Shown here: piece by piece, positions 1-64,000 of the stretch
Position numbering within the stretch: the stretch's first letter is position 1
How the letters are laid out: each line of letters begins with the position of its first letter
The notes under the pieces: model-generated
Database searches by the model: none
What the model was told of the DNA's origin: nothing
Seen by the model: the letters and a program-made list of their open reading frames with translations, nothing else
Virus record (IMG/VR): IMGVR_UViG_3300015263_000653
Location: 1-64,000 of that record
Reading direction: 5' to 3' (one strand)
Source of the DNA: a virus
DNA: 64,000 nucleotides
Program-made: the position numbers and the translations under genes

Positions 1-23
1 ACACTTCACAGGAGATCGAAATC

Positions 24-743
24 ATGTTTGGACACCAAATCGAAGGCGAGCGAGTTTGTTACTGGGGCGCACGAGCCATCTTCGAGCGTGGCAATATCGA
101 CTTGCTGCACGACCGGCAGTCTGGCGATGCCAACGATGGTCTCGTCAACTGGCTCAACGCCCGTGCTCTGCCGTGGCTCCGTGAGCGAGTCAAGGAAATC
201 GGGCTGGCGACCAACGATCCGCAGGAGATCGTGCTGAGCGAATTCAAGTACGAACTGCGTGCCAGCACCCATGCGTCCTACGGCTACCTTTACATTGGTG
301 CCGTCGAATGGCCCCAAGTGCCGTGCGAGCCGCACATCAACACGGCGACCAAAGTTGAGGAACCGGTTGTCTCGTGCAACGGTCAGATGTTCGTGGTGGA
401 CCCCGGCATGGCAGAAGTTGGCACTGAAGGGGTTGTCAAAGTGAACGGCATCGGCCCGGCGAAGGTGGTCGGATATTACAATGAGAACTATGCCGATCCC
501 TACAAGCTGGCCTGCCTCATGGTGGTGATGCTCTCGCCGCCCGACTGGTGGATCGCCCAGCGTCAGGAAGACGAGATTCGCAAGCTCGTGAAGTCTGGCA
601 AGATGCCCGCCAAGCGTGGGACGAAGCCGGAACATGGTGTCGGATCGCCAGCAGCGGTCAAGGAATACCGTAAGAACTGGAAGCCGTCGCCCTGTCCAAT
701 CTGGTCGAACGACTTCAAGACAGACAAGGCCGAAGCGGCGTAA
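24..743 (+). CDS. hypothetical protein (array cassette)
   Basis: GGAGA SD upstream; stop is the TAA of the repeat; ends KAEAA. Confidence 0.85.
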   Translation: MFGHQIEGERVCYWGARAIFERGNIDLLHDRQSGDANDGLVNWLNARALPWLRERVKEIGLATNDPQEIVLSEFKYELRASTHASYGYLYIGAVEWPQVPCEPHINTATKVEEPVVSCNGQMFVVDPGMAEVGTEGVVKVNGIGPAKVVGYYNENYADPYKLACLMVVMLSPPDWWIAQRQEDEIRKLVKSGKMPAKRGTKPEHGVGSPAAVKEYRKNWKPSPCPIWSNDFKTDKAEAA

Positions 744-789
744 CACCCGCTTCGATCTTGTAACACACAACACACACTGGAGACCAACC

Positions 790-1080
790 ATGACAGCTTT
801 CGTTGACAGCCCGGAGAAGGCCCGGCAAGACGCCGCTTTGACCAACCTCTGGTATCACGAAGACCAGTTCCGTGAATTCTTCACCAGTCCGTTCGATCAG
901 TACAAAGATCGCATCGGCCAACGCTTCACGGTGTTGGGTCACGACACCGAAGCGGAACAAGACGTGGTGGACGGTGGTGGCAACTTCGAGGAAATGTACA
1001 AGATTCGCTTCGAGGATGGCACCGAGATCACCGCTTGGGGACATGAAGTCTGCCTGCTCGACTACGACAAGTGCAAGTAA
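790..1080 (+). CDS. hypothetical protein (array cassette)
   Basis: AC-rich leader + GGAGA, ATG at 790, stop in repeat. Confidence 0.85.
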   Translation: MTAFVDSPEKARQDAALTNLWYHEDQFREFFTSPFDQYKDRIGQRFTVLGHDTEAEQDVVDGGGNFEEMYKIRFEDGTEITAWGHEVCLLDYDKCK

Positions 1081-1124
1081 CACCCACTTGTTGAGAGTCA
1101 ACCACAACACACTGGAGATCGACG

Positions 1125-1505
1125 ATGAAAGCACGAAACGCCCTGAAACTGATTCTGGAACTGCACCACAACCCGGATTGCAGTCCCACAGACAAGGTGG
1201 CTCTGGCCCCAATGACGTTGCGACAAGTGCGGGAAGCATTGGCTGAAATCGACGCCGATGATCCCCGTGTCAAGATGATCCGCAACGACCCGAAGGTGGG
1301 CAAGGGAACATGCACCAGCATCGACGAAGCCAACACCGACACCGAGTTGGTGGACAGGATGAACGAAGATGGTGTAACTCCGCTCAATGCTGTAAAATGG
1401 GCGAGAGAGTGTGAAGGTCTCTCGCTGGAACAGGGACTCAACCAACGGTGGGGCGAGGATGACGACCCCCAGTTGAAACGGTATCACGAATTTCACCAAG
1501 ACTGA
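1125..1505 (+). CDS. hypothetical protein (array cassette)
   Basis: leader + SD; first gene of a two-gene unit. Confidence 0.8.
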   Translation: MKARNALKLILELHHNPDCSPTDKVALAPMTLRQVREALAEIDADDPRVKMIRNDPKVGKGTCTSIDEANTDTELVDRMNEDGVTPLNAVKWARECEGLSLEQGLNQRWGEDDDPQLKRYHEFHQD

Positions 1506-1512
1506 GGAACCA

Positions 1513-1779
1513 ATGGCGCACGACCCGGAACTCGATCACCTGATTTACGATGGCATGGCTGTGAGCGACGGTCACACCACCATCGGATCGGTACGACCGA
1601 CAGGTAATGTCAGTGAATTGCCGCCGCTCACCCCGGAGCGGTTGCAAGACTGCCTCAGAGTGTTGAAGCATCTGGAGTCGATCAACCCCAAACTGCTGAC
1701 TGATCGTGAGCGGGAATGGGCAGATTTTGTTCGCTTCAAGATCGACGACTGGAACTCCGACTATGATCCACCCGAATAA
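1513..1779 (+). CDS. hypothetical protein (array cassette)
   Basis: GAGG SD; stop in repeat. Confidence 0.8.
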   Translation: MAHDPELDHLIYDGMAVSDGHTTIGSVRPTGNVSELPPLTPERLQDCLRVLKHLESINPKLLTDREREWADFVRFKIDDWNSDYDPPE

Positions 1780-1830
1780 CACCCGCTTGGTCGGTATCAC
1801 CAACACAACTTTTGCACTGGAGACCGACCA

Positions 1831-2265
1831 ATGAACCACTCAACCGAACCGCTTAGCGACGAAGTTCTCGCCGATCACTTTCGGCAACATGCTCCCGCCA
1901 TCGTGAAGTCATTGCAGGAAGCGGGACAACGCTTCCTTGGCGACAAGGCTCCGAGCATCGAATATCTGGAAACCGATCCCGTCATCCGCATCGACGGGAG
2001 TTTGGTGGACATTTCCCCGGACGATCAAGAACAGAAGTCGATTGGCCGAACGCTCCACGTTCCCGCCTTCGCCGTGGTGACTTACAAGCACTATGCGGCG
2101 ACTCGTGAGGAACCGGAAGACTGGGATGAAGTCCATCTGGAGACCGTTCGTGGTGTCCACAACGTGGCCCATGCCGCTCTGTCACACTGGTTTCGGTTGA
2201 CGACCGAAAGCTACTTCGACGCCGAAGGTGAAGCGGCTGCCTATGCTGAAATGGAAACCGACTAA
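1831..2265 (+). CDS. hypothetical protein (array cassette)
   Basis: leader + SD; stop in repeat. Confidence 0.85.
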   Translation: MNHSTEPLSDEVLADHFRQHAPAIVKSLQEAGQRFLGDKAPSIEYLETDPVIRIDGSLVDISPDDQEQKSIGRTLHVPAFAVVTYKHYAATREEPEDWDEVHLETVRGVHNVAHAALSHWFRLTTESYFDAEGEAAAYAEMETD

Positions 2266-2301
2266 CACCCGCTTGAACAGCACAACACCACAGGAGAACA
2301 A

Positions 2302-2532
2302 ATGAGTCAGAAACCCGAACTGTATCACGGCATCGAAGTCGCAACGGATGGATGCTACCATCTGTATGTTTCGACCGATGAAAACGAAGTGAACGAACAC
2401 TTCGCCGAACTCCGCAGGATGCTCGGCGATGAAATCGAGACCTACAGTCTCGGTACGATGGAAGCAACGTCGGTCGATGAAGCACTCGACAAGATTCGGG
2501 CAGGTGACTGGGATTATACCCAGTTGTGTTGA
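2302..2532 (+). CDS. hypothetical acidic protein (array cassette)
   Basis: leader + SD. Confidence 0.8.
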   Translation: MSQKPELYHGIEVATDGCYHLYVSTDENEVNEHFAELRRMLGDEIETYSLGTMEATSVDEALDKIRAGDWDYTQLC

Positions 2533-2641
2533 TACCAATTTAGGAGACAACCCAATGCTGGGATTATACCCAGCACTGACGCCAGTGCTAACACCCGCTT
2601 ACAAGACACACAACACACAACCCCGTTCAGGAGATCAAACC

Positions 2642-3235
2642 ATGTTGGAATTGTTTCAGAAAGACGTTGCTGGTGCTCTGGCACTCGTGCTCGATCTGGC
2701 ACAACAGAATGTCATCGAAGATGATGAAATGGCCGACGAAGCCGCCGAACAGGAGAAAGCCATCGAGACGGTTCAGGAATATCTGAATCTGCTCAACGAT
2801 GGCACCGACCTGACGCAAGCCGCCGTCGCCCTCGAAGAACTCGCCGGTGTGGACGTGGATACGTTCATGGATCGGGTCGAGAACGGCAACGATGATTACC
2901 TCGGCTGGTGGAAGCCGCTCTATGAGAAGATGGCAAGGCTGATCGAAGCGGCGAAGCAACCCCGCATCCTCGAAGTCCCGTTGCAAGGTCATGTCGTTCG
3001 CCTCTATCCCAGCGGCGACGGCGCACCGAACAACAAGCCGGTCCTCAAGGTGTTCAAGCTGGTGGAAGGGGAGCGTGTTCCGCTCGCCAGCATCGAACTC
3101 TCGGATTACGCCAGCATGGCCCAATACTTCCATGAGGAAGACATGATCGAAAATCTCGGTCTGGACCGTGACAGTCGCCAGTTCAAGAGCCGGGTCAAGG
3201 CGACTCGCAAGGCACTGGGCTACTCTCAACCCTAA
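2642..3235 (+). CDS. hypothetical protein (array cassette)
   Basis: start moved to the ATG after leader/SD; stop in repeat. Confidence 0.85.
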   Translation: MLELFQKDVAGALALVLDLAQQNVIEDDEMADEAAEQEKAIETVQEYLNLLNDGTDLTQAAVALEELAGVDVDTFMDRVENGNDDYLGWWKPLYEKMARLIEAAKQPRILEVPLQGHVVRLYPSGDGAPNNKPVLKVFKLVEGERVPLASIELSDYASMAQYFHEEDMIENLGLDRDSRQFKSRVKATRKALGYSQP

Positions 3236-3301
3236 CACCCGCTTGTGAGCCGGGGAGAACTACTCTCCCCGGCATCACACAACACACAACTGGAGATCGC
3301 T

Positions 3302-3808
3302 TTGGAAAACAACCTCCTCAAAACTCGCTTCGCCGTTCTCATTGAGACCACTCGTGGCGAGATCAAGATCGAACAGGCTGCTGACGAGAACACCGTGGGC
3401 TACCACTACAAGCCCATCGACAAACACGACCCGTATTTCAATGGGCCGATCACCGTCAACCCCACTGGCACGGTCAAACGCAAGCAAGTTGAAGAGGCAT
3501 TGACCCGCTCTTGGATCGAGCCGACGCCGGAAGCCTGCGAACAGGTGGAAGACGCCGCCTGCCTCGTTCATGCTCTGGTCGCTGCCCACAAGATGGAAGA
3601 CGTTGCCGTTCAGATGACTTCCGACGAATTCGGTGGTGAGCGATTTGGACCCTACACCACGGGCGCAAATGCCCTCAGTGCCATCGTTCGGCTGGCCGAA
3701 AAAGCCGATGAAGATCACGTCGAACGGACTATCGGACTGCTCGTCAACCCGGAAGAAACTGACGACGACGAAGATGATGATGATTTCGATGTTGGTGGGG
3801 AAGGATAA
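3302..3808 (+). CDS. hypothetical protein with acidic tail (array cassette)
   Basis: TTG start after GGAGATCGC. Confidence 0.8.
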   Translation: MENNLLKTRFAVLIETTRGEIKIEQAADENTVGYHYKPIDKHDPYFNGPITVNPTGTVKRKQVEEALTRSWIEPTPEACEQVEDAACLVHALVAAHKMEDVAVQMTSDEFGGERFGPYTTGANALSAIVRLAEKADEDHVERTIGLLVNPEETDDDEDDDDFDVGGEG

Positions 3809-3977
3809 CCCATGTGTCGTTGCCGAAAGAAAACCGCCAACGTACACTGGGTGAGATACCCCAGCGGCATCTGGAAAGCGATTTGTCTGGCTTGCTTCTG
3901 TCTTCGGTCTGACAGATACACCAGATAACACCCGCTTGAACATCGTCAACAACACAACCCTTTCAGGAGATCGCAGA

Positions 3978-4766
3978 ATGAGCTTTATGAAACCCCAACG
4001 CTTCAGCGACCTGTCTCCGACCGACATCTTCTATGACACGCATCGTCATGGATTTGACAACAAGGAGCAAGTCTGGATGAAGGTCACGGGCAATGCCGAT
4101 TTCAACGTCATCAGTGACGACGGCACTCGCACCGGCAAGATGCCCGAAGACAAGATGGTGACGGTCATCCGCAAGAAAATCCACATCCTCGATCTGCGTC
4201 AAGGCGACCAGTGCTGCATGGTGGCACACCTCGGCATCGGCTATATGACCTGCACCGTGCTGAAGATCGAAGACAAAGACGGTTATCGTCACATCACGTT
4301 CATCCGGCCCCTGATTCACGCCAGCGGTTTCGGTACGACCTGTCCCAGCGGATATGTCCACACCGAGAAGTTCACGGCAATGGTTCGCTGCGATGATCGG
4401 AAGCGGGACGATTACTACCATCTGGTCGGCGTCGATACCAGTGCCGTCTATGACGAATACAAGCTGGTTCTCAGCGGTGGTGGCTGTGCCAATCGGCATC
4501 GCATGGCAGTTTACATGCAACTGATGGGCGACAAGCGAAGCATCGCCGAAATCCTCTGCATGGATGGACTCAAGATCAACTCCGAGTGTATCGGCCTGCT
4601 GATGAACAACTTCATCAAGGTGCGGGAGATTCCCCCGGAATACCCGGATCGTGATGACGAAGCCGAAAGCCGGTTCATCAAGGAACTGCAAGCCAAGGCC
4701 GATCACACGAAGTGGGAACGCAAGTACCTCGGCATGGTCGAAGCAAGCCGGGCGAAACTCGTCTGA
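3978..4766 (+). CDS. hypothetical protein (array cassette)
   Basis: leader + SD; TGA stop in repeat variant. Confidence 0.85.
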   Translation: MSFMKPQRFSDLSPTDIFYDTHRHGFDNKEQVWMKVTGNADFNVISDDGTRTGKMPEDKMVTVIRKKIHILDLRQGDQCCMVAHLGIGYMTCTVLKIEDKDGYRHITFIRPLIHASGFGTTCPSGYVHTEKFTAMVRCDDRKRDDYYHLVGVDTSAVYDEYKLVLSGGGCANRHRMAVYMQLMGDKRSIAEILCMDGLKINSECIGLLMNNFIKVREIPPEYPDRDDEAESRFIKELQAKADHTKWERKYLGMVEASRAKLV

Positions 4767-4837
4767 CACCCGCTTGGATACCATCGGGGAACAACTCCCC
4801 GATGGTATTCCAAAATTTGTATTCAGGAGACAACGGA

Positions 4838-5104
4838 ATGACAACCAAAACCGTCGATGAACTCATGCAAGATTTGGAGAGAAGCGAAAGGGATTTGACT
4901 CTCTCCATGATGCGGCGTGCAATCGCCCATGTCAAGCTGATCGACCCAGAACTCTTCTGGGACGTGTATGAAACCGTGGTGCATTTCACGGGCGACTTCC
5001 CCGAAGACGAAGGCTGGGGAACTTCGGATACCAGTGCCGTCCTGCGTGCTGTCTCCGAGCGGATCGACGCCGTAAAAGCCTATCAGCAGCAAACACCCGC
5101 TTGA
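4838..5104 (+). CDS. hypothetical protein (array cassette)
   Basis: SD; reads into the repeat (…TPA) and stops at the TGA of GCTTGA. Confidence 0.8.
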   Translation: MTTKTVDELMQDLERSERDLTLSMMRRAIAHVKLIDPELFWDVYETVVHFTGDFPEDEGWGTSDTSAVLRAVSERIDAVKAYQQQTPA

Positions 5105-5142
5105 AGCGAAGACAACACAACACCAATCAGGAGATCGCCAAC

Positions 5143-5382
5143 ATGGCACACTTTGCACCGGAACATCAAGAACTGATCGAGAAGCACAACTTGGGAGAAG
5201 GCTCGATCATCGGTGGCCCACTCTACGATCCTCGACGGTTCACCCCCGTTTGCACTCCAGAACTCGAAGCCGATCTGGTCAGGCTCAACATCCCGTTCGA
5301 TAGAACACGAGCCGACAACAAGCAACATCCCGACTACGGCAAGCCGCTGTTCGAGTTTGTCATCTACAAGCAACGTGACTGA
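5143..5382 (+). CDS. hypothetical protein (array cassette)
   Basis: leader + SD; stop in repeat. Confidence 0.8.
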   Translation: MAHFAPEHQELIEKHNLGEGSIIGGPLYDPRRFTPVCTPELEADLVRLNIPFDRTRADNKQHPDYGKPLFEFVIYKQRD

Positions 5383-5425
5383 CACCCGCTTGGTGGGAGT
5401 CAACAACACACACCGGAGATCGCAA

Positions 5426-5791
5426 ATGATGACCGACGAAATCACACAGGAAACGCTCGACAAAGCCGCCGAATTGGGACGGGAAATGGCGAAGCGGGAC
5501 ACTTGGATTCAAGCTGTTCACGATGTGCGAGTGGACAACCCGAACGACTTCGGGGAATACCAGCAAGCCCATCGTGCCGCTTGGGAAGAGACCTGCCAAT
5601 GGGAGCAACTGTGGGGCAGTCGCCTCACAACTCTCACCGAAGAGGCAGCCGAAGCCCAAGACGTGGACAAGTCAACGAACTGGGAAGCGTGGTACTACGG
5701 TTTCTACGATCCCGCCAAAGATGCCATGTGGGATGCGTGGGAAGAGGAACGAGACCTCGCTGCCTACTGGAAACAGAACGTCGCCAAGTAA
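5426..5791 (+). CDS. hypothetical Trp-rich protein (array cassette)
   Basis: leader + SD; stop in repeat. Confidence 0.85.
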   Translation: MMTDEITQETLDKAAELGREMAKRDTWIQAVHDVRVDNPNDFGEYQQAHRAAWEETCQWEQLWGSRLTTLTEEAAEAQDVDKSTNWEAWYYGFYDPAKDAMWDAWEEERDLAAYWKQNVAK

Positions 5792-5836
5792 CACCCGCTT
5801 GGTCAGCGTCAACAACATAACCTCATTGGAGTCAAC

Positions 5837-6508
5837 ATGACCATTCAACTTTACGCTCCCGGCGATGGTGCTCTGTCTTTCACGAAGACAGCAAACCAGT
5901 ATGTCGGTAACTGCCGACAAGACGTTGCCACTGGTGAGCCGATCACTCGTGAAGAGGCAGAAGCAAGAGTCGCCGAAGAGGGAGACCGGTTCAAGGATTA
6001 CCTGCTGATCGAGATCGGCAAAGACCAGTCCTACACTCGCATGGTCGAAGCCCCTCGGAAGAAATGGGCAAGGCGAGCCGATCCCCCGGAAATGGTCGAA
6101 GAACTCGTTCTCGTTCCGCCTCAGTTCCGCCTCTGTGCCCCGGTCAAGCGAGTCGGCGATAACAAGCTGCAACTCAATGGCACGGTTTACACCTATGCCG
6201 TGGATGAAAGCAACATTTTCTGGAGTCGGGACGGCGAATACACCGACAACAACCTCTCCATCACGTTCCATCATTGCATCGTGGCGGAAGGCGAAACGCT
6301 GGTCGATGAACCAGACCGAGAACTCCGCAATGTCTCCACCCGTGGCGCACTGCGATGGTTCCTCAACCATGAGGCAATCATTCTCAAGCAGTATCCACAA
6401 CAGGACTCAACGCTGGACGCCACAACTCAGACGTTGAAAGAGACAGTGGCGAGTCTTCGCCGAGCCGGAATGTCCGACGAACAGATCATCGGCCTGACGA
6501 ACGAGTAA
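5837..6508 (+). CDS. hypothetical protein (array cassette)
   Basis: SD; stop in repeat. Confidence 0.85.
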   Translation: MTIQLYAPGDGALSFTKTANQYVGNCRQDVATGEPITREEAEARVAEEGDRFKDYLLIEIGKDQSYTRMVEAPRKKWARRADPPEMVEELVLVPPQFRLCAPVKRVGDNKLQLNGTVYTYAVDESNIFWSRDGEYTDNNLSITFHHCIVAEGETLVDEPDRELRNVSTRGALRWFLNHEAIILKQYPQQDSTLDATTQTLKETVASLRRAGMSDEQIIGLTNE

Positions 6509-6527
6509 CACCCGCTTGGAGGATGTA

Positions 6528-7076
6528 ATGACACCGGACGAACAAATCCAATACCTGCGGGGACTGCAACCCGGAGAGAAGGTGATTGAGACCGAACGAT
6601 CTTCTTGCATGTATGGAAAGACTGGTGTTGTTTACATCAGTGAAAACATCGGCCCCTCTTTTGGCAGCCTTTGTGTCAAGTGGGAAGATGGGATGGGAAC
6701 GTCGGTGACTCACGGGACTCGCAGAATTTCTGACACACAACACACAGGAGATCGCTCAATGTTCAACAAGCCGTTCAAACTGCCTTATATGGGAAGCGAA
6801 TTCGATTGCGTGCTGGTCGAACAGCACTATCGCAATGATCGCCTCGCCATCGAAGTCATCGACCGGGCCGAAGGTGAGCCGTTCACCACCCTCACCGTCA
6901 ACATCCCCGAAGTGCCGCTGGCCGACGACGAGATTCTCGTCAAGACGTGGAGTGAGAACGAGACCATCGCTCCCGCTGTCCTCGCCGCCTTCCCCAATCA
7001 CTTTGAAGATACTGGTCGCACCGTGCCTGCCGGTCATGCCCGTGCCGCCATCTGGAAGATCAAGGGAGCGGCGTAA
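6528..7076 (+). CDS. fused cassettes; the C-terminal part (internal start 6759) resembles DUF4313
   Basis: Y.NDRLAI…EPF.TLTVN.P…DEILVKTWSENE motif; internal leader + SD at 6732-6758 is in frame. Confidence 0.7.
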   Translation: MTPDEQIQYLRGLQPGEKVIETERSSCMYGKTGVVYISENIGPSFGSLCVKWEDGMGTSVTHGTRRISDTQHTGDRSMFNKPFKLPYMGSEFDCVLVEQHYRNDRLAIEVIDRAEGEPFTTLTVNIPEVPLADDEILVKTWSENETIAPAVLAAFPNHFEDTGRTVPAGHARAAIWKIKGAA

Positions 7077-7122
7077 CACCCGCTTGGCTAGAGTACACAC
7101 AACACACTTTCAGGAGATCGCA

Positions 7123-7458
7123 ATGAACAAATCCACGAGCGATATGCTCCACCATCTGTCCAACCTCGAAGTCGATGAATTGGATGCCGCCATCAACCAT
7201 CTGACTCGTGCTCGCAAGAGCCGTGCCGAAATGCGGTCGCTAGTTGCCTTCAAGATCGGCGACAAAGTGACGTTCCCGTGGCACACGAAAGATCAGATGC
7301 ACACCGGAGAATTCGTCGGAACATATCACGAAACCGGCAAGATTTGTGTCGCCAGCGTCATCGACCACGAAGGTAAACCGTATTCTGGAACTTGTGTGGT
7401 CGATGCCCTCAAGGTCGATCACTTGGAAGGCGACGAAGACGAAAAGGAAGCGGCGTAA
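7123..7458 (+). CDS. hypothetical protein (array cassette)
   Basis: leader + SD; ends EKEAA; stop in repeat. Confidence 0.85.
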   Translation: MNKSTSDMLHHLSNLEVDELDAAINHLTRARKSRAEMRSLVAFKIGDKVTFPWHTKDQMHTGEFVGTYHETGKICVASVIDHEGKPYSGTCVVDALKVDHLEGDEDEKEAA

Positions 7459-7474
7459 CACCCGCTGGGACAGC

Positions 7475-7840
7475 ATGAACATCGAAACCATCACCAACAT
7501 CGCCAGACGACTCAATCCCGAAACTTTCATCGGGATTGACTATCAACCCGAACAAACTCAAGGAATCAAGTTGGTTGCTTGGTTCAAGTCGGATGAAGGT
7601 CTCCGGGCCTACAAACGACAGTTGATTCGGGGAGAGAACAAAGTTGGCATCGACCTCACAAGTCGCCTGTCAGACAAGCCCGAAACCTTCAACGTCATCG
7701 AGTGGCACAATCCCAGCAACTCGCTTGGAGAAAACCTCACTGCTGAACAGGTGATGGAACTGGGATACAACAATGTCATGTTCGAGCGGGGGAAACAGCG
7801 GGCATGGGTCACAAATTGCTGTGCCTTCAAGTGCCACTAA
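7475..7840 (+). CDS. hypothetical protein (array cassette)
   Basis: lies between two repeats. Confidence 0.8.
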   Translation: MNIETITNIARRLNPETFIGIDYQPEQTQGIKLVAWFKSDEGLRAYKRQLIRGENKVGIDLTSRLSDKPETFNVIEWHNPSNSLGENLTAEQVMELGYNNVMFERGKQRAWVTNCCAFKCH

Positions 7841-7888
7841 CACCCGCTTGTCGGTCATCACAACAACACAACACACAGGAGATCGCAG

Positions 7889-8254
7889 ATGTTTGACCGA
7901 CTGGATATGTCGCCTCGCCGCTTCGCTCGAATGCAAAAGTTGGAATGCGGGGCAAAAGTCCCCAATCCCGACAAGCCGATGGTTCATCCCACTGAGTTTG
8001 GGCCAGACCGGGCGCAGGAGATCGCCGACGCTGCTCATGCCGCCACAACGTGTGGCCCGTGGGTTGACCAGATTGAAGACCAGATGACCGATGGCGAACT
8101 CGTGTTCGTGCTGGTGATTTGGGATCGCCTCAGCGGTAGCTCTTGCTGGATGGATGCGTTCAATCGTATCTGGCGGGGCGAAGTGCAGGCAATGCGAGAC
8201 TCGGAACGCGCCGCACCTGCCGCCTATGCCGCCGCAATGGCGAAACTCGACTAA
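7889..8254 (+). CDS. hypothetical protein (array cassette)
   Basis: leader + SD; stop in repeat. Confidence 0.85.
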   Translation: MFDRLDMSPRRFARMQKLECGAKVPNPDKPMVHPTEFGPDRAQEIADAAHAATTCGPWVDQIEDQMTDGELVFVLVIWDRLSGSSCWMDAFNRIWRGEVQAMRDSERAAPAAYAAAMAKLD

Positions 8255-8300
8255 CACCCGCTTGGCATCTGTCACAACACAACACACAGGAGATCGAGCC

Positions 8301-8603
8301 ATGTGGGACAAGAATTCAAAGCGTTATCACTTGGGAATCCAAGCATCGGGACACAACCTCTACGAACGTGCCCGATTGTCGGTTTACAACTCATCCAACG
8401 GCAAACTCGAAATTCACGGGTTCGCCATCGGTGGGCAGGACGTGGAAATGATCTACGACCTGTACCTGTCTCGGAGGGATGAACGCAAGCCGACCAAAGA
8501 ACAAATCTCTTTTGTGATTGCCTTCATCTTGGGCATCGCAGAAGGATCGGACCAGCGGACACGGTTGACCGGCAATGGACTGCCGGGACGATACTCCCAC
8601 TAA
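8301..8603 (+). CDS. hypothetical protein (array cassette)
   Basis: leader + SD; stop in repeat. Confidence 0.85.
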   Translation: MWDKNSKRYHLGIQASGHNLYERARLSVYNSSNGKLEIHGFAIGGQDVEMIYDLYLSRRDERKPTKEQISFVIAFILGIAEGSDQRTRLTGNGLPGRYSH

Positions 8604-8650
8604 CACCCGCTTGGCAAGAGTCAACACAACACACTCTTTCGGAGATCGCC

Positions 8651-9115
8651 ATGACTGGTGACGAATTGAAAAAGCAACTGGCCGAAAAGTATCCGCAGAT
8701 CGGTTTGACCTTCGGATACATCGGCAACCTCGAACGCTGGGGTGATGATCGCTCGTGGTATTTCTTCACGAAGGTCCGTCCGCCGCAAAGTGACAACTGC
8801 CTGTCGTTTGGTAGCTGTCGCACCGATAAGCTGGACGAGTTTATCGCCAAGGCTGAACGAGAACTGGAGAACTGGATTGTCGAGCGGGTACTCCCGCACG
8901 CCGAACACGTCTATCGCAGTTTTGACGTGGTTGTGCCGTTGCATGTCGCTCCCATCGTGGAAAAGACCCTCAAGGCGCATGGAGCAAGTTTCGGTATGCG
9001 TGGTGGTGGTCGCTTCAGTTTCTCGTTGCAACACAAAACCCTCGAAGATATTCGAGAGATCGTTACGGGTCTGGTGGGAACCGAAGGCGTGACGGTCGAG
9101 CCGTCTCGCTGGTAA
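8651..9115 (+). CDS. hypothetical protein (array cassette)
   Basis: leader + SD; stop abuts repeat. Confidence 0.85.
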   Translation: MTGDELKKQLAEKYPQIGLTFGYIGNLERWGDDRSWYFFTKVRPPQSDNCLSFGSCRTDKLDEFIAKAERELENWIVERVLPHAEHVYRSFDVVVPLHVAPIVEKTLKAHGASFGMRGGGRFSFSLQHKTLEDIREIVTGLVGTEGVTVEPSRW

Positions 9116-9132
9116 ACACCCGCTTGGAACAT

Positions 9133-9209
9133 GCCCGGCTGACCGGGCCGGTGATCGACGCCAGTACAAAAATTGTACCGGGCTGTGATCCAATGCCAGT
9201 CAGCCGGGC
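9133..9209 (+). other. non-coding hairpin cassette
   Basis: GCCCGGCTGAC…GTCAGCCGGGC closes the unit between two repeats and encloses GTACAAAAATTGTAC. Confidence 0.7.
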
Positions 9210-9259
9210 CTCTAACACCCGCTTGAAACGAGAACACAACACACTACTAGGAGATCGAG

Positions 9260-9673
9260 ATGACGAAGCCAGAATTCGCCGCCCTGTCAGGATGGGCAAT
9301 CGCTGAACACTTCGGTTGCCAATACTACGGCGATGGTTCGCCAGTCCCGCATGGTGGTGTCTTCTATGACATGCGAGATTGGCAACGATACGGATATGCC
9401 AACGTGGTCAACATCTACAAAGACCCCGAAGGCGAGCCGATTATGACCGTCGAACGTGGCACGCTCAACAAGCCAGAGGACATGCAATCGGCATTCGATT
9501 GTGCTGGTACGCCGAAAGATCAGTACGACAATCCAGCCGCTCAGATCGAAGCCGTCTTCGCCGCCTGTGGTGTCGAACCCGATTCGGTCAACCCGTGGTC
9601 CTACTTCCCCATCGACGACGAAGATCGGTTGTGGGAAGAGACCGAGCAAGACCTGAAATTGCTCGGTAGCTAA
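9260..9673 (+). CDS. hypothetical protein (array cassette)
   Basis: leader + SD; stop in repeat. Confidence 0.85.
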   Translation: MTKPEFAALSGWAIAEHFGCQYYGDGSPVPHGGVFYDMRDWQRYGYANVVNIYKDPEGEPIMTVERGTLNKPEDMQSAFDCAGTPKDQYDNPAAQIEAVFAACGVEPDSVNPWSYFPIDDEDRLWEETEQDLKLLGS

Positions 9674-9715
9674 CACCCGCTTGATGGGAAACAACACACC
9701 ACTGGAGACCAACAA

Positions 9716-10102
9716 ATGACAAAGCCGTTTGTCCTGTATCGCAACACTAAGAGTCGTGTGGAACACGAACGAGAAGAAGAAGTGATGGATCGCATGGAAG
9801 CCGATGCGGAGATCATCGACTTTGAAGAGTTTGCAGAGAACTGTGAATTCAATGAAGTCGCTGAACAACTCGGCTATGGTGATGACCTGCCGCTGGCCGA
9901 TGATTGGTCTGTCAGCTTCAGCAAGAGCCAGTTCGGCGGATTGCCCTGCTTCATCCTCGGACACACAGAGTGTGATTTCATCTTCCTCAAACCGGAAGAC
10001 GCAAACATGCTCGGCGAACATCATGGTCAAGCCGCCGAAGGGATGACCGACATGGAATGGAAACGTCACACCGGTTACGGCAAGACTGGCCTCGACCCCT
10101 AA
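9716..10102 (+). CDS. hypothetical acidic protein (array cassette)
   Basis: leader + SD; stop in repeat. Confidence 0.85.
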   Translation: MTKPFVLYRNTKSRVEHEREEEVMDRMEADAEIIDFEEFAENCEFNEVAEQLGYGDDLPLADDWSVSFSKSQFGGLPCFILGHTECDFIFLKPEDANMLGEHHGQAAEGMTDMEWKRHTGYGKTGLDP

Positions 10103-10120
10103 CACCCGCTTGGAGATCAG

Positions 10121-10429
10121 ATGAACGTCAACATCACGGTAACTTGCCCAAAGCACAACATGATCGTCAATCCCCGGTATGTCACCGAACAACTGGAGAA
10201 ACGAATGTTCCAGATGCCGGGCGGGTTTCGGTTCCGACTGCAACAATGCCTGCCCTATCCGGGCGAGCCGTTTGAGAACAAGACATTGCAGTTCACCAAT
10301 ACTGTGCCGGTTGGCAGGATTCGTGACAACGCCCAGCGAACACCCACTTTCAAAGAGCAGCGAACACGCTTCGCCTTCAACATCGGAGATAACCAAGTCT
10401 CCGTGAGCACTGACCCCGAATCACAATAG
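10121..10429 (+). CDS. hypothetical protein (array cassette)
   Basis: SD overlaps the repeat end (TTGGAGA). Confidence 0.75.
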   Translation: MNVNITVTCPKHNMIVNPRYVTEQLEKRMFQMPGGFRFRLQQCLPYPGEPFENKTLQFTNTVPVGRIRDNAQRTPTFKEQRTRFAFNIGDNQVSVSTDPESQ

Positions 10430-10437
10430 GAGAACGG

Positions 10438-10851
10438 ATGAAACCGAACCCCGGACAACACGTCACTTGCTTGCATGAAATGGCCGCTTACTACTCCAAC
10501 TATGGACCGAACAAAGGCCGACATATCATCTTCCGGCCCGGCATGGTGGGAGTCGTTCACAGCATCACCCCCAAGGTGACACTGCCCAAGCGTGGCACAC
10601 CACTGCCGCCCGGCATCGACCGGAAAGATGAATTCGCCGTGGTCGATTACTTCGACGAGAACAACGAACCGCAACGGGTTGGCTTGAACTTCTGCAACGT
10701 GGTTATCGCTGAACTGCCCCGCAACACTTGCCCCGATTGTGGTGCGCCCAATCGTCCAGACAATGGCGAGCAACTTCATTACGTCAATTGTCCGCATCAC
10801 ACCAAGTGGGTCTTGAAAAGAATTCGACGACGCAAAGCGGCGAAAGCGTAA
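10438..10851 (+). CDS. hypothetical protein with C-terminal CxxC…H…C motif
   Basis: AGGAG SD; stop in repeat. Confidence 0.8.
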   Translation: MKPNPGQHVTCLHEMAAYYSNYGPNKGRHIIFRPGMVGVVHSITPKVTLPKRGTPLPPGIDRKDEFAVVDYFDENNEPQRVGLNFCNVVIAELPRNTCPDCGAPNRPDNGEQLHYVNCPHHTKWVLKRIRRRKAAKA

Positions 10852-10870
10852 CACCCGCTTGTGAAGTGTG

Positions 10871-11042
10871 AGAGAGTGAGCAGGGGGTTGGCCGGTTGTA
10901 TCGGACAATCCTCAAGTCTGCTGAAAGCTCTGCCTGAAGTGCGCACTAGGCTACTTTGGTGAACGTGACCGAAGGAAAAGGTAGATCAGCGGAAGGGATT
11001 GGCATAAACGGGTCGATTCCCGTAACTCCCTGCCCACTCTCT
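10871..11042 (+). ncRNA. tRNA-like structured ncRNA candidate
   Basis: Closing stem AGAGAGTG-GCAGGGGGTT/AACTCCCTGC-CACTCTCT; T-arm-like ACGGG-TCGATT-CCCGT; nested internal helices; no + strand ORF. Confidence 0.6.
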
Positions 11043-11092
11043 AACACCCGCTTGTGAAGCGTACAACACAACAACTTTCACTGGAGATCGCA

Positions 11093-11437
11093 ATGAGCCG
11101 TCGAATCACAATCACTTTCGATGTCGTGGATGAAGAGTCAGCCGCCCAAGGCGACTTCGCCGAAACCGGCTGGATTGACGAAGAGGGAGTGGAGATCACC
11201 CCCGATGAGTATGACCTCGACGATGCCGATGGCGATGAGATCGCCGCCGTGGTCGAACTCGCCAAGAAAACCATTCTCCAGAACGGTTGTGTCGAACCAT
11301 CGTCCAGCCAGTTCCATACCGGAGTCTGGTACACGCAAGTTGACTGCCCGATGGGAGAGGAACGCTATTCGTTCCACCTGAACGACTTCCTCCCCGAAGA
11401 GGAAGAGGCAGTTTACAACGCAATCACCGCCAACTAA
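11093..11437 (+). CDS. hypothetical acidic protein (array cassette)
   Basis: leader + SD; stop in repeat. Confidence 0.85.
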   Translation: MSRRITITFDVVDEESAAQGDFAETGWIDEEGVEITPDEYDLDDADGDEIAAVVELAKKTILQNGCVEPSSSQFHTGVWYTQVDCPMGEERYSFHLNDFLPEEEEAVYNAITAN

Positions 11438-11455
11438 CACCCACTTGGAGGATAC

Positions 11456-12037
11456 ATGAGCCAACTCGAAACACTGGTGAACCGACTGAACCGCCAACTG
11501 GCAGAAATCAATGCCCTCGTGCGGTTCAAGTACGCCCCTCGCAACAACTATGCCGCCGTCGATGAATTCGACGTGGACGTGGACGGGAATCGGACAAGCA
11601 CCGGCGACCGAAACGTGGCCTGCGGCACTCGCACCGAAGTCACCGACAAAGTGCAGGAACGGTATGAGGAACTGTTTGACACCCGCTTGGGAGAAGTCGA
11701 AGCCCTGCGGGATCGCTTGACCAAGATCAAGGCCAAAGCACGATTGAAATATCTGCGTGGCGAGATCGAAGCCGAACGCATCAGCTACGGCGAGATCGCA
11801 GAACTGCAATCGCTGGTGGAACACATCGACGATGGCGATGTTCTGCTGCTGGAGTGGGCTGGTGTCCCTGAGTTTCCCCCGGATACCGCTCCCTGCCTCG
11901 GTTGCGGTATCACACAAGTCGCTGTCGAAATCCTCGATAACGGTGGCGTGCCGGTCAATCGGTATCGCATCAAGTTGCCCGAATCGTGCGAAGTCAACAT
12001 CGACGAAGAGAACGGCGAAATCATCATCGACAACTAA
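11456..12037 (+). CDS. hypothetical protein containing an internal repeat copy
   Basis: GGAGG SD; in-frame DTRL at 11677. Confidence 0.8.
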   Translation: MSQLETLVNRLNRQLAEINALVRFKYAPRNNYAAVDEFDVDVDGNRTSTGDRNVACGTRTEVTDKVQERYEELFDTRLGEVEALRDRLTKIKAKARLKYLRGEIEAERISYGEIAELQSLVEHIDDGDVLLLEWAGVPEFPPDTAPCLGCGITQVAVEILDNGGVPVNRYRIKLPESCEVNIDEENGEIIIDN

Positions 12038-12082
12038 CACCCGCTTGAACAGCGTCAACACAACCCATAACAGGAGACCCAC

Positions 12083-12328
12083 ATGACACAGAATGGCCCC
12101 ACAGTGATCGCTGGCGAACAGAATGTCCGCAACGCCCGTGTTCTGGCACTGCGGAGTATGCTCGGCCTCGAAATCAAGGGACTGGGCCGACGTGGGCGAA
12201 GTGCCTACTCCATCGTCAAAGAGGAATTCGGCTTCAAGGGCGGCAAGCAAAAGGTCTATGACCAACTGGACGCCCATATCAAGGCGAATATCCTGCCCGA
12301 TCCGCCCACTGAGGCAACGACCGAGTAA
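12083..12328 (+). CDS. hypothetical protein (array cassette)
   Basis: leader + SD; stop in repeat. Confidence 0.85.
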   Translation: MTQNGPTVIAGEQNVRNARVLALRSMLGLEIKGLGRRGRSAYSIVKEEFGFKGGKQKVYDQLDAHIKANILPDPPTEATTE

Positions 12329-12372
12329 CACCCGCTTGGCAACCGTCAACACCAATCAACAGGAGAACAACA

Positions 12373-12696
12373 ATGTCCTTTGGAACGACGGTTGCCGATG
12401 CACTGAGAACCGCTGGATTCAACGTCACCGACGTTTACCAGTACGAATTTCGCTCGGTCGATATTGAGATTGGCGAAGAGTCGCTGACGTTCGGACTGCA
12501 ACACGATGGAACGGTGACGTGGCATGATTTCACTCACACCACTGTCATCGCTCCCATCGACAAGCCGGATGAACTCGTCGCCGCCTTCACCGAACTTCTC
12601 CCGCTAAGGGACGAAGCCCTGCAAGAGTGGATCGCAAGCCGCAAGTGGGAAACGCAAGAGCAACACCCGCTTGGACAACACAACACACCTTACTGA
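12373..12696 (+). CDS. hypothetical protein (reads through a CAAC repeat variant)
   Basis: SD; C-terminus QHPLGQHNTPY is encoded by repeat and leader. Confidence 0.8.
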   Translation: MSFGTTVADALRTAGFNVTDVYQYEFRSVDIEIGEESLTFGLQHDGTVTWHDFTHTTVIAPIDKPDELVAAFTELLPLRDEALQEWIASRKWETQEQHPLGQHNTPY

Positions 12697-12712
12697 GAAC
12701 AGGAGATCGCTT

Positions 12713-13102
12713 ATGTCAAGTCCGATTCGTCACCGCCTCTGCCGAGACGTTTGTTTCTCTCAAATCGTCGGAGCAATGCGGGATCGCTGCAACGCCCACT
12801 GGCTGGTCGATGCCATCGCTTCTCACCTGCAAGCCGGGAAGGAATTCAAGGCCGCTTGTGAGAAAGATGAACGCTTCCGTGATATGTCCATCTGGATTCT
12901 GCGGAAGACCGGCGACAGCACCGCCGAACTGATCGCCGTCGCTGACACCGACGCCGCATCCATGCGAAGGCCCGCCGTTCGTCAAGAGATTGAGCACACC
13001 GATTTCCCCTTCGACATTGAGGGGCAATACAAGTGCTACGCCTGCTGGACGATGATCGACGACAAGCCCTGCTATTACATCATCGACCCCAAGGAATACT
13101 AG
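12713..13102 (+). CDS. DUF6876-like phage protein
   Basis: WLVDAIASH…W.L…QEIE.TDFP motif, recognised from memory. Confidence 0.6.
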   Translation: MSSPIRHRLCRDVCFSQIVGAMRDRCNAHWLVDAIASHLQAGKEFKAACEKDERFRDMSIWILRKTGDSTAELIAVADTDAASMRRPAVRQEIEHTDFPFDIEGQYKCYACWTMIDDKPCYYIIDPKEY

Positions 13103-13177
13103 GGCAACACCCGCTTGGAAGACACCGGGGAGAATCGTCTCCCCGGTCATTCCAAAAATTGTACTGGAGAACAACGC

Positions 13178-13429
13178 ATGAAGACGATTTACCTGCTCAT
13201 GTGGGAAGGTCAACTTGGCGGTGGTGGCGGTGGCGGTTTTGAATGGCATCCAGAAAAACAGGTCATGGTCGAAACCCTTGCGAACTTTCTCCGCACCGGC
13301 CCCAAAAAGACCTACTACTGGGAGTTTGAGATCAAAGTCCCGTCCACGGCAACCGAGGATGAAATCAACGAGATCATCGAAAATCGGGCTGAGGAACTCC
13401 AAAACAGCAAGGTCGCCAGCCGGGTTTAA
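13178..13429 (+). CDS. hypothetical protein (array cassette)
   Basis: SD; stop in repeat. Confidence 0.8.
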   Translation: MKTIYLLMWEGQLGGGGGGGFEWHPEKQVMVETLANFLRTGPKKTYYWEFEIKVPSTATEDEINEIIENRAEELQNSKVASRV

Positions 13430-13471
13430 CACCCGCTTGGAAAACAACACAACACCTTTCAGGAGATCGCC

Positions 13472-13693
13472 ATGAACGATTTGCTCGCTGTAATCTTCTC
13501 GCCTGTCGCTCTCAGTGATGAAAAGCTGAGAGAACTGTCGGAGCATGGTATCAAAACCGGCACGGTTGTCGTCGCCGGTTGCGAAGACCGACAATGTTTC
13601 TGGACTCCACCCGGCTCGCCGCCTACCGTCGTCTGGAAGTCGGAAGACGAAGCCCAACAATGGATGGACGAATCGTTGCTCGGAGCGGGGTAA
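13472..13693 (+). CDS. hypothetical protein (array cassette)
   Basis: leader + SD; stop in repeat. Confidence 0.8.
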   Translation: MNDLLAVIFSPVALSDEKLRELSEHGIKTGTVVVAGCEDRQCFWTPPGSPPTVVWKSEDEAQQWMDESLLGAG

Positions 13694-13741
13694 CACCCGC
13701 TTGAACAACGTACAACACACACAACACTGGAGAACAAAACC

Positions 13742-13969
13742 ATGCTCGTTCGTGACTGGGAAGGGAAAATGGTCGAAGCCCCCGCCGACCTCAAGATTGC
13801 CGTCGCAACCTACTCCGACAATTACATCGTCTGGAGTCGCACCGGCAAGCGTCATCAAGTGCGGTATGGGCTGGAAGTCACCCCCTGCGGCAACGCCAAC
13901 GATGCCGCTCACAAGTTTGGTGAGTGTGTTCAACACTTCGCCGCCTGCGAAGGGAAGCTGGACGACTAA
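13742..13969 (+). CDS. hypothetical protein (array cassette)
   Basis: leader + SD; stop in repeat. Confidence 0.85.
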   Translation: MLVRDWEGKMVEAPADLKIAVATYSDNYIVWSRTGKRHQVRYGLEVTPCGNANDAAHKFGECVQHFAACEGKLDD

Positions 13970-14014
13970 CACCCGCTTGTAGAGAAACAACACAACACCT
14001 TTCAGGAGATCGCC

Positions 14015-14368
14015 ATGTACCGCTATCGTGACACCAATTGTTCAACCAAGGGATCGCTTCGGGCCATGAAGCACCTGCTGAAGCTCGGCACAATCACCGC
14101 CATCCGGGGTTACATTTACTTCGGACGTTACAACACGCTCCACGTCGGCGTGATGGTTCACGGTGAGAACGGAACCTGCCGATTCGGCGGTTTCTCATGG
14201 GGTTACGGTGGCGAAGGCCCACGGGGACTCAATGAGTTGTTCGCTCGCCTCAATGTCCCGCAAGCGGAACAAGCCCGGATTCAATCCATCCCGTGGACTG
14301 GCTGGAACGCCGTTCGTGAAGTGTGGCGAATCGACATGACTGCCCTTGAACAACGACAAGCGGCCTAA
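14015..14368 (+). CDS. hypothetical protein with FSWGYGGEGP motif (DUF6166-like)
   Basis: WGYGG.GP motif; ends RQAA. Confidence 0.7.
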   Translation: MYRYRDTNCSTKGSLRAMKHLLKLGTITAIRGYIYFGRYNTLHVGVMVHGENGTCRFGGFSWGYGGEGPRGLNELFARLNVPQAEQARIQSIPWTGWNAVREVWRIDMTALEQRQAA

Positions 14369-14441
14369 CACCCGCTTGAAGGGCATCACCGGCGCACGCC
14401 GCTTCGCACCAAACAACTTCACAACTTACGAAGGGAAACCC

Positions 14442-14699
14442 ATGTACGAAGACCTCAAAGCCATCGCTGATCGGCTCGAAGAACTCAATGAGGACAGTTC
14501 TGAGAACTCGGAATACTGGTCGCTGCAAGAGCGTTTCAAGCCGATGCTCGAAGCCGCTCTGCTGGAACAAAACCTTGTCCAGTTCACCAAGCCGCAACTA
14601 TTCGACCTGATGTGCTGGATCGGCACTCACCGGCCCGTCCCCCTGCACACCGTTTTCTCGTCGTTCAGCCTTGCTCGAAAGTACGGACTGCCCGAATAA
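14442..14699 (+). CDS. hypothetical protein (array cassette)
   Basis: stop in repeat. Confidence 0.8.
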   Translation: MYEDLKAIADRLEELNEDSSENSEYWSLQERFKPMLEAALLEQNLVQFTKPQLFDLMCWIGTHRPVPLHTVFSSFSLARKYGLPE

Positions 14700-14750
14700 C
14701 ACCCGCTTGTAGGGCATCGAGAGTAAACACAACACCATCTTGGAGAACCC

Positions 14751-15029
14751 ATGACCGACCCCACCATTCGCCGTTACATGCTGGTCTCTGACTATTCCAA
14801 CAATCAGACCGATCTGGAATGGCAAAGACTTTTGGAACGGATCGCTGTGACCGAACCGACATTGCTGCTGCAAGCTGTCGTGACAAAACACGGCTTGCGT
14901 GGCACAATGAACGAATTGGCCGATGCCGTCGAAGGGATGGAAAGCGTCCCCTATCTGCCAGTCGGGGAGAAAATCCACCCGGCAGACGTGAAGACTGCCC
15001 TCAACAACATTCGGGCTGACTTGTTCTAA
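14751..15029 (+). CDS. hypothetical protein (array cassette)
   Basis: leader + SD; stop in repeat. Confidence 0.8.
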   Translation: MTDPTIRRYMLVSDYSNNQTDLEWQRLLERIAVTEPTLLLQAVVTKHGLRGTMNELADAVEGMESVPYLPVGEKIHPADVKTALNNIRADLF

Positions 15030-15082
15030 CACCCGCTTGGACTGCGGTAACACACAACACAACTTTTGGATTGGAGATCGAC

Positions 15083-15376
15083 ATGAAACCCGGAGAAGGC
15101 GCAGCACACCTGCGAAAACTGCGAAAGCACTCGCCACTGCGAACCGACGTGACATTCCCCGAAGAGGAACACGTTGCCCACGCCGTGGCAAAGGCTCTCG
15201 ATGATCTGTGGTCCTGTAACGGCATCCACCCCGCTCGAATCGCTGGGCTGGCTCTCGAAGAGGCAAACAGCCATCAAGCCGCCGCCGTTTGCTTCGCTCT
15301 GGCCGAAGGCGATTTGTCGGTGGAAAAGTTGCGGGAGATCCTCGCCATCCGCAATCACATCGAAGTCACCGGCTAA
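15083..15376 (+). CDS. hypothetical protein (array cassette)
   Basis: leader + SD; stop in repeat. Confidence 0.8.
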   Translation: MKPGEGAAHLRKLRKHSPLRTDVTFPEEEHVAHAVAKALDDLWSCNGIHPARIAGLALEEANSHQAAAVCFALAEGDLSVEKLREILAIRNHIEVTG

Positions 15377-15399
15377 CACCCGCTTGGAAAGGACAAGAC

Positions 15400-15510
15400 A
15401 TGATCGTTGACAGAAAACAGAAGCGTCTGATTCGACGCATCAACTGGAAACTGATGCCTTGGCAAAGGAAACGACGGTTCACAATCCTCGGCTGGCAAGT
15501 CTGGCTGTAA
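15400..15510 (+). CDS. small basic peptide (36 aa)
   Basis: AAGGA SD; fills the space between two repeats. Confidence 0.65.
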   Translation: MIVDRKQKRLIRRINWKLMPWQRKRRFTILGWQVWL

Positions 15511-15556
15511 CACCCGCTTGAACCCAGTCAACACAACACTCACAGGAGATCAGAAC

Positions 15557-15898
15557 ATGAACATGATTCAGCGTGCCGCTCTGTCGCCCGTCCCCGGAAA
15601 CCACAAGGTGATCGCTGGTGGACCCATCACCCTCCAGCCGCATTCTCGTGCCTATCGGGTTGTTATCGCCAACTGGGGTGACAAGCTCTCGGTTCATCAG
15701 GAAATTTTCGACGTGGACAAGGCCGACAACGCCGACGACCTCGCCGAAGCGTGCCGCAACGCCGAAAGCTGGCTCGATCAGGGCAGTTACTTCGGATACG
15801 ACGAACTTCACAAGGCCCAAAGCGAATTCGCCAACCGGCTGACGAAGCACGCCTATCACGTTGAAAGCATCTACCGGGATGTTCAGGCTGCCGCCTAA
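15557..15898 (+). CDS. hypothetical protein (array cassette)
   Basis: leader + SD; ends VQAAA. Confidence 0.85.
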   Translation: MNMIQRAALSPVPGNHKVIAGGPITLQPHSRAYRVVIANWGDKLSVHQEIFDVDKADNADDLAEACRNAESWLDQGSYFGYDELHKAQSEFANRLTKHAYHVESIYRDVQAAA

Positions 15899-15970
15899 CA
15901 CCCACTTGGACACCATGAGAGGGTGACAACGAGTCACCCCAAACAACCCTAGTTTTGAGGAGACTGCCCT

Positions 15971-16345
15971 ATGACCATGCGAAACCCCCGTGGCAAGACG
16001 TTGAACCGTGCAATGCGGGATGCGGAAGCGAACTTCCGCTATCTCCAGAAGTTGACGGTCAACACTTCGCCGACCCTGAATCGGCTCGGCTCTGTCGCCG
16101 TGGCAACCATCCCAAAGGCTCCGAAAGATGGCTCGAACAAGCTGACTCTCAGCGTTCGTGGCATCGCCGAAGAGTCCGCCCGGATCGCCAAGGTGCTCAA
16201 AAACGGTGTCACCGCCGACCAGATTGCCGCTGGTGCGACCGTTCCCGTCAAGTTCAGCCGCATCGACGTGATGGTGACGTTCAAGATCGACGCCGCCGCC
16301 GTCAATGCCGCTCAGGAACGTGTCAAGCGTCGGATCGCTGCCTGA
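15971..16345 (+). CDS. hypothetical basic protein (array cassette)
   Basis: GAGGAG SD; ends RRIAA. Confidence 0.85.
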   Translation: MTMRNPRGKTLNRAMRDAEANFRYLQKLTVNTSPTLNRLGSVAVATIPKAPKDGSNKLTLSVRGIAEESARIAKVLKNGVTADQIAAGATVPVKFSRIDVMVTFKIDAAAVNAAQERVKRRIAA

Positions 16346-16463
16346 GTGACACCCGCTTGGGAAGCGTGAGGCAAACGCCGCCCTGCCTCACGCTTCCCAA
16401 CTCTTTCATCTAACACCCGCTTGGGAAGCGTACAACACACAACACCTTTTACTGGAGATCGCA

Positions 16464-17069
16464 ATGATGACCACGACCATGACCCCAAAGGATGCTTGGC
16501 TGTACGCTGCAAGCTGGGGATCGCTGATCCGAAGCGGAGACCCCGGCGCATGTATGTACGGATTCAATGAGTCCTGCCGCCCTCAGTCTGAGGAACACCG
16601 GCAAGCGGTTCTCGAATACGTCAAGGGTTGCCGTGCCGCTGTGGAAGCAAGCCCGGAAGACTACGATGATGATGAACTGGAAAAGATGGATGCGTTCGTC
16701 GAATTCATCACCAATCGGGGCATCACCGGTCAAGAGCGTGAACCATTCATCATCGAAATCAGCCTTTGCGGCTCGGTGAGCGTTTGCAAGATGGATGGCA
16801 GTGAGATCGACGGCGATTTGCTCAACGATCTGGCCGACTGCAATGCCAGCGGAGATTGCGAACCCGCTTGTCGATACGTTCTCGACCAGTACAAGCCCGA
16901 ATTTCGCATCGTTCGCAAGGTCGGTGACAAGTATGAAAACGTGATCGCCTCGGCAAAGGAAAAGAAAGCCGTCTGCAAAACGATCTATTTCGACTCCGAA
17001 ACCGACTTCGACGATGAGGACAACTGCAACGTCTACCTGATGTGGGAAGCCGCTCACGACGAAGAGTAA
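16464..17069 (+). CDS. hypothetical protein (array cassette)
   Basis: leader + SD; stop in repeat. Confidence 0.85.
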   Translation: MMTTTMTPKDAWLYAASWGSLIRSGDPGACMYGFNESCRPQSEEHRQAVLEYVKGCRAAVEASPEDYDDDELEKMDAFVEFITNRGITGQEREPFIIEISLCGSVSVCKMDGSEIDGDLLNDLADCNASGDCEPACRYVLDQYKPEFRIVRKVGDKYENVIASAKEKKAVCKTIYFDSETDFDDEDNCNVYLMWEAAHDEE

Positions 17070-17234
17070 CACCCGCTTGGACACCATCTGAGAAACATGC
17101 AATACCTCGAAGGCTCCGAATGGAAAGGAGGTGGCCCATGAAGTTCTGAACCCCGATCTGAATTGAACATGAGGTACGCCGGGGGAGGCAACTCCCCCGG
17201 CTACGCCTAACACCCGCTTGAAGGAAAACAACAC

Positions 17235-17426
17235 ATGAACCCATCGACTCACAACGGATTCATTCTGGCCTATTCCGGCCCCGTGTTTCCGGCATCAACC
17301 GCCAACCAAATCACCTACGATTGCTTTTGCTTCATGGGCGGATTGGCGAACGGACGATTGCAAAAGATCGAAAAACGAAACGGCAGCCACGTTTACCACA
17401 CCTACCATCGGTGCGACACTGCCTAA
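17235..17426 (+). CDS. hypothetical protein (array cassette)
   Basis: flanked by identical 25-bp junctions. Confidence 0.75.
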   Translation: MNPSTHNGFILAYSGPVFPASTANQITYDCFCFMGGLANGRLQKIEKRNGSHVYHTYHRCDTA

Positions 17427-17448
17427 CACCCGCTTGAAGGAAAACGAC

Positions 17449-17685
17449 ATGATTCGTGACAGATTGAAACGAAAACACCTTGCGGATCGCAAACCGTTGC
17501 ATGAAATGCACGCTGGCCCCGGCTGGCTGTGGGATCGCAACGAAGTGGGAGAGGCACGCAAACGGGTCGCTGCAAAGCACTATATCCGTCGCCACTCAAC
17601 CATGAATGTGATCGACGTGAGAGACCTGCCCACGCCGGTATTGGTTGTGATCGCAAAATCTGTCAAACAACTGACTGGCCGCTAA
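17449..17685 (+). CDS. hypothetical protein (array cassette)
   Basis: AAGGA SD; stop in repeat. Confidence 0.75.
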   Translation: MIRDRLKRKHLADRKPLHEMHAGPGWLWDRNEVGEARKRVAAKHYIRRHSTMNVIDVRDLPTPVLVVIAKSVKQLTGR

Positions 17686-17731
17686 CACCCGCTTGTTCGT
17701 CGTCAACACAACCCTTTCACTGGAGAACACT

Positions 17732-18091
17732 ATGCAACACCGCATCATCGAAGGCGACGAAAACAAGGTCGGCAAGCTGGTTATCACCATCGACGCCGAT
17801 GAACAAGCCGAACTGAGAGAGTTGATCGAACCGCTTGTCTGTAACTCCGAATTGCAGTGGATCAACCCGGAAGATACCGGCGACCTCACCGACGCCCCCA
17901 TGCTGGGCATCCTCGGCGAAGAGTCCACCGAAAACACCGGCCCCTTCGGGGCAATCCAGTGCGGTTTCTGGGATGGCAAACCCCGCTTTCAACCGATTCT
18001 CAACCGCTGGGCATTCATGGAATCGGCCCTGCGAAGCCCCCTCGAAGACCTGCTCGAAAAGGGCGAAGTGGTTTTCGTGGATCGCAACTAA
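17732..18091 (+). CDS. hypothetical protein (array cassette)
   Basis: leader + SD; stop in repeat. Confidence 0.85.
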   Translation: MQHRIIEGDENKVGKLVITIDADEQAELRELIEPLVCNSELQWINPEDTGDLTDAPMLGILGEESTENTGPFGAIQCGFWDGKPRFQPILNRWAFMESALRSPLEDLLEKGEVVFVDRN

Positions 18092-18136
18092 CACCCGCTT
18101 GGCAAGAGTCAACACAACCCAACCAATGGAGAACCA

Positions 18137-18565
18137 ATGATTCGATTCTTCGGAACTGAGACGTGTTTGCCTCGCTGGCGTGAGATCGTGATTGAACTCA
18201 CCGGCAAGCCTTGCACCGAAATCATTCCAGCACCGGCCCGCTCCAATGTCAGCTTTCAATTCGATGCCGACATTGACAACGCTGATCGGGAAACCCTGAT
18301 GGTCCCTTGGCGTCAAGAGACCGGTATCCCCGGCGTAACCGATGCTCAAAGCCGTCCCCTGCTGTGGAACTGCTGTGTCGCTTACGAAGAACACCCGCTT
18401 GGAGTGAAGACAATGGAAAAGCCCCTCAGTGCGATGGAAGAGTGGATGGTCAAATCCAATCTGCAAACGATTGCCGATGGAAGAGACGCCGCCGATCTGG
18501 TCGCTGAATTGCGCCACAATGGCTACCTGAGAGTCGCCGCCGCTGTCGAAGCCCGTTCCAAGTAA
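18137..18565 (+). CDS. hypothetical protein with an internal repeat copy (possible internal start ~18413)
   Basis: EHPLG encoded by the repeat at 18389. Confidence 0.75.
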   Translation: MIRFFGTETCLPRWREIVIELTGKPCTEIIPAPARSNVSFQFDADIDNADRETLMVPWRQETGIPGVTDAQSRPLLWNCCVAYEEHPLGVKTMEKPLSAMEEWMVKSNLQTIADGRDAADLVAELRHNGYLRVAAAVEARSK

Positions 18566-18612
18566 CACCCGCTTGGATCATGTAACAACACAACACCTAA
18601 CTGGAGATCGCT

Positions 18613-18978
18613 ATGAGAACTCGACCTGCACTCGACTCGGATCGTCAAGCCGAAGCCTTTGCACATGAAAGCCCCCGGCTGGCAATCTGTGAAGGAAATC
18701 TGAGGAACGGCAACCTCAACCGCCCGCCGCAAGTGTTCCTCGAAATCGACGGGGAAGACATCCAAATCTGTGACACCGTTCTGAATATCGCCATCCGGCG
18801 ACCACACGACGGTCGGTATGCCCGTGTCAACCTCGTGCTGTCAGCGTCCCACGACGGCAATAAGGTCCGGGCTATCCTCCAATGCGTGGGAACGACGAAA
18901 GAGTTTCGCAAGGAACAACAGGCGCATTTCGTCTGGAACTATGACGATGAGCGGCAATCCTACGAACCCGCCGTCTAA
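18613..18978 (+). CDS. hypothetical protein (array cassette)
   Basis: leader + SD; stop in repeat. Confidence 0.85.
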   Translation: MRTRPALDSDRQAEAFAHESPRLAICEGNLRNGNLNRPPQVFLEIDGEDIQICDTVLNIAIRRPHDGRYARVNLVLSASHDGNKVRAILQCVGTTKEFRKEQQAHFVWNYDDERQSYEPAV

Positions 18979-18990
18979 CACCCGCTTGAA

Positions 18991-19085
18991 CAACGTCAGC
19001 AGTCATCCGAAAATGACACCTAACCAAAGGCCGTAAAACTTTGCCGGGGCCGGGCTGGACAGTAGGCTCTGAACTGCTGATGTTT
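18991..19085 (+). other. non-coding structured cassette
   Basis: AACGTCAGCAGT…ACTGCTGATGTT closing stem between repeats 18976 and 19092. Confidence 0.55.
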
Positions 19086-19113
19086 TTCACTCAACACCCG
19101 CTTGGAGAGAGAC

Positions 19114-19419
19114 ATGACAAACAAACGCTATCACGGTCGCTGCGAAATCAAGCCGAAAACCAGAGGCAATGGAAACGAAGCCGACTTCCGGTTGCGAGAT
19201 TATCTCTCACCGGGCGGACGATACCCCTACGCCGATCTGGCTGGAGACTTGGAAGCCGCCCTCGCCGATGGTTTCACCGTCTATCTGTTCTCGGTCCCCG
19301 GCTTTATGATGCTCGCCGGGCATCCCTCGGAACCGGGCTGTGAAGACCTCGAACCGTGGCACGTCACCGACGCCGGGGATGAATACCACAAAACCGCCGC
19401 TGAGGCACTCCGGGTCTAA
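19114..19419 (+). CDS. hypothetical protein (array cassette)
   Basis: SD; stop in repeat. Confidence 0.8.
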   Translation: MTNKRYHGRCEIKPKTRGNGNEADFRLRDYLSPGGRYPYADLAGDLEAALADGFTVYLFSVPGFMMLAGHPSEPGCEDLEPWHVTDAGDEYHKTAAEALRV

Positions 19420-19471
19420 CACCCGCTTGAACCCTGTCACAACACAACACCTTTCACTGGAGATCGAAAAC

Positions 19472-19798
19472 ATGCGAACGACCGAAACCGTCACCATCAA
19501 GGCCACTCCCGAAGCTGTCAAGCTGGCTCGCACCGCTTTGCAGATTCAAGACGCCTGCAACCCCCTCGCCGTCGCCAACCAACTTGAAGTGACACAACGG
19601 CACTTCCGGGATGGGACAAGTCAGGGACAGAAGTACGGCGGAAGCGATATGGGCCTCCAAAACCCTGTCAGCATCGCCATCCTCAACAAGCTCAATGACC
19701 TCGCCGGTCTCGAACAATCCCGCACCGATTGTTTCGACGCCTGCCAGAAACTCGCCGAAGGCGACGACGCCGACTGGGAAATCAACTTCCTCAACTAA
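19472..19798 (+). CDS. hypothetical protein (array cassette)
   Basis: leader + SD; stop in repeat. Confidence 0.85.
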   Translation: MRTTETVTIKATPEAVKLARTALQIQDACNPLAVANQLEVTQRHFRDGTSQGQKYGGSDMGLQNPVSIAILNKLNDLAGLEQSRTDCFDACQKLAEGDDADWEINFLN

Positions 19799-19869
19799 CA
19801 CCCGCTTGGATGATGCCGGGGAGAACAACCTCCCCGGCACTCAATCCAAAATTTGTACTGGGAGAAACC

Positions 19870-20388
19870 ATGCCTCACAAACTCACCATCCGAAAGATGC
19901 GACCAACCGCCGAACAAGTTGCCATTGTCAGGCAATTCGCATCCGCCGAATCACGACCCGATTCCGCCGAATATGAACGGTTTCAACGGCAAATGAACAA
20001 GGTCAATCCACCCAAAATGAAAGCGAAAGAGCGGAAAGCTATCCCCAACACCACGCAAGGATTCAACCCCGGCGACATCCGACTAACACCCGCTTTCAAC
20101 GCAACGGACCTGCCCAAAGGTTACGCCGTCACAAGCTGTTACGACTCTGGTGGAAACCATCAAGTCGAAGCCGCTGGTACTGCCCTGCTACGGTTCATCT
20201 GGAACGGATGGGCCGGAAGAGGCGCAGGACAAAAATGGGCAAACCAAGTGCTCGATGAGATCGAGCGTAACACCCGCTTGCAAGATACCGATTGGGACGA
20301 ATACGAACGACGTGTCACCGACCTCGAAAACCAAGGTCTCACCCGTTCTGACGCTCAAGGTGTCGTCGATCTGGAGATGCGTCATTGA
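19870..20388 (+). CDS. hypothetical protein spanning two internal repeat copies
   Basis: repeats at 20084 (LTPAF) and 20268 (NTRL) lie within the ORF. Confidence 0.7.
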   Translation: MPHKLTIRKMRPTAEQVAIVRQFASAESRPDSAEYERFQRQMNKVNPPKMKAKERKAIPNTTQGFNPGDIRLTPAFNATDLPKGYAVTSCYDSGGNHQVEAAGTALLRFIWNGWAGRGAGQKWANQVLDEIERNTRLQDTDWDEYERRVTDLENQGLTRSDAQGVVDLEMRH

Positions 20389-20572
20389 ACGAAGATATTG
20401 AACAACTCAAAGCCATCCACGAAAAACTCGCCGAAGTCGCCAAAACTCTCGGTTGTGAACTGGAATGGCACTTCCACGAACCATCACAAACCGTGTTTTT
20501 CGTCCCTAAGTTGCCAGCACCGTAACACCCGCTTGGGAACCATCACCACTCAACCCCCTTGGAGAACAAAAC

Positions 20573-20890
20573 ATGATCGTTCACAGCAAAAGTGATGTGT
20601 TCCTCGGCGCAATTGTCACCCTCAACACTGGCGACAAGGCCGAAGTCATTGACGATCACGAAAACCATGAAACCGTGATTGTCAACCTGAACAACGTCCC
20701 GACGCCGGTACTCGTGTCCGAAGCGTTCAACCCCGAAACCGATCCCCTGTGGATCGCCGAAATCAAGCCCGAAGATAACAAGCCGCAAGAGGATGAACCC
20801 CAGCCAACACCCGCTTGTGACCTGTTCGATGAAATCTTCGATGGAATCGACCCCGATACCTTCGATGGTGACATCCTCGACCTGATCTAA
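20573..20890 (+). CDS. hypothetical acidic protein (array cassette)
   Basis: SD; internal repeat at 20805; stop in repeat. Confidence 0.8.
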   Translation: MIVHSKSDVFLGAIVTLNTGDKAEVIDDHENHETVIVNLNNVPTPVLVSEAFNPETDPLWIAEIKPEDNKPQEDEPQPTPACDLFDEIFDGIDPDTFDGDILDLI

Positions 20891-20906
20891 CACCCGCTTG
20901 GAGAGC

Positions 20907-21218
20907 ATGATGACACAGCAACTCGAAATCGACCTCGTTCCCTATGACGTGGAACAACCTGACCCGAATACGATGGTCATGGTGAGCGAATACTACGCCG
21001 ATAAACTCCGCATCAAGTCTCGATTCACTGAGAAGTATGCCGGGTTCTATCACGGTGAGAACTTCGTCACCCTTGACATTGACAACGATGAAAATACGTT
21101 GACATTCACCTGCCGAAATGAACCAATGACGCTGGATATTGTCGCCGACTTTTTCGACCGGAATATCCATGCCATCGACGAAATCGGCTATGAGTGCCTT
21201 TACCCCGAACCAGTGTAA
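20907..21218 (+). CDS. hypothetical protein (array cassette)
   Basis: SD at the repeat end; stop in repeat. Confidence 0.8.
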   Translation: MMTQQLEIDLVPYDVEQPDPNTMVMVSEYYADKLRIKSRFTEKYAGFYHGENFVTLDIDNDENTLTFTCRNEPMTLDIVADFFDRNIHAIDEIGYECLYPEPV

Positions 21219-21321
21219 CACCCGCTTGAAGTGTGTAACAACCTTCAATCGTCGGTGAGAGAGAAACCCTCTCTCACCGACAATCCCCGAACTCTTTCAA
21301 CAATCAAGATCGGAGCAAACA

Positions 21322-21576
21322 ATGTCAAAAGCCGCTGTCATGGAACAATTCGCAAAGCGTATGGGAATCAGCGTTCACCAAGCCCGACGCCTGCAAACCC
21401 TTGTCAACAAGGCCGCTGATGCTCAAGTGGAAGAACATAACACCGGAACCGATTCCGCTGCCGCTTGCAAGGCCGTCGATGAGTACGCCCTGAAACTCAA
21501 TCTGGGAGTGGACTGGCGACCCGGTATCTACCCCCTGTTCATCAACGGAAGCAACCGGGAAAACGTCCCCGACTAA
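21322..21576 (+). CDS. hypothetical protein (array cassette)
   Basis: SD; stop in repeat. Confidence 0.85.
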   Translation: MSKAAVMEQFAKRMGISVHQARRLQTLVNKAADAQVEEHNTGTDSAAACKAVDEYALKLNLGVDWRPGIYPLFINGSNRENVPD

Positions 21577-21626
21577 CACCCGCTTGGAACCTGTTACAAC
21601 ACACAACACAACCGGAGATCGAAACC

Positions 21627-21917
21627 ATGCTGCTACTCTTGACAGTGGACTGGGATACCGATGGGGAATCCCTCGACGATTGCGGACTCCCTAGCAAAGT
21701 CCTCGTTCCAGACTTCCCCGAATCCTGCCACTTGGGCGCAAACCTAATCAAGTTTGAGGCCGAAGAGGCTCTAGGGGATCATCTGTCCGATCAATTCGGT
21801 TTCTGTCACAACGGATGGAGCATCGAAGTCCTCAACGTCCAGAATCACACTGGATACGTCGCCGAAGTTGACAAGCGGATCGGCATTATGTTCTGCCCTG
21901 AGATCGAAGAGGTCTAA
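21627..21917 (+). CDS. hypothetical protein (array cassette)
   Basis: DWDTDGE…LP…LSDQFGFCHNG; flanked by identical 31-bp junctions. Confidence 0.85.
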   Translation: MLLLLTVDWDTDGESLDDCGLPSKVLVPDFPESCHLGANLIKFEAEEALGDHLSDQFGFCHNGWSIEVLNVQNHTGYVAEVDKRIGIMFCPEIEEV

Positions 21918-21966
21918 CACCCGCTTGGAACCTGTTACAACACAACACCTTCACCGGAGATCGACA

Positions 21967-22218
21967 ATGGCTCAAAAGCCGAACCACTTCTGTATGCAAT
22001 GCACTGACAAGACAAGCGGCAAGGTGGGAGATTTCGCCTACCATACGGATAACCCGTTCGTCGCCCTGTCACCCGTGTTCCCCGATTTCGTCCAGTTTCT
22101 CGACTGGCTGAAAGAAAACAACCTGAAATGCGGGCCGCTGGCATCGTTTGAACTACTCCCCATCGAACCGGAAATGCCGATGGACCGTGAGTTCGACGGG
22201 GCGGAATACTTCACCTAA
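21967..22218 (+). CDS. hypothetical protein (array cassette)
   Basis: leader + SD; stop in repeat. Confidence 0.8.
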   Translation: MAQKPNHFCMQCTDKTSGKVGDFAYHTDNPFVALSPVFPDFVQFLDWLKENNLKCGPLASFELLPIEPEMPMDREFDGAEYFT

Positions 22219-22268
22219 CACCCGCTTGGAACCCGTAACAACCCAACACAACTTTTGGAGTCAAACCA

Positions 22269-22541
22269 ATGTCCAGACACATCACCCCGGCAAAGGCCGA
22301 TCAATGGTCCGTCATTGCCAACAAGCTGAGACAAGCCAGCGAATTGCTGGGAGAATGTCACGTTCTGCTGGCCTGTGACCTCGGTATCACTGAGGGCAAG
22401 CCAATGGAAGCCGTTGTCAAGGCCGAAGATGCTGTCAGTGGTCTGGCCTATATGTTCACCCCGCAAAGTGAGTGGACCGGTGGCGACTCCAGCGACCCGA
22501 ACAACTTCAAGTTTCGACCCCCGCATATCGCCTCCAGCTAA
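22269..22541 (+). CDS. hypothetical protein (array cassette)
   Basis: leader + SD; stop in repeat. Confidence 0.8.
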   Translation: MSRHITPAKADQWSVIANKLRQASELLGECHVLLACDLGITEGKPMEAVVKAEDAVSGLAYMFTPQSEWTGGDSSDPNNFKFRPPHIASS

Positions 22542-22586
22542 CACCCGCTTGGAACGTGTAACAAACACAATCAATCGGAGAGCAAG

Positions 22587-23102
22587 ATGAAACACTTTAT
22601 CAATGATGAACAACGGGCAATCGCCTACGCCGCTTTCAAGGAATTGGAACGGATGCTCAAGGCCGATGGCGACATCAAGCCAGATTCAACCTATGACGTA
22701 TCTGGCTCGGAAATCACCATCACCATTCAACCCGGTGTCACCATCAACCGGGAAGCTGGCCTGAAAGGGGATGGCACGATTGAGAAACGGGCGCAACAGA
22801 ATCTCAACGGGTATTCCATACTCGCCGAACTGTATCGCATCGCTTCCACGTTCAATCAACACAAGCGGTTTGAGAGACTGTTAAAGCGTGTCGTCGGTCG
22901 TGCTGTCAGACGTGGCAACACTACGAAAGATGCCTTCGCAGCACTCTGCCCCCGTCGTGCTGAGGAACTGGAAAACTACATCGCTGAAATCGCTAATAGC
23001 CTGCCGAAGCGTACCGAACAAACGCCCCGCAGCGTTATCAGAGACAAAGCGAAACTCTTTCCAACCATCGTCATCAAGTCCAGAAAACGAAAGGCTGCCT
23101 AA
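22587..23102 (+). CDS. hypothetical basic protein (array cassette)
   Basis: SD; ends KRKAA. Confidence 0.85.
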   Translation: MKHFINDEQRAIAYAAFKELERMLKADGDIKPDSTYDVSGSEITITIQPGVTINREAGLKGDGTIEKRAQQNLNGYSILAELYRIASTFNQHKRFERLLKRVVGRAVRRGNTTKDAFAALCPRRAEELENYIAEIANSLPKRTEQTPRSVIRDKAKLFPTIVIKSRKRKAA

Positions 23103-23162
23103 CACCCGCTTGGGGAGTGTGAGGAAAACACTCCTCAAGTTATCAACCAGATCGGAGAAAAC

Positions 23163-23393
23163 ATGAAAGATCCACAATGGAACGCATTGGTATTGCGTCT
23201 CGCTAATAGTGGGACACAAGCCGAACGGGAAAAGTGGGCCGCAAAACAACCCCCGTTGTTGGCCTCTCTCGACCCCGCTGACGCTGAGGATGCCGATGCC
23301 GTCCCCGTGTCCTATCCCATTGACAACTATCGCCACAATCGCACTGGCAAACCCTCAATGGCGACTGGGAACAACCTCAAACCTGTCATTTAA
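23163..23393 (+). CDS. hypothetical protein (array cassette)
   Basis: SD; stop in repeat. Confidence 0.75.
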   Translation: MKDPQWNALVLRLANSGTQAEREKWAAKQPPLLASLDPADAEDADAVPVSYPIDNYRHNRTGKPSMATGNNLKPVI

Positions 23394-23678
23394 CACCCGC
23401 TTATGGTTCATCAGGGTAAAGCCAATCCTGACAACAGTGAGCAAGTGAGGCGCAGGGGGAACGTAGGGAAAATGGGATGTTTTGGCCTAGTCCCAGTCCT
23501 TTGTGGTGTCCCCGTGGCGTCGGAGCGGCTGGGGAGCGGTGTCCAGTACAATTTTTGGACTGGTCGCCGGGATGTTTAAGATAGTTTAAGAAGCTGGCCG
23601 ATACTTATGTTATCTTAAACAACGGTGCAACACCCGCTTGTAATCTGTAAGAACGAACCTTAACTGGAGGAAAGAGCA

Positions 23679-23879
23679 ATGGCTAAGCGTAGGCGAAAGC
23701 CTCAACCCGTAGTGATGCCGAAAGCCGAGTCAAATCGGTTTACGATCACCATTGATCCGTTGAAAGTGGCGATGGGCCATCAGCCACATATCACGGGGAC
23801 CGGCGTGCATGACAACCGCCCAAAGCGGAGGCGCACAAGGTCCGCCCAAACACTCGCTTGGAAAGGCGAGTGGAACTAA
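23679..23879 (+). CDS. small basic protein (array cassette)
   Basis: GGAGG SD; GTGVHDNRPKRRRTR motif; stop in repeat. Confidence 0.8.
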   Translation: MAKRRRKPQPVVMPKAESNRFTITIDPLKVAMGHQPHITGTGVHDNRPKRRRTRSAQTLAWKGEWN

Positions 23880-23964
23880 CACCCGCTTGTAACCTACTCA
23901 GTAACTCGAAGAGTTACTGAGTAGGAAACTGGGAACCAACAAACACCCGCTTGGAGAACGACGA

Positions 23965-24216
23965 ATGACACTGAAAGAGTTTCTGAAACTGGAACGAGAA
24001 CACCGGACGGCTGGCAAGTGGTGGATGGGAACCTATGACGTTATCAACGATCATGGTGTCACCGTCAAAGTCGCCATCAAGAGCTACGGCTTTTACAACC
24101 AGATTCTCCGTCTCAACGATGATCCGGTCAATTATTGCTCTGGACACACTTGCGAGAAAGTGGGACTGATGCAAAAGCACCTGACCGAGACCATCAACCG
24201 CATCACCGCCGCCTAA
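23965..24216 (+). CDS. hypothetical protein (array cassette)
   Basis: SD; ends RITAA. Confidence 0.85.
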   Translation: MTLKEFLKLEREHRTAGKWWMGTYDVINDHGVTVKVAIKSYGFYNQILRLNDDPVNYCSGHTCEKVGLMQKHLTETINRITAA

Positions 24217-24326
24217 CACCCGCTTGTCAACCATCTGAGTAACTCTTCGAGTTACTCAGATGGGAAGCGGGACTGAGAGAACACCCGCTTGGAAGTCAAC
24301 ACAACACAACTTTTGGAGACAAGCCA

Positions 24327-24689
24327 ATGCCGCTGACACTGAAAGAGCGATTGTCAATGCTTTACACCAAAGGCTATCGCTTCTGCATCCAGTTCGCTGA
24401 GACCAGCAACATCGAACCGCTGGCCGTCAAGACTCTCTCGGAGATTGGTCCGCTGATGCGGAACCACTACGCCAATGAGAAGAACTGGCGAGGCTGGGAG
24501 TTCGATGCCGATGGAGTCGAAGTCCCGAAGAACACCCGCTGGAAGAAACATGGGACAGCCGGTGGACACGTCATCTGGACCGATGGCGAAGTTTACCAAG
24601 CCACAACCGGACCAGTGCCGGGGGATGGCGACGGTGGCTATCCCGTACTGGAATCCCTGCTCAACCTCAAGGGATTGAAACTCGACTGA
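24327..24689 (+). CDS. hypothetical protein with an internal repeat-like copy
   Basis: leader + SD; NTRW at 24531. Confidence 0.8.
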   Translation: MPLTLKERLSMLYTKGYRFCIQFAETSNIEPLAVKTLSEIGPLMRNHYANEKNWRGWEFDADGVEVPKNTRWKKHGTAGGHVIWTDGEVYQATTGPVPGDGDGGYPVLESLLNLKGLKLD

Positions 24690-24768
24690 CACCCGCTTGG
24701 ACACCACCTGAGTAACTCAGAGAGTTACTCAGGTGGGCAATCCACCTAACACCCACTTGGAGAGAACA

Positions 24769-25035
24769 ATGAGTCAACGGCGACAAGTGCGGCTCGAATG
24801 TCGCACAGTTGTTCTGGATGAGCATACGCTGGGCGTGGCCTATCCGAACGGACTACAGATTTTGCGTGCGTCGATCCTGCGTGGTTCGCCGCATCCGGGG
24901 ATGGGCCTGATCGCTTTCGATCCTCTGCTTAACACCCGCTGGAGAAGTGCAACAGAACAAGACTTCAACGAGTTCGGAGTCATGTTCAATGCGGATTACC
25001 TGACGCCGACCGAAGTGCCGACGTTTCTCAACTGA
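24769..25035 (+). CDS. hypothetical protein with an internal repeat-like copy
   Basis: SD; NTRW at 24931. Confidence 0.8.
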   Translation: MSQRRQVRLECRTVVLDEHTLGVAYPNGLQILRASILRGSPHPGMGLIAFDPLLNTRWRSATEQDFNEFGVMFNADYLTPTEVPTFLN

Positions 25036-25082
25036 CACCCGCTTGGAGAGACGGATTTCAGATTGTCCGCCATGTTCACCGG

Positions 25083-25343
25083 ATGTGGTTTGAAGTGATT
25101 GATCCTCACGGCTGCGAAGCGGTTGTGGTGAAGCAAAACGATCACGCTTACCACTGGTTCGATAAGAAGCACCGTGCCACTGCCAGCAACAGCAGTGCGG
25201 CTCGGTGTCACTTGGGCGGGCTGGGAGACGCCATCGGTACGGATGGGGAAATGTGGGGTTACAAAAACCTCGTGAAGAACGCCCCGGAAGAACTGTCCCG
25301 CAACTACGAAGGACTGTACGTCGCAATTCAGCAGGTGATGTAA
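25083..25343 (+). CDS. hypothetical protein (array cassette)
   Basis: stop in repeat; start uncertain. Confidence 0.65.
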   Translation: MWFEVIDPHGCEAVVVKQNDHAYHWFDKKHRATASNSSAARCHLGGLGDAIGTDGEMWGYKNLVKNAPEELSRNYEGLYVAIQQVM

Positions 25344-25394
25344 CACCCGCTTGGAAAGCGTAACAACCCAACACAACTTTTGGAGTGCTGAACC

Positions 25395-25658
25395 GTGGAG
25401 AATCTTCAAGACTACAACGGACACCCGCTTGCAGTGGGTGACACGATCCAAAGCATCGAGAATGGTTGGCGTGGTGTCATCCAAGCCATCGGCGAAGACG
25501 AAGGCCGAAACACCATGCTGGAATGTCTCGGTGTCAACTTCTGGGATGGATCGCTGGACGAAGACGACCGGCAATGGTACTCGGCCTATGACGTGGTTTT
25601 CCAGCCCCGTCAGGAGCACCAGCCCGGCGACCCGATCAACGCCATCAACATGATGTAA
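25395..25658 (+). CDS. hypothetical protein (array cassette)
   Basis: leader + SD, GTG start; stop in repeat. Confidence 0.8.
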   Translation: MENLQDYNGHPLAVGDTIQSIENGWRGVIQAIGEDEGRNTMLECLGVNFWDGSLDEDDRQWYSAYDVVFQPRQEHQPGDPINAINMM

Positions 25659-25667
25659 CACCCGCTT

Positions 25668-25748
25668 GGGGCAGTGTGAGAAGTGAGTCCTGTGTCCGAA
25701 AGGGCAACGTAACTGCGAATTAACGCACGCCGTTCTCACACTGCCCCT
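25668..25748 (+). other. non-coding hairpin cassette
   Basis: GGGGCAGTGTGAGAA…TTCTCACACTGCCCC 15-bp stem, then TTTT and the next repeat. Confidence 0.75.
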
Positions 25749-25881
25749 TTTTAACACCCGCTTGTGGTGTATGAGGGAAAGGCAAAAGGCACTCTGAGAA
25801 CCCTACGGGGGGAATGAGAGAATCCCACGCCAGAGCCGTTGTGTCTGGGACACAGCCCCTCTAACACCCACTTGGAGGACA

Positions 25882-26040
25882 ATGATGGAAGACGGGACAA
25901 GAGTGTATGTGCCAAGCGTTGGCAAGAGCGGAACGATGAAGTTCTCAGTGCCCGGCAATGGCACGTTCCGCTGGTATATCGTCGAGTTCGACGACGGCAC
26001 TGAGGATCGTTTTGTCCTTGAGGATTTGCAGCGGGAGTAA
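25882..26040 (+). CDS. small hypothetical protein (52 aa, below the ORF-track cutoff)
   Basis: GGAGG SD; MMEDGTRVYVPSVG…DLQRE; stop in repeat. Confidence 0.75.
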   Translation: MMEDGTRVYVPSVGKSGTMKFSVPGNGTFRWYIVEFDDGTEDRFVLEDLQRE

Positions 26041-26088
26041 CACCCGCTTGAGTCCTGTACAACACACAACACCTTTTGGAGATCGCTG

Positions 26089-26403
26089 ATGTTGACAGAC
26101 GAACAAAAGAAAGAGCGTCGGTTTCTCAGTCACAACATTGAACTGGGACAACGGGGCCGCAAGCGGATGCCGTTCAGCGAAGTCTGTATGCACATGCGGA
26201 TCGCTGGCAAGTACATGGATTTCGAGTTGCTCAACAAGGAGTATCCCGGAGTCCAGTTGTACGAAGACGGTCGCCCGTTCTCTGGCTCGATCACGACCGG
26301 CGAAGCTGGCATCTTCCATGACTCGGAGCGGGGATATTACTACTACCCCCACGAGTACAACGCCGAGAACATGGACGACGCCGCCGACAACCCGCCCAGT
26401 TGA
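26089..26403 (+). CDS. hypothetical protein (array cassette)
   Basis: leader + SD; stop in repeat. Confidence 0.85.
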   Translation: MLTDEQKKERRFLSHNIELGQRGRKRMPFSEVCMHMRIAGKYMDFELLNKEYPGVQLYEDGRPFSGSITTGEAGIFHDSERGYYYYPHEYNAENMDDAADNPPS

Positions 26404-26482
26404 CACCCGCTTGAACCTCACCTCAGTAACTCAAAGAGTTACTGAGGTGGACAACCCCGAACCCATTTGGAGGAACACCCAC

Positions 26483-26686
26483 TTGAAAGACAGAACAACC
26501 CTTGGCCTGATGGCAGCACTGCTGAGCATGGGCGGCATCATCCCGATGCCATCGTCGGAACCTCGTCGCCGTGTGTATCGGTCGCCAGAGGAACGGCGAG
26601 ACCTGAACGCCGTCAAGGCGGAAAAGAAGCGAAAGCGGAAGATTTCGCAGAAGTCCCGCAAGGCCAATCGACGCAAGGCGGCATAA
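26483..26686 (+). CDS. small basic protein with hydrophobic N-terminus
   Basis: GGAGG SD, then a TTG start supplied by the repeat variant; ends RRKAA. Confidence 0.65.
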   Translation: MKDRTTLGLMAALLSMGGIIPMPSSEPRRRVYRSPEERRDLNAVKAEKKRKRKISQKSRKANRRKAA

Positions 26687-26736
26687 CACCCGCTTGAACA
26701 ACGTACAACACACAACACTTTCTGAGGAGATCGCTG

Positions 26737-27129
26737 ATGAGTTTCAAGTTTCGCCACGTTACCGTCAAGCTCGGCAACATGCGGAAAGAGGCCGAGTTCG
26801 TGGTCTGTCCGGTGAGCAATACCGCTCCCCATGAGATCACGATTCAGAGTGACAAGCGGATTGCCCGTGTCAATCTGGAGACGAAAAAGGTCATCGTGAG
26901 CGATGGCAAGGGCGGGCATCCGGGCTTCCACAAGCTGCAAGCGTTCTGTGGAGCGAAGGAATACGACGCCCCGCAAGACCTGCTCGACCAGTTGTCCGCA
27001 CTGGAAGAGGATCACGGCCCGATGGAGTCTGGCCCGGTGGTTGTCATGGATGAGAACGGCCCGGCCCCCAGCGTCCACGCTCGGCGTGAGACTGTCCCCA
27101 GCGGCCCGGTTTCCATCTTCGACCTGTAA
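26737..27129 (+). CDS. hypothetical protein (array cassette)
   Basis: leader + SD; stop in repeat. Confidence 0.85.
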   Translation: MSFKFRHVTVKLGNMRKEAEFVVCPVSNTAPHEITIQSDKRIARVNLETKKVIVSDGKGGHPGFHKLQAFCGAKEYDAPQDLLDQLSALEEDHGPMESGPVVVMDENGPAPSVHARRETVPSGPVSIFDL

Positions 27130-27197
27130 CACCCGCTTGGAGACTGTGAGACAGGAGTGGCCTGTCTCACAGTCAATCCAACTTTTGGAGTGGACCA

Positions 27198-27521
27198 ATG
27201 GCGAAAGACAAGCCAAAGATTGAGATCAAGTATGCTGACCGTGTTGTCGGCAGCTACACCCTGTACCGCTCAATGCCAAAGGGCGCACGAGTCACCCAAT
27301 GGGGAACATTCTTCCCCGGTCAAGGCGAGGATGGTTATGGTCGCAAGATCACAACCGACATCATCTTGATTTTCAATGGCGAGAGCAAGCGGAAATACCG
27401 GGTCTATGCGACCTGCTTTTCCAACTGTGCAAGCCACTGGATCACCTATCAGGGGCAGACGTTGCACCTTGGCACTCACTTTCAGGATGAGATCAAGCCG
27501 GAAAGTGAGATCCCGAAGTAA
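27198..27521 (+). CDS. hypothetical protein (array cassette)
   Basis: SD; GYGRKITT…RVYATCFSN motif; stop in repeat. Confidence 0.85.
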   Translation: MAKDKPKIEIKYADRVVGSYTLYRSMPKGARVTQWGTFFPGQGEDGYGRKITTDIILIFNGESKRKYRVYATCFSNCASHWITYQGQTLHLGTHFQDEIKPESEIPK

Positions 27522-27573
27522 CACCCGCTTGGAAGGTGTCAGCAATGGGGCTGACACCTTTCTGGAGAACACA

Positions 27574-27906
27574 ATGCACCAACTCGTTATCGCCCATCAC
27601 CCGCAGGACGTTGACCCTTCCGCCCCGATGGCGGACTCGCCGTTCTGGGCGTGGCTGGAAGAACACCCGCTTTCAGTCTGTCACGTTGCACTGCTCAAGT
27701 ATCTCGGAGCGGAGAATTATCCACGAGAGATGCGGCGTGGAATGCTCAACGAAACTGAGCACATGTGCTACAAGCACATCCATGCTCACTTTTGGTGGAC
27801 TCGGTTGCGGCAGCCGAAACCGGTGGTTGAGAAGACCCCGGAGCCGATCACGCCCCCGGAGTTGATTTCAGTCATCAGCTTCGATGGCATCAAGCGGCTG
27901 GTCTGA
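27574..27906 (+). CDS. hypothetical protein (array cassette)
   Basis: SD; stop in repeat. Confidence 0.8.
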   Translation: MHQLVIAHHPQDVDPSAPMADSPFWAWLEEHPLSVCHVALLKYLGAENYPREMRRGMLNETEHMCYKHIHAHFWWTRLRQPKPVVEKTPEPITPPELISVISFDGIKRLV

Positions 27907-27957
27907 CACCCGCTTGGAGAGTGTACAACACACAACACACTTTTGGAGATCGCCATC

Positions 27958-28290
27958 ATGGCACGTTGCGAAGACTTCCCCTGCTGTGGGCATGAACCCG
28001 GATGCTGCCCGGACTACGATGAGTCGGGCCGTCAGTTGAACATGGTTTGCGTCTGTGGGGCAAAGCTGCCCATCGACAGCCGCTACTCGATCTGTGCGAG
28101 TTGTATGCGAGACCCGGACGACCCCGATTTCGACCGGGATTTCGATGACGACTTCGAGGATGACGAAGAGGATTTCGACGAAGAGGACGACTACGAGCGT
28201 CGTCAGGACGAGATTCTGGAGCGTCAGGAACTCGAAGACTTCGAGCAGGCCGACGAATACTTCGGTGGCTACGGCGGGGAGGACTGGTAG
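27958..28290 (+). CDS. Cys-rich N-terminal, highly acidic protein
   Basis: CEDFPCCGH…CC…C.C…C..C followed by a D/E tract. Confidence 0.8.
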   Translation: MARCEDFPCCGHEPGCCPDYDESGRQLNMVCVCGAKLPIDSRYSICASCMRDPDDPDFDRDFDDDFEDDEEDFDEEDDYERRQDEILERQELEDFEQADEYFGGYGGEDW

Positions 28291-28495
28291 GACACCCGCT
28301 TGGAATACACTGGGGGAGACCGGGTAAAACGCCTCGGTCCCCAACTATCAAACCTAAAGCGACCCGACAGGCCGCACCCGGTTCTCCCCCTTTGATTTAC
28401 CTTTTTCGTCACTGGGCGACGGCGAATGTCCAGAACACAACGCCAGTAACACCCGCTTGGACAGCGGTAACACAACACAACTTTTGGAGTCAGCC

Positions 28496-28675
28496 ATGAC
28501 ACCGGCTCAACGTCAGCAGCGGCAAAACATTCGCAATGCGTATCTTGTGGCATCCATCGAAGAGATGGAAGCTGGCAAGGCTCAACAGAACGATTTCGGC
28601 AAGAGCGTCCTGCAAGAGATGATCGACGAGTGCAAACAGCACGGCGTTGACAACTATGGGAAGACTCCCCTCTAA
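28496..28675 (+). CDS. hypothetical protein (array cassette)
   Basis: leader + SD; stop in repeat. Confidence 0.8.
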   Translation: MTPAQRQQRQNIRNAYLVASIEEMEAGKAQQNDFGKSVLQEMIDECKQHGVDNYGKTPL

Positions 28676-28724
28676 CACCCGCTTGGGGAGTGTACAACAC
28701 ACAACACCTTTTTCGGAGATCGTG

Positions 28725-29228
28725 ATGAAAACCGTCACACGTCAAAGCCAGTGGGGGACTGGCAACATGGTTGTCGAGATCAGCGATGGTGGGATTGACT
28801 ACTGCAACCCCGATGCACTGTCCGCAAAGTATCGGGGCGAGTTCGAGGAATTTGCCGATCCTCGTGAGGCAGTGGAAACCGCTATCACCATCGCTCAACA
28901 GTGGCAGGCGGATGCTCCCGATAAGACCATCCTGATTGACCACGGTGGCACCGGTGGAATGACCATGCCATTCGATGGGATGGAACTGGGAGAGGAAACC
29001 TACACCGCTCTGAGGGAGTGGGCAAACAGCCAGTATGAGGAACTGGAGAAATGTTGCCGCTGTGGCGACATCCTCGGCAAAGAGCGATGGACACACCCGG
29101 AACTCTGCGAAGAGGAAAAGTTCTGCTCTGAGAACTGCTGTGACAACGCCTACTGGGACATGATGAAAGAACTCGAAGAGGAGGAGGAGGAGGAGGACGA
29201 GGATGAAGAAGTAGAGGACGACGAGTAA
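28725..29228 (+). CDS. hypothetical protein with zinc-finger-like C..C…FCSENC and acidic tail
   Basis: leader + SD; stop in repeat. Confidence 0.85.
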   Translation: MKTVTRQSQWGTGNMVVEISDGGIDYCNPDALSAKYRGEFEEFADPREAVETAITIAQQWQADAPDKTILIDHGGTGGMTMPFDGMELGEETYTALREWANSQYEELEKCCRCGDILGKERWTHPELCEEEKFCSENCCDNAYWDMMKELEEEEEEEDEDEEVEDDE

Positions 29229-29296
29229 CACCCGCTTGGAAGGTGTCAGGCAGGAGAATGGGCCTGCCTGACACTTTTCACAACTCGGAGAACACC

Positions 29297-29503
29297 ATGC
29301 CAAAGGCGCAATCGCAGTACAAGCCTATCGGCCAGTATCGGTTTCCCGCAATGGGCGGGCCGACTGTGACCTATGGGCAGAAACCCTACTACGGCAGGCG
29401 GATGCAGTATTTGCCAGCCGTGAGAACGACAATGCTTCAAGTCCAAGTGATGGTTCTCGGCTCGTTGATGTGGATCAACGTGAGGCCCGAGGATCTGAAG
29501 TAA
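29297..29503 (+). CDS. hypothetical protein (array cassette)
   Basis: SD; stop in repeat. Confidence 0.75.
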   Translation: MPKAQSQYKPIGQYRFPAMGGPTVTYGQKPYYGRRMQYLPAVRTTMLQVQVMVLGSLMWINVRPEDLK

Positions 29504-29553
29504 CACCCGCTTGGGTGATGTAACATCAGCAACCCCCGTAAGGGAGAAGAACA

Positions 29554-29703
29554 GTGCATTTCGACAAACGCAAGGCCAAACGTGCCGACAAACGACGCCG
29601 AGACAAGGAGATCGAGCGTTGCAAGAGGGAGCACGGGAATCGGGGTGAAAAGAACACTCGGAAGCGTCCCCGATTCGACGAGTTTGACAGGGAAGCGGCG
29701 TAA
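29554..29703 (+). CDS. small basic peptide (49 aa, below the ORF-track cutoff)
   Basis: GGGAG SD, GTG start, MHFDKRKAKR…DREAA; stop in repeat. Confidence 0.65.
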   Translation: MHFDKRKAKRADKRRRDKEIERCKREHGNRGEKNTRKRPRFDEFDREAA

Positions 29704-29752
29704 CACCCGCTTGGGGACTGTCAATCAACAATCCAACTTTTGGAATGAAGCC

Positions 29753-29938
29753 ATGAAGGTCGCCACGCATCGTTACCCCCGGACTGCTCAGGAGTCTCGG
29801 GAAGTCATCACCGACGTTGATTTCAGCGTCAAGGCCCGCAAGCGGAAGTTGCCCAACTGCTGGGACGACAAGCCACGGGGAGACCACGATCACCGCTCGT
29901 GGAAGCGTCATCGCCGCAACCAGTGGAAGGCAGCCTAA
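29753..29938 (+). CDS. small basic protein
   Basis: RYPRT…LPNCWDD…RSWKRHRRNQWK; ends WKAA. Confidence 0.8.
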   Translation: MKVATHRYPRTAQESREVITDVDFSVKARKRKLPNCWDDKPRGDHDHRSWKRHRRNQWKAA

Positions 29939-29988
29939 CACCCGCTTGTAGGCTGTACAACACACAACACCTTTTCAGGAGTCGAGCG

Positions 29989-30360
29989 ATGAACTTCGCC
30001 GTCAACACCAAAGACAGCATCTTGGCAACCTTGCGGGATGCGATTGATTTGCAGGATTACATGGTCAAGGCCGACCACATTCTGGATGCCCTGATGACGA
30101 CGGCAGGCGTCTGGACTGAGTGTGGCTATGCCTACAAGGCGACTGAGATCGCCAATATCATCGGCCAGCGGTTCACCGATGAGATCGGCAATTGCCATCA
30201 CCACAAGACCCACGCCAAGATCGACACCATGCGGATCAAGGCGTACACCGTCGCCCGGTTCTTCTGTGAACAGCAGTACGAGTATCGGGAAGCCCAGCAA
30301 GCGGAGATCGACGCCATGTTGGGCATCGAACACAAGACCGATATGGAGCTTGCGAGCTAA
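29989..30360 (+). CDS. hypothetical protein (array cassette)
   Basis: leader + SD; stop in repeat. Confidence 0.85.
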   Translation: MNFAVNTKDSILATLRDAIDLQDYMVKADHILDALMTTAGVWTECGYAYKATEIANIIGQRFTDEIGNCHHHKTHAKIDTMRIKAYTVARFFCEQQYEYREAQQAEIDAMLGIEHKTDMELAS

Positions 30361-30472
30361 CACCCGCTTGGAAGGTGTTGAGAGGGTGCTGTCTGGAGGC
30401 GACAGCCAAGTGTCACCCAGTCTCAGGTGAAACAGCCCGATCAACACCCGCTTGTAAAGTGTCACCGGTGGC

Positions 30473-30680
30473 AAGGACGACCGGGGAGAACACTGAGACA
30501 ACCGATTAGCCCACCGCTACCTACTGTCTTTACCGAAACTGCTGTGACAGCCGCCAGTCTGATGACGGGTTTACCGTACCTTGGCCGAGGCGTTGTCCAC
30601 TGGAAACGGCGACAGCAAAAGTAGGCAGAGTGGACGGTGTGCGAATCGAGTCTCAGTGAAGTATCCCCGGTCCTCTCCTT
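30473..30680 (+). ncRNA. rod-shaped structured ncRNA candidate (~210 nt, 6S-like size and shape)
   Basis: Nested pairs AAGGA/TCCTT, GACCGGGGA/TCCCCGGTC, CACTGAGAC/GTCTCAGTG, CGATT/AATCG, CACCG/CGGTG, CCTACT/AGTAGG, TGCTGT/ACAGCA, CCAGT/ACTGG; ends at the next repeat (30681). Confidence 0.65.
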
Positions 30681-30729
30681 CAACACCCGCTTGTACAACG
30701 TAACAACAACACCTTCTGAGGGCCACAAG

Positions 30730-30870
30730 ATGAATCAGCGTCGGATCTACCAACTCATGACGGAGTTGGGCAAGGAACTGGAGTCGTACAATCCGCCCGG
30801 CAATGTCAAGTTCAAGGCGGCAATCGCTGGCCTGCGAGCGGCCATCAAGAGTTTGCGAGTGTTCTTCTAA
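30730..30870 (+). CDS. small hypothetical protein
   Basis: leader + GAGG SD; stop in repeat. Confidence 0.7.
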   Translation: MNQRRIYQLMTELGKELESYNPPGNVKFKAAIAGLRAAIKSLRVFF

Positions 30871-30921
30871 CACCCGCTTGGACAACGTAACAACACAACC
30901 CACTTCTCAGGAGTTCACACG

Positions 30922-31155
30922 ATGAACCACAATCCCGGCGTCAACCGCATGAAGAACATCGCCCGCAATGGCTTCCTGTCCTCGCTGGTCGCCAAGGCCC
31001 ACGCCGGGCAGCGGCCCGACATCACCCTCAAGCCGAAGGGCGTCACCTGTGAGGAACTGGAGAAGTACCTCAAGGCCAACAACTGCGGCTGGACCAAGCA
31101 CGCTGGCGGACGGTATGTCATCGGCTCCCTGCGACCGGCCCGCAAGGCAGCGTAA
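30922..31155 (+). CDS. hypothetical protein (array cassette)
   Basis: leader + SD; ends ARKAA. Confidence 0.8.
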   Translation: MNHNPGVNRMKNIARNGFLSSLVAKAHAGQRPDITLKPKGVTCEELEKYLKANNCGWTKHAGGRYVIGSLRPARKAA

Positions 31156-31284
31156 CACCCGCTTGGAGAGTGTCAGCCAACAACCCCTCAGTTACTCTTT
31201 GAGTAACTGAGGGGGAGCGGCTGGCCGGGACCAACACCCGCTTGGACCGTGTTAAGACCACAACACCTTTTTGGAGATCGAGTC

Positions 31285-31857
31285 ATGTTGAAGTTGTTTG
31301 TTCTGGAGTGCAGCACCGTCGAGGAACTGGAATCGGCAATGTCCCGCATGGGGCTGAGCAAGGTCAAGCCCGAACTGGCTGTGCTGGTCACGCCCGGTGG
31401 CAACGTCGAGGAGCCGACGCCAACGCCGCCTGCCCCCAAGGCTGACACCCGCTTGGAAAGTGTTGAGACGGAAACGACTCAACCGCCAGCCCCCAAGGCT
31501 GACGCCAAGCCGCCCCGCAAGTCGAAGCGGAAGGGTGGCGGGGGTGGCTTCCGCAAGGCAGCCCCCAAGACGTTCACCGATTTGTCGAAGCTGGAAGGCA
31601 TCGGCATCTATCACAAGGCCGATGGCACGCAGAAGGTTGTGGGCATCATCGGACGGAGCGAAGGCAAGGGCGGCAACGCTGGTCACGAGATTCTGTGGCT
31701 CGGCAACGTCGAGCGGAAGGACGGCGAGATTGTGTGCTGGTCCTTCGCCAACGGCGACCCGTGGACGCACAACGCCACCCGCTTCCCGGAAACGATCACC
31801 GATCTGGCCCCGTACAGCCCGGACTACGCCGAACTGCTGGTCGAGATGGTGGGCTAA
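31285..31857 (+). CDS. hypothetical protein with Pro/Lys linker containing a repeat copy
   Basis: PPAPKAD occurs twice around an in-frame DTRL; KPELAVL resembles KPELVAL of the next gene. Confidence 0.85.
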   Translation: MLKLFVLECSTVEELESAMSRMGLSKVKPELAVLVTPGGNVEEPTPTPPAPKADTRLESVETETTQPPAPKADAKPPRKSKRKGGGGGFRKAAPKTFTDLSKLEGIGIYHKADGTQKVVGIIGRSEGKGGNAGHEILWLGNVERKDGEIVCWSFANGDPWTHNATRFPETITDLAPYSPDYAELLVEMVG

Positions 31858-32008
31858 CACCCGCTTGGAAAGTGTCGAGAGGGGGACGACAACCCCTCTC
31901 GCTCTTTCCTCTCTCTCACTCTCAACTGCGAGTGAGTGAGAGGGGAGAGACAGACTAACACCCGCTTGTAAGTTGTGAGAGGACACAACACTAACCGAAA
32001 GGGATCGA

Positions 32009-32467
32009 ATGCTGCAAGAGTTGAAAGGGATCGTCGAGGGCATGGGCAAGAGCAAAGCCAAGCCCGAACTGGTCGCTCTGATCGAGCGAGCCGAGACGCA
32101 AGGCCAAGCCGCTGATCCGAAGCGATGGGCCTATGCGGGAGTCACCTTGATGGCCGTGATGAGTGCTGGACTCAACGGCTACGCCAACGCACAGCACGCA
32201 ACTGTGCCGATGGCAGGGTGGGCGATGGGGATTGCAATCCCCGCCATCGTCCTGATCCTCGCCCGTGTGGCAGGGATCAACTGGAAGGCAGGACGCAAGG
32301 CGATGGCGAAGGCCGGGGCTGGCGTCGGCATCGGATTGCTTGTCTTGTCAGTGTGGCACTGTGCTACTAGCATCAGCCTGCTGACTGGCAGCCATGTGCT
32401 ACTCGCACTGCCGATGGCACTGGCTATTGATGCGGGGCTGGTGTACTGCGAGTGCAACACATTGTAA
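32009..32467 (+). CDS. membrane protein (~4 TM), last cassette
   Basis: hydrophobic segments; stop in the final repeat. Confidence 0.85.
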   Translation: MLQELKGIVEGMGKSKAKPELVALIERAETQGQAADPKRWAYAGVTLMAVMSAGLNGYANAQHATVPMAGWAMGIAIPAIVLILARVAGINWKAGRKAMAKAGAGVGIGLLVLSVWHCATSISLLTGSHVLLALPMALAIDAGLVYCECNTL

Positions 32468-32913
32468 CACCCGCTTGTATTATGTAAGAGGGACACATGA
32501 CTCACTCGCTGAATCGCAGCGAGTGAGTGTGTTGCAAAAATTGTAATTGAGAAACTCTCAATTTTTTTTGTGCCATGTGGCCCATGGGGGAGGCACCCCC
32601 GCCGCTATGTCACCCCCCTCTCTTATATTAACAAGAAGAAATTTTTCAGACGCCTGCGCAGCAAAAACCGAAACTCCGAAACTTCTTTGGAGTGAGGCTA
32701 TATCTCAGAAAAGGAGAAGAAAGCGATGTTGCAAAAAATCCGCCGACAGAAAATCGTCGCACGCATATTGCGAGCGGTAGCCGAAGAAACTCAAGAGCCG
32801 TCTCTTCAGCAGATGAAAGAGGTGGCAGCCCTCGCCTGCAAGATTGCGGCGAAGGTCCATCCAGATCCGAAGCATCGGTGCGAGCACTGCGAACGACGGC
32901 AGCGTCAGTACGC

Positions 32914-33228
32914 CTAAGCCGTCTCGACGAGAATCTCGATGATCTCGTCCATCATGAATTCGAGTTTGTCGCCGCAAGTCCAAGCGGTGGCGACGACGGG
33001 ATCGTTATTCAGTTCGCCCAAGAGATCCTCTTGCTCACCGACGCCCTGAACCATGACCCACATGTATTCTCGGCGATCTCTGGCGGCAAGAAACGCCAGC
33101 TTCACAAAAGCCCCGATCAAGTCTTCGGGCTTTAGATTGTGCTCTGCGATCAACCTCTGCGTTGTGGCCTTCCGTTCCTCGTTACAGCCTTCGCAGACGT
33201 GGAAGATGTTGGCAATTGGCTCCGTCAT
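32914..33228 (-). CDS. hypothetical protein (DUF2314-like)
   Basis: VKLAF…EYMWV…GELNNDP motif. Confidence 0.6.
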   Translation of the reverse strand: MTEPIANIFHVCEGCNEERKATTQRLIAEHNLKPEDLIGAFVKLAFLAARDRREYMWVMVQGVGEQEDLLGELNNDPVVATAWTCGDKLEFMMDEIIEILVETA

Positions 33229-33467
33229 GACTCAAGGACTTCCTTTCTGCCCTTTTCGGTCAGGAATCCTTTCATGAAGGTTTCCTGCTCAAGTTCTACT
33301 TCTTCGACCCGCAACCATCCCTGATCGATGGCATAGTTCCATCCGTTGCGGAGGAACTCATTGCGAGCGGTGTGTCCGTCGAATCGGCAGTAAGTCAAAT
33401 CGAGGTTCTGTCCTGTGAACAGACGCTTGAAGGACTGCCGATATTCTTCTTCGAGGTTCTCGCTCAT
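33225..33467 (-). CDS. hypothetical protein
   Basis: translationally coupled operon. Confidence 0.7.
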   Translation of the reverse strand: MSENLEEEYRQSFKRLFTGQNLDLTYCRFDGHTARNEFLRNGWNYAIDQGWLRVEEVELEQETFMKGFLTEKGRKEVLES

Positions 33468-33703
33468 ACTACCCTCAACTCTGGTTTTTCTTCTTGGTAG
33501 CCCCAGTGTATCTTCAACAGGCTCTCGGGAACATCCTGCCCGACAGATTTCTTGGCTTCGAAAATCATCTTCGACATTTCGGGCATCATCATGGGCGCAT
33601 AGACGCTGGTAACTTTGCCGCAGTTGGGACACCAAGTGATCCCATCAGCCAGCGAAGTCATTGGAACTTTGCAGTGTCGGCACTCCCATTCACAGCCCAG
33701 CAT
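33464..33703 (-). CDS. zinc-ribbon protein
   Basis: CRHC…CPNC. Confidence 0.7.
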   Translation of the reverse strand: MLGCEWECRHCKVPMTSLADGITWCPNCGKVTSVYAPMMMPEMSKMIFEAKKSVGQDVPESLLKIHWGYQEEKPELRVV

Positions 33704-33704
33704 G

Positions 33705-33950
33705 TTATTCTCGCTTTCCAGTTCGGCCCAAGATCCTCTTCCCTTTGTGGATGACGCTCCCGCTGGGATCGACGTAGACCTTGCCACGTTCACACAACTC
33801 ACCATTGACGGTGATCGTGCGGGGGCCGTCCACATGAATTCCATGGGCGACAAGATAGGCGTCGATGGCAACAGCGACTTCATCGCCACTGAGTTTGATC
33901 TCGACGCCCGGCCCGTATTCGGTGGGGCCTTTCCCTGCTTTGACTTTCAT
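33705..33950 (-). CDS. hypothetical protein
   Basis: coupled operon. Confidence 0.75.
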   Translation of the reverse strand: MKVKAGKGPTEYGPGVEIKLSGDEVAVAIDAYLVAHGIHVDGPRTITVNGELCERGKVYVDPSGSVIHKGKRILGRTGKRE

Positions 33951-34537
33951 GATGCACCCATGAATTCTTTCCGAGGCTCATACAGCAGATGTCTGCCGGA
34001 TTCGAGTCCTTTGGGGAACTGTTGCAAAATTTGTGTCTGCCACTCGTTGGGCTGGAAGTCTTCGTGTTGAGCGAGGGTGAGGAGCATCTCCGCTTCGTAC
34101 ATGTGGCCTCGGGAGTTGGACCGATCTCGTTCCGTGAGGATTTTGCCGTTATAGAAATCACGGCACTGAGAGGCGGCGAGGCAGATGGCTCCGAGACCCA
34201 TCGTGCGGTTATTGCTGGCGAACGGGAGCCAGTCTGCCCGGATGGCGACGACGGGGATGGGATGTTCCAGAGAACCGATGATGGCAAAGCCGAAGTTGGT
34301 GGGAATCGGCAGTCCCATTGCGACATTGACAACTCGATTGCCGATCAATCGCCATGCCAAGGTGCAGAGTTGGTTGATCTCTTTGTTGGGGAAGTCTGTC
34401 CGCAGGAAGTCGATGAGGTAGTCGAACATCGTTGTGACGCTGTTGAGATGCGTCTTGAGGGGATCACCTTCTGTGAGGAACTGCTCATGGGTGAACATGA
34501 AGTCGAACAGCGGATGTTGGAACATTGGTCGTTTCAT
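33947..34537 (-). CDS. hypothetical protein
   Basis: coupled operon. Confidence 0.8.
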   Translation of the reverse strand: MKRPMFQHPLFDFMFTHEQFLTEGDPLKTHLNSVTTMFDYLIDFLRTDFPNKEINQLCTLAWRLIGNRVVNVAMGLPIPTNFGFAIIGSLEHPIPVVAIRADWLPFASNNRTMGLGAICLAASQCRDFYNGKILTERDRSNSRGHMYEAEMLLTLAQHEDFQPNEWQTQILQQFPKGLESGRHLLYEPRKEFMGAS

Positions 34538-34734
34538 GACTTCCTCGGATTCAGCAGGGGTTCATAGGATGATTCGAAGACCACGATAGCGGCGGCTTCG
34601 ATATCATCCTTGAGCACTTCGGTTCGTCCCTCGTCGGCGACGAGTCGTTTGGCGGTTTCTTCGATTTCAGTTCTGGTGGCCCTGATGATCTTGTCAAGGC
34701 GGATCACGGCATCGGCTGTGACTTTCACTTTCAT
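34534..34734 (-). CDS. small helical protein, histone-fold-like (or PCP_red-like)
   Basis: KVTADAVIRLDKII…EIEETAKRLVADEGRTEVLKDDIEAA. Confidence 0.55.
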   Translation of the reverse strand: MKVKVTADAVIRLDKIIRATRTEIEETAKRLVADEGRTEVLKDDIEAAAIVVFESSYEPLLNPRKS

Positions 34735-34745
34735 TGAAGACTCGT

Positions 34746-35216
34746 TTATCTCTTCACGAGCGTCCCGCTCTCGACAGCCCAAGCCAGTCCATGACAAGGG
34801 CAAACGTAGCACGATTGTCCTTTGACTTCTGTGGTCGCTTCGAGGCGGCAGCCTTGGTGTGGGCAATGCAGCTTCGAGAGATCGACTCTTCTGTTCTGGT
34901 TTCGTTCCTGAAGCACGGCGATTCCAGCCATTTGTTTTGTGCTGAGGGCTTCGAGTTCGACGGTGGCTGCTTCACGCACACAGCGGCGAATCTTCTTCTC
35001 GACCTTGTTCTCTGTCCCGCAGGCGAGGATGCTGTTGGGCGAAGACTCAAGGAGACGCAAAATCCGATCCGGGATGAATCTCATGTCCAGATGATGGTGC
35101 TCTTCGCCGCTGATGTCTCCGTAGTGGGTATGGAGAATAGCGAACCAGAAGTTCACACCATTAGTAACTGGCAGTTTGATGCACGGGCGGGTGTAATTGC
35201 GTCCGATCACAAACAT
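34746..35216 (-). CDS. protein with C-terminal Rieske [2Fe-2S]-type motif
   Basis: CPHQG…CPCHG; start uncertain. Confidence 0.65.
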   Translation of the reverse strand: MFVIGRNYTRPCIKLPVTNGVNFWFAILHTHYGDISGEEHHHLDMRFIPDRILRLLESSPNSILACGTENKVEKKIRRCVREAATVELEALSTKQMAGIAVLQERNQNRRVDLSKLHCPHQGCRLEATTEVKGQSCYVCPCHGLAWAVESGTLVKR

Positions 35217-35235
35217 TGTATGGCACTTTTGGGAG

Positions 35236-35631
35236 TCAGTTTCGTGGGTGGAAAATATCGTACAGATCGTTGTGCATCCGGTGCAGTGGTCCTCCCTCGT
35301 ACTTCCCGGCGTGCAGCATCCAGCACATCAAATCATATTCCGTGTGGCCGTCGTCCCCATGATCGGCCCAGATTTCGTAGAGATGGACTTGGGTTTCATG
35401 GCTGACGCCATTGAAGTTTCCCATCTTCCGCAGTTCGTCGTATGACACGAGAAATTTTTCCCGCACATACAGATCAAGTTGGTAGTAACGCCCTTGGACG
35501 GGCGTAAAGAACTCTGGCTTTTCGACCACGACTTCGGTAGGAATCCAGAAGTATCGGATGGTCGAACGGGTGAACCATCGAGGATCGGGATTGTCGATCC
35601 GCTTCATGAGTTCGGTGATCTCTAGGATCAT
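35236..35631 (-). CDS. hypothetical protein
   Basis: coupled operon. Confidence 0.7.
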   Translation of the reverse strand: MILEITELMKRIDNPDPRWFTRSTIRYFWIPTEVVVEKPEFFTPVQGRYYQLDLYVREKFLVSYDELRKMGNFNGVSHETQVHLYEIWADHGDDGHTEYDLMCWMLHAGKYEGGPLHRMHNDLYDIFHPRN

Positions 35632-35939
35632 TAGATGAAGGCCCCCATGTTTCTTCGAGCTTCGGCCTGCTCGATCTTTCGTTGAATGGCTCGTTCGGCG
35701 GCGTCGATCACACATTGTGGGCCGAACAATCGGTAAGGCATTTCCAGATGTAGGCGACGGACCCACTTCTGGATTTCGTGTTGACATCCGGGGCATTTGG
35801 GATCAGGAGGCCACGGATATCTGAGATACGATAGTTGGCAGGTGTGATGCTGCTCAGCCATCATTTCGGTGCGAGCGGACAACTGCCCCATTTGGAAGTT
35901 GATGTCGCACATCATTTTGTTGAGGACAGCGGTGGTCAT
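35631..35939 (-). CDS. hypothetical protein
   Basis: GGAGG SD; coupled. Confidence 0.7.
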   Translation of the reverse strand: MTTAVLNKMMCDINFQMGQLSARTEMMAEQHHTCQLSYLRYPWPPDPKCPGCQHEIQKWVRRLHLEMPYRLFGPQCVIDAAERAIQRKIEQAEARRNMGAFI

Positions 35940-36337
35940 TTTTCCTCCGGTTGTGAGAACATCCATTGATCGCCGTCCTTGATAATCTCCAGCCACTTTG
36001 TGTGGTCTTTGGAGATGATCTGCGGATCGAGCATAAGGCGGACTCGTCGGTGTTCGACGGTGATGCCATAGAGACTGGCGAAGAACTCTGCGGGATCATC
36101 CACCTGTTTGATGATGTAGTCCAGCTTGTGACGGAAGAGATTCTCTTCCATGTAGCTGATGTAGCTGCGAAGATCTTCGACCTTCGAGAACATGGGGATG
36201 AAGAAGTCCTCGCAGCCATTGAGAAGGACGAGCAACGGTCCAAAAGTTGGATCGAACGGAAATACGAGACCCTTGAGATCGACGGGTCGTTCGACGCCAT
36301 TCCATTTAGGCGGGCCTGTCCAGACGGATTCACTCAT
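35936..36337 (-). CDS. hypothetical protein
   Basis: coupled operon. Confidence 0.75.
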   Translation of the reverse strand: MSESVWTGPPKWNGVERPVDLKGLVFPFDPTFGPLLVLLNGCEDFFIPMFSKVEDLRSYISYMEENLFRHKLDYIIKQVDDPAEFFASLYGITVEHRRVRLMLDPQIISKDHTKWLEIIKDGDQWMFSQPEEK

Positions 36338-36519
36338 TCGACTTCCTCCACAGATTTCGTGATGAACTCTTCTCCCTGTTGAAATTGATCGTAGGCGATG
36401 TCGTGCCCTCGATCAATTGCCTCATTGCGATCCTCGGCATGAAAAGGGCCAACGGTCTCAATGACCATGCGATTTCTGAGGTTGCACCAAAATTCCACCT
36501 TCGCTGTCCATTTCTTCAC
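36334..36519 (-). CDS. hypothetical protein
   Basis: coupled operon. Confidence 0.65.
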   Translation of the reverse strand: MKKWTAKVEFWCNLRNRMVIETVGPFHAEDRNEAIDRGHDIAYDQFQQGEEFITKSVEEVE

Positions 36520-36802
36520 GTCGATTCCTTTCTTTTCGCTTCCTTGCTCGAATGAACAAGCCCAGAATAATTCCGAAGCTCACTGCCCCGGAGACGAAAT
36601 GATGGAGGGGAACTGGCTCGACGGGATGTTCGAGGTAGTTCCGCCATCCTTGAAACGCAATGATGCCGGGAATCTTGAAGACGCTGTAGACAAGCAGCAT
36701 TCCCATGAAGAGGCCGACAGCATCCATGAGTCCTTTGATCGGCATGAACCATCTGTGGAAGATGACGGCAAGGACACCGATGAAGATGAAGTCAAAATTC
36801 AT
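36458..36802 (-). CDS. membrane protein
   Basis: 3 hydrophobic segments. Confidence 0.7.
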   Translation of the reverse strand: MNFDFIFIGVLAVIFHRWFMPIKGLMDAVGLFMGMLLVYSVFKIPGIIAFQGWRNYLEHPVEPVPLHHFVSGAVSFGIILGLFIRARKRKERNRREEMDSEGGILVQPQKSHGH

Positions 36803-37239
36803 AACTCTTTCCTCTGCAAATCGACCACGCAAGCGTGGTGCCCACGCTGGGCTTCACCAAACGTGCGATAGCGATTGAAGGTGTATGTGGTTGGACCGAA
36901 GACCATTGTTTCAAACCAGTCCGGGCCGTCTCCCTCGTCGAAGTCGGCGGCGACCTTCGCCAGATGTTCTTGAGTGGCTCTTGGCAGGTGGGTCGTCTTA
37001 ATATGTCGGGGCGTCGTGTAGCCGTTTAGTGGGACGACGCTGAAGATGGTGGAGACTTCGTACTCACCGACTTGGGTTTTCTCAACTCGGAGGGCGTCTT
37101 CATGCTCCATCTGCCAGAAGATGGCTTCGATGAAGTGAACGGGAACGACTTGTTTGTTCTCGTCGAGGATCGCTGACATGAATGGTGGTTCGGGAACCAT
37201 CTTCTTCATGTGGTCGATGAGTTCTTGTCTTTCATCCAT
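36799..37239 (-). CDS. hypothetical phage protein
   Basis: VSTIF…FETMVFG…RY.T..EA..GH motif typical of phage proteins. Confidence 0.8.
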   Translation of the reverse strand: MDERQELIDHMKKMVPEPPFMSAILDENKQVVPVHFIEAIFWQMEHEDALRVEKTQVGEYEVSTIFSVVPLNGYTTPRHIKTTHLPRATQEHLAKVAADFDEGDGPDWFETMVFGPTTYTFNRYRTFGEAQRGHHACVVDLQRKEL

Positions 37240-37247
37240 CTCAATTC

Positions 37248-37535
37248 TCAGTCGTACAAACGGGCCACTGTGACACCAAACTTCTTATCGAGTGCGAGGA
37301 TTTCGGCTTCAAGCGAATCCAGAGCGGCTTTGGCGCAAGTGACGGTGATTGATTGTTCTGCCCATTCCTGTTCGATCAAAGGCGAGAGGGTGCGAGCCAG
37401 CCGGTAGCTGGAGTCTCTGACCTTTGCCCAGATTTCTCCGCTGTCGCTTCTGTTGAAAAAGGTTCCTCGATCTGTTCGTAGTCCGAGCAGATAGAGGGAT
37501 TGTTGTTGGACAGCGAGAATCAATGCTTGGTTCAT
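37248..37535 (-). CDS. hypothetical protein
   Basis: operon position. Confidence 0.65.
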   Translation of the reverse strand: MNQALILAVQQQSLYLLGLRTDRGTFFNRSDSGEIWAKVRDSSYRLARTLSPLIEQEWAEQSITVTCAKAALDSLEAEILALDKKFGVTVARLYD

Positions 37536-37900
37536 GGCGTAAAGTTGCCTTCGTCGATGAGAAAGCCATATCCATGTCCGTTGGCCGAGAGCATGTCTGC
37601 GACGACTTCTTCGACGGATCGTGATGGCTGAAACATGACGAAGCCTTGTGCTTCCTTGACGGCAACTCCGAGGACGAGATCACTGAGCTTCCAGCGATCT
37701 TCCTCTTCTCCTTGTTCGGTTCCCACGATGGCTTCATCACCTTCGGCTCTGATGAAGAATTTCGAGGTTGAGTTGCCGGTCTCGTTGATGTGTTTGTGGT
37801 TCCAGATTCCTTTGGCTTTTCCCGGAAAGCTGTCGAGGGCGATCCGTCGTTGGGTATAGCCGTGGGCGATCTCCAAGATTTTCTGACTGTTGGCATCCAT
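37532..37900 (-). CDS. hypothetical protein
   Basis: coupled operon. Confidence 0.7.
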   Translation of the reverse strand: MDANSQKILEIAHGYTQRRIALDSFPGKAKGIWNHKHINETGNSTSKFFIRAEGDEAIVGTEQGEEEDRWKLSDLVLGVAVKEAQGFVMFQPSRSVEEVVADMLSANGHGYGFLIDEGNFTP

Positions 37901-38172
37901 TAGATCGAGTTCACAATACGAAGGTGAGCGACAAGGTTGTTCCATCGTGGAACATCAATGTAGGCCACACCATCCTCGATGTAGCCATTGCTGAGGCCCA
38001 TACGTTCGCAGACCTTGTATTCTCCTGACGAGAGCAGATCGAGCAGGGCTTGTCCGTCTTCCTCGACGAGCATCTTCTGCTGAAAGGCGTCCCGAGTGAG
38101 ATGAAGGTCTGTGCTCTCGGGGGTTTCCGAGGTTTCTTCACACAGACCACGAAGTTTGTCCAAAAAGCTCAT
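37900..38172 (-). CDS. hypothetical protein
   Basis: coupled operon. Confidence 0.7.
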   Translation of the reverse strand: MSFLDKLRGLCEETSETPESTDLHLTRDAFQQKMLVEEDGQALLDLLSSGEYKVCERMGLSNGYIEDGVAYIDVPRWNNLVAHLRIVNSI

Positions 38173-38384
38173 TACTGCATCCTTATCGTGACGTTGTGCT
38201 TGCGACAATAGCGTTGGAGAGCTTCTGCCCGAAGTTGATGAAGTCGTCCTTTGCCCTCGTGAAACTGTTCGAAAATTGCCGCCAGTTGCACGGCATCGAC
38301 TTCATTCTGGGCTTCGAAGACGAGCTTGCCGACTTTCTCAGAAGTGCATCCCTTGCGGCCAAAGGCTTTTGCTTCGACTTTCAT
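38172..38384 (-). CDS. hypothetical protein
   Basis: coupled operon. Confidence 0.7.
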   Translation of the reverse strand: MKVEAKAFGRKGCTSEKVGKLVFEAQNEVDAVQLAAIFEQFHEGKGRLHQLRAEALQRYCRKHNVTIRMQ

Positions 38385-38902
38385 GTGATGTTCGCTCCCC
38401 GCCAGATGAGATGACTGTTGGCATATTCACCCTCGATCATGAATGTTCGGTTGTCTTTGGTGTTGAGACCAGCTTGTCTGTAGAAGTGGCTGAGAGCGAG
38501 ATAGTAATCACTCTGGCTCAACTCGAAGACGTGTTCCCAAGCGTTATCGAGGTAGATGACGGTGAGTGAGCAGTCGTGCCCATTCGCCATCAGAGTACAA
38601 TTGTTGGGATACAGGTCGAGTGCGGTGATGCTGTTGTCTTGAATGCGATAGCAGGTCTCGGGGCACCTCTTGATGGCTTCTGGATCGAGACCGATCCCAC
38701 CTTCATCTTCGAGGGCGAGCCGCAGACAAGGATAGCCGTCCAGCCATTTGTGGGGATTGTTTCCCCAGATGGCATCGACCAATTGCCACTTCTGCCGTCC
38801 CCGTTGAACTGTTTCGGCGGCGGGAGCTTGTGTGAGTTCCACGAAGGGCAGGAGCAGGGATGCCGCTGTGATTCCGAGTGCTTCTCTACGGGTGATTTCC
38901 AT
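38381..38902 (-). CDS. putative Tat-exported protein
   Basis: N-terminal ITRREALG + hydrophobic stretch + A-x-A. Confidence 0.65.
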   Translation of the reverse strand: MEITRREALGITAASLLLPFVELTQAPAAETVQRGRQKWQLVDAIWGNNPHKWLDGYPCLRLALEDEGGIGLDPEAIKRCPETCYRIQDNSITALDLYPNNCTLMANGHDCSLTVIYLDNAWEHVFELSQSDYYLALSHFYRQAGLNTKDNRTFMIEGEYANSHLIWRGANIT

Positions 38903-39122
38903 CGTCGTCTTTCTTGTCTGGTGGTCTTCTGACGGAGGACTGTGCGAGTCCTGCTTGGAGTTGACCGAGTGTGACTTGTTCCCCGGCCTTGAGTGACACG
39001 ATGTCGCCGTTACATTCTGGGCAGCCGCCTTTGGTGCTGAACCAGTAGTTGGGGATCGGCATCTGCCATTCGTGATTGTTCTGACACTTGGCGTGCAGAG
39101 TGGGGAACACAGGTTCGTTCAT
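38886..39122 (-). CDS. zinc-ribbon protein
   Basis: C..NHEW…GCPEC. Confidence 0.7.
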   Translation of the reverse strand: MNEPVFPTLHAKCQNNHEWQMPIPNYWFSTKGGCPECNGDIVSLKAGEQVTLGQLQAGLAQSSVRRPPDKKDDDGNHP

Positions 39123-39499
39123 TGTAGCTCCGCAATGACTTCTACGATTTCGTTCTCACAACTGATCTGACATTCTTCGAATGGCGGGAATCCCAACTGA
39201 TCGCAGATGAGGCGGATTGTTATTATGTTCGGCACTCGGCCCGGTCTCGAAAGTGACATACTCATGTGTCGAACCCATACAGCCCCTCTTCCACTCTTCG
39301 TCGGGTACTCCGAAATAGAATACACCAACTTCCAGCAGGGTTCCAGATCAATGCAGTATCCGGGGCGATCTCCGGGCGGTGGGGCAGTCCCTTCAATGAT
39401 CTTCAGGCAGTCCTCGAAAGGAATGCGGTTTTCCTCTGCTTCTGCGAAGGCTCTAAGGTTGCCTATCTTAACATCGTCTAACAAAATGGGCGTTCCCAT
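39119..39499 (-). CDS. hypothetical phage protein
   Basis: VRHMSMS…RVP…LGF motif. Confidence 0.75.
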   Translation of the reverse strand: MGTPILLDDVKIGNLRAFAEAEENRIPFEDCLKIIEGTAPPPGDRPGYCIDLEPCWKLVYSISEYPTKSGRGAVWVRHMSMSLSRPGRVPNIITIRLICDQLGFPPFEECQISCENEIVEVIAELQ

Positions 39500-39509
39500 T
39501 GTGAGCCTC

Positions 39510-39752
39510 TCAGTGGCCTTCTAAGGGCCTGATCAGGATATGTGGCTTCCCGTCTGTGTAGAGGCGGTAGCACTCCACACAGACGAATTCTGAGCTTACA
39601 GCGGCCTTCCGTGCCAACGAATCCGGTGCGGCCATGATTTCATGGTCACAATTGTAACAATTTCGCTTTTGGCTCCCGGCTTTTCCGTTCCAGTAGGGAT
39701 CACCTACCCGGCAGCATATGAGAGCGACGGCATCGGCAGGCCACGGCTTCAT
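39510..39752 (-). CDS. small Cys-motif protein
   Basis: CYNC…CVEC. Confidence 0.7.
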   Translation of the reverse strand: MKPWPADAVALICCRVGDPYWNGKAGSQKRNCYNCDHEIMAAPDSLARKAAVSSEFVCVECYRLYTDGKPHILIRPLEGH

Positions 39753-40336
39753 TCGTCGTATCTTTCGGTTCGATAGTCTTCGCCTTCCACGACTGGTCGT
39801 GGGGTCGGCCAGATTCTTCTCAGTGCAGTCATGAGATCACAGCCGCACCATGGAAGTTTGATTTCGGCAGGCTGGTTGTTCTTGTCTCTCAGCCAGACGA
39901 GGATTCGGTCGGACTGGTTGTCGCAGTAGTGGCATTTGGCTCGACGGGCCTTTGCTGCTTCTCGGACCTGATCCAGTTGTGCGAGGACGACGGACGATTG
40001 AGTGGCGATCTCTTTCTCCAGAGTCCCCAGAGCGATAGCGGCAGAGAGGAGGATATTGGAGTTGGTGGGTTCGTGTCGAATGGATTCGAAAAGGTTTCGA
40101 GCCCACTTCTTGACTATTGGGTTGTCCAAACCTTCGACGATCTGTTCGAGACTGTTGGAGTCTTCTACGATCTCCAATCCATCCCTGAGTGGAATGGATG
40201 CGTCATCATGTCCATCGATTTCGGTCCAGAGGCCGTTGTTCATCAGCCAAACATCCTTGCCGTTCCGCACGCCGTGGACGAATGGATGATCTTGATAGGG
40301 AAGCTTGCAAATTTGTATGTCAGTGACTTGGCTCAT
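39749..40336 (-). CDS. hypothetical protein
   Basis: coupled operon. Confidence 0.75.
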   Translation of the reverse strand: MSQVTDIQICKLPYQDHPFVHGVRNGKDVWLMNNGLWTEIDGHDDASIPLRDGLEIVEDSNSLEQIVEGLDNPIVKKWARNLFESIRHEPTNSNILLSAAIALGTLEKEIATQSSVVLAQLDQVREAAKARRAKCHYCDNQSDRILVWLRDKNNQPAEIKLPWCGCDLMTALRRIWPTPRPVVEGEDYRTERYDE

Positions 40337-41466
40337 CGGGTAACGCCTCTCAATTCATGCCAATGTAAAACGTGGAAGTCATAGCACGCCGCTTCCAGAG
40401 CGGACGAGTAGCGGCCATGACGGAACGAAACTGACTCCATGCCTCGTTGGACTGATTCGCAGATATCCACGTCTTGGCGTTGGATCAGATGGCTGCTTGC
40501 CATGTCTTGCCGCATTCTCTTCTGCGACTGCCAATCTTCCATGTTGTCGTAGGCGAAGAAGAAGTCGAAGATGACTCGGCACTTGTTGACGCCGAGCGGC
40601 TCCACGATGTTGATGTCCATCATGTTGCCGTACCTATTAACGAACAGGTTGGGATAGAGGTAGCAGTAGGCGACGGTATCGCCGAGCCGCTTATCTTTCC
40701 CGTGCGTCTTCGTCATCTGCACCGACGATCTGTCGAACAGCTTAACTTCGAACTCATTGAGGTCGAGTTCTGCTGCGAGTTGTTCATGGGCGTAGAGGCA
40801 GTGGTAGCATCCGTCGAGGCTGTTATCAACGAAGACCTTCCAGTTACAGTTCATCGTGTAGACTTCACGATGAAAGAACTTGAGGTTGTTCCAGCCGGTG
40901 GGTTCAAGGATGGCATCCAAGTCCTTCACATCTTCAGCGAGGGACCGAGGGTTGTTCTCCCCCTTGATTGTTTTGCCATCGAGATCGAGGAAGACGAGTG
41001 GTCCCCAAGTATCGACAGCGATGGGTTGTAGGCCGTAGCGTGCCGTGTTGAAGCTCACCTGTTTACCCAGCATGGGAGCTTTCTTCAGACGGCCATCGTG
41101 GTGATATTCCCAGCCATGAAAGGGGCATTGGAAGAAGGCACACGATTGCCTGCCTGCGTGTTCGGATTCGGCGACGACGGCTCCCTTGTGTCGGCAGACG
41201 TTGTGGTGGGCGTAGATTTCGTTGTCTTCTTCGTTCCTGACGACAACGTAGGGGTTGCCTACGATGTCGCCGGTGAAGTAGCGACCCGGCTTGTTGAGTT
41301 GATCGAGGCGACCGACTGGGAGCCAGAGTCGTTGGAAGATTCGGGCCATCTCCTGTTCGTAGAAACCCTGATCGGTGTACCAAGTGTACGGGGGCGTGCG
41401 GCTGTCTTCGAGTCCCCGTTTCGGATCGAACTGATCGAGGAGTTCATCGAACTGTTTGAAGGCCAT
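40333..41466 (-). CDS. Rieske non-heme iron oxygenase alpha subunit (choline monooxygenase-like)
   Basis: NVCRHKG…CPFHGW Rieske ligands; NWK.FVDN.LDGCYHC.YAH mononuclear Fe site; QD..ICESVQRG. Confidence 0.92.
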   Translation of the reverse strand: MAFKQFDELLDQFDPKRGLEDSRTPPYTWYTDQGFYEQEMARIFQRLWLPVGRLDQLNKPGRYFTGDIVGNPYVVVRNEEDNEIYAHHNVCRHKGAVVAESEHAGRQSCAFFQCPFHGWEYHHDGRLKKAPMLGKQVSFNTARYGLQPIAVDTWGPLVFLDLDGKTIKGENNPRSLAEDVKDLDAILEPTGWNNLKFFHREVYTMNCNWKVFVDNSLDGCYHCLYAHEQLAAELDLNEFEVKLFDRSSVQMTKTHGKDKRLGDTVAYCYLYPNLFVNRYGNMMDINIVEPLGVNKCRVIFDFFFAYDNMEDWQSQKRMRQDMASSHLIQRQDVDICESVQRGMESVSFRHGRYSSALEAACYDFHVLHWHELRGVTR

Positions 41467-41470
41467 GGCA

Positions 41471-41728
41471 TCATCCTTGATTTGGGTGAACGGTAATCAG
41501 TTCTTCGACAAATTGATAACGGCACAAGCGGATCGTCTTGCCATAGGCGTTGGCTTGAGCCTGCATCTGGGCACGGAGTGGTTCCATCTTGTGCAGATCT
41601 TTGGCGGCGAGTGGAATGCAACCGGCTGGAACGAGTCCAGCCTTGATGCCGACTTCCCCGGAGCCAAGTTCATCTTCGCCGATCCAAGCGAAGATTTCCA
41701 TGTCTTGGAAGTGTTCTGCATCAGCCAT
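41471..41728 (-). CDS. hypothetical protein
   Basis: operon position. Confidence 0.7.
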   Translation of the reverse strand: MADAEHFQDMEIFAWIGEDELGSGEVGIKAGLVPAGCIPLAAKDLHKMEPLRAQMQAQANAYGKTIRLCRYQFVEELITVHPNQG

Positions 41729-42029
41729 GAAACCAACTCCAGTAGAGAAGTGTTCCGAGGATGCCCGTCAGGATTACAATTTTTGCGATGAGTAGTTTGC
41801 GGCGACGGCGTTCAAACTCATCGACCTGACTGAAGGGGACGTGGTATTCGTGGCCGAGCGAATCTTTGTAGATGACGCACGGCTCACAGCGATGCGTCAT
41901 GATCGGGACGTTCTTTGCCCCGCAGTTGGTGCAATCGCCATTGAGCATGTTTTCTCCGTCAGATTTCATGTTTACAAAAAAGGCAAAAGGTTCTGTGGGT
42001 TGATCATCCGGTTCGACGGCTGCGATCAT
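41721..42029 (-). CDS. hypothetical protein with C-terminal TM
   Basis: CTNC…C; hydrophobic tail. Confidence 0.65.
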   Translation of the reverse strand: MIAAVEPDDQPTEPFAFFVNMKSDGENMLNGDCTNCGAKNVPIMTHRCEPCVIYKDSLGHEYHVPFSQVDEFERRRRKLLIAKIVILTGILGTLLYWSWFHG

Positions 42030-42408
42030 TGTGGTCTTCCGTGTCTTTACTGTCCAATCTTTCTAAAGCGGACTGCCAGAACGTCTGGAAGTCGAGAGGG
42101 GATTCGTCTTCGGGCAAAGGCCCAATGAGTTCGAGGGCTGTGGTGGCGTCCATCACCAGTTCTTCTGAGTCGCCACTGAGAGCTTCGTTGTATCCATGGA
42201 CGAGTTTCTGGGCGACCTGTTGCAGCACTGCTCGATCTCGGTTGATTCTGTCGTTCAGAACTTCGCCGACGATCTCGATCAGCGTCTTGTGTTCATAATC
42301 CTCAACACCTCGCCCGGCGAGTTGGTGGTTGCGAAACCTTTCGGCTTCGTTCTCGTGACGGCAAACGATTTCACGAGCGAGTGCGGCGATGGTGTTGGCA
42401 GCATCCAT
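42004..42408 (-). CDS. hypothetical protein
   Basis: GAGG SD. Confidence 0.7.
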   Translation of the reverse strand: MDAANTIAALAREIVCRHENEAERFRNHQLAGRGVEDYEHKTLIEIVGEVLNDRINRDRAVLQQVAQKLVHGYNEALSGDSEELVMDATTALELIGPLPEDESPLDFQTFWQSALERLDSKDTEDHNDRSRRTG

Positions 42409-42463
42409 TTAGTAACCTCTTTCCTTCATAATGTTGATTCGGTAGTTGGGCGGAAATCGGGTC

Positions 42464-42868
42464 TCAGCATTCGTGTTCGTTGACGAGGACTCCAGCGGCT
42501 CTACATTTCAAACAGTTGCCTGTGAGTCGTTGTTCTTCGTCAAGTCCCAGATTGTTAAAGCGTGTGGCCTTGTAGTCTTCTCCTTCCAGATCATCGAGTC
42601 GTTTATTGATAGCCGTGTGCAAGAGGTTGGAAGTCTCTCGCAGGTAGGCGACGATCTTTCGGAATTGTTCTTCGGTTTCAAATGGGACACGAACGAACTT
42701 GACCTTGGAATCAGACAGCCGCCATTCGCAGATCATGTCCATCTCGACGACTTTGAGATGGTTGCTATTATCGTCTTCCTCGAAGGCCGAGTAGACGGGG
42801 AAGTATCCATCCGGGTTTTGGATGAAGTGCTTCTCGAAGTCGTCGAATTCAATTGTGTCACGTCTCAT
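42464..42868 (-). CDS. hypothetical protein
   Basis: coupled operon. Confidence 0.7.
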   Translation of the reverse strand: MRRDTIEFDDFEKHFIQNPDGYFPVYSAFEEDDNSNHLKVVEMDMICEWRLSDSKVKFVRVPFETEEQFRKIVAYLRETSNLLHTAINKRLDDLEGEDYKATRFNNLGLDEEQRLTGNCLKCRAAGVLVNEHEC

Positions 42869-43107
42869 TTGAAAATCACCGTCAGAAATTGTCCCACTAC
42901 GCAACCTATGATGACCATGATGGAAAAGAATACAAGTGTGAGGACAAAGCCTGTGCGGCTCAATCCTTTCTTATGAAATTCCACAACTTGATCCATCTGC
43001 TCACGATCCAGATGTTGCGTGACGATGAAGAAGTTGTATTGTTGCTCGTTGATCTGTCCCGTCGCATATCTGAATGCGAGTTCGATATCAACTTTTGGAT
43101 TGCTCAT
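42865..43107 (-). CDS. small membrane protein
   Basis: C-terminal TM; GGAGG SD. Confidence 0.7.
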   Translation of the reverse strand: MSNPKVDIELAFRYATGQINEQQYNFFIVTQHLDREQMDQVVEFHKKGLSRTGFVLTLVFFSIMVIIGCVVGQFLTVIFK

Positions 43108-43282
43108 CCGTTTCGCCTCCTTGCGGTTCTTCTCTGGAGTTGCATTCTCCTTTGTCGAGGTTCACATTCTTCTCAAGACCTTTGCGGCATCCGGCGAACT
43201 TGTCACGGCCATCGAGGCGAAATTTGCCATCGATATAGGCGGCGTGGGCACAACCGTCGCAAATGGTTTCGAGTTCGGTCAT
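43088..43282 (-). CDS. small Cys protein
   Basis: GGAGG SD; CDGC…C…C. Confidence 0.6.
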   Translation of the reverse strand: MTELETICDGCAHAAYIDGKFRLDGRDKFAGCRKGLEKNVNLDKGECNSREEPQGGETDEQSKS

Positions 43283-44250
43283 TGGTCCTCCATTGCTTTC
43301 ATCGAATCACGCATACGGCGAATCTCCCGAACGGCCTGATCGTCTTGGGCTTCAGTGGCGGCTCGTTCGAGAGCGTCAAGTTGTTCCATCATTTCTTCGG
43401 GGCTGGCGATGATCATCGGACTGCGAGCGGCCATTGCTTTCTCATAAGTGTCGGCCATGTCGGTCATGAATTCCTCGAAGGAATTACCGATGGTCAGAAC
43501 TTCCATGACGATGAAGTCTTGGTTGAGAAGTTGCCGACGAGTAGCGATCTCCATTTGCTTTGCGAACTTGGCGGGATCGGTGATCCCAAAGATTTTGAAA
43601 GCGGCTTGGGCTTGAGGGTCTTCGAAGATGCTGGGTTGCGCCATGATGGCTTTGAGTGAGCAGGGGACGATACCAGAGATCACGGCTTCCGGCACGTTGT
43701 TGTTAGCCCGAGCTTCTTCGAGTTCCTCTTCTTCCATGATGGGGCAATCGAGCATTTCTTGATTGTGCTCTGGCATCCAGTTGAACTCGACGCCGCCGTC
43801 TTTGCCGTGATAGTCGTATGGGTAGCTGCCCATGAAGAAGCGGCCATCTTCTGAGAGGTAATGGACGCAGAGGCAGTCGGCGATTTCGCCGAGAGAGCAG
43901 GCCCCTTCTTCGTCACATGCTCTCTGCATGGAGCCGGGTTTGCCAGCGTACTTCTCATAGAGACGCTGGACTTCTTCGGGGCTCTTGCCGTTGGTGAGGA
44001 TGGTATGTCCGTCTGTGACAAGAATGACGGAGTTGATACCCAAGCCACGCCGAAGAATGTTGCAGGCGTTCAGCCCTTCGTACTTATCGAGTTGCGGGGC
44101 GACTACTAAGAGAGTCGGCTTCCCGTCTTTGATGCCAACGACAGTGGGGTTCATATCGCCCCGCTGTGTTGAATGCACCCAAGCCATCTTATGATGTTTG
44201 GCGAGCCTCACGAACTCCTGAAAGTTGAAGAGCGTGGCGTCGGTGGTCAT
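43279..44250 (-). CDS. hypothetical protein
   Basis: 323-aa ORF with SD. Confidence 0.85.
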   Translation of the reverse strand: MTTDATLFNFQEFVRLAKHHKMAWVHSTQRGDMNPTVVGIKDGKPTLLVVAPQLDKYEGLNACNILRRGLGINSVILVTDGHTILTNGKSPEEVQRLYEKYAGKPGSMQRACDEEGACSLGEIADCLCVHYLSEDGRFFMGSYPYDYHGKDGGVEFNWMPEHNQEMLDCPIMEEEELEEARANNNVPEAVISGIVPCSLKAIMAQPSIFEDPQAQAAFKIFGITDPAKFAKQMEIATRRQLLNQDFIVMEVLTIGNSFEEFMTDMADTYEKAMAARSPMIIASPEEMMEQLDALERAATEAQDDQAVREIRRMRDSMKAMEDQ

Positions 44251-44265
44251 CCTTCATCCTCCATG

Positions 44266-44523
44266 TCATCCGTCTTTGTTCACGTCAAAAGCGGTTGAAG
44301 TAATATGGGCGGGCCAATCAACTCGCTCCAAGACGCCACGAGTTTGCAGGGAGTCTTGAGTCAGTTCGTGCATAGCACGTTGATAGCCGTTGTAGATGGG
44401 GGTGAGCAACTGTGTGTTCGCCATGAGATGAGATTGCGGAGCTTTCCAGCCATGTATGGACACGAGGGCTTCGCAGACTCGATCAAAGAAATTGCCGAAC
44501 TCCATGTTGGTCTCCCATTCCAT
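44266..44523 (-). CDS. hypothetical protein
   Basis: GGAGATCGC SD. Confidence 0.75.
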   Translation of the reverse strand: MEWETNMEFGNFFDRVCEALVSIHGWKAPQSHLMANTQLLTPIYNGYQRAMHELTQDSLQTRGVLERVDWPAHITSTAFDVNKDG

Positions 44524-44600
44524 TGTTGTGCGATCTCCGAAATTCCACAGCCGCCCCCGCCCTCAGACCGAAGACGAGGGCGACTGGGATGGTGGGCAGC

Positions 44601-44927
44601 TTACACCATGTCCTTGAGACCCTTGAGGGGTCGGACCTTGACGACGTTGCGTGCCGGTTTGGCGGGTCGGTCTTGCAGTTCGCCGGTGAAGGGGTTCTTG
44701 ACGTTTTTCTGCGCCTTGACGGCGGGCTTGCGGACCCTGACGATTTTCACGAGGCCGGGAATGGTGAGTGCCCCGGCTCCTTTCCGTCCGCCGACTTCGG
44801 ACTGAACGACGTTGACGAGGGCGTCGAAGACTTCGCCGACCTGTCGTTTGTTGAGTCCGGTTTGGTCAGCAATCTGCGTGAGTAGCTGCGTCTTCGTCAA
44901 GGGGCGATTCTCGGTTGCAGTCGCCAT
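44601..44927 (-). CDS. hup: HU family DNA-binding protein
   Basis: LTKTQL…IA..TGL…IPGLVKI…KPA…NPFTGE…AKPA…VKVRPLK.LKDMV. Confidence 0.93.
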   Translation of the reverse strand: MATATENRPLTKTQLLTQIADQTGLNKRQVGEVFDALVNVVQSEVGGRKGAGALTIPGLVKIVRVRKPAVKAQKNVKNPFTGELQDRPAKPARNVVKVRPLKGLKDMV

Positions 44928-45050
44928 GGTCTGGGGTTCCTCCAAAGTGCCAAGTGTGAATACGATTGAGCAATACAATCGAGCCAAAAGCATTGTAAGG
45001 CACGGAATGAGGGCAGTAAAGCATAGATACTGAAAAACAGGAGGTTGTCA

Positions 45051-45503
45051 ATGTTTCGCAAACTGCTCACCATTTTGCTGTTTTCTACAATGCTTGTGTC
45101 CACCGGATGCGAGATGTTCAATCCGATTGGCCCCATCATCCAACTGGGGGTCATGTGGTACGAGGGCGAGGCTTCCAAGTATTACAACACCGATCAGGAA
45201 ACAATCCACATTGCGGTGAAGAAGGTTCTCAATGATCTTGAGTTCCCCATCACGAAAGAGACGAACGAGGGCGACTACATCTACATCATTGCTGATGCAG
45301 ATGATCGCTTCAAAATCAAGGTTCGAGAGGTTCGCCACAATGTGACGAAGTTGTCGATTCGCATCAACACATGGGGCGACCGGCCATATGCCGAAATGAT
45401 TTTCCGCCATGTGGATCGAGAACCAAAGGTTATTGACTTTGTGACAGTCGAAGAGTTGAACACCGCTCTCCAAGAAAGAAAGCGGGTTCGCCACAACAAG
45501 TGA
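45051..45503 (+). CDS. lipoprotein, DUF3568-like
   Basis: signal peptide with lipobox STGC; TKLSIRINTWGD. Confidence 0.65.
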   Translation: MFRKLLTILLFSTMLVSTGCEMFNPIGPIIQLGVMWYEGEASKYYNTDQETIHIAVKKVLNDLEFPITKETNEGDYIYIIADADDRFKIKVREVRHNVTKLSIRINTWGDRPYAEMIFRHVDREPKVIDFVTVEELNTALQERKRVRHNK

Positions 45504-45638
45504 TTCAGTCCAAAAGTTGGAACAGTGTCACGCACCCAGCGAGGAAGTTCAGGGCTCCAAGGCCGAGCAAAAGGCTTTGGAGCCATTTTTGTTGGATCTT
45601 CTTCTGATAGAAGTAGATCCAATAAGCCCAGCCGAAGT

Positions 45639-45860
45639 TCACGATGATGACAATGATGGGGAGCATCCTACTGCCCTTCTAATATGTTTCAAAATCTCCT
45701 CAGTTTCGGAGATGGTTAATGGTTTGCCGAAGAACACCATCAGTTCGCCCTTGACATGGGCGTAGTGACATTTGATTTCTCCGTTTGCGTCACAAACTTG
45801 GAAAGTCCGCTGATCGGAACCCAGACCACACAGGCTGGTGCTAGGGGTGATGCGTAGCAC
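45639..45860 (-). CDS. hypothetical protein
   Basis: GAAGGAG SD and GTG start overlapping the upstream stop region. Confidence 0.55.
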   Translation of the reverse strand: MLRITPSTSLCGLGSDQRTFQVCDANGEIKCHYAHVKGELMVFFGKPLTISETEEILKHIRRAVGCSPSLSSS

Positions 45861-45865
45861 GAGAG

Positions 45866-46456
45866 CTACTCCTTCATATCGGTGGCAATCCGCTGAGCAA
45901 GATCGACATCTTTCGTAGATGTCATAAGATCTTTCACATTGTCTGCACAGAAGCCATGTGCTCCCCTTTGTATGAACTCGTAGATCACTCCAGTCAACAT
46001 GCTTGGCTTGGTGAAGCACTGCACGAGGTCTGGGCATGTGAGAGGCTTCTCAGAAGTGAACTCGGCGTAGCCCAATTCTCTCCATTCTCTCATGGTGTCT
46101 TCTACGGATTCGACTTGGTAGGCGAGGTGGTGAATTCCGCCAACTCCCTGCCGTGCTGCGACCCACTTTCCAACGATGCTGTCGGAATCACCGTCTGAGA
46201 CAAAGATCTCAGGGGCCATATGAAACTCGGCGACAGGAAATGTGCCACCGGGATTGTCATGCCACAGGAAGTGTTTCCACGGTGCCATATCATGTGTGGG
46301 CTTCTCTGGTGGTTCCAGAGCGAAGCATTTGACGTGGCTTCCGTCATCGAAGTTGAGTTCGAATTCTGTTTGAACTCGATACCCAAAAGCGGCCTTAAAG
46401 AAATCGACTGTTTTGTGTCGGTCGGCGACTCGGTATGCGATATGATCTAATCTCAT
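45866..46456 (-). CDS. VOC/glyoxalase family protein (HPPD/methylmalonyl-CoA epimerase-like)
   Basis: LDHIAYRV…FF..AFG; GGIHHLAYQV; YEFIQR. Confidence 0.85.
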   Translation of the reverse strand: MRLDHIAYRVADRHKTVDFFKAAFGYRVQTEFELNFDDGSHVKCFALEPPEKPTHDMAPWKHFLWHDNPGGTFPVAEFHMAPEIFVSDGDSDSIVGKWVAARQGVGGIHHLAYQVESVEDTMREWRELGYAEFTSEKPLTCPDLVQCFTKPSMLTGVIYEFIQRGAHGFCADNVKDLMTSTKDVDLAQRIATDMKE

Positions 46457-47055
46457 TTTCCCTCCGCAGGTAATTGAGTTTGGCTCCGGTATTTCTCACC
46501 AAGAGCCACCAAAATTCCTGCGATGGCACCGCATAGATGGCCTTCCCAACTGATCGTCGGATCGCTGGGAATCATCCCGCTGACGAACGTGAAGGCGTTC
46601 AGGGAAAGCGTCATAAGAGCATAGAACAGAAGGGCTTCCTTATGATGGACGATGGCTCCCATGAGCATGTATGTCGTCAAGCCGTAGCAGAGAAGGCTGG
46701 CCCCGATATGGTCATGTGGGCGACCCATCAACCAGAGCAATGTTCCACCGAGAATGCAGATCTTGAAGATGACTTCCGGCATGTGGAACTCACCGTCGAA
46801 AGACAGGAACAGTGGGATGAGGACCAAGAAGATGCCGATGGAGTTGACGACGAGGTGGAGTAGATGGGCGTGCAAGAAGTGCATGGTGATGATTCCCAGC
46901 AAGCCGTCAAACTGTCTGGGGATTACGCCGTACTCTCTGAGATCGATTCCGAGCGGAATGAACATGACCGTTATGATGAAGACGGCCCACATGGCTTGGA
47001 CCAAACCCGCTGTTCTCAGCACTGCTACCAGAGCCCTCTTGGCTTTCTGTTTCAT
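46453..47055 (-). CDS. rhomboid family intramembrane serine protease
   Basis: FLHA..LHL..N; HIGAS; ISWEGHLCGAIAG. Confidence 0.9.
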   Translation of the reverse strand: MKQKAKRALVAVLRTAGLVQAMWAVFIITVMFIPLGIDLREYGVIPRQFDGLLGIITMHFLHAHLLHLVVNSIGIFLVLIPLFLSFDGEFHMPEVIFKICILGGTLLWLMGRPHDHIGASLLCYGLTTYMLMGAIVHHKEALLFYALMTLSLNAFTFVSGMIPSDPTISWEGHLCGAIAGILVALGEKYRSQTQLPAEGK

Positions 47056-47079
47056 CGTTCGCTTCCTTGCAAAAGTCAG

Positions 47080-47700
47080 TCAGTTGAAGTTCTCTCGAAG
47101 ATACTCAAGGCATTCTTGGGCGCACCGGCGAGTTGACGCAACGAGTTTTTCATCGTTGACATCGTGAATGGTGCCGTTGAGGTATTCACGATGTCGAATG
47201 GTTCCCAGCAGGTGTTGTGACGCATCATCCTCCCGTTGCTCCAAAGCATCTGTGAGATGGTGCAGACAGCCCATGACATGGTTTGCCCCGCAAGTCAAAT
47301 CATCCCGGCTGAGTTTGTCGGTGACTTCTTTGACGCCGAGAACGGTGATGTAAGCCAACAGGTGCTCGACCATGATTTGCCTTCCTCGTAGTTCTCGGTA
47401 TTCGAGAGGATTATCTTTGGCCCATTGTAGCATCAATTCACGCAACAGGGCCATCCGACTTTTGCCTTCGTCGGTTTCATTCCAACTTTTGCAACCTCCC
47501 ACACACCAGTCGGTATCGACTTGCGGGAGATCATCGTCGAACATTGCGTTTTGCAAGGCGTTCCGAGCTTCGGCCCCACCGAGGAGAGCGGCATTCAGCA
47601 TACAACACGGTCGGAGACAGTGAGTACACCGAATGACGCCCTTCTCGAAAGGAATCTTAAATGATCTCAGGGCCACGCCAGAACTCCAGCTTTTGGGCAT
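47080..47700 (-). CDS. hypothetical protein
   Basis: long ORF in operon; start uncertain. Confidence 0.7.
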   Translation of the reverse strand: MPKSWSSGVALRSFKIPFEKGVIRCTHCLRPCCMLNAALLGGAEARNALQNAMFDDDLPQVDTDWCVGGCKSWNETDEGKSRMALLRELMLQWAKDNPLEYRELRGRQIMVEHLLAYITVLGVKEVTDKLSRDDLTCGANHVMGCLHHLTDALEQREDDASQHLLGTIRHREYLNGTIHDVNDEKLVASTRRCAQECLEYLRENFN

Positions 47701-48163
47701 GATACTCGTATTCGGGTCGGTAGAAGTGGCCTTCCAGAACTGTTTCCCTCAGTTCCTTTGGGAACCATTCTTCTCCGTCCAACCAACTTTCCAAAGCGGC
47801 CTTGTGTCGTTCATGCCAAGCATCAACCACTTCTCCGTGGGCTTGATAGAGGGCATGGTTGTGATCTTCGATGGCCTTTCTTTCGGCCCGCATTTCATCT
47901 GTGATCTCTTCTTTGCGAAGACCAGACTTCCACACCACTCGTTCCTTGAGTCCCGAGCGATCCATCTCTGGCATGGGGTTTTGTTCTCGCCATGCTTCGT
48001 CGAAGGTGCGGGCGAGGCTAAGCCAAGTCCTGATGTTCTGGTCTTGTTCTTTGAGCGTGTTGATGACGCCCTGTGGATCGATGCCATCAGGCACGGCCCA
48101 GATAACCCAAGGATCAACCCAGTGTTCATCCGGGTCAGATCGTTTGATGATGTTGACAGACAT
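47657..48163 (-). CDS. hypothetical protein
   Basis: coupled operon. Confidence 0.75.
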   Translation of the reverse strand: MSVNIIKRSDPDEHWVDPWVIWAVPDGIDPQGVINTLKEQDQNIRTWLSLARTFDEAWREQNPMPEMDRSGLKERVVWKSGLRKEEITDEMRAERKAIEDHNHALYQAHGEVVDAWHERHKAALESWLDGEEWFPKELRETVLEGHFYRPEYEYHAQKLEFWRGPEII

Positions 48164-48303
48164 TAGTAGGCCCACAGCAGATAAGCGGAAACGATGAGAA
48201 CAACCGCCGCCCAGAACCACGGACTTTTCAGTGGTTCAAAGTAAGCCTTCACGGCCTCGACGACGGATTGTTTGAGGTAGTACCAGAAGTCACGGGGATT
48301 CAT
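48163..48303 (-). CDS. small membrane peptide
   Basis: coupled; C-terminal TM. Confidence 0.6.
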   Translation of the reverse strand: MNPRDFWYYLKQSVVEAVKAYFEPLKSPWFWAAVVLIVSAYLLWAY

Positions 48304-48743
48304 ACTTGCTCCGGGACATGGGGCTTGAAGGCTCCTTTTCGACGAGCCTTCCGTTCTCGTTCGATTCGCCAAGCCCCTTTCACCGGGCGTGAATCTTCGA
48401 CCTTGTGGGTATCGTAAACCACGCCGTCCTTGACACACATAACGTGTCCTTTCATCTGAAGGATGAACGTGCCATCGGGATGTTGTTCGCAGAACTCTTC
48501 AGCGGTCATCTGCCAATCAAACTCGTACCAGACGAATATGTGGCCGAAGACAACCTCTCTGGTGATGATCGAGAAGGGGAAGCGTCGATGGGAGTCCCGG
48601 CCACGTTCTCTGAGTTCATCGTAGGCGATGTCATAGTCAGTGCCGGTGGCAATGGCGAGTGCCCGGACTGTGCAGTCTTCTTTTTGTCTCGGGCGTCGGC
48701 TGAATCGTCTGCCGCCGTCGTTTTGTTCCCATTCGAAGCTCAT
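48300..48743 (-). CDS. hypothetical phage protein (peptidase C39-like Cys/His/Asp arrangement)
   Basis: DGGR…DCTVRALAIA…GH..CV.DG..YDT. Confidence 0.75.
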   Translation of the reverse strand: MSFEWEQNDGGRRFSRRPRQKEDCTVRALAIATGTDYDIAYDELRERGRDSHRRFPFSIITREVVFGHIFVWYEFDWQMTAEEFCEQHPDGTFILQMKGHVMCVKDGVVYDTHKVEDSRPVKGAWRIERERKARRKGAFKPHVPEQV

Positions 48744-49045
48744 TGTGCCTCCAGATCGAAAAGTGCGATTACCTCATTGAGTTGTGATTGGGTCATGATG
48801 TTGACCTTCTTGTTGGACCCCATGACCATCACGCCACGGGCCATACCATCCATCGCCATCTTCATCGGATCAAGGCTTTCTGAGATTGAAGCCAATCCGA
48901 CGTAGTGGGGACACTGAAAACTGATCAGGTCGATGCCGGGAAATTTTTCCTGAACATCCTTGACGATATTCGGCCATTCTTCTGTGAGAAATGGGTCGGC
49001 GGCATACACGCCATCGAGCGTCACAGTTTTACCGTTGAGTTTCAT
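48740..49045 (-). CDS. hypothetical protein
   Basis: coupled operon. Confidence 0.7.
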   Translation of the reverse strand: MKLNGKTVTLDGVYAADPFLTEEWPNIVKDVQEKFPGIDLISFQCPHYVGLASISESLDPMKMAMDGMARGVMVMGSNKKVNIMTQSQLNEVIALFDLEAQ

Positions 49046-49788
49046 CAAGTCACCCATTCGAGTTGTTGGTCTGTGAGTTGTCCGTTGCCATCGTCTTTGT
49101 ACGAATAGCAGCAGCAACTTCCATACTCTCCCGCCATTTTGTGCTTGCTGGGCAATTGATCACAGGTGTCGAACACCGCTGCGTCTTCTGTATCGCCGCC
49201 GCCTGCCCGAGAGTCATAGATGATGTAGACTCTCTTCTCCTTCTTGGCCTTCGGTCGCTTCGTCATGTACTTGACGGGCCGCTTGTTCTGGTAGCAGAAG
49301 ATCTCATATCGATCTCGCCCAAGTGCGTCGGCGTCTTCGTTCTCTTCACGAGGCACCCATCGAACGATGAGGTTTTTGCCTCGCTCCAACTCCATCTCTT
49401 CAAACAAGTCCCAGACTCGTTGTCGGAGTTTCTGGAGATGCTCAGCGTTACAGTTCCATTCCCGCTTGACTTGGCAGACGACAAGTTTCGAGTCGCCTGT
49501 GACGAGGAGTTGTCCTCGCCACCCCTGTTCTTTGAGCCAGCGGAGCGGGAAGCCGAGGGCACAGTATTCGGCGAAGTTGTTTGTGGCGAGTTTGCCACCG
49601 TCCGCCACGACTTGTGCGCCTTGGGCCAACCGCTTACCAGTGAGCTTGTCGTTGATGAGCCAACCGATACTGGCAACACCACCGGGGTTTTTTGGTTCGC
49701 AACTTCCATCGAAGGCAAGGTGCAGATCTTTGTGTTCGGTGATCTTGCCTTCCGTAAAGTCTTGGACGTTGATTTTGGCTTCAGCCAT
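49045..49788 (-). CDS. rnhA: ribonuclease HI (archaeal/Ty-like type)
   Basis: FDGSCEPKNPGG; TNNFAEY.AL; GDSKLV; WVPREENEDADAL. Confidence 0.92.
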   Translation of the reverse strand: MAEAKINVQDFTEGKITEHKDLHLAFDGSCEPKNPGGVASIGWLINDKLTGKRLAQGAQVVADGGKLATNNFAEYCALGFPLRWLKEQGWRGQLLVTGDSKLVVCQVKREWNCNAEHLQKLRQRVWDLFEEMELERGKNLIVRWVPREENEDADALGRDRYEIFCYQNKRPVKYMTKRPKAKKEKRVYIIYDSRAGGGDTEDAAVFDTCDQLPSKHKMAGEYGSCCCYSYKDDGNGQLTDQQLEWVT

Positions 49789-50001
49789 GAGTGAATTTCC
49801 TCCGCAGGTCATTGTATGGCTGTTTTTCTAGGCTGTAAAGCCAAATCAGCCCGATACAAATTTTGCGTTAGAAATTCCGGCTGATCCAGTAGAAGGCGAG
49901 TTGGAAGCAGCGGAAGATGAGTGCTCCGAGGAGCATCATCAGGAAGAAAGTGGCGAGTGTGATGTTGTGACCCATTTTGTTCATCGGTGTTTCTCCAAAA
50001 G

Positions 50002-50034
50002 AAAAAGCCCCAGAGCGACTTCGCTCCGGGGCTC
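50002..50034 (-). terminator. intrinsic terminator
   Basis: AGCCCCAGAGCGA-CT-TCGCTCCGGGGCT preceded by an A-tract. Confidence 0.65.
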
Positions 50035-50266
50035 ACTTACAGTTGACCCCCGTGAATCCAAACCCGAGTCATCTGGAGGGGTTCGAGTTCGACCCCAAAG
50101 ATTCGTTGGGCTGACCACGGGCACATGTGGCGATAGCCGATGCCGTCGCCGGGAACAACATATAGGTCTTCCTCTTCAGTCTGCCCTACACGTTTCAACT
50201 CTGGCTTGTATTGAGTAAGCATGTACAAGCCGCTGCGTTGGCGAGAGAGCCAACCGGGCGTGGGTC

Positions 50267-50551
50267 TTAGGTTGACGCCGCCCTGAGTGCCTTGAGTGCG
50301 TCCATGCGTTGGTCGAGACCGAGCATGGACATGCGGTTTCCCAGTCCACCCTCCATCGCCGTCACAACTCCCCACTCATTCATCTGACTGAGAAGATCGA
50401 TCATCCCAGATTCGATGGCGACGATTCCATCATAGCCGATGCCATGGTAGGTCAGGTCGTTGTCGAAGAACGGTTCCAGACCTTCTGGCTTTTGTTCTGC
50501 GACTTCCAACCGAATCCTCAACTCGAACTTCTTTCCTGTCATGTCCTTCAT
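50267..50551 (-). CDS. hypothetical protein
   Basis: GGAG SD. Confidence 0.7.
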   Translation of the reverse strand: MKDMTGKKFELRIRLEVAEQKPEGLEPFFDNDLTYHGIGYDGIVAIESGMIDLLSQMNEWGVVTAMEGGLGNRMSMLGLDQRMDALKALRAAST

Positions 50552-50767
50552 GTCTCAATTCTCCATTTGCTGAGACTTAGAAACGAAACACCACTGGCGA
50601 GAGTGTATGACTTCTGAGAAATCGTGAAAGGACTAGAAAAGAACTACAAAGGAACTAGAAGGAACTAGGCAAACCCCGCATCAGTGGTAGTTCTTCGTTG
50701 TTGAAACACGAGGAATACGCTAGTTCCCCACCCGTTGGTGGTAGTTCCTTTTTGTTTTGAAAAATTC

Positions 50768-51829
50768 TCAAACAACCCAGTGTGGATTTTGTAAGGTCCA
50801 GTTCACGATGAGTTCTAAGCTTTCTCGGAACGTCATGGGTTGTTTCCAACCGGCCTCTGCCATCTTGGTTCCATCAAGGGCATAGCGTCGGTCATAGCCG
50901 GGTCTGGCTGATTCGCTGGGGATCAAACGATACTTCAAATCCTTGCCCATGATCTCAGCGACCATCTTGGCGAGTTGCAAGTTGTTGAGTTCTGTGTCGC
51001 CGCAGATGTTGTATCGATCTGGTCGTGAGTCACCGGTTTCTCCTCTCTGGACGAGATCGAGGTAACGGGTCGGATTTCTTTTTGCCAGAAAGACGAGAGC
51101 GTCGGCCATGTTCTTAGCATGGAGATAGATGCGGCTGCCGATGGAATCTTCTGAGTCTCCATAGATCGGCATCTCTTCTCCCTTGGCGACCTTCTGGATG
51201 ATCTTTGGCAAGAACTTCTCTGGGTCTTGTCGTTCTCCGATGATGTTCATCGTATTGGTCAGCACGATAGGCAGGTTGTATGTACGCCAGTAGCTAATAG
51301 CCATAGCTTCTTGTGCTGCCTTCGATGCTGCATATGGGTTCGATGGCAGAATGACATCCCATTCTTTGTGGGCCGAGTCTGCCTTGGCTTCTCCATAAAC
51401 TTCGTCGGTGCTGATTTGCACGAAGAGTTCGAGCCCTTTGCACTTGCGGGCGAACTCCAACATGTTGATAGCGAGGTGCCAGTTGTTATGAAGGCAGGAG
51501 ACGGGATCGATGGTGGATCTCTCGACTGCACTTTCTGAGGCCATGTTGATGATGTAGTGAATCGGTTTTTCTCTGACGACTCCCCGATCATCGATCCATC
51601 GTTCGAAGATGAGGTTCTCCGTCTGTGGATCAATTGGCACAGAGAGATCGTGGATAATAGTCGTGACTCTTGGGTTGTCTTGAGTGACTTCTGCGACTCG
51701 TCGGATGGTTCCTTTGTGTCGGAACGAGTCAAGGCAGATCAGTTCCCAGTCAGTGTGTTCCAAGAAGTATTGGAGGCAGTGGTGGCCCACGAAGCCGCCA
51801 TGTCCGGTGAAAAGAACTCGTTTAGGCAT
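50768..51829 (-). CDS. rfbB: dTDP-glucose 4,6-dehydratase family (NAD-dependent epimerase/dehydratase)
   Basis: TGHGGFVG; ASES.V.RS; STDEVYG; PYAASK; RPGYDRRYALD. Confidence 0.92.
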   Translation of the reverse strand: MPKRVLFTGHGGFVGHHCLQYFLEHTDWELICLDSFRHKGTIRRVAEVTQDNPRVTTIIHDLSVPIDPQTENLIFERWIDDRGVVREKPIHYIINMASESAVERSTIDPVSCLHNNWHLAINMLEFARKCKGLELFVQISTDEVYGEAKADSAHKEWDVILPSNPYAASKAAQEAMAISYWRTYNLPIVLTNTMNIIGERQDPEKFLPKIIQKVAKGEEMPIYGDSEDSIGSRIYLHAKNMADALVFLAKRNPTRYLDLVQRGETGDSRPDRYNICGDTELNNLQLAKMVAEIMGKDLKYRLIPSESARPGYDRRYALDGTKMAEAGWKQPMTFRESLELIVNWTLQNPHWVV

Positions 51830-51864
51830 AGTTCCTCCAGAGATGAGTTTGATGTTTTAAGAGA

Positions 51865-52605
51865 GTGCGCCCGCTAGATAATCTCATGGGTCTGATCTGT
51901 TTTCATAGGTGTATCGAGAACTGGCGAGAGAAGTCTGATGTCTCTGTGATGAATGGCATTCTCACCCCAAGTGAACTGAAGATATACAAGGAATCAGCAG
52001 GTAATTGGAATCGTCGGTGTTCCATGAGCTTGTTTGAATTTCGCCATCGCATTCAAGAGATACATCTAAAAAGCATTCGAGTTTCTGGAATGAAAGAGGT
52101 CAGTGATTTCGAAGAACTCATGTCAACTGCTGCTGACGATGACATCATAATTCCGAGCGATGACGACGATTTCTACCACCCAGACATAGCTTCACATCTT
52201 AATGTTCCAGACAAGGGAGTTCTGGCGTGGAAGTTTCTGGGGGTGACATTCGGTTTCAGGACCATTCGCCCCACAACTCCAACCACAGATGGCTGCCTGA
52301 TATCCTGTGGTTACGCCATCAAGATGAAATGGCTCAGAGAGATCCGACCACAGAAGGCCCGTGAAATTTTGATGTGGCATTGGACGCCGCACAGGATGCG
52401 AGCGATCATGGACATTTACACTGGGGACTGTCTCAGCTTCTATAACTATCATCCAGCCACAACAAGCAGCTTAAGGTACGAGCGTTATCAGTTTAACCCA
52501 ACTGCCGTGTGGCCCAGATCTCGTCAGTTTTGGGTCTATCCATACATGCGAGATCTCTACCATGTTTATGAGGAAGCGGGTTTGTTTCGGATCAAGTTTA
52601 CTTGA
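51865..52605 (+). CDS. putative glycosyltransferase-like protein
   Basis: IIIPSDDDDFYHP DxD-type motif; divergent from rfbB. Confidence 0.55.
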   Translation: MRPLDNLMGLICFHRCIENWREKSDVSVMNGILTPSELKIYKESAGNWNRRCSMSLFEFRHRIQEIHLKSIRVSGMKEVSDFEELMSTAADDDIIIPSDDDDFYHPDIASHLNVPDKGVLAWKFLGVTFGFRTIRPTTPTTDGCLISCGYAIKMKWLREIRPQKAREILMWHWTPHRMRAIMDIYTGDCLSFYNYHPATTSSLRYERYQFNPTAVWPRSRQFWVYPYMRDLYHVYEEAGLFRIKFT

Positions 52606-52793
52606 GCGGAGCCACCTGTCTTAGATCCGCCAGACATCTGATTGTTCTTGATGACTCGATCTTCCATCGAGACCAGTGTGCGTCGGTAGTTGAAGGTGCC
52701 GCCCTTGATCTCTGGGTTTGCTATGAAGGTCACTTCTGCACAGGGGATTAGTTTTCTCATTCAGTAATTGAGTGTGGGACCATAAATAATCCC

Positions 52794-53018
52794 ATGGCTA
52801 GGCCCGTTCGAAGTTTCGCCAAAGCAATTGTGTGGCGAATAATTGCATCGCTAACAACCGTTTCATGTGTCTGGTTCTTTACGGGAAGTCTGGAGATGGG
52901 TGGTTTGGTAGGCGGTGCAGACTTCTTCATCAAGCTGTTTTTGTACTATGTCCACGAAAGGGTGTGGGCCAACATTGAATGGGGCAGAAGCTTCACCCAC
53001 CCCGAGAGAGAGAAATGA
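52794..53018 (+). CDS. DUF2061 small membrane protein
   Basis: RSFAKAIVWRII…K.FLYYVHERVW..I.WG. Confidence 0.88.
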   Translation: MARPVRSFAKAIVWRIIASLTTVSCVWFFTGSLEMGGLVGGADFFIKLFLYYVHERVWANIEWGRSFTHPEREK

Positions 53019-54034
53019 ATCAGCGAATCCTCCTTGCATTAGCAAATCTTATCGTATTCAACTTGGGCCTCTTTGTCTTAATGAGCAAAGAGAGAGATAC
53101 ACACAGTTTGCCTCCAGTTCACGAGGCACCAATCGTGGATGTGATACCGATCACTCCCGAGCCGCCGCCACCCAAGATCAACTACGACATTGCTGATCCA
53201 ATGCCTGCTTACTTAAATTATGAGCAGACAGTGGCTCAGCTAAAGAAGTGGCACGAGGAAGCTCCTGAGCTTACGGAGATTGGCACTTACGGCAAAAGCT
53301 CAGATGGCACAGACTTGTACTTCATCAAGGTCCGCAATGATCGTGCTGTTAAGTATTGGGGAGGCAAGCCGAAGGTTTTGATAACGGCCTGTATTCATGG
53401 AAACGAGCCACTGTCGGCCTCGACGGTAATGGGGTATATCGGAACGATTCTGGACAAGTACGGCGATGACGACAAGATCACAGAGCTTGTGGACACAAGG
53501 GACTTGTATTTCGTTCCAGTAGTTTCCCCTGACAGTTATCCGAACTCACGATACGTTGACGGAGTTGATCCCAATCGGGACTTCCCAACGGAGCGAAACC
53601 CGAACAAGGTATCTGTGCCGCCGATCAAAGCACTGCAAGACTTCTTCTTAAAGATCGAACCGAACGCCGTGATCTCGGGCCACACATGGGGACGAGTCTA
53701 TCTGACGCCGTGGGGCGACCAGACACGTCTTTGCCCGAACGACGACGACTATAAGCGAATCATCGGCAAGATGACAGAACTCAGCCAGTACCGAATGCAG
53801 CGGGCCTGCCAGATGTACAGCCGCCCGATTTATGGGACTGAGGTGGACTGGTACTATCGTCACGGGGCGTTCAGCATTGTGATGGAGTTTGGCACACATC
53901 AACGCATTCCATCAACATCAGATATCAAGACTGAATTTGACAGAACATTTGAGGCGGTTCTTCATTTCATTGAAGAGGCTCCGAAGGTCGAGGTCAAGTT
54001 CTTTGTAGAAGATGATTGGAGACAAGCAGCATGA
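53015..54034 (+). CDS. M14 family zinc carboxypeptidase, N-terminal membrane anchor
   Basis: IHGNE; GVDPNRDF; GHTWG; final E in VMEFG. Confidence 0.9.
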   Translation: MNQRILLALANLIVFNLGLFVLMSKERDTHSLPPVHEAPIVDVIPITPEPPPPKINYDIADPMPAYLNYEQTVAQLKKWHEEAPELTEIGTYGKSSDGTDLYFIKVRNDRAVKYWGGKPKVLITACIHGNEPLSASTVMGYIGTILDKYGDDDKITELVDTRDLYFVPVVSPDSYPNSRYVDGVDPNRDFPTERNPNKVSVPPIKALQDFFLKIEPNAVISGHTWGRVYLTPWGDQTRLCPNDDDYKRIIGKMTELSQYRMQRACQMYSRPIYGTEVDWYYRHGAFSIVMEFGTHQRIPSTSDIKTEFDRTFEAVLHFIEEAPKVEVKFFVEDDWRQAA

Positions 54035-54279
54035 ATTTCAAACAGTGGTTAGAACAAGACGAGATCACAAAAGCAAAGAAAAGCAGCAAGCTGAACCTTT
54101 CGAAGTATGACCCAGATCAATTGAAGATGGGTTATGAAGCCGAGAAGGAGCATGACGACGGCAGTGATGTGGATGTGGTGGACAAGAAGTCGGATCTGGT
54201 GAAGATCGCCGTGGCGCATCTGCGAGAAGATCCGAAGTATTACACGAAGCTCAAGAAAGTAGAAAAGCCCGGATCGTGA
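54031..54279 (+). CDS. DUF5661-like phage protein
   Basis: QLKMG..EKEH…KIA.AHL.EDPKYYTKLKK.E; MNFKQWLE N-terminus typical of large phages. Confidence 0.8.
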   Translation: MNFKQWLEQDEITKAKKSSKLNLSKYDPDQLKMGYEAEKEHDDGSDVDVVDKKSDLVKIAVAHLREDPKYYTKLKKVEKPGS

Positions 54280-54294
54280 GATCCGGGCTCTGGC

Positions 54295-54726
54295 TCATGG
54301 TGAGCTACCTTTGCCCTTGAATTTGGGGCGAAGAGCGTGTTTGCCAGCCAAATGAGTTTTGGATGGCACACAGGTTACGACAACTTTCTTGCCTTTGTCG
54401 ATGACTACGATGAATAGGATTTCGTCGTGGATGAGGAATTGAAACCTCTTATCGAAACCATATTTCTCATAGTACCAAGACATGAAACCGCTGTTGTTGA
54501 TATAACTGCGGTTCTCTTCAGACAAGCCTAATCGTCGTGCGATTTCGGTGTCAACTTGTTTTCCCTCCGTGCTTAGTGTGAACCTGATCTGCTCTCGAAG
54601 GTCATCGCATTCATCACAATTCTCTTTTCGGCAGGTTTGCAGGTGATGGAACTTTTTGTTGGTCCTCTGTAAGAACCGTTCTCTCAAGTGGTGCGTGAAG
54701 TAGTATTCACGCCGATTCTTCACCAT
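54295..54726 (-). CDS. hypothetical protein
   Basis: ORF convergent on a hairpin at 54266-54289. Confidence 0.75.
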   Translation of the reverse strand: MVKNRREYYFTHHLRERFLQRTNKKFHHLQTCRKENCDECDDLREQIRFTLSTEGKQVDTEIARRLGLSEENRSYINNSGFMSWYYEKYGFDKRFQFLIHDEILFIVVIDKGKKVVVTCVPSKTHLAGKHALRPKFKGKGSSP

Positions 54727-54744
54727 CCTTGGCGTCCTCTCAAG

Positions 54745-55974
54745 TTACGACGACTCTCCTCCTTCCTGCGGACTGTCCGCCTCTACTTTGAGTGTAGGAG
54801 CTTTCTTTTTCCTTCGTTTCTTCTTGGAGTCGTTGCCGAAGCCCATGTTTTGCATGGTCTTTTTCTCGGCACGTCGTTCCTCAAATTCTCCGAAGGCTCC
54901 TTCCAAATCCCATGTTCCATCGCCCAGAACGAAGTTCGTGACGAGGAAAGTGCGGATCGCCTCAAGTTCTGCGAAGGAGAAGTCGCCTGACCATTCAACG
55001 CAGTCATCCACACTGATGTTCTCTCGAATCTCAGTGGGCCAGATTTCGGAGATGAGTTTTCTCCGCAAGTCAGCATCAGGCTTGTCAAGCGTGATGCACT
55101 TGTCGATCCGTCCGGGTCGGGTAAAGGCTTTGTCGAGCCCATCCACCTTTTCGTTGGTCGTGAAGATGCGGACGAGGTGGCCTCCGTCCACAAGACCATC
55201 CATGGCCGTCAGCAGTGAGCAAGCCATCTTGCCATTGCCCTTGCTGCGATCCATGTACGAGATGTCGATGTCGTCAAAGAACGACACCGTGTATCGTTGG
55301 AAGAGATCATTCAGTTCTTTGTCGGCGTAAGCCTGATCGATGTCGGCACTGGTGATGATTCCCCAGCGGAATCCATTTTGAGAGCAGAGCTTTTGGATGT
55401 GGCGACACACCATTGTTTTGCCGTTGCCGGGGAGGCCATCCAGAATGATGCCTCGCTTGATTTTGACACCATATTTCTCGATGTCTTTCGATCTCAGCAA
55501 AAAGCCGATGGTGTTCTGGACGATCTCATCGAGGAGACCTTCTCTGAGGATTGGGATTTCTGTGATTTGCCCAGCCAATCGGTTTAGCCGGGTCGCCATG
55601 CGTCTGAGGCGGTAGAGTTTGCCTTTGGGGATGATGAGATAAGTTTCATCCCACATGTTGCCTCGGGCGGTGAAGGTGCAGTATTGGAGTTCTGCATCGA
55701 GGCGGCATTGATGGACGTAAATGCCATAGCCGACAGCACCGGGGACTTGCAGACGCCGCTTCTGGATGTGCGGCATCCCTTCCAGCGGACCTTCGCAGGC
55801 GACGACTGGATCACGGTGTTTGGTCGTCATGTATTCCCGAGGGAACCAGTCGTAATCCAAAATTTGGAGTTCGTTGGCTTCAACTCCAAGAAGCTGAGCC
55901 ATGCGGGGCAGACGACGCTTAAGTTCTGCGAAGACGGGTTGTGTGGTTTCTGAAGAAACGATTTGGACATCCAT
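54745..55974 (-). CDS. AAA+ ATPase
   Basis: Walker A GLPGNGKT; Walker B FFDDID; TTN…LDKAFTRPGRID second region of homology. Confidence 0.92.
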   Translation of the reverse strand: MDVQIVSSETTQPVFAELKRRLPRMAQLLGVEANELQILDYDWFPREYMTTKHRDPVVACEGPLEGMPHIQKRRLQVPGAVGYGIYVHQCRLDAELQYCTFTARGNMWDETYLIIPKGKLYRLRRMATRLNRLAGQITEIPILREGLLDEIVQNTIGFLLRSKDIEKYGVKIKRGIILDGLPGNGKTMVCRHIQKLCSQNGFRWGIITSADIDQAYADKELNDLFQRYTVSFFDDIDISYMDRSKGNGKMACSLLTAMDGLVDGGHLVRIFTTNEKVDGLDKAFTRPGRIDKCITLDKPDADLRRKLISEIWPTEIRENISVDDCVEWSGDFSFAELEAIRTFLVTNFVLGDGTWDLEGAFGEFEERRAEKKTMQNMGFGNDSKKKRRKKKAPTLKVEADSPQEGGESS

Positions 55975-56050
55975 GTCTGACTTCCTTGTACTGGGACACT
56001 TCCTTGTGTTCGAAAATCATACCTTCAGAAACCACATGATGCAACCCTTC

Positions 56051-56257
56051 TTAGGTTTTCTTTTCCACGCTGGCCTTGGCATCTTCAAGAATCTTCAGGG
56101 TTCCATCTGTGTTGATGGACGTGAACATTCGAAAGTCGTCATGGCATTGACCGGGAACACGATGTTCGTCGGGCGACCAGATGATCATACCGACAAAGGT
56201 TGTGCGTTTGCTGAGTTCTTCAATCAACTCTTGCGTGGATGCAAGCTCAAGCTCCAT
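56051..56257 (-). CDS. hypothetical protein
   Basis: GGAGG SD; LELASTQELIEEL.KR motif. Confidence 0.7.
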   Translation of the reverse strand: MELELASTQELIEELSKRTTFVGMIIWSPDEHRVPGQCHDDFRMFTSINTDGTLKILEDAKASVEKKT

Positions 56258-56291
56258 GTTTGCCTCCGTTTTGCAAGAGGCTGGCTGCCCC

Positions 56292-56903
56292 TTACCCAAA
56301 GGTGATATCGAGGCCAATTTTGACCTCAAACTTCGGGACATGCAGGTGGTTGGCAATCTTGTGCTTCTTTGCTTCTTTCGCCGTGAGGAACCAGTCCACA
56401 TGGTGATTCTCTTTGATCAGGTTGCCGATGTAGTCCGCTGGATGTCCCAAGTGTTTTGATACTCTCTTATACATCCTTTGGTTAAGATTGTCCATCTGTT
56501 TTGCGTCGGCTTTGATTTCTTCGACCTTTCCGCCTGTCATGCTGCCGACATCGTGAATCATCAGCCAAGCCTCGGGGTGCATGAACCTGTAACCTTCGGT
56601 CCCAAAACAAAAAAGAATCGCCCCTGCCGACATTGCTTTGGCCGTGAGGATCGTGGCAACAGGAATCTTGGAGTTCTCGATGGCAGCAACCATTCCGAGA
56701 ATTCCATAAGCACTGCCACCGAAAGAATCGATCACGATAGGGATGACTGGTTGGCCGGTGCTGTGGGCATCGTCCATTTCTTCTTCAAAGTCCTCCAGAG
56801 CATCTTCATCAAACTTGTTGACCCGGATCACCACCGGTTTGTCAAGGAGATCATCGAGTTTGTGTCGATGCAAGCGAGGGTCTACATTGATTATCGTTCT
56901 CAT
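56292..56903 (-). CDS. clpP: ClpP-family protease proteolytic subunit
   Basis: IDSFGG; AMSAGA (Ser); LMIHD (His); DWFLTAKEA (Asp). Confidence 0.9.
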   Translation of the reverse strand: MRTIINVDPRLHRHKLDDLLDKPVVIRVNKFDEDALEDFEEEMDDAHSTGQPVIPIVIDSFGGSAYGILGMVAAIENSKIPVATILTAKAMSAGAILFCFGTEGYRFMHPEAWLMIHDVGSMTGGKVEEIKADAKQMDNLNQRMYKRVSKHLGHPADYIGNLIKENHHVDWFLTAKEAKKHKIANHLHVPKFEVKIGLDITFG

Positions 56904-57616
56904 GTTTCCAACTTCCTGACCTCCTGTTGATGAATGTATGTGACACTGGCGGGAGGCACGCCCTGATTTAAGATGAAGCGAGCTTTTGCTTCACAAAGAG
57001 CCAACTTCGTGATGTTGCAGATCACCCCAAAATGGGTGATCAAGGTACAACTATGTGGCAATCCTTGCAATACAAATAGAGTACGTTGCAGGAAAGTCTG
57101 AGGCGATTCACTTCTAAGAATGAAGTCATCTTCTGTTTGCCAATCGAAGTTTGGAAACTTCTCACATCGATTGGAAAGGCAGAACTCTTCGTCATCTTCT
57201 AAGAAAGATGGAGTTTCTGCGATCAGGGGTTCGACAAGAACTTTGGTTCTTAAATTTCTTTGCAGGACATCGGCAGTGCGGAGACAGCGAAGGAATGGGC
57301 TGACGATGAACGTATGGTCTTCCGCATTTGAAGTGCGCAACAAAGAGGCGAGCGACTCGGCTTGTCGCTCGCCTTCACTGGAAATATCTGTATCGGGATC
57401 GTTGGTGTCGTCTACAAGGGCGTGCCGAATAAGCAGAATGTCCTTGTCGAAGAAATGATCGGTTTCGACTTCTCCGAGGAATTCCTGCGTCTCGGAGTTG
57501 AAGAATCCGCTGAGAATTTCTTCGTTTTGTTCTTGTTCTGTAAGTTTGCCAAAGGCATCTCCGTGGTTTACGCCAACCACGATCCGTCCCTTAACGTACA
57601 AAGCGGCCCTTCTCAT
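56900..57616 (-). CDS. histidine phosphatase superfamily protein
   Basis: LLIRHA; SPFLRCLRTA; LITHFGVI. Confidence 0.85.
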   Translation of the reverse strand: MRRAALYVKGRIVVGVNHGDAFGKLTEQEQNEEILSGFFNSETQEFLGEVETDHFFDKDILLIRHALVDDTNDPDTDISSEGERQAESLASLLRTSNAEDHTFIVSPFLRCLRTADVLQRNLRTKVLVEPLIAETPSFLEDDEEFCLSNRCEKFPNFDWQTEDDFILRSESPQTFLQRTLFVLQGLPHSCTLITHFGVICNITKLALCEAKARFILNQGVPPASVTYIHQQEVRKLET

Positions 57617-57717
57617 TGAACCCTCCCATCCTTTGATAAGGTTCCCGAAACCGACCGAAAATGCGTCGTGAGTAATATATAGTAATAGTCACTTAACATC
57701 CAGAGGAGAAATCTGCT

Positions 57718-57975
57718 ATGAGAGACTTTGTAAACTGGGCATACCAGAATGAGTTAGTTGATGTCTTCGAAGATGGAACGGTAGCTTGGAAAGAAGCCGC
57801 CATGCGTGGTCAACAGAAGGGCTCTCATAAAGAGAAGTTCGACGGTGGCCGTGATGGTCGCAAAGATCTGAGTGACGACTACAAGGACTATTGCCACATG
57901 ATGGGAACAGTCTGGCCTTACAAGGTAGTCGCTAAGGGCAAGGGCGGAAAAGCCGTAGCTCCGGTTGGCAAGTAA
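57718..57975 (+). CDS. hypothetical protein
   Basis: GAGGAG SD; AT-rich upstream region; followed by a terminator. Confidence 0.7.
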   Translation: MRDFVNWAYQNELVDVFEDGTVAWKEAAMRGQQKGSHKEKFDGGRDGRKDLSDDYKDYCHMMGTVWPYKVVAKGKGGKAVAPVGK

Positions 57976-58007
57976 CTGAATACCGACATCATCGATGAGT
58001 CAAAAGG

Positions 58008-58037
58008 AAAAGCCGACGAGCAATCGTCGGCTTTTTT
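58008..58037. terminator. bidirectional intrinsic terminator
   Basis: AAAAGCCGACGA-GCAA-TCGTCGGCTTTTTT. Confidence 0.85.
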
Positions 58038-58197
58038 AACTTATGCAAATCATTCCAATTTTCATCCCACACGGCCCAGACAAATGCCCTCATTGTGGGA
58101 AAGACCTCAAGGGTCCGCCACCAACCAGAAGAGATTGGTTGTGGTTGGGAATAATTTTGATGACCACCATCAATGTGCTTTTTTGGTTCTTTGTGCT

Positions 58198-58503
58198 TTA
58201 AGCAGTTTCTTCGAGAAATTCTTTCAAGAAGATTCTGTAGACTGTGGCGTAGGCAATTCCCCACTCTCGACTGTGGGCGTCCTTATTGTCATACCACGCC
58301 ATTGTATGCGCCCACTCATGCAACAAAACGTCAATCGCTTCATGCTCGGGCAGATGCCGGTCAATGCGAATCAGATACCGCTCACTCGAACGACGACAAT
58401 CCCCATCCAGATCTTTCGGCAAAGCAACACGACGGACGCTGACCGGCAAATCAGTGGAGAATCGTCTTTTGAGGAATAGGATGACACGTCTGTAAGTTCT
58501 CAC
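58198..58503 (-). CDS. small HEXXH metallopeptidase-like protein
   Basis: LLHEWAH…H..EWG. Confidence 0.75.
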   Translation of the reverse strand: MRTYRRVILFLKRRFSTDLPVSVRRVALPKDLDGDCRRSSERYLIRIDRHLPEHEAIDVLLHEWAHTMAWYDNKDAHSREWGIAYATVYRIFLKEFLEETA

Positions 58504-58527
58504 AACCGTATTTAACGGTTATGAAAA

Positions 58528-59178
58528 TCAATTCTGCACAAACTGGACCACAACCTCGGGTTCCACCAGTTCATTCAACTCTCGAAATTCCTTCGCATGT
58601 TCTTCACGATCCTCCCAGATTACAACTTTTGTGATGGAAGGATGTGATGTGAGGTACTGGTCGATGATCCAGAACTTCCATGGAAGAGTTTCGCTGGGAA
58701 TGGTTCCCTGTGGTGCTGGCCCTTTATCGCCGAGAAACCAGCATGTAATCTGAGAATCAACGATATCACAGAAGAGATCCTTCTGAGACTTCTTGCGTCG
58801 AATCTCTACCAAGCCGCCATCGCCAGCGATTCGGAGCACCTGATTACGCAGTCCGCCGTGTCGCCCCGTCATCAGGAGCGTGATTGTCTCTGGATTGGCC
58901 TTGCTCTCCTTCAGAGCTTGGCACGGCTCGGGGATGAACAGGTCTTTTGGAGTCGGATCAGGGACCAATGGCGGTTCCAGAGTTTCCCGACGCCCGAACC
59001 AGCCCCGCCGCATTCCGATGAATTTCCCGTGCTTTTTCGAGAGTTCACGGGACTTATTCTTGTCGATGAGCCATGGAATCCCCGTGGCCTTCTCGAATTT
59101 CCGCCTGTTTTCCGGCGTATCCAGAGGTGTTTTGACGAGAGTTCCGTCGAAATCGAAGATGTCTAATTGGGTTGCCAT
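58528..59178 (-). CDS. HAD-superfamily phosphatase (Swiss Army Knife RNA-repair-like HAD)
   Basis: IFDFDGTL; LMTGR; K; IWEDR..H. Confidence 0.85.
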   Translation of the reverse strand: MATQLDIFDFDGTLVKTPLDTPENRRKFEKATGIPWLIDKNKSRELSKKHGKFIGMRRGWFGRRETLEPPLVPDPTPKDLFIPEPCQALKESKANPETITLLMTGRHGGLRNQVLRIAGDGGLVEIRRKKSQKDLFCDIVDSQITCWFLGDKGPAPQGTIPSETLPWKFWIIDQYLTSHPSITKVVIWEDREEHAKEFRELNELVEPEVVVQFVQN

Positions 59179-59307
59179 CCTTGGCTCTCCTTTCACTTTT
59201 GGCCCGAAATGGATTGTCCCACAATTCAATCAAAGGCGCAATACCTTTGTTTCTCTGACACTTGCGGTGAATTCGGGTTCGCTTCCAAATTTTTTTTCGT
59301 GGGACCG

Positions 59308-59335
59308 TTGACAGCCAGATTCCATTCGATATCTT
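59308..59335 (+). promoter_or_regulatory. possible sigma70 promoter
   Basis: TTGACA-16-TATCTT. Confidence 0.5.
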
Positions 59336-59405
59336 ATGACCATCGCACTTGCGAGCGGCCAAAACGAGACGCAAACGAGTGCAGAAAAAAAATGAAAACA
59401 GTGAG

Positions 59406-59434
59406 TTGACAACCGCAACACGAAAGGATAAAAC
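59406..59434 (+). promoter_or_regulatory. sigma70 promoter upstream of the large ncRNA candidate
   Basis: TTGACA-17-TAAAAC with an A-tract upstream. Confidence 0.7.
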
Positions 59435-59437
59435 AAC

Positions 59438-60477
59438 GAACATGACAGTCATCGCCGGGAAACGCAACACCGTTTGTGACACAAGGTTATGACTGTTCAC
59501 TGAGTCCATCGGGAAACCTTAGAAGGGGTAGGAAACTGCAACTTCTAAGAGTACGAAACCCAAAACCATCAAAGCGAAGTAAGGTTGTCTTATAGAAGAG
59601 ATTCTTTAAGACGGCGACTGCTTCGAGGGTGGGCACGATCCGAAAGTTCAGACACTACTTCTGAGATGCGTCAAGGAAGCAAGACTGTTCTATAAGGTGA
59701 GTGGCGATTCAGGCTAACCATAGGTGGAGACACCGAGTCCGTCAGTACAACGGACGAGTTGGGTAAACCTGAGATCGCAAACCGATGGCGGGCACCAATG
59801 TCTGGGTGCAGTTGGTCGTATGAAGCCCAAACCCAGAAATGGGGTAAGGAGAAAAGGGCCAACATCACGGAGGAGTTCAGACCCATGCTGGGAAACGAAG
59901 GCATCGGCAGATGTCTCCAGTAATGATCTGAGCTAACTACCCAGACTGAGAGAGCGGCTAAATCAAAGGGCGTCGTGCCGTGACAAACGGAGACGAAGTA
60001 AGTGGGTGAATAGCCTACCAAAAGCAGCACCCTTTGGGAACGCCGTCCGCAAGGAGAACCAGAGTCGTTCTGGAATACTCTCGATGAGCCTACGAGGTAA
60101 CACGGCCTCGTTAGAAATGGCGCAGGACCGAACCTGCGACGACAAAAAGGAACTTGGGAGAATGACACCGAGGCGAAGGCATTCGAAAGAGATGGTCACT
60201 TGTTGAAGGGCTAACCGCTGGTAACAGGCGTACTCCTGACGATGAGCGAACATTGTTTGAAGTCTGCAAGAGCTAAAAGTCGTCAACCCAAGATCGGTGC
60301 TTGAAAGGTCAAACTGATGGTCGGGGGAGAGAACCTCCTCTGAAGGTGAGTGCTACCTTTCAAGAAGGCTGCGTAAAGACCGAGTAAACGTGGCGGCGAT
60401 ACGGAAAGTGTCGTTGCACAAAGCACTTGCTGAGGGAAGCCCGGTCCAACCGAAAGGTTGGGCCGGGTTTTTCTTTT
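59438..60477 (+). ncRNA. large (~1 kb) structured non-coding RNA candidate
   Basis: no credible ORF; many helices and GNRA loops; bounded by promoter and terminator. Confidence 0.7.
60438..60477 (+). terminator. intrinsic terminator
   Basis: AGCCCGGTCCAACC-GAAA-GGTTGGGCCGGGTT + T-tract. Confidence 0.88.
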
Positions 60478-60586
60478 CCTTCCCTTCCTTGACCATCGGT
60501 CAACTCCGTCCTAAAATGAAACATTCAACCAGCCGTATCGTGCGGCGGTTAGCGACAATCTGTTTCTGATTGGAGGTTTAGCCACC

Positions 60587-60847
60587 ATGGCGCAACCTAA
60601 CGAGTTCGTTCTTGCAAAGGACGACAACGGAAGACATTTCGAAGAATTCTGTGGAGAAGACGAGCCAGACAAGCTCATGGAGATCACCCAGCGAGCTTTG
60701 GCTGGAACTCTGGGAGGCCATGTACCGGTTCCCGGAGAGCGGTATGCGGGGCGTCTGTATGGATACCCCGGTCGCATTCTCGTCAAGCTGACACGTCGTC
60801 GCCCGAAGCACATCCGGCGACAAGGCCGTCTGATCAAAGTGGCGTAG
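60587..60847 (+). CDS. hypothetical protein
   Basis: GGAGG SD; followed by a terminator. Confidence 0.7.
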   Translation: MAQPNEFVLAKDDNGRHFEEFCGEDEPDKLMEITQRALAGTLGGHVPVPGERYAGRLYGYPGRILVKLTRRRPKHIRRQGRLIKVA

Positions 60848-60886
60848 GTTTCTCCAGATGGTTCCCTGCCTCTGGTTTCTGCGGTG

Positions 60887-60926
60887 AGAGCCGCTTCCCT
60901 TCACGGGGAGGCGGCTCTTTTTCTTT
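60887..60926 (+). terminator. intrinsic terminator
   Basis: AGAGCCGCTTCCC…GGGAGGCGGCTCT + T-tract. Confidence 0.8.
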
Positions 60927-62257
60927 CAGTAGATCTCTTCCCAGTTGAGCGATCCGTAACTCAGCGTCGAGCTTCCGGTGACGCTGGTGATCACAATGCT
61001 CAACACGTCGCTGTTTGTCAGCGATTGTTTGGAAAGCAAACCTTCTCCCAGTCCAGAATTTGTGTTGTTGCCCTGAGCGTTGGCCGGAACGTATCCCGAG
61101 GCCACGATCTGTCCGCCAGTGATCGCTGTGGCAGCAACATCTCTTTCTGCCAAGCTGTTGCTGCCGACCGATGCCCATGATGGCCCGGTGAGGGTTCCGC
61201 CGAGAACCACCTCGAAGAAAATGTTCTCCGAAGCGGACAAGACAGAGAAGGCAGTGGGGACTATGTGCCCATGGTTCGTCAGGGTGTTGAAGAGTGCCGA
61301 CTTTCTGACCGAAAGAATCGGCCTTCTCGTTGTGACTGCGATTCCAGTTGCGCCATTGGCTGCTGAGAATGGATAGCCTTCTCTCTCAAGGCCACCCTCG
61401 CTGATCACAGCCGAACAAATCTGGATGAGATCGGTGTTGCTGGCTGATGTTGATGTGTTCTCGATCTCATATCGCAGCGGCAAATTCGCCGTCTGGGTGT
61501 AAACCATCGTGACGAAGTTTGCGTGCAAAAATTCGTGGCAGTAAACCAGAACACCATCGATGTCAAAACCAAAGCGAACTCGGCCCACACCCAACCATTG
61601 AAAGTCGATCACAAAGATGTGTGCTTTCGAGATGTCGAGAGTTTTGCCTGAGTTGCCAGAGCCATCGAGCGGATCGAGATTCCAAGATGATTGAGAAACA
61701 GGCGTGTTGACGACAGAGCCACTGGCCGAGGATCGGATAACCACCTTGAGGTTGTCGGCGTCCTGCTCGAAGAACATTCCATCTGAATCTTCGAAGTATC
61801 CGATTCGCTGAACAACACCGGTTTTCTTGGCTCCCATCACGCCGGTCATGAAGATCTGTTGGCTCTTGCCCGGCAGATAACGGAAGTATCTCTTGGTTGT
61901 CCGAGTTACCTTGTCGCCGCTGGCGGTTCCAACTCTCAATCGAACAGATGATTGGTCGGCCAGATGGGCAATCGTGCCGCCGCCTGATGTCGAATCGCTC
62001 CAGACAAGAGGTTGAGTGTTGTACTGGTGCTGGACTTCGAAGATCGTGAGGGGGTTGGAGACTCGGAACCGACCGAACGCATCTTGTGTTGCAGTTGGGA
62101 GCCGTACAGGAATTGGATTGATCAGTGATGCGTCGGTTGCTGTCCCGTCTGCGCCGTATTGGAGTTTTACTCGTTGGTGCTGTACGCCGCCGATCTCGTC
62201 TGTGGCAACGCTGGCCCCTTTGGTTTTCGGTTGATTGATTATTACGTTGTCTGTCAC
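60926..62257 (-). CDS. probable virion structural/beta-sandwich protein
   Basis: DAFGRFRVSNP.T.F; YLPGKSQ; IDFQWLGVGRVRFG; ANLPLRYEI motifs recur in large-phage proteins. Confidence 0.75.
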   Translation of the reverse strand: MTDNVIINQPKTKGASVATDEIGGVQHQRVKLQYGADGTATDASLINPIPVRLPTATQDAFGRFRVSNPLTIFEVQHQYNTQPLVWSDSTSGGGTIAHLADQSSVRLRVGTASGDKVTRTTKRYFRYLPGKSQQIFMTGVMGAKKTGVVQRIGYFEDSDGMFFEQDADNLKVVIRSSASGSVVNTPVSQSSWNLDPLDGSGNSGKTLDISKAHIFVIDFQWLGVGRVRFGFDIDGVLVYCHEFLHANFVTMVYTQTANLPLRYEIENTSTSASNTDLIQICSAVISEGGLEREGYPFSAANGATGIAVTTRRPILSVRKSALFNTLTNHGHIVPTAFSVLSASENIFFEVVLGGTLTGPSWASVGSNSLAERDVAATAITGGQIVASGYVPANAQGNNTNSGLGEGLLSKQSLTNSDVLSIVITSVTGSSTLSYGSLNWEEIY

Positions 62258-62667
62258 TCTTGCCCCTTGATGAATCTATCCATCCGTTTGTCTTCGAAGA
62301 TCGCTCGCAAGTTTTGGTTGCAAACGGTGATAGGGGGCACAATGGCCCGGCTGTTCCGGCCCTCGAAGTCTCGACGACGAATCATTGCCATTGCTTCGAC
62401 GAATTTGGTGTCAACGGAGTGTGGGCCGCAGATGTAATCGCCGTCGTCATACTCAAAATTGTTGTTGAACAGCAGCAGCATGAATTCCCCCGTTTGTATA
62501 TATGCGCCCCGAATCTCGCTTGCATCCGGGTGGACATGTGCTACTATCCGATTGGCTCGGTTGAGTTCACCTGCGTTCCGGTTGAGGCCCGCACTGGAAT
62601 CCAGATGAACCTCCGAGCCATTTTTGTGCGCATGAAAAAAAAAAGCCGCCCCCGAAGAGACGGCCAC
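62254..62667 (-). CDS. hypothetical protein
   Basis: coupled to the downstream gene; start uncertain. Confidence 0.65.
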   Translation of the reverse strand: MAVSSGAAFFFHAHKNGSEVHLDSSAGLNRNAGELNRANRIVAHVHPDASEIRGAYIQTGEFMLLLFNNNFEYDDGDYICGPHSVDTKFVEAMAMIRRRDFEGRNSRAIVPPITVCNQNLRAIFEDKRMDRFIKGQE

Positions 62668-62691
62668 ATGTACCTGTAGCGAAATTCCAAA

Positions 62692-64000
62692 TCAAACAGG
62701 TCGCATGTATTCCATGTGTTTGCGGAAGTTGTCGAGTTCGAGGTTTCTCTTTCTCTCCTCGATTCCATCCTTGTCCTGCTGGCCCGTGAACGGGTCGATC
62801 AGATCGAGGAACGCATCGTCGATGGTTTCTTGCCCATCTTCGCTCGACTTGTAGACCTTCACTCTGGGGCTCTTGCTGAAGCCGAGGAAGGCGTCAACCA
62901 CGCTACCGTCGAGGCCACCGAGTTTGGTTCCCCACTCTCGAAGTTTTCGGCCCGAAATACCGCTGCTCATCATGCCGTTGGTGAGATCCATGAGCGTGTT
63001 ACCGTCCATGTTCTCATTCATTCCAAGGCTCTTGATGAGGAAGGCGATCTTCTTCATGTCCTTCTGATCCAAACCAAGATCTTCCAACATCTCAGGTGGG
63101 TTGCCACGCAAGGCCCAAGCGAGCGGCATGTGCTTGTCGCCCATCTCGGAAAGTTCTTTGGGCAGATCGCCGTCGATCATCTTGCCGGGGAACAAGGAAT
63201 CCAGCAGGCCGAAGTCCTTGAACAGCTTCAGGAACTTTCTGGTATCTGTGTCGTCCTTGTCCATGCACTTCTTGAATTCGCCCATCTTGGTCTTGGAGTC
63301 CAGCTTAGACAGAAGTTCTGGGCCAAGTTTGGCAATGGTTTCTCTGTCTTCAACTGGAACCTTCTTCGAATCACCATAGCCGTTCATGAACCGCATATAA
63401 CGCATGAGGCGTTTTGGGTCTTCCTTGAACTTCTTCTTCATGTCGCCGATAGGAACAACCTTGCCCGCTGCCATGTGATGGATTCCACCGTGAAAGTCAG
63501 TCAGTTCTTTGTTGGGGCCGTTGTCATTACTCAGAAGGATATACATCCCGTTCATCGTAAAGTCACGGCTGTTGGAATCATCACCTTGGGTTCCGGGTTC
63601 TCTGTCCCCATCAACGCCACGAGGTGACTTGGTGAAGCATTCGAGTTCGAATTCGTCTTCATTGACCTTGAGTCCGAAGACAAAGGGTCGGCCATTCTTA
63701 TTGGCCTGTTGCACCCAGAACAACTGGTTAGCACCTTCCTTCTTATTCGGATTTGCATGGGCACTCTTAGAAGATGAGCCATCGTTCTTGATGAACGAGA
63801 ATCCGTTCTGCTTCAGAAGGTGATACACTTCGTCTGGGGAAGCATTGGTCGCCAGTTCGATATTTCTGGCTTTGCGGCCTGCGAGATAGTCTCGGACAGC
63901 ACCACCGGCGAGGTACAATTTCTTGCCAGAGATCTTCACTGGCTTGTCTTCACCGCTGGCGTCATCTTTGGACCAACCCCAGTTGCCGCCTGATTTGAAA
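62692..64000 (-). CDS. CCA-adding enzyme/poly(A) polymerase family nucleotidyltransferase (5' end probably outside the window; catalytic motif degenerate)
   Basis: LYLAGGAVRDYL; RDFTMN; DFHGG; FKEDPKRLMRYMRF. Confidence 0.88.
   Translation of the reverse strand, partial: FKSGGNWGWSKDDASGEDKPVKISGKKLYLAGGAVRDYLAGRKARNIELATNASPDEVYHLLKQNGFSFIKNDGSSSKSAHANPNKKEGANQLFWVQQANKNGRPFVFGLKVNEDEFELECFTKSPRGVDGDREPGTQGDDSNSRDFTMNGMYILLSNDNGPNKELTDFHGGIHHMAAGKVVPIGDMKKKFKEDPKRLMRYMRFMNGYGDSKKVPVEDRETIAKLGPELLSKLDSKTKMGEFKKCMDKDDTDTRKFLKLFKDFGLLDSLFPGKMIDGDLPKELSEMGDKHMPLAWALRGNPPEMLEDLGLDQKDMKKIAFLIKSLGMNENMDGNTLMDLTNGMMSSGISGRKLREWGTKLGGLDGSVVDAFLGFSKSPRVKVYKSSEDGQETIDDAFLDLIDPFTGQQDKDGIEERKRNLELDNFRKHMEYMRPV

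Follow-up and report, generated by a model that had tools for sequence, protein, structure and literature searches.

We describe a 13-nt box that precedes nearly every gene in a dense array of small phage genes and that we read, with a confidence no better than even and from sequence patterns, as a promoter outside the sigma-70 class that doubles as a recombination hotspot. The array occupies the left half of the window (the whole 64,000-nt stretch analyzed, positions 1 to 64,000 of IMG/VR record IMGVR_UViG_3300015263_000653). The source is a roughly half-megabase phage of Planctomycetota. Its 90-kb record (G000) was 18% complete (CheckV) and encodes a tape-measure protein and baseplate genes, so the large phage proposed in the initial annotation is a large tailed phage.

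The exact 13-mer, TAACACCCGCTTG, occurs 65 times in the window, always on the + strand, between positions 1777 and 32477 (shuffled sequences predict 0). Array copies were counted with the 10-base core, CACCCGCTTG, allowing up to 1 mismatch, which gave 109 matches in the window (~4.8 expected by chance): 106 on the + strand at 744-32477 and three on the − strand, each with one mismatch. All 106 + strand copies share the orientation of their genes, at about one box per 300 bp. The initial annotation had counted about 100 co-oriented 13-mers and none on the minus strand; the number stands for the core, with only 65 copies exact, and the strand rule stands for the exact 13-mer, with the three one-mismatch cores as exceptions. 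A scan of both strands of the 89,856-bp contig gave a non-uniform distribution, with + strand copies confined to 744-32477 and none in the other 57 kb, in agreement with the abrupt stop near 32.5 kb and the empty right half seen earlier. The array was also said to run off the left edge, and base 1 of the window is indeed base 1 of the contig, whose end truncates the array; because the first ORF (24-743) has homologues, 50-59% identical, within arrays L221, L246, and L134, the array continues upstream in relatives.

The box is bipartite, consisting of R-A-CACCCGCTTG, about 5 variable bases, and Y-R-T. In the sequence logo, T-A-A-CACCCGCTTG is followed by G/A, then Y15-R16-T17 and A19. Position 16, which lies 7 nt past the last invariant base, holds a purine in 101 of 106 boxes of this array and in 271 of 279 from relatives; at position 15, 82 of 106 and 246 of 279 boxes, respectively, have a pyrimidine. 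The result is a conserved pyrimidine-purine step 6 nt past the core.

Between the boxes lie 81 co-oriented ORFs (median, 104 amino acids; 84% coding) and ~16 box-to-box units without an ORF, slightly above the earlier estimates of ~78 and ~15. No paralogues were found among the 81 ORFs (all-against-all BLASTP), 1 of 74 ORFs scanned had a Pfam match, and Rfam and tRNA scans of the window returned no match. The unit layout proposed from the first reading was confirmed by the logo and a survey of junctions: a stop codon and box, a CA-rich leader, a GGAG(ATCG) ribosome-binding site (RBS), and ATG. For 67 ORFs, the stop codon is the three bases preceding the core, either TAA or TGA and never TAG. 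In the long class of junctions, the ATG lies 32 to 43 nt past the core; in the short class (13 junctions), the RBS is fused to the box end, and the start codon lies 6 to 14 nt past the core. Neighboring junctions were slightly more alike (10.8 versus 10.0 identities per 30 nt), a weak effect reached in 15 of 2,000 permutations. The annotated parts of the window are as follows.

24..743, + strand: first ORF, 239 amino acids, ending at the first box.
744..32477, + strand: box array with 106 boxes (core, ≤1 mismatch), 81 small ORFs, and ~16 non-coding units; left side lost at the contig end.
6506..6530, + strand: typical short-class junction; the box runs directly into GGAG, with ATG 9 nt past the core.
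10862..11044, + strand: structured non-coding unit filling the box-to-box space (minimum free energy [MFE], −79 kcal/mol; z, −5.3).
13427..13474, + strand: typical long-class junction; TAA plus box at 13427-13439, variable spacer, CA-rich leader, AGGAGATCG, and ATG at 13472.
16347..16423, + strand: box-hairpin-box unit without an ORF; hairpin from +10, with an identical 8 nt after both boxes.
18392..18565, + strand: unit with a box inside a longer ORF; upstream stop lost (GAA for TAA).
23900..23918, + strand: palindrome AGTWACTC-N3-GAGTWACT, one of five copies, in a box-hairpin-box unit.
30361..30870, + strand: stretch with two units (~30373-30462 and ~30651-30865) absent in a ~92% identical relative (run X4).
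30455..30683, + strand: structured non-coding unit between two boxes (MFE, −96 kcal/mol; z, −4.8).
32465..32640, + strand: array end; last box, hairpin, GTGTTGCAAAAATTGTAAT, short hairpin with T-run, and CACCCCCCTCTCTTATATT.

This phage is not alone in having the box, which the initial annotation did not foresee: identical letters occur in integrase-bearing islands of Planctomycetota and in many phage-like contigs that differ widely in GC content. Box arrays were found in ~30 metagenome contigs (GC content, 39 to 58%). A second huge phage, G001 (239-kb record, 46% complete), carries 10 boxes, nine of them within 8 kb (3-10 kb) and the tenth alone before a PARP-like gene, 18 kb away from the rest. 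The genes behind its boxes encode a PARP-like ADP-ribosyltransferase, an ArdC-like anti-restriction protein, AAA ATPases, and a sigma factor and are typical early genes. The proteins of the two phages overlap in three weak matches only, and the common boxes are their main link. Scans of IMG/VR for further relatives yielded almost solely single chance matches, and only two of its records bear boxes, compared with dozens of metagenome contigs. Several high-GC contigs (L142, L200, L204, and others) were rejected as arrays; they hold several cores without stop codons and are tandem coding repeats. In the literature, a full-text search for the core sequence returned unrelated primers only, and nothing pertinent came up for huge phages of planctomycetes together with promoter motifs.

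Four Planctomycetota genomes have one mobile island each with a box array; these small islands bear the box on each of their genes, lie beside defense genes, and encode an integrase, a primase-helicase, ArdC, and an AlpA-like helix-turn-helix (HTH) regulator. A host regulon was considered and rejected, single copies outside the islands being at chance frequency, within coding sequence, and without a leader or RBS. The box ties these phages to a host phylum and provides a simple sequence tag by which related phage fragments and mobile islands overlooked by virus detection tools can be picked out of metagenomes.

A promoter is favored because the boxes, all co-oriented, sit at a narrow distance before RBS-bearing start codons and because divergent box pairs have no upstream transcript to process or block. 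Such pairs stand back to back at the array starts in G004, G005, and L171, 40 to 110 bp apart, each box facing its own outward gene, and the intervening spacers have no common sequence. Boxes also precede a tRNA-Lys gene in L210 and, in the window, two RNAs with strong structure, and the signal is therefore not translational. The core is identical across the 39 to 58% GC arrays and the planctomycete islands despite their differing genes, which points to a conserved reader. The initial annotation had left three options, namely, recombination site, promoter, and RNA-processing site; the divergent boxes, the RNA genes, the pyrimidine-purine step, and the lack of any other promoter signal favor the second.

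As a promoter, the invariant 13 bases would act as a long "-10-type" element, followed by 5 or 6 variable bases and the pyrimidine-purine step at 15/16, where we infer that transcription starts. The bacterial -10 element ends at -7, and the proposed geometry would fit bacterial RNA polymerase. Past the start, a short, unstructured CA-rich leader and a strong RBS would lead into the gene, and the genes driven in this way would be expressed early, being of the host-takeover kind. The reader could be host RNA polymerase equipped with an alternative sigma factor from phage or host, or some other factor of the phage. Terminator-like T-run hairpins close the array in this phage, L157, and L234 (the array end is kept in the latter two, with the hairpin as a strong GC stem plus T-run), and G001 encodes two FliA-like sigma factors. 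Searches for PF00940, PF00562, and PF00623 gave no match in the two phage records, which are 18% and 46% complete, with a PF00940 control search that was empty in all genomes. The terminators and the FliA-like sigma factors fit the host core polymerase; the empty polymerase searches agree with it but, in records this incomplete, are uninformative. Should the box prove to be a promoter, it would represent a new promoter class and give Planctomycetota, for which genetic tools are few, an expression signal that is compact, portable, and apparently orthogonal.

The box resembled no described promoter class. Sigma-70-like promoters were not enriched in the 13- to 33-kb region (4, of which 2 were on the + strand, versus 7.2 ± 2.6 expected). 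The sigma-54 consensus is TGGCAC-N5-TTGC, with GG at -24 and GC at -12; the box reads TRACAC-N4-TTG, without the GG and with a spacing one base short, and a sigma-54 promoter was rejected. The T4 late promoter, TATAAATA, is a single-element phage promoter read by gp55, a phage sigma factor. Promoters of this type share with the box one conserved block ending ~6 to 7 nt before the start (here, the proposed start), the lack of a -35 element, and identity over a wide group of related phages. The box differs in its unrelated, GC-rich sequence, in its length (13 nt versus 8), and in serving small early-type genes, not late structural genes.

Three features of the array argue against a promoter. In the 13 short-class junctions, the RBS overlaps the box end and so precedes the proposed start; such genes would depend on read-through transcripts. 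Perfect stems of ≥8 bp follow 74 of 373 boxes, mostly from +10 to +16 and few with a T-run, and many of these hairpins begin at +10 to +13, ahead of the proposed +16 start; such hairpins fit better with an RNA terminus at the core's 3' edge. Finally, a box directly before the hairpin in box-hairpin-box units has no obvious use as a promoter. The same features suit a box that acts in RNA, where a sequence-specific factor would cut or mark a polycistronic transcript at the 3' edge of UAACACCCGCUUG and yield single-gene mRNAs and small structured RNAs starting with the leader or hairpin. Of the 74 boxes followed by a strong hairpin, 47 have its start directly past the core (+10 to +16), structured units span box to box with closing stems that end at the next box, short-class junctions require an RNA containing the box end, and box-hairpin-box units would free a conserved palindromic hairpin as a small RNA. 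All five copies of the palindrome (the others at 24238, 24711, 26425, and 31190) lie in such units, and it recurs in related arrays L210 and L165.

We nonetheless consider RNA processing rather unlikely. The 40 to 110 bp between back-to-back boxes at island starts hold no shared promoter, a single box stands before the PARP-like gene of G001, 18 kb from the others, and no enriched sigma-70-type promoter would feed the array. The box has no fold of its own: only a 3-bp ACA/TGT pairing is possible within it in this phage, and covariation gives no test of this pairing, as neither side varies. No candidate nuclease was found. Complementarity to 16S rRNA was not above chance; in two carrier genomes, the longest run was 7 to 8 pairs, below the median for shuffled boxes, and pairing of the box with 16S rRNA was rejected.

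Repression at the box is another reading, in which a monomeric repressor on the asymmetric 13-mer would block transcription at each junction and silence a lysogen or island. The model is the stoperators of cluster A mycobacteriophages (L5 gp71 sites), which number 20 to 36 per genome and are spread genome-wide (PMC9283540). The layout is alike in that both are asymmetric 13-mers in many copies, in one orientation to transcription, in short intergenic spaces and often at gene ends (PMC9283540), and integrated chromosomal islands, which carry an integrase and an AlpA-like HTH protein, must stay silent. Here, however, >100 copies of an unrelated sequence are confined to one block, leaving 57 kb of the contig box-free, and 9 of 10 copies in G001 fall within 8 kb. 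The narrow start codon spacing and the fixed offset to the pyrimidine-purine step suggest initiation, not blockage, and a roadblock needs neither; it would still require a separate promoter, of which none was seen, and no repressor candidate emerged from the two phage records, which are 18% and 46% complete. We regard a stoperator-like role as distinctly unlikely.

Whichever factor reads it, the box marks where units are gained, lost, and reordered. Among internal ends of homology blocks, 57 of 99 fell ≤25 nt from a box (11.7 expected; maximum, 23 in 2,000 randomizations), in a test that cannot tell "at the box" from "between genes" because every gene boundary has a box. In the ~92% identical relative X4, from another study, two units are missing exactly from box to box and others are joined in a changed order, and the unit at 18392-18565 is a free-standing cassette elsewhere in array L165. 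The synteny breaks at the repeat that the initial annotation suggested looking for among relatives are therefore present, and its modular shuffling stands for content and order; a dedicated recombination system is less well supported. On the scale of >100 units, the array shows a huge-phage store of small ORFan genes exchanged unit by unit. An abundance of identical short repeats, with shuffling as its by-product, accounts for this exchange better than a dedicated system does: direct repeats (~100, of 13 to 25 bp, in one orientation) would recombine so that whole units are deleted, inserted, or reordered, which would keep the region hyperplastic and could account for the box-hairpin-box units and the boxes inside fused ORFs.

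The closest precedent is the promoter-early stem-loop (PeSL) cassettes in hyperplastic regions of T4-type phages, whose repeats combine a strong sigma-70-like early promoter (-35/-10) with an adjoining stem-loop terminator and whose neighbor exchange gives mini-circles (Arbiol et al. 2010, PMC2839356). Both systems place short regulatory repeats among early genes of a large phage that are small, non-essential, and mostly ORFans, pair stem-loops with some repeats, and delete, insert, or replace genes between close relatives by repeat recombination. The repeat-bounded indels between ORFan genes that characterize PeSL were found here (Pfam matches in 1 of 74 ORFs, no paralogues, and the breakpoints). 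The box, in contrast, shows no -35/-10 pattern in its logo, and most units lack a stem-loop; it is far denser, with one copy for each gene (106 within 32 kb) joined directly to the stop codon, and is identical across 39 to 58% GC phages and chromosomal islands.

It is very improbable that a dedicated site-specific recombinase uses the box as its crossover site, in place of attC in an integron-like system. The units do behave as box-to-box modules, the box has two parts separated by 5 variable nt, and every planctomycete island examined has a tyrosine recombinase (PF00589) inside its array. This recombinase, however, is more simply explained as the integrase of the island itself, adjacent to an AlpA-like excisionase-type protein, and a recombinase search in 329 kb of phage DNA (G000 plus G001) found none, PF00589 being absent. 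Recombination between 13- to 25-bp direct repeats suffices for the indels. As in integron arrays, unrelated small genes are co-oriented, bounded by repeats, and gained or lost as whole modules, but the box is asymmetric, with no second inverted arm and no attC-like fold, and each cassette has its own RBS and box, unlike promoterless integron cassettes. The initial annotation was right to exclude a canonical integron and also CRISPR: CRISPR arrays have repeats of 23 to 50 bp and short spacers of similar length, whereas the intervals here span 60 to ~1,000 bp and hold whole genes.

For the promoter, there is a modest possibility of a narrower arrangement, in which a phage-borne or phage-made factor reads the 13-nt box, the promoter is private to mobile elements of Planctomycetota, and the islands switch on at infection. 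The reader could then be, for example, the FliA-like sigma factors of huge phages or a virion protein, and the islands would be satellites or infection-triggered islands. No box reader was found among the conserved island proteins with ESM Atlas, which gave an HTH/AlpA-like lead for one and nothing for the other. The box is common to megaphages and to integrase-bearing islands beside defense genes, and this phage-island regulatory link is testable in two cultured strains, Novipirellula rosea JCM 17759 and Roseiconus nitratireducens JC645. A fifth Planctomycetota genome carried just three boxes, all on one contig.

The 89,856-bp IMG/VR virus record containing the window was 18% complete (CheckV), so that the whole genome would measure about half a megabase, and was organized as follows.

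1-32.5 kb, plus strand: array, part one of the record
32.5-65 kb, mostly minus strand: auxiliary genes (Rieske oxygenase, epimerase, M14 peptidase, AAA ATPase, RNase H-like protein, CCA-adding enzyme)
65.6-89.8 kb, plus strand: tail module (1763-aa tape-measure protein, baseplate proteins)

A separately assembled 23-kb contig, from what is likely the source sample, covered 29.2-32 kb of the window, reaching the end of the compared stretch, with most of its length lying outside it. A motif scan of both strands recovered 65 exact copies of the 13-mer box (none expected by chance) and 106 copies of its 10-base core with at most one mismatch, all on the plus strand between 744 and 32477, with no plus-strand copy in the other 57 kb of the contig. 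The initial annotation's account of about 100 co-oriented repeats punctuating more than 32 kb and stopping abruptly near 32.5 kb was borne out; three one-mismatch core matches lie on the minus strand, a number within chance expectation.

The array comprised 81 co-oriented open reading frames (ORFs; median, 104 amino acids) and about 16 units without an ORF, some of them box-hairpin-box, close to the 78 and 15 first estimated. A TAA or TGA stop codon lay immediately 5' of the core for 67 of the 81 ORFs, and TAG occurred at none of the array junctions. No paralogues were found among the array ORFs, in line with their earlier description as mutually unrelated; 1 of 74 scanned ORFs matched Pfam, and 6 of 74 matched PHROGs of unknown function. 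Judged by homology, these are real genes, since for about 20 of them other arrays hold homologues at 40-65% identity. Some 10 boxes lie within longer ORFs (window 18392, 11680, 20808, 27664, 31446, and others), which may be fusions or decaying genes; at 18392, GAA replaces the upstream TAA stop, and the box is translated (H-P-L-G) in a frame that carries on into the next cassette.

The logo of the window boxes read T-A-A-C-A-C-C-C-G-C-T-T-G, followed by less marked G10 and A11, variable positions, a pyrimidine at 15, a purine at 16 (101/106 boxes), T17, and A19, numbered relative to the core. Relatives (279 non-redundant copies from 29 other loci) had the same pattern, with G or A at -2, A at -1, an invariant core, W10, Y15 (246/279), R16 (271/279), T17, and A19. 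At -3, T derives from the stop codon, and any base occurs where no ORF precedes the box; in the related array L210, the stop sits just 5' of GA-CACCC. Junctions had two layouts, a long class with a CA-rich leader, then GGAG(ATCG), and the ATG 32-43 nt 3' of the core, and a short class (n = 13) with the ribosome-binding site fused to the box end (CTTGGAGA) and the ATG 6-14 nt 3' of the core. The unit originally described (gene, stop, box, AC-rich leader, GGAGA(TCG), ATG) was thus recovered at window junctions. A strong hairpin followed 74 of 373 box copies, its 5' arm starting mostly at +10 to +16 and never within the core.

Scanning of metagenomes yielded more than 120 contigs with two boxes about 320 nt apart, of which about 30 (GC content, 39 to 58%) carried true arrays, defined by co-oriented boxes abutting stop codons and followed by a leader and ribosome-binding site; the highest density was 30 boxes per 11.8 kb. 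High-GC contigs lacking the stop codons were rejected as arrays, being tandem coding repeats of an unrelated kind. Ten copies were present in another huge phage record, G001 (238,888 bp; 46% complete), preceding genes for a PARP-like ADP-ribosyltransferase, AAA ATPases, an ArdC-like anti-restriction protein, and a sigma factor.

All multi-copy box loci in the genome collection were from Planctomycetota (Novipirellula rosea JCM 17759, Roseiconus nitratireducens JC645, and three metagenome-assembled genomes [MAGs]). Boxes clustered in one 6-11 kb island in four of the five genomes, with an additional 5-copy cluster on another contig of MAG G005, while the fifth genome (G006) had only three copies, on one contig; copies elsewhere were at chance level and within coding sequence. 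This distribution places the box among the mobile elements of the phylum, and a regulon of the host's own was rejected. We infer that Planctomycetota are likely the phage hosts. The islands share a gene order of ArdC, a non-coding unit, a RuvB-like AAA+ protein, an AlpA-like HTH protein, a tyrosine recombinase, and small unknown genes, with a Prim-Pol/D5-type primase-helicase upstream in one; box-preceded genes there and in G001 are of the early, anti-defence kind. Both the N. rosea and Roseiconus islands adjoin restriction and CBASS-type (SMODS) defence genes. Beside the N. rosea island (L309/L310; C6, 80-120 kb) are two type I restriction-modification systems, a CBASS-type cyclase with a patatin effector, and a sigma-54 activator; a SMODS cyclase, a methylase, and helicases lie near that of Roseiconus.

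From sequence, we favour a promoter over other readings of the box, because it always points the same way as its gene and keeps within a narrow range of distances from the start codon. Three island arrays open with a back-to-back pair of boxes separated by 40-110 bp, each facing its outward gene, and the spacers between them had no sequence in common. A processing site or roadblock would have no substrate there, which weighs against an RNA-level boundary or processing site, a reading we consider unlikely, and against a stoperator-like repressor site, which we hold more doubtful still. The stoperator layout is very similar to that of the box (PMC9283540), but its genome-wide spread fails here, where boxes are confined to the array, and a promoter would still be needed. 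Three points weaken the promoter reading and speak for an RNA-level role: the short-class ribosome-binding site lies upstream of the start proposed under the promoter model, many hairpins begin a few bases 5' of that start, and the first box of box-hairpin-box units has no clear use as a promoter.

Boxes also precede a tRNA gene and genes for structured RNAs, which argues that the signal does not act in translation. The conserved pyrimidine-purine step lies exactly 7 nt 3' of the end of the invariant block, the geometry of the -10 element and start site in sigma-70-family promoters of bacterial RNA polymerase, and no other promoter signal was enriched in the array. Orientation, divergent boxes, RNA genes, and geometry therefore favour the promoter among the three options initially offered, the others being RNA processing and recombination. 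A search for polymerases, sigma factors, and recombinases, as had been suggested, found two FliA-like sigma factors in G001 and neither a phage RNA polymerase (records 18% and 46% complete) nor a recombinase in 329 kb of phage DNA. The array ends in terminator-like hairpins with T-runs in three relatives; together with the sigma factors and the polymerase result, this fits host core polymerase, which, guided by a putative factor, would read the box. The identity of this factor, and a possible use of the box by chromosomal islands to sense infecting phages, can be put to the test.

Phages with 55% and 40% GC shared a conserved array end, in the order last box, GTGTTGCAAAAATTGTAAT, terminator-like hairpin with T-run, then CACCCCCCTNTCTTATATT, and two units without ORFs folded far better than shuffles.

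Window 32465-32640; L157 about 1799-1990; L234 about 6690-6890: array end in the window and two relatives
Window 10862-11044, plus strand: structured non-coding unit, box to next box (z, -5.3)
Window 30455-30683, plus strand: structured non-coding unit, box to next box (z, -4.8)

Neither structured unit matched Rfam. The opening bases of the first (gagcaggggg) reappear in units of related arrays L230 and L210, which makes it a candidate for a conserved phage RNA. A palindrome, AGTWACTC-N3-GAGTWACT, had five window copies (23900, 24238, 24711, 26425, 31190), all inside box-hairpin-box units, and occurs also in L210 and L165; as its sequence is kept, and not pairing alone, it suggests a protein-binding site or recognised RNA hairpin. 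At 1250-1530 of L157, a 60-bp unit (box plus hairpin) is present in five tandem copies, a local amplification of a non-coding unit.

Cassette order and content differed among relatives, the comparison proposed at the outset. A 552-nt contig from another study (X4; ~92% identical) lacked two exact box-to-box units, and further X4 contigs joined units in another order immediately 3' of a box. Genes 22269 and 22587 are adjacent in the window's phage and L185 and separated by three extra units in L165, one of which equals window unit 18392-18565. Among loci 78-99.5% identical, a box lay within 25 nt of 57 of the 99 internal homology-block ends (11.7 expected; maximum of 23 in 2000 randomisations), left ends piling up at -2 to -5; as a box stands at every gene boundary, this count does not separate breaks at the box from breaks between genes. 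A dedicated recombination site is the least likely reading, and a very improbable one, given the recombinase result and a box without a second arm. The exchange of units fits the PeSL model put forward for T4-type phages, where modules are shuffled through recurring promoter cassettes (PMC2839356), although the putative promoter here is of a different, undescribed type and its density and conservation are much greater. We regard the box array as a genuine and striking signal, apparently new to the literature and best filed with phage promoter-cassette arrays.

The window's phage and G001 had almost no common genes in the record parts compared; common to both were the box and a second enriched 11-mer, CAAAAWTTGTA (11 copies in the 89,856-bp contig and 17 in G001 versus about 0.1-0.2 expected).

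Window 4811, 9167, 13153, 19847, 32535, plus strand: 11-mer
Window 23547, 41775, 49855 and contig 64641, 78088, 81773, minus strand: 11-mer

Within the array, it lies 3' of a GC-rich hairpin and directly 5' of the ribosome-binding site of three genes; outside, it also occurs within ORFs on either strand. G001 also encodes a tRNA (L117:15921-15992) with anticodon CTA, of the amber suppressor type.

Follow-up and report, generated by a model that had tools for sequence, protein, structure and literature searches.

Promoters of the sigma-70 type have a -10 element whose last base is at -7, and the start favoured by bacterial RNA polymerase is a purine (R) at +1 that follows a pyrimidine (Y) at -1. 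Some promoters that depend on phage sigma factors are ‘-10-only’, among them the T4 gp55 late promoters (TATAAATA) and the phiEco32 gp36 promoters. T7-group promoters have a conserved block from -17 to -5, an AT-rich stretch from -4 to -1 and a G at +1. Among recombination sites, the dif/pdif core consists of two arms of ~11 bp that form an imperfect inverted repeat around a central region of 6 to 8 bp, and the sites flanking pdif modules alternate in orientation; exchange of the Xer/Cre/Flp type needs matching central regions. Integron attC sites measure 57 to 141 bp and comprise an R''-L''...L'-R' imperfect palindrome with a GTT crossover, accompanied by an adjacent intI gene with attI.

The promoter-early stem-loops (PeSLs) of T4-type phages contain strong sigma-70-type promoters that are read by the host holoenzyme, and related phages differ by indels, replacements and changes of order that arise through recombination from one copy to another (Arbiol et al. 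2010, PMC2839356; Comeau et al. 2014, PMC4122927). The stoperators of cluster A mycobacteriophages are bound by the immunity repressor and number more than 20 per genome (PMC9283540).

A co-oriented motif array

The motif block analysed here comes from a huge marine-sediment phage; the window is the first 64,000 nucleotides of IMG/VR record IMGVR_UViG_3300015263_000653, on a contig of 89.9 kb. Scanning for the 13-mer TAACACCCGCTTG with up to two mismatches identified 104 copies, 65 of them exact, where about one was expected, which bears out the conserved 13-mer of the preliminary description. All copies lie on the + strand between 741 and 32477, in the same orientation as the genes, with a median distance of 291 bp and a density of one per 308 bp over the 32-kb block. 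The rest of the contig has no further copies except one two-mismatch match on the - strand; beyond ~33 kb the genes are on the - strand, and neither these nor the tail genes carry the motif.

The motif copies delimit ~80 small ORFan genes and ~20 non-coding units. In 65 units the ORF ends with the TAA or TGA of the next motif. Leaders of 30 to 45 nt are present in 51 of 83 units, and 15 copies lie inside ORFs. Seventy-four cassette proteins had no paralogs, and a Pfam or PHROG family was almost never found for them. The array and representative sites are as follows; here and below, positions after the motif are counted from its 3' end, so that the six-nucleotide spacer (N6) spans +1 to +6.

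741..32477, + strand: motif array, 104 co-oriented copies of TAACACCCGCTTG
7456..7477, + strand: site with the downstream ATG exactly at +7, candidate leaderless mRNA
8601..8621, + strand: typical site, 13-mer (8601-8613), N6 GCAAGA and GT at +7/+8, then a CA-rich leader, a GGAGA Shine-Dalgarno (SD) sequence and ATG at 8651
13691..13711, + strand: typical site, 13-mer, N6 AACAAC and GT, then leader ACAACACACACAAC and ATG at 13742; the motif TAA is the stop codon of the upstream ORF
20888-20909: second site with ATG exactly at +7
32465..32600, + strand: array end, with the last copy, hairpins, a second-motif copy (32535) and a T-run

A pyrimidine-purine step at a fixed distance

The preliminary description proposed a bipartite site in which the 13-mer is followed by six variable bases and a fixed GT. 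The junctions it cited read as it gave them: GCAAGA-GTCAAC at 8601 and 18089, AACAAC-GTACAAC at 13691 and 26684, GAACCT-GTTAC at 21574 and 21915, GATCAT-GTAAC at 18563, TAGGCT-GTACAAC at 29936 and TATTAT-GTAAG at 32465. Across the array, GT occupied +7/+8 in 54 of 104 copies, against a background expectation of 5.0 (binomial P ~1e-42) and 4.0 +/- 1.9 in shuffled flanks (maximum 11 in 2000 shuffles), and at no other offset from 1 to 30 did it exceed 17 copies. Since the remaining copies have other dinucleotides (AT 13, AC 12, AA 8, AG 4, and others), GT is strongly enriched rather than fixed. A purine was present at +7 in 100 of 104 copies (G in 63, A in 37), a pyrimidine at +6 in 82 and T at +8 in 67; the YR step at +6/+7 was found in 82 of 104, compared with a background frequency of 0.245 (P = 3e-31). 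Downstream of N6, conservation is limited to Y-R-T. The constraint that holds is thus Y at +6 and R at +7, not GT. The spacer is variable in that it takes 84 distinct hexamers among the 104 copies, but it is biased at its first two positions (G at +1 in 60, A at +2 in 74).

None of the ORFs validated by an SD sequence has its start codon before +7, and at two sites (7456 and 20888) the ATG lies exactly there. An SD sequence lies within N6, 5' of the proposed start, in ~13 units, so that a promoter would require read-through transcripts or leaderless translation in those units. Several units contain hairpins:

4764..4822, + strand: motif, hairpin including N6, second motif CCAAAATTTGTA just 5' of the SD sequence and ATG; the layout is repeated at 13105 and 19796
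16347..16423, + strand: motif, hairpin with a 14-bp stem from +1, second motif copy with identical N6 and GT (GGAAGCGT)
23877..23953, + strand: motif, palindromic hairpin of the CTCAGTAACTC-GAA-GAGTTACTGAG type, second motif; hairpins of this family also lie 3' of the motifs at 24214, 24687, 26401 and 31153
25656..25764, + strand: non-coding cassette with motif, long hairpin from +1 (-37.8 kcal/mol), CTTTT and the next motif

The 16347..16423 unit, with a motif copy on either side, is a non-coding cassette that resembles a terminator. In the non-coding units at 16347, 25656, 25752 and 28290, the hairpin starts at +1 and pairs with all of N6, so that N6 is functional in some RNA or DNA form.

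Conservation in relatives

The 13-mer was also found on further contigs from metagenomes and, within a chromosomal island, in a Planctomycetota MAG. Relatives used for comparison include a 239-kb contig (G001), the island array of the MAG chromosome (G002) and a distant relative with a complete 595-kb genome (W01, LR756511.1). Among 42 non-redundant motif copies from related contigs, R was present at +7 in 41 and Y at +6 in 37, with GT in only 14 (33%); the N6 consensus (T-A/T-G-...) and the leaders were unlike those of the window. At orthologous junctions the flanks had visibly diverged around an invariant 13-mer core, whose sole change was TAA to TGA in the first triplet at one junction, and N6 drifts while YR stays.

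Three motif copies in G001 lie 2 to 3 nt 3' of strong hairpins (-30 to -38 kcal/mol), one of which has a TTGTTGCGTT tail. After two of these copies the next ATG follows within only 19 to 25 nt, too short a distance for another promoter to fit in, and the post-hairpin copies retain TAA although it is not a stop codon there. Hairpin-then-motif contexts are likewise visible by eye in G002.

A divergent sigma gene in G001 (Sigma70_r2 E = 3e-7; PHROG sigma 1e-9) is itself a motif-bounded cassette within the array, and by proximity alone its product may be a candidate factor for the motif. G001 has a second, FliA-like sigma gene, and the genes that the motif is predicted to drive there encode an ArdC-like anti-restriction protein, a PARP-like protein, AAA ATPases and sigma, among others. 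W01 encodes three sigma genes, and none of its long ORFs contains the DFDGD catalytic motif. Neither the contig of the window (~18% of the genome) nor the 100 kb around the G002 island array yielded a gene for a sigma factor or an RNA polymerase.

A putative phage-specific promoter

On balance, the 13-mer is most likely a phage-specific promoter from which RNA starts seven bases downstream, a reading that we hold with moderate confidence. A promoter at a fixed distance from a +1 G had been the second suggestion of the preliminary description; its geometry fits and explains the data best, with the amendment that the first base is a purine and not always G. A spacer of exactly six nucleotides separates the motif from the purine of the Y-R step, and the motif lies upstream of genes in their own orientation, where its position after hairpins suggests that it can restart transcription beyond terminators. 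It does not resemble the known -10/-35 consensus: the 13-mer of the window contains no TATAAT-like hexamer, and there is no conservation at -35. A consensus scan from 13 to 32.8 kb found four sigma-70-like promoters against 7.8 +/- 3.0 expected, and hence no enrichment. This lack of other promoters speaks for the promoter reading, as do the restriction of the motif to this block, the start codons at or beyond +7, the YR step kept in relatives, the sigma gene and gene content of the G001 array, and the analogous array of W01.

The promoter core would span -19 to -7 and be private to this lineage of mobile elements, N6 would act as a discriminator-like spacer whose length counts more than its sequence, and transcripts would begin with the +7 purine, just after a pyrimidine. 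Almost all small genes and small structured RNAs of the block would then possess a start signal of their own, and the motif would often also provide the stop codon of the preceding gene. The genes of the block are probably early or anti-defence genes. The likely reader would be the host core RNA polymerase with an element-encoded sigma-70-family factor that does not need a -35 element. The sequence statistics, the conservation in relatives, the placement with respect to hairpins and start codons and the mosaicism of the cassettes are observed; that the motif is active as a promoter, that RNA starts at +7 and which factor reads it we infer from these patterns. Several features sit awkwardly with a promoter: the motif is unlike known -10 elements and T7-type promoters and its spacer is not AT-rich, the contig yielded no sigma or RNA polymerase gene, N6 contains the SD sequence in ~13 units and is paired in hairpins in several non-coding ones, 15 copies lie inside ORFs, and some copies lie directly 5' of a terminator-like hairpin, which would be wasteful.

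Because the same sequence flanks every unit, the motif copies may double as short homology for the gain, loss and reordering of cassettes. In other metagenomes we found cassette-level skips and back-joints at motif copies, and homologous cassettes had differing neighbours and order in L087, L090, L062 and L110. A more ambitious version, which we think unlikely but worth stating, is that the 13-mer combines a promoter with a crossover point dedicated to gene capture, on a platform present in huge phages as well as other Planctomycetota mobile elements, and that the factor of an infecting phage could fire the island array. Any ORF captured between two copies would then automatically acquire a start signal and a stop codon, in an integron-like system working on a different principle. 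Phages and a chromosomal island would share a private promoter, and firing of the island would resemble the behaviour of satellites or defence systems.

Alternative readings

One site per gene and the stop-codon overlap in 65 units would also suit RNA punctuation, in which a long polycistronic transcript is cut between +6 and +7, by a sequence-specific endonuclease or by an RNA-binding protein with a partner nuclease, into mRNAs of single genes and small structured RNAs. The constant spacing of the Y/R junction would suit a cleavage point equally well, and the placement of N6 in RNA-type stems in some units and of SD sequences inside N6 in others implies that N6 is transcribed at least in those units. 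However, the motifs of G001 and G002 lie just 3' of terminator-like hairpins, where little read-through RNA is expected, and the motif itself has no conserved structure. Complementarity between N6 and the cassette 3' end, seen in 6 units versus 1.7 expected, is due to the hairpin cassettes, and the scan for sigma-70-like sites left the block without another promoter candidate for the precursor. We know of no precedent for a 13-nt linear RNA site that is cut 6 nt away, and consider punctuation quite unlikely.

We give only a small probability to an operator like the stoperators, at which an element-encoded monomeric repressor would bind the asymmetric 13-mer in every intergenic gap, stop elongation and silence the block, possibly alongside a promoter function. 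The length of 13 bp, the asymmetry, the intergenic position, the stop-codon overlap and the strict co-orientation with transcription all match the stoperators of L5 (PMC9283540), and the motif is present in an element integrated in a Planctomycetota chromosome, where silencing would be needed. Yet a repressor site leaves unexplained the fixed-distance Y-R step, kept in relatives despite their other N6, as well as the genes that directly follow a hairpin and motif with no other promoter. The density, 104 sites in 32 kb, is far above that of L5, with >20 per genome, and no repressor candidate was identified.

Equally improbable in our estimate is a promoter for an element-encoded RNA polymerase, single-subunit or otherwise unrecognised (T7-, N4- or YonO-like), in place of the host polymerase with a sigma factor. 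The 13-bp block with a start 7 nt downstream is similar in size to T7-group promoters (-17 to +1), the first six bases of the motif (TAACAC) recall the TAATAC of T7 as a lead only, and several large ORFs of G001 have no family match. But the AT-rich stretch from -4 to -1 and the G at +1 of T7-type promoters are absent here, -6 to -1 being variable and not AT-rich, and the relatives carry sigma genes. PF00940 gave no match in the window's contig, which covers only 18% of its genome, or in G001 and W01, with the limit that the control genomes gave none either; Rpb1/Rpb2 domains and a DFDGD motif in a long ORF were likewise not found.

The least probable reading, site-specific recombination by a tyrosine recombinase that binds the 13-mer and exchanges strands near GT on an integron- or pdif-like cassette platform, can largely be set aside, because the site has no second inverted arm and its copies have 84 different spacers. 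The preliminary description had preferred it in the form of a XerCD dif/pdif-like arm-N6-arm site. After spacers of 0 to 12, the downstream 13-mers match the reverse complement of the motif at a mean of 2.1 to 3.5 of 13 positions, which is chance. All 104 sites are direct repeats, and their spacers differ, whereas Xer/Cre/Flp-type exchange needs matching central regions. An attC site fits no better: the 13-bp repeat lacks dyad symmetry and the attC length and R''/L''/L'/R' structure, only 52% of the sites here and 33% of those in relatives have GT, and no integrase gene accompanies it in the phage contigs. Recombination nonetheless stays under consideration: it would account for the way in which related strains and contigs vary in the cassettes they carry and in cassette order, with the motif at the junctions, and for the dinucleotide at a fixed distance, and the G002 array contains a tyrosine recombinase gene (308 aa, PF00589 E = 8e-29), with another ~6 kb past the array end. 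But Phage_integrase (PF00589) was not found in the window's contig (G000), G001 or the complete W01, although W01 bears an analogous array, and 13 bases of identity with similar leaders could allow shuffling by ordinary recombination, as for PeSLs (PMC2839356).

Comparison with known systems

Huge phages are known almost only from metagenomes, and the timing of their gene expression is largely obscure. The block offers a concrete signal: 104 copies of an invariant 13-bp element, each set at a constant distance from a Y-R step that resembles a start site. Diverged elements linked to Planctomycetota have conserved it. Should the element prove to be a promoter, it would define a regulon of at least 80 ORFan genes, provide a handle for finding the cognate sigma factor or polymerase, and give a phylum that has few genetic tools a promoter that is compact and orthogonal.

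Judged by baseplate J (44% identity), the nearest catalogued relative is the uncultured huge phage W01. An 11- to 15-bp motif occurs there in 47 co-oriented copies within the first 19.5 kb; every small gene has one copy, and a leader and an SD sequence come after it. Its motif is its own, TAAAGCTGTAC(T)AAA, and occurs also on the other strand deeper in the genome; we found no published description of this array.

With dif/pdif and attC sites the motif shares a conserved element, a six-nucleotide variable stretch and a conserved dinucleotide, together with arrays of co-oriented small cassettes. It differs in having no inverted second arm, no attC hairpin architecture, a non-matching spacer and a GT that is only weakly conserved, and the phage contigs yielded no recombinase. 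Stoperators are likewise asymmetric, 13 bp long and aligned with the direction of transcription in short gaps between genes (PMC9283540), but they lack a fixed-distance Y-R signal, whereas the 104 copies in 32 kb described here have a start-site-like signature and are placed after terminators. The ‘-10-only’ promoters share with the motif a single conserved block ~6 to 7 nt 5' of the start with no -35, and are class-specific, as is the motif, which other gene blocks lack; the relatives here also encode sigma factors. The motif differs from them in being GC-rich, 13 bp long and present in far more copies.

Like PeSLs, the motif copies form regulatory cassettes that are short and conserved, lie on either side of small ORFan genes in hyperplastic regions, combine a promoter, here a predicted one, with a terminator hairpin, and are shuffled between relatives as cassette mosaics. 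In contrast to PeSLs, there is no strong host sigma-70 early promoter and no -35 or TATAAT-like element; the 13-bp motif is nearly invariant and private, its density is much higher, it usually provides the upstream stop codon, and most junctions have no stem-loop. Its position at the junctions of a highly mosaic cassette array would carry the idea behind PeSLs, that regulatory repeats drive gene shuffling, over to huge phages and to a signal of a non-sigma-70 kind.

A co-oriented array of a 13-base motif

The window covers the opening 64 kb of a viral contig of 89,856 bp in IMG/VR (G000), whose CheckV completeness of 18% corresponds to a genome of some 500 kb; public runs containing window DNA are marine-sediment metagenomes. 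The 13-mer TAACACCCGCTTG occurs 104 times (two mismatches or fewer) between positions 741 and 32477, always on the + strand, where about one copy is expected. Of these, 65 match exactly, and neighbouring copies are a median of 291 bp apart. Elsewhere on the contig we found no copy except one two-mismatch match on the − strand. The units bounded by motif copies (cassettes) comprise about 80 small ORFs and about 20 non-coding stretches, and in 65 units the stop codon of the ORF is the opening TAA/TGA of the next motif. A weak upstream extension, with C at −5/−4 (49–51 of 104 copies), G at −3 (55/104) and C at −1 (54/104), means that the upstream ORF often has GNC as its final sense codon.

Comparing the cassette proteins of 45 aa or more (74) with one another revealed no paralogues, and family matches came to one Pfam DUF and five unannotated PHROGs. 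Scanning the window with Rfam (gathering threshold) and ARAGORN gave no match, and a full-text literature search with the 11-mer core ACACCCGCTTG returned unrelated papers only and no description of the motif. Facing the array is a − strand block of motif-free genes, some with metabolic functions; tail genes (tape-measure, baseplate-J and others) lie at the far end of the contig.

Table. Genes of the facing block, all within window 33,000-64,000, − strand
Rieske ring-hydroxylating oxygenase alpha subunit
NAD-dependent epimerase/dehydratase
M14 carboxypeptidase
Poly(A)-polymerase-head (CCA-adding-type) nucleotidyltransferase
RNase H-like protein
Histidine phosphatase
HAD domain protein, RNA-repair type

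A pyrimidine–purine step at a fixed distance

The preliminary description had the 13-mer followed by six variable bases (N6) and a fixed GT, and the junctions it cited all read as stated. Counting from the end of the 13-mer, GT stands at +7/+8 in 54 of the 104 copies, against a background expectation of 5.0 (P about 1e-42) and 4.0 ± 1.9 in shuffled flanks (maximum 11), and is found at most 17 times at every other offset from 1 to 30; it is enriched as claimed, but 'fixed' is too strong. Likewise, N6 is variable, with 84 distinct forms, but biased, with G at +1 in 60 copies and A at +2 in 74. The position matrix of the 104 copies has a pyrimidine at +6 in 82, a purine at +7 in 100 (G in 63, A in 37) and T at +8 in 67, giving a P of 3e-31 for the pyrimidine–purine (Y-R) step. 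Relatives supplied 42 non-redundant copies. Their N6 (consensus T-A/T-G-...) and leaders are unlike those of the window, yet 41 have the purine at +7 and 37 the pyrimidine at +6, whereas only 14 have GT. Because the relatives keep Y-R and mostly not GT, the downstream half of the proposed bipartite site is a Y-R step at a fixed distance rather than GT.

Orthologous junctions on three short metagenomic contigs (L087, L088 and L095) have visibly diverged flanks and an unchanged 13-mer core; N6 drifts and Y-R is retained, and the sole change within the 13-mer is TAA to TGA in the first triplet of one junction. A target-site duplication was rejected, as N6+GT is common only to the 16347/16411 pair and differs between other adjacent pairs.

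Motif arrays in relatives and in a Planctomycetota island

Relatives were found by scanning metagenomes and genome assemblies for the 13-mer. G001, an IMG/VR sequence of 238,888 bp (46% complete), carries nine copies and has almost no proteins in common with G000, so that synteny is unusable. Arrays were also present on short metagenomic contigs (L053, L062, L087, L088, L090, L095 and L110), with ten copies within 2.5 kb at L090, and copies were found on contigs binned with two Planctomycetota MAGs (Rhodopirellula and Thalassoglobus). An exact scan of IMG/VR for motif, N6 and GT gave one match per locus, with further motif copies only at L029 (G001); the other matches look like chance.

A third Planctomycetota MAG (G002) holds a 13-copy array spanning 8 kb of a 3.73-Mb contig, in a lower-GC island (G002:C11:3,060,000-3,135,000; L226-L229) encoding integrases, a primase-helicase, DNA methyltransferases, ParB-like proteins and an ArdC-like gene. 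This array lies downstream of the primase-helicase and begins with the ArdC-like cassette; one tyrosine recombinase is encoded within it and a second integrase elsewhere in the island. These occurrences point to Planctomycetota as hosts and show that the motif is not limited to huge phages; one possibility for the island is an integrated element, satellite-like or conjugative, that borrows the putative promoter of the phage. A general host promoter was rejected: in 301 sampled Planctomycetota genomes, an exact 13-mer array occurs in G002, with two copies in G003, and the others have the exact 13-mer at a single-copy, control-like level.

Two adjacent conserved genes lie beyond the distal array end in both G001 and G002, and G003 carries them on the contig with its array:
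G001 826-1960 (L136), conserved gene pair
G002:C11:3069381-3071394, conserved gene pair
G003:C41:20564-21516, conserved gene pair
The pair encodes a zinc-ribbon protein of about 234 aa and one of about 170 aa without a family (identities 46 to 64%), both candidates for an array-linked factor.

The nearest catalogued relative, the complete 595-kb huge phage LR756511.1 (W01; baseplate J 44% identical), lacks the 13-mer. Each small gene in its first 19.5 kb has a + strand copy of TAAAGCTGTAC(T)AAA (47 in all), and further copies lie on the − strand at 23-45 kb (1-45,000, loci L155-L157), a layout that resembles a terminal early-gene array.

Geometry and context suggest a phage-specific promoter

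Promoters of bacterial RNA polymerase combine a −10-type element, a discriminator and a start site. With the start placed at offset +7, the 13-mer forms a block at −19 to −7, followed by the 6-nt spacer and Y(−1)R(+1), and on this correspondence in geometry we lean towards reading the 13-mer as a phage-specific promoter. All copies are co-oriented with the genes, and in 51 of 83 units the start codon lies 30–45 nt downstream. ORFs validated by their Shine-Dalgarno (SD) sequence never begin before +7, and two begin exactly there. The motif is also class-specific: neither the tail genes nor the − strand metabolic genes of G000 have it. In G001, strong hairpins (−30 to −38 kcal/mol), one of them T-rich-tailed, end 2–3 nt ahead of three copies, and for two of these copies the next ATG follows after 19–25 nt, so that an element restarting transcription must overlap the motif. 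TAA is retained in post-hairpin copies although it is not a stop there, and therefore belongs to the motif. Similar hairpin-then-motif contexts were seen by eye in G002. Motif-preceded genes of G001 encode an ArdC-like anti-restriction protein, a WGR-PARP protein, AAA ATPases and a sigma factor, a content that fits an early or anti-defence regulon.

Sigma-70-like promoters were not enriched in the block (4, against 7.8 ± 3.0 expected), and the conserved-base positions fit none of sigma-54, ECF, FliA or the MotA box when the spacings were compared by eye. G001 encodes a divergent sigma factor of 299 aa (Pfam Sigma70_r2, E = 3e-7; PHROG sigma factor, 1e-9), the gene for which is itself a cassette between two motif copies, and a second, FliA-like one of 204 aa; LR756511.1 encodes three sigma-70-family proteins. 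Searched against IMG/VR as a single sequence or as an alignment, the 299-aa protein matched only itself, and no homologue of either G001 sigma was found in the 100 kb around the G002 array. Rpb1/Rpb2 domains (Rpb1_2, Rpb2_6) were not found in G000 or G001, and a regular-expression search found no DFDGD polymerase motif in a long ORF of LR756511.1. The T7-like polymerase domain PF00940 gave no match in G000, G001 or LR756511.1, nor in the control, which leaves that search unvalidated, and ten of the largest G001 ORFs included no polymerase by PHROGs, five being without a family. Given the sigma genes of G001 and the lack of a polymerase domain in these searches, we favour a reader in which host core polymerase, joined by a candidate element-encoded sigma factor with no need of a −35 element, would recognize the motif.

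Some features fit a promoter poorly and are the main support for the rival idea that the motif acts at the RNA level. An SD sequence lies within N6 in about 13 units (for example, CTTG-GAGGAT-GTA-ATG), the genes of which would need read-through mRNA or leaderless translation; several non-coding units (16347, 25656, 25752 and 28290) have a hairpin from +1 that pairs all six N6 bases; a hairpin directly follows some copies; and 15 copies lie within ORFs. Against this rival, N6 pairs with the 3′ end of its cassette in only slightly more units than expected (6, against 1.7), and a general 'closing stem' between them was rejected because the excess stems from a few hairpin cassettes. Under the promoter reading, the same features would be easily explained if cassettes moved as units running from N6 to the motif and transcription read through the junctions.

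Other repeats and structured units

A second motif, (T)CCAAAAWTTGTAY, has 11 copies on both contig strands:
Window 4811, 9167, 13153, 19847 and 32535, + strand, (T)CCAAAAWTTGTAY
Window 23557, 41785 and 49865, − strand, (T)CCAAAAWTTGTAY
Contig 64651, 78098 and 81783, − strand, (T)CCAAAAWTTGTAY
It follows a hairpin directly upstream of SD and ATG in three cassettes, and the 49865 copy lies about 40 nt upstream of an RNase H-like ORF. The motif is also repeated in G001 and has TGTAC in common with the LR756511.1 array motif; it could represent a further class of promoter.

The perfect palindrome CTGAGTAACTC-NNN-GAGTTACTCAG, with a 3-nt loop, recurs in five near-identical versions, each flanked on both sides by the 13-mer; these could be terminators, RNase III-type sites or an operator for a dimeric protein:
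Window 23893-23925, palindrome
Window 24231-24263, palindrome
Window 24704-24736, palindrome
Window 26418-26450, palindrome
Window 31184-31215, palindrome

Motif-bounded non-coding units with long stable folds (−45 to −96 kcal/mol) had no Rfam or tRNA matches, and closing stems in several stop just a few bases short of the next motif; the 13-mer signal may drive these units as small RNAs:
Window 10862-11041, long-fold unit
Window 30455-30680, long-fold unit
Window 9127-9212, long-fold unit
Window 31868-31955, long-fold unit

Cassette mosaicism and comparison with known systems

The tyrosine-recombinase (dif/pdif) site offered by the preliminary description fails its defining tests, as an inverted second arm is absent at any spacer, all copies are direct, spacers are unmatched between copies and GT is only partly conserved. 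The array belongs to neither the dif/pdif nor the attC family, and searches of G000, G001 and LR756511.1 gave no integrase.

Other sediment and soil metagenome contigs, some about 90% identical to the window, have cassette-sized skips and back-joints with ends at or adjoining motif copies; these contigs are of low depth, and their evidence for mosaicism is only suggestive:
30372 to 30463, 30650 to 30866, 14709 to 15055, 29714 to 28472 and 31176 to 29256, skips or back-joints
Independently of these, homologues of window cassettes occur on other assemblies with different neighbours and in a different order:
Cassette 16411, homologue on L087, 63% identity
Cassette 18563, homologue on L062, 53% identity
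Cassette 23628, homologue on L110, 53% identity
Cassettes 19417 and 21574, more distant homologues on L087 and L090
The tyrosine recombinase gene within the G002 array means that cassettes may have a dedicated recombination mechanism.

Mycobacteriophage stoperators (PMC9283540) share the size, asymmetry and orientation of the motif but leave its Y-R signal and post-terminator placement unexplained. In T4-type phages, recombination between the short promoter/terminator repeats of promoter-early stem-loop (PeSL) cassettes shuffles ORFans (PMC2839356, PMC4122927), and the mosaicism of the window cassettes is the behaviour described there. The array behaves as would a phage-specific promoter joined to a shuffling repeat of PeSL-like kind.

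Follow-up and report, generated by a model that had tools for sequence, protein, structure and literature searches.

What kind of boundary can enclose protein genes and folded RNA in one and the same format? The question is raised by a stretch of viral DNA of 64,000 nucleotides, here called the window. It is the left arm of a fragment, estimated at about 18% completeness, of a very large tailed Planctomycetota phage. This arm is a one-way block of about 85 small orphan genes. Running through the block is a 13-mer, TAACACCCGCTTG, found in 104 copies with at most two mismatches where 1.0 would be expected. All copies lie on the plus strand, and the remaining 57 kb of the 89,856-bp record contain none. 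The gene call gives 82 plus-strand genes, and about that many small genes are punctuated by the array. Every copy is oriented with the direction of the genes, the repeat precedes each gene and its TAA is usually the stop codon of the preceding one. The nine largest array proteins matched no Pfam family over the curated cut-off. About 19 repeat-to-repeat units, one-fifth of the array, lack a credible ORF. A sequence-only reading of the window had pointed to several such gene-free units, and had taken them to favour a physical unit boundary over a translation signal. Since untranslated units exist, a purely translational role of the repeat is indeed ruled out.

Folding of the gene-free units was evaluated as z-scores against dinucleotide shuffles (table 1). 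Eleven units have values of −4.4 to −7.6, which are almost never reached by coding controls: windows within coding sequence have a mean z of −0.4 to −1.2, with 0–10% under −3. Eight units had been proposed to be self-contained folds. Six of these are far better folded than their shuffles (z −4.4 to −7.1) and retain 94–100% of their pairs when refolded with 80-nt flanks. The other two, 18991–19085 and 25772–25861, are not upheld; each retains 34% of its pairs with flanks. Structured units beyond the original eight are five palindromic hairpins, 28303–28446 and 32478–32572. In relatives, 14 of 26 distinct gene-free units have z < −3. Gene-free units might also be decayed genes or chance folds without function. 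This would suit the two weak units (18989–19091 and 25765–25861) and three others, 15387–15507, 23641–23847 and 30371–30441, in which structure is not above shuffles. The 11 units at z −4.4 or lower and the two families conserved with compensatory changes, described below, refute the idea for the structured majority. It is extremely improbable as a general explanation and possible for the weakly structured units; two of the five just named may be small protein genes.

The folds fit closely between the repeats. In the outer helices, the first paired base lies 0–10 nt past one repeat; the gap from the last paired base to the following repeat is 0–7 nt in complex units and at most 15 nt in simple hairpins. 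The proposal that an outermost helix spans each unit from repeat to repeat is borne out as far as this proximity goes, but 31877–31950 consists of two adjacent hairpins. All 12 strong stems are confined to the interval that separates two consecutive repeats. Several begin at the first base past the repeat, and 9 of the 12 start at site positions 13–18. Stems confined in this way also occur in relatives (L091 rc 8663, L096 rc 3981 and L120 rc 2201).

Table 1. Repeat array and structured or gene-free elements of the window; z, folding z-score against dinucleotide shuffles; retained, pairs kept on refolding with flanks.
Feature	Coordinates	Strand	Remarks
Repeat array, 104 copies of TAACACCCGCTTG	741–32477	+	core ACACCCGCTTG
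Folded 77-nt element	9133–9209	+	11-bp G+C-rich closing stem from site position 19; unit 9127–9212, z −5.5 and −5.3; 100% retained
Four-way-junction RNA family member	10868–11041	+	closing stem CAGGGGG / CUCCCUG; unit 10862–11041, z −4.7
Perfect 17-bp hairpin	16357–16400	+	starts in TTG of repeat; unit 16360–16410, z −7.1
10-bp G+C hairpin	17178–17201	+	end of gene-free unit 17080–17207 (z −2.6), which also contains two mini-ORFs
Unit of the original eight, weak fold support	18992–19084	+	unit 18989–19091, z −2.2
Palindromic hairpin, alone in unit	23893–23925		conserved palindrome family
Palindromic hairpin	24231–24263		conserved palindrome family
Palindromic hairpin	24704–24736		conserved palindrome family
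Folded 80-nt element	25668–25747	+	perfect 15-bp closing stem from last G of repeat; unit 25669–25751, z −5.6; 100% retained
Unit of the original eight, no significant structure	25765–25861	+	z −1.4 to −1.6
Palindromic hairpin	26419–26449		conserved palindrome family
Gene-free unit, long hairpin then T-rich tail	28303–28446	+	z −3.6; 83% retained
226-nt unit	30455–30680	+	small hairpin, then ~200-nt rod with many small internal loops; z −5.2; 94% retained; 6 G-U pairs
Palindromic hairpin, A/T-swapped core AGTTACTC..GAGTAACT	31184–31214		conserved palindrome family; within outer stem 31170–31226
Two adjacent hairpins, 31876–31901 and 31902–31949	31876–31949	+	unit 31868–31955, z −5.4 to −6.2
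Last array unit	32478–32572	+	repeat, 12-bp hairpin, GCAAAAATTGTAA box, short hairpin, T8; z −5.9

Known RNA families do not account for these units. Rfam 15 (6S, tRNA, tmRNA, Y RNA/YrlA, pRNA and small ribozymes) gave no match in the window at the gathering score, and none for the gene-free units in 1–33000 at E up to 10. ARAGORN found no tRNA or tmRNA within the window. For five of the complex units, 415 kb of sequence from relatives yielded no homologue. A single-sequence model of 9133–9209 found no homologue; the box GTACAAAAATTGTAC in its apical hairpin recurs in relatives. The homologue search with 25668–25747 was likewise negative. 6S RNA is a rod of about 185 nt whose large central bubble mimics an open promoter. 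It was considered for 30473–30680 and rejected, as the rod there has small internal loops only and does not match RF00013.

The best-defined module, 10868–11041, is a member of a new conserved four-way-junction RNA family that has no Rfam match. Its closing stem ends at the base that immediately precedes the next repeat. Homologues occur in five metagenomic contigs (L091, L099, L129, L155 and L120). The RNA occupies its own repeat-bounded unit in the window and in the first four of these; in L120 it runs straight into a ribosome-binding site and ORF. Compensatory changes affect 15 of 45 pairs, and a model built from the relatives only recovers the window copy at 30.4 bits (E ~2e-4). The plus strand is favoured: the window copy contains 6 G-U pairs and folds at −76.9 kcal/mol, versus −60.0 kcal/mol for the reverse strand, and the strand scores in relatives are 150 bits versus 37. 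A T6 run follows the RNA in L099 and L155. Two more familiar identities were rejected for 10871–11042. The canonical T-arm of tRNA has a 7-nt T-loop; the T-loop-like hairpin here has a 6-nt loop, TCGATT, and its equivalent in four relatives has a 4-nt loop on a covarying stem, so that the feature is not conserved across the family. Y RNA is the partner of the Ro/TROVE protein, and no Ro/TROVE match exists in the 90-kb record.

A second family comprises 15-bp palindromic hairpins of the form xxxxxxxAGTAACTC-N3-GAGTTACTxxxxxxx, with a fixed 8-bp apical box. Across 24 distinct copies, 98.1% of cells are paired, versus 75.6% when shuffled, and the covariation score of 0.578 (versus 0.138) was reached by 0 of 500 shuffles. 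Covariation is shown for both families. The palindromes contain almost no G-U pairs, and may therefore work at the level of DNA instead of RNA. Of 20 copies found in relatives, 13 lie 1–30 nt upstream of the following repeat, whereas in the window the majority of junctions lack such a hairpin. Because the palindrome in relatives usually stands between a gene end and the next repeat, it looks like a 3′-end, insulator or protein-binding element.

Two kinds of unit are therefore conserved with compensating base changes, and the same repeat frames folded RNA modules as well as protein genes. The relatives supply a further case. In L120, a tRNA-Lys(UUU) lies alone in its unit, 32 nt past one repeat core and separated by 7 nt from the core that follows; it was the sole Rfam match in relatives L091, L099 and L120. 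With this tRNA and the four-way-junction RNA each in repeat-bounded units of their own, the earlier view that RNA modules are packaged like genes is supported.

At the DNA level, the repeat is supported as a unit boundary. A related contig in run X3 joins position 11042 to position 25341, both the first base of a repeat, with a match of 202 nt on the shorter side, and so places the RNA cassette next to a different cassette; this is the single solid breakpoint case. Tandem duplicates of small units occur in L090 and L091. Arrays of this repeat are also found in Planctomycetota chromosomes, and cassette genes are common to phage and chromosomal arrays. The window gene at 16464–17069, for example, is 61% identical to a cassette gene of such a chromosomal array. 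Repeats are also present in integrated Planctomycetota elements that carry an integrase and a helix-turn-helix gene. The X3 breakpoint and the shared cassette genes would fit an integron-like arrangement, in which a dedicated recombinase would act at the 13-mer plus N6-GT, with the hairpins as folded DNA partners of this site. The palindromes, perfect at the DNA level and almost free of G-U pairs, point the same way, as does the greater frequency of extended identity at adjacent than at distant junctions: 8 of 103 adjacent pairs have 7/8 matches, against 1.4% of non-adjacent pairs. Yet the 90-kb record, some 18% of the genome, contains no tyrosine recombinase (Phage_integrase match), hairpins occur at only about one-fifth of junctions, and the 13-mer lacks palindromic symmetry. 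The mosaics are explained by homologous recombination between identical 13–21-mers, as for the PeSLs of T4-like phages (PMC4122927). This arrangement is accordingly judged very unlikely. Any conserved 13-mer at which recombination occurs would yield such mosaics. The physical boundary of the sequence-only reading, offered as a site of DNA recombination or RNA cleavage, stands at the DNA level, on the X3 junction and the shared cassette genes; neither cleavage nor a dedicated site has been established.

Cleavage would mean that the block is transcribed as a long polycistronic RNA in which the 13-mer is an endoribonuclease site, releasing mRNAs and folded RNAs. Closing stems would then abut the cut sites and shield the RNA ends, as the placement of all 12 strong stems between repeats, here and in relatives, might suggest. 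Eight coding units have a ribosome-binding site (GGAG) formed by the last G of the repeat and N6, evidence for transcription of the repeat, and terminators between units are few. A stem followed by a U-run is seen after 25747 (CTTTTT), after 19084 (TTTTT) and at 32545–32572 (T8), and none follows 9209, 11041, 31949 or any palindrome. A simple terminator scan shows no overall excess (32 versus 26.3). A cut right after the repeat would, however, split the ribosome-binding sites of those same eight genes. The repeat itself forms no structure, and no nuclease candidate was identified. Two further features speak against cleavage. Of the 104 copies, 82 have a pyrimidine at site position 18, 100 a purine at position 19 and 67 a T at position 20, giving a pyrimidine–purine–T signal at a fixed 6 nt past the 13-mer, which is not expected of a cleavage site. 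In the Novipirellula rosea array, the first repeat is situated between divergent genes, 37 nt ahead of the first gene's ATG, and no co-directional gene is found upstream of it. RNA punctuation of this kind is consequently considered improbable.

Another explanation assigns the repeat to a monomeric, element-encoded protein, which would bind the 13-mer at each junction and block or control elongation. The gene-free units would then be mere leader, terminator or regulatory hairpins inside long operons. A 13-bp asymmetric site that is strictly oriented with transcription, lies in short stretches between genes and overlaps stop codons agrees with the description of L5-type stoperators (PMC9283540), and the integrated elements in which the repeat also occurs carry a helix-turn-helix gene. 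The site density differs markedly, however, with about 100 sites in 32 kb against 25–30 or so in the genome of a mycobacteriophage. The block shows no further promoter type, and no repressor was identified in the fragment. A conserved autonomous RNA and a tRNA in units of their own fit independent units better. An operon-wide system of bound sites is thus unlikely.

The explanation that we prefer, with a probability of about one-half, takes the repeat for a start-associated transcription signal specific to this mobile-element group, most likely a promoter, and the non-coding units for small RNA or hairpin transcription units. The divergent position of the first Novipirellula repeat and the fixed signal downstream of the 13-mer point in this direction, and the array ends with a last repeat, hairpins and a T8 terminator. 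The stem and U-run endings after 25747 and after the RNA in L099 and L155 also favour this reading; the lack of a recognisable terminator in most units speaks against it. A scan for sigma-70-type promoters in the array shows no excess (4 sites versus 7.2 expected). No RNA polymerase or sigma genes were found in the 90-kb fragment; a gene with sigma-70 region 2 is an array unit in relative G001. The RNA runs searched gave no match to this DNA.

Transcription would start at the terminal G of the 13-mer or 7 nt downstream of it, at the purine. Some stems had been described as entering the TTG or N6 of the site, and a start at the downstream GT had been doubted on that ground. Such entry is seen at 16357–16400 and 25668–25747, and stem 27142–27174, in the leader of a coding unit, begins at site position 15. 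A start at position 19 would cost 9 of the 12 strong stems 1–6 nt of their 5′ arm. The objection holds for that exact point but leaves a terminal-G start, or read-through, unaffected. The eight ribosome-binding sites lie upstream of a position-19 start, so the 3′ end of the repeat must be transcribed, either by read-through or from the terminal G.

Under the proposed promoter model, the non-coding units would be shuffled by recombination at the repeat. Units could be duplicated, lost and exchanged in this way because the same 13-mer flanks each of them. The four-way-junction RNA, of 135–175 nt, behaves as an independent module with differing neighbours across viruses. Lineage-specific folded RNAs are 9133–9209, 25668–25747, 30455–30680, 31876–31949, 28303–28446 and 32478–32572, some ending, like small-RNA genes, in a stem and a run of U. 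The perfect hairpin 16357–16400, with a 5′ arm that matches the opening of the following unit (GGAAGCGT), is made of a leader start and its own inverted copy. The folds, the two covarying families, the tRNA unit, the mosaic junction and the link to Planctomycetota are observed; a promoter role of the repeat, the production of discrete small RNAs and their functions are inferred. The sequence-only observation of gene-free folded units was thus largely right, and its interpretation is partly supported.

Several known systems resemble the array in part. Integron cassettes carry an imperfect palindromic attC at every 3′ end, and the IntI tyrosine recombinase is encoded beside the array. Shared features are the one-way array, small unrelated cassettes and a recurring boundary, some boundaries being hairpins. 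Here, in contrast, the boundary is a non-palindromic 13-mer, hairpins occupy a minority of junctions, every unit is equipped with a leader and a ribosome-binding site, and the 90-kb record yielded no integron integrase. Stable folds with paired ends, a length of 80–230 nt and a phage context recall phage small RNAs and tRNA genes, 6S, Y RNA and tmRNA. Unlike 6S RNA, Y RNA and tmRNA, the units have no Rfam match even at E up to 10, and there is no Ro (TROVE) gene. The intergenic repeats of halovirus HF2 have been shown to be promoters (PMC8707807). They too are repeated intergenic viral sequences; the HF2 repeats differ in being AT-rich archaeal promoter repeats of 29–58 bp in few copies. Stoperators of cluster A mycobacteriophages (L5, TipsytheTRex) are 13-bp asymmetric sites, oriented with transcription, in short intergenic spaces or at stop codons (PMC9283540). 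A monomeric immunity repressor binds stoperators and halts elongation there. The present repeat shares their length, asymmetry, multiplicity, orientation and location, but is about four times denser, also precedes the first array gene and RNA-only units, and has the fixed pyrimidine–purine–T signal 6 nt downstream. The promoter-early stem-loops (PeSLs) of T4-like phages (Arbiol et al. 2010, PMC2839356; Comeau et al. 2014, PMC4122927) offer a further parallel. In both systems, the small orphan genes of a variable early region are bordered by short conserved regulatory sequences, at which crossovers exchange unrelated units between related phages, as the X3 breakpoint within the element illustrates. 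In relatives, a conserved hairpin often lies just upstream of the repeat, giving a possible composite of hairpin and start signal. Unlike PeSLs, the 13-mer has no −35/−10 pattern and is not a sigma-70-type early promoter. It is also far denser, with 104 copies in 32 kb, and overlaps stop codons; it is common to integrated elements of the host phylum, and many of the units that it delimits are a folded RNA rather than a gene.

The record derives from marine sediment, is 89,856 bp long and an estimated ~18% complete; the window covers its first 64 kb. Tape-measure protein, baseplate wedge and other tail proteins are encoded in the right part, which identifies the source as a tailed phage, and the full genome probably extends over several hundred kilobases. 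The left 32.5 kb consists of small genes, all in one direction. None of the nine largest proteins of this block matches a Pfam family above the curated cut-off, and megablast of window 9000-20000 against GenBank phages gives no match; homologues 51–70% identical exist for the gene at 26089-26403. Up to two mismatches allowed, the 13-mer TAACACCCGCTTG occurs 104 times (1.0 expected), always on the + strand and between 741 and 32477, with no copies elsewhere in the record. Its core, ACACCCGCTTG, is invariant. The T and A preceding the core correspond in most units to the TAA stop of the upstream gene. The core is followed by G, A, a variable stretch and then, counting from the first base of the repeat, a pyrimidine at position 18 (82/104 copies), a purine at position 19 (100/104) and T at position 20 (67/104). 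Coding units continue with an A/C-rich leader, a GGAG ribosome-binding site and ATG. A codon-usage-based gene call yields 82 + strand genes, and ~19 repeat-to-repeat units hold no credible gene. Elsewhere in the window are an RNase H-like gene (49045-49812), a gene-free stretch of ~1 kb flagged by the sequence-only reading as a candidate structured region (59438-60477), and an RNA-repair-like minus-strand cluster (54745-64000) with an AAA ATPase, a histidine phosphatase, a 'Swiss Army Knife' RNA repair HAD domain and a poly(A) polymerase/CCA-adding head domain.

IMG/VR contains one relative, G001 (239 kb, ~46% complete), which carries nine exact cores on one strand in the same stop/leader/ATG layout. 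Beyond it, IMG/VR scans with the repeat and its flank return single chance matches. A metagenome scan for two cores spaced 307–337 nt returned 82 loci (numbered with the prefix L). True arrays are present in 43 of these and in the first 20 kb of G001; together they comprise 414 units, and each array keeps to one strand. About one-third of the 82 loci were excluded as an unrelated 164-bp tandem satellite that contains the 11-mer by chance; such marine metagenome contigs (L080, L087, L100, L115, L118, L122, L123, L130, L148 and L150) are a trap for motif searches. The two-core scan of species genomes matched Planctomycetota: Novipirellula rosea (JCM 17759) and Roseiconus nitratireducens (JC645), both Pirellulales, as well as Schlesneria and three MAGs. 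Of five genomes searched in full, four have a single local chromosomal array with 11–17 exact cores, and sequence inspection of the surrounding genes suggests ArdC-like, AAA+, helix-turn-helix and integrase-like products. Over 210 aa, the product of window gene 16464-17069 shares 61% identity with that of a cassette gene in one of these chromosomal arrays. This shared gene and the chromosomal arrays themselves make Planctomycetota the host phylum. Many metagenome relatives (L092, L095, L101, L136) are integrated elements, not phage; the repeat is thus common to huge phages and integrated elements. Tandem identical gene-free units, in two to four copies each with its own repeat, occur at L090 (rc 1260-1518) and L091 (rc 8663-8779), as expected for unequal recombination between repeats. 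G001 carries a tRNA of amber suppressor type (anticodon CTA, L028 15921-15992; tRNA-Pyl in the ARAGORN call).

All ~19 gene-free units of the window were folded and compared with dinucleotide shuffles. Eleven reach z <= -4.4 (see table); within-gene control windows of 50, 90 and 180 nt have a mean z of -0.4, -0.6 and -1.2, with 0–10% under -3. Strongly folded units retain 83–100% of their pairs when 80-nt flanks are added. The sequence-only reading had proposed eight self-contained folds, six of which are confirmed by shuffle z and by pair retention with flanks. The units 18989-19091 (z -2.2) and 25765-25861 (z -1.4) are unsupported, with 34% of pairs kept, and what had appeared to be one closed fold at 31877-31950 is two adjacent hairpins. 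That list lacked five palindromic hairpins, the unit 28303-28446 (z -3.6) and the terminal unit 32478-32572 (z -5.9). The last is gene-free and comprises a 12-bp hairpin, a GCAAAAATTGTAA box and a short hairpin with T8, a predicted layout of the small-RNA gene plus intrinsic terminator type. Among relatives, 14 of 26 distinct gene-free units have z < -3.

Features of the window and chromosomal arrays of the same repeat
Feature	Window position	Remark
Gene-free unit	9127-9212	z <= -4.4
Gene-free unit	10862-11041	z <= -4.4
Gene-free unit	16360-16410	z <= -4.4
Gene-free unit	23890-23940	z <= -4.4
Gene-free unit	24227-24278	z <= -4.4
Gene-free unit	24700-24746	z <= -4.4
Gene-free unit	25669-25751	z <= -4.4
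Gene-free unit	26414-26472	z <= -4.4
Gene-free unit	30455-30680	z <= -4.4
Gene-free unit	31166-31231	z <= -4.4
Gene-free unit	31868-31955	z <= -4.4
Repeat start, GGAG unit	6506	
Repeat start, GGAG unit	10100	
Repeat start, GGAG unit	11435	
Repeat start, GGAG unit	19092	
Repeat start, GGAG unit	20888	
Repeat start, GGAG unit	23941	
Repeat start, GGAG unit	24747	
Repeat start, GGAG unit	25862	
Array L165, Novipirellula rosea		cores on one strand
Array L163, Roseiconus nitratireducens		cores on one strand
Array L172, Planctomycetota MAG		cores on one strand
Array L173, Planctomycetota MAG		cores on one strand

The remaining units are heterogeneous. In the hairpin 16357-16400 the start of the leader pairs with its own inverted copy, and the next unit opens with the same 8 nt; comparable perfect hairpins right after the repeat are found at L089, L091 (two in tandem) and L096. 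The tip of 9133-9209 is a GTACAA-N3-TTGTAC box that is also present in G001 and several relatives. With the shorter form TACAA-N3-TTGTA (often GTACAAAAATTGTAC), this box, the second conserved palindrome of the arrays, lies at window 9165-9177 and, in varying positions, in G001 (L028/L029), L084, L092, L096, L113 and L120, and could serve to bind a protein. Small basic proteins, 36 and 66 aa long, are the probable products of units 15387-15507 and 23641-23847. The 66-aa Arg/Lys-rich ORF (23679-23879) crosses a degenerate repeat at 23848 and takes its TAA stop from the next copy, at 23877. Within the gene-free unit 17080-17207, a strong ribosome-binding site, AAGGAGGT, stands ahead of a 3-codon ORF (17138-17149), and a 13-codon ORF (17169-17210) contains a 10-bp G+C hairpin and stops in the repeat's TAA. 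Rfam matches none of the gene-free units, either at the gathering score or with E up to 10, and ARAGORN detects no tRNA or tmRNA in the window. Palindromes excepted, blastn finds no homologues of the window's complex units in the relatives. Neither blastn nor single-sequence models identify homologues of 9133-9209, 25668-25747, 30455-30680, 31876-31949 or 28303-28446 in 415 kb of relatives, and the covariance models of 25668-25748 and 9131-9211 score 0 matches there.

A conserved four-way-junction RNA family includes the unit 10868-11041 and homologues at L091, L099, L129 (the L099 sequence), L155 and L120. All members share a closing stem of 17–20 bp with CAGGGGG/CUCCCUG, the junction and three inner hairpins. 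RNAalifold predicts 45 pairs, and compensatory double changes at 15 of them are spread over the closing stem and the last hairpin. Trained on four relatives only, a covariance model recovers the copy in the window with 30.4 bits (E ~2e-4), its single match there, and scores the relatives at 142–150 bits on the array strand versus 27–37 on the opposite strand. The 10868-11041 fold has 6 G-U pairs and is better on the + strand by 17 kcal/mol. Strand scores, G-U pairs and this energy difference mark the family as RNA of the array strand. Each copy begins right behind a repeat. The window and L091 copies extend to the following repeat, those in L099 and L155 close with a T6 run ahead of it, and the L120 copy continues into a ribosome-binding site and ORF. 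A tRNA-mimic reading was rejected: the T-loop-like hairpin is confined to the window copy, and relatives have a tetraloop. Rfam holds no matching family, a 22-nt conserved piece has no match in IMG/VR, the family model has none in G001 and four Planctomycetota genomes, and a TROVE gene is absent from the 90-kb fragment.

That RNA modules are framed by the repeat in the same way as genes, as proposed from the sequence, is borne out by this family and by an L120 unit with tRNA-Lys only, the one Rfam match across L091, L099 and L120. Sequencing run X3 yielded contigs related to the window, with ~94% identity across 25341-26948 and 28447-28999. On one contig of this run the RNA unit carries 13 substitutions and is fused at the repeat to a unit 14.3 kb distant in the window. 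This junction and the differing contexts indicate an independent module with changing neighbours. Most read-based joints were left out of the count, as ~20 nt on one side are the repeat itself. The proposal that the repeat is a physical boundary stands at the DNA level, with one solid junction; its mechanism we only infer. A dedicated recombination site is a highly improbable explanation, and the 90-kb fragment has no integrase.

Five window units belong to one palindrome family (AGTAACTC hairpin), with a perfect 15-bp stem, an inner 8 bp of AGT(A/T)ACTC and a 3-nt loop. Relatives contribute 20 more copies, 13 of which sit past a gene end, 1–30 nt ahead of the next repeat. Seven outer pairs are free to vary among the 24 distinct palindromes, yet 98.1% of cells are paired versus 75.6% when shuffled. 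The covariation score is 0.578 versus 0.138 (0/500 shuffles as high), and slid controls show 31–47% pairing. G-U pairs are nearly nil, so both strands remain perfectly complementary. This is explained no worse by a palindrome working in DNA, or by a templated origin, than by an RNA hairpin. The hairpins have no U-run on their 3' side. An IMG/VR scan for the palindrome core gives eight chance palindromes, all without the repeat.

Because RNA-only units exist, a translational role of the repeat is excluded. Our preferred reading is a DNA signal linked to transcription starts, of which a promoter is the simplest form. Repeats are always co-oriented with genes, and a pyrimidine–purine step follows 6–7 nt downstream of the core. 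The array has no excess of sigma-70-type promoters (4 versus 7.2 expected in a scan). In the Novipirellula array, the first repeat falls between divergent genes, 37 nt upstream of the first ATG. Some RNA units end in a stem and U-run, the window array closes with repeat, hairpins and T8, and a sigma-like gene is a unit of the G001 array. Its repeat-bounded unit (G001:C1:4943-5152; L159:1039-1938, minus strand) encodes a 299-aa protein with sigma-70 region 2; a further sigma-like gene lies at 166 kb of G001. No homologue of the 299-aa protein is found in this record. Pfam detects no T7-like RNA polymerase in G000 and G001, but control genomes are equally unmatched, so this negative carries no weight.

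Stems that begin inside the site had been held against a start at the downstream GT. The objection applies to position 19, as 9 of 12 strong stems begin at positions 13–18; it does not apply to a start at the terminal G. In eight genes the GGAG consists of the repeat's last G and an N6 beginning GAG, with ATG at site positions 20–24 and almost no leader. Ribosome-binding sites built in this way place the repeat's 3' end in the functional RNA. Transcription from the terminal G, or transcripts reading through from copies further upstream, would reconcile stems and ribosome-binding sites. RNA cleavage at the repeat is an unlikely alternative to the promoter reading, and a stoperator-like roadblock at this co-oriented site is equally unlikely. 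The 13-mer fits poorly with sigma-54, ECF-type or boxA-like readings or with pairing to 16S rRNA, and these ideas were dropped. A literature search for the 11-mer returned unrelated PCR primers only, and the sequencing runs that match the DNA include no RNA run.

The early takeover regions of huge phages consist of orphan-gene blocks with regulation that is not understood, and Planctomycetota viruses have, to our knowledge, hardly been studied. The 11–13-nt signal is easily searched and flags such blocks in phages and integrated elements from sediment, soil, wastewater and marine samples. Folded RNA or a hairpin takes the place of a protein in ~10–20% of units, and neither of the two conserved covarying elements matches a known family. 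The units are candidates for phage small RNAs, a hairpin-binding factor and a new promoter specificity. The array provides a clean natural example of modules shuffled at a regulatory repeat, RNA genes included. There is a small chance that the 13-mer bounds a so-far-undescribed cassette system of huge phages and Planctomycetota integrative elements, acting through nuclease-cut RNA punctuation or a dedicated recombinase site. Under that reading a single machinery would move or process protein genes, tRNAs and folded RNAs alike as exchangeable modules, making the system the phage equivalent of integrons or of tRNA punctuation. The closest described systems to the repeat array are the PeSLs of T4-like phages and stoperators.
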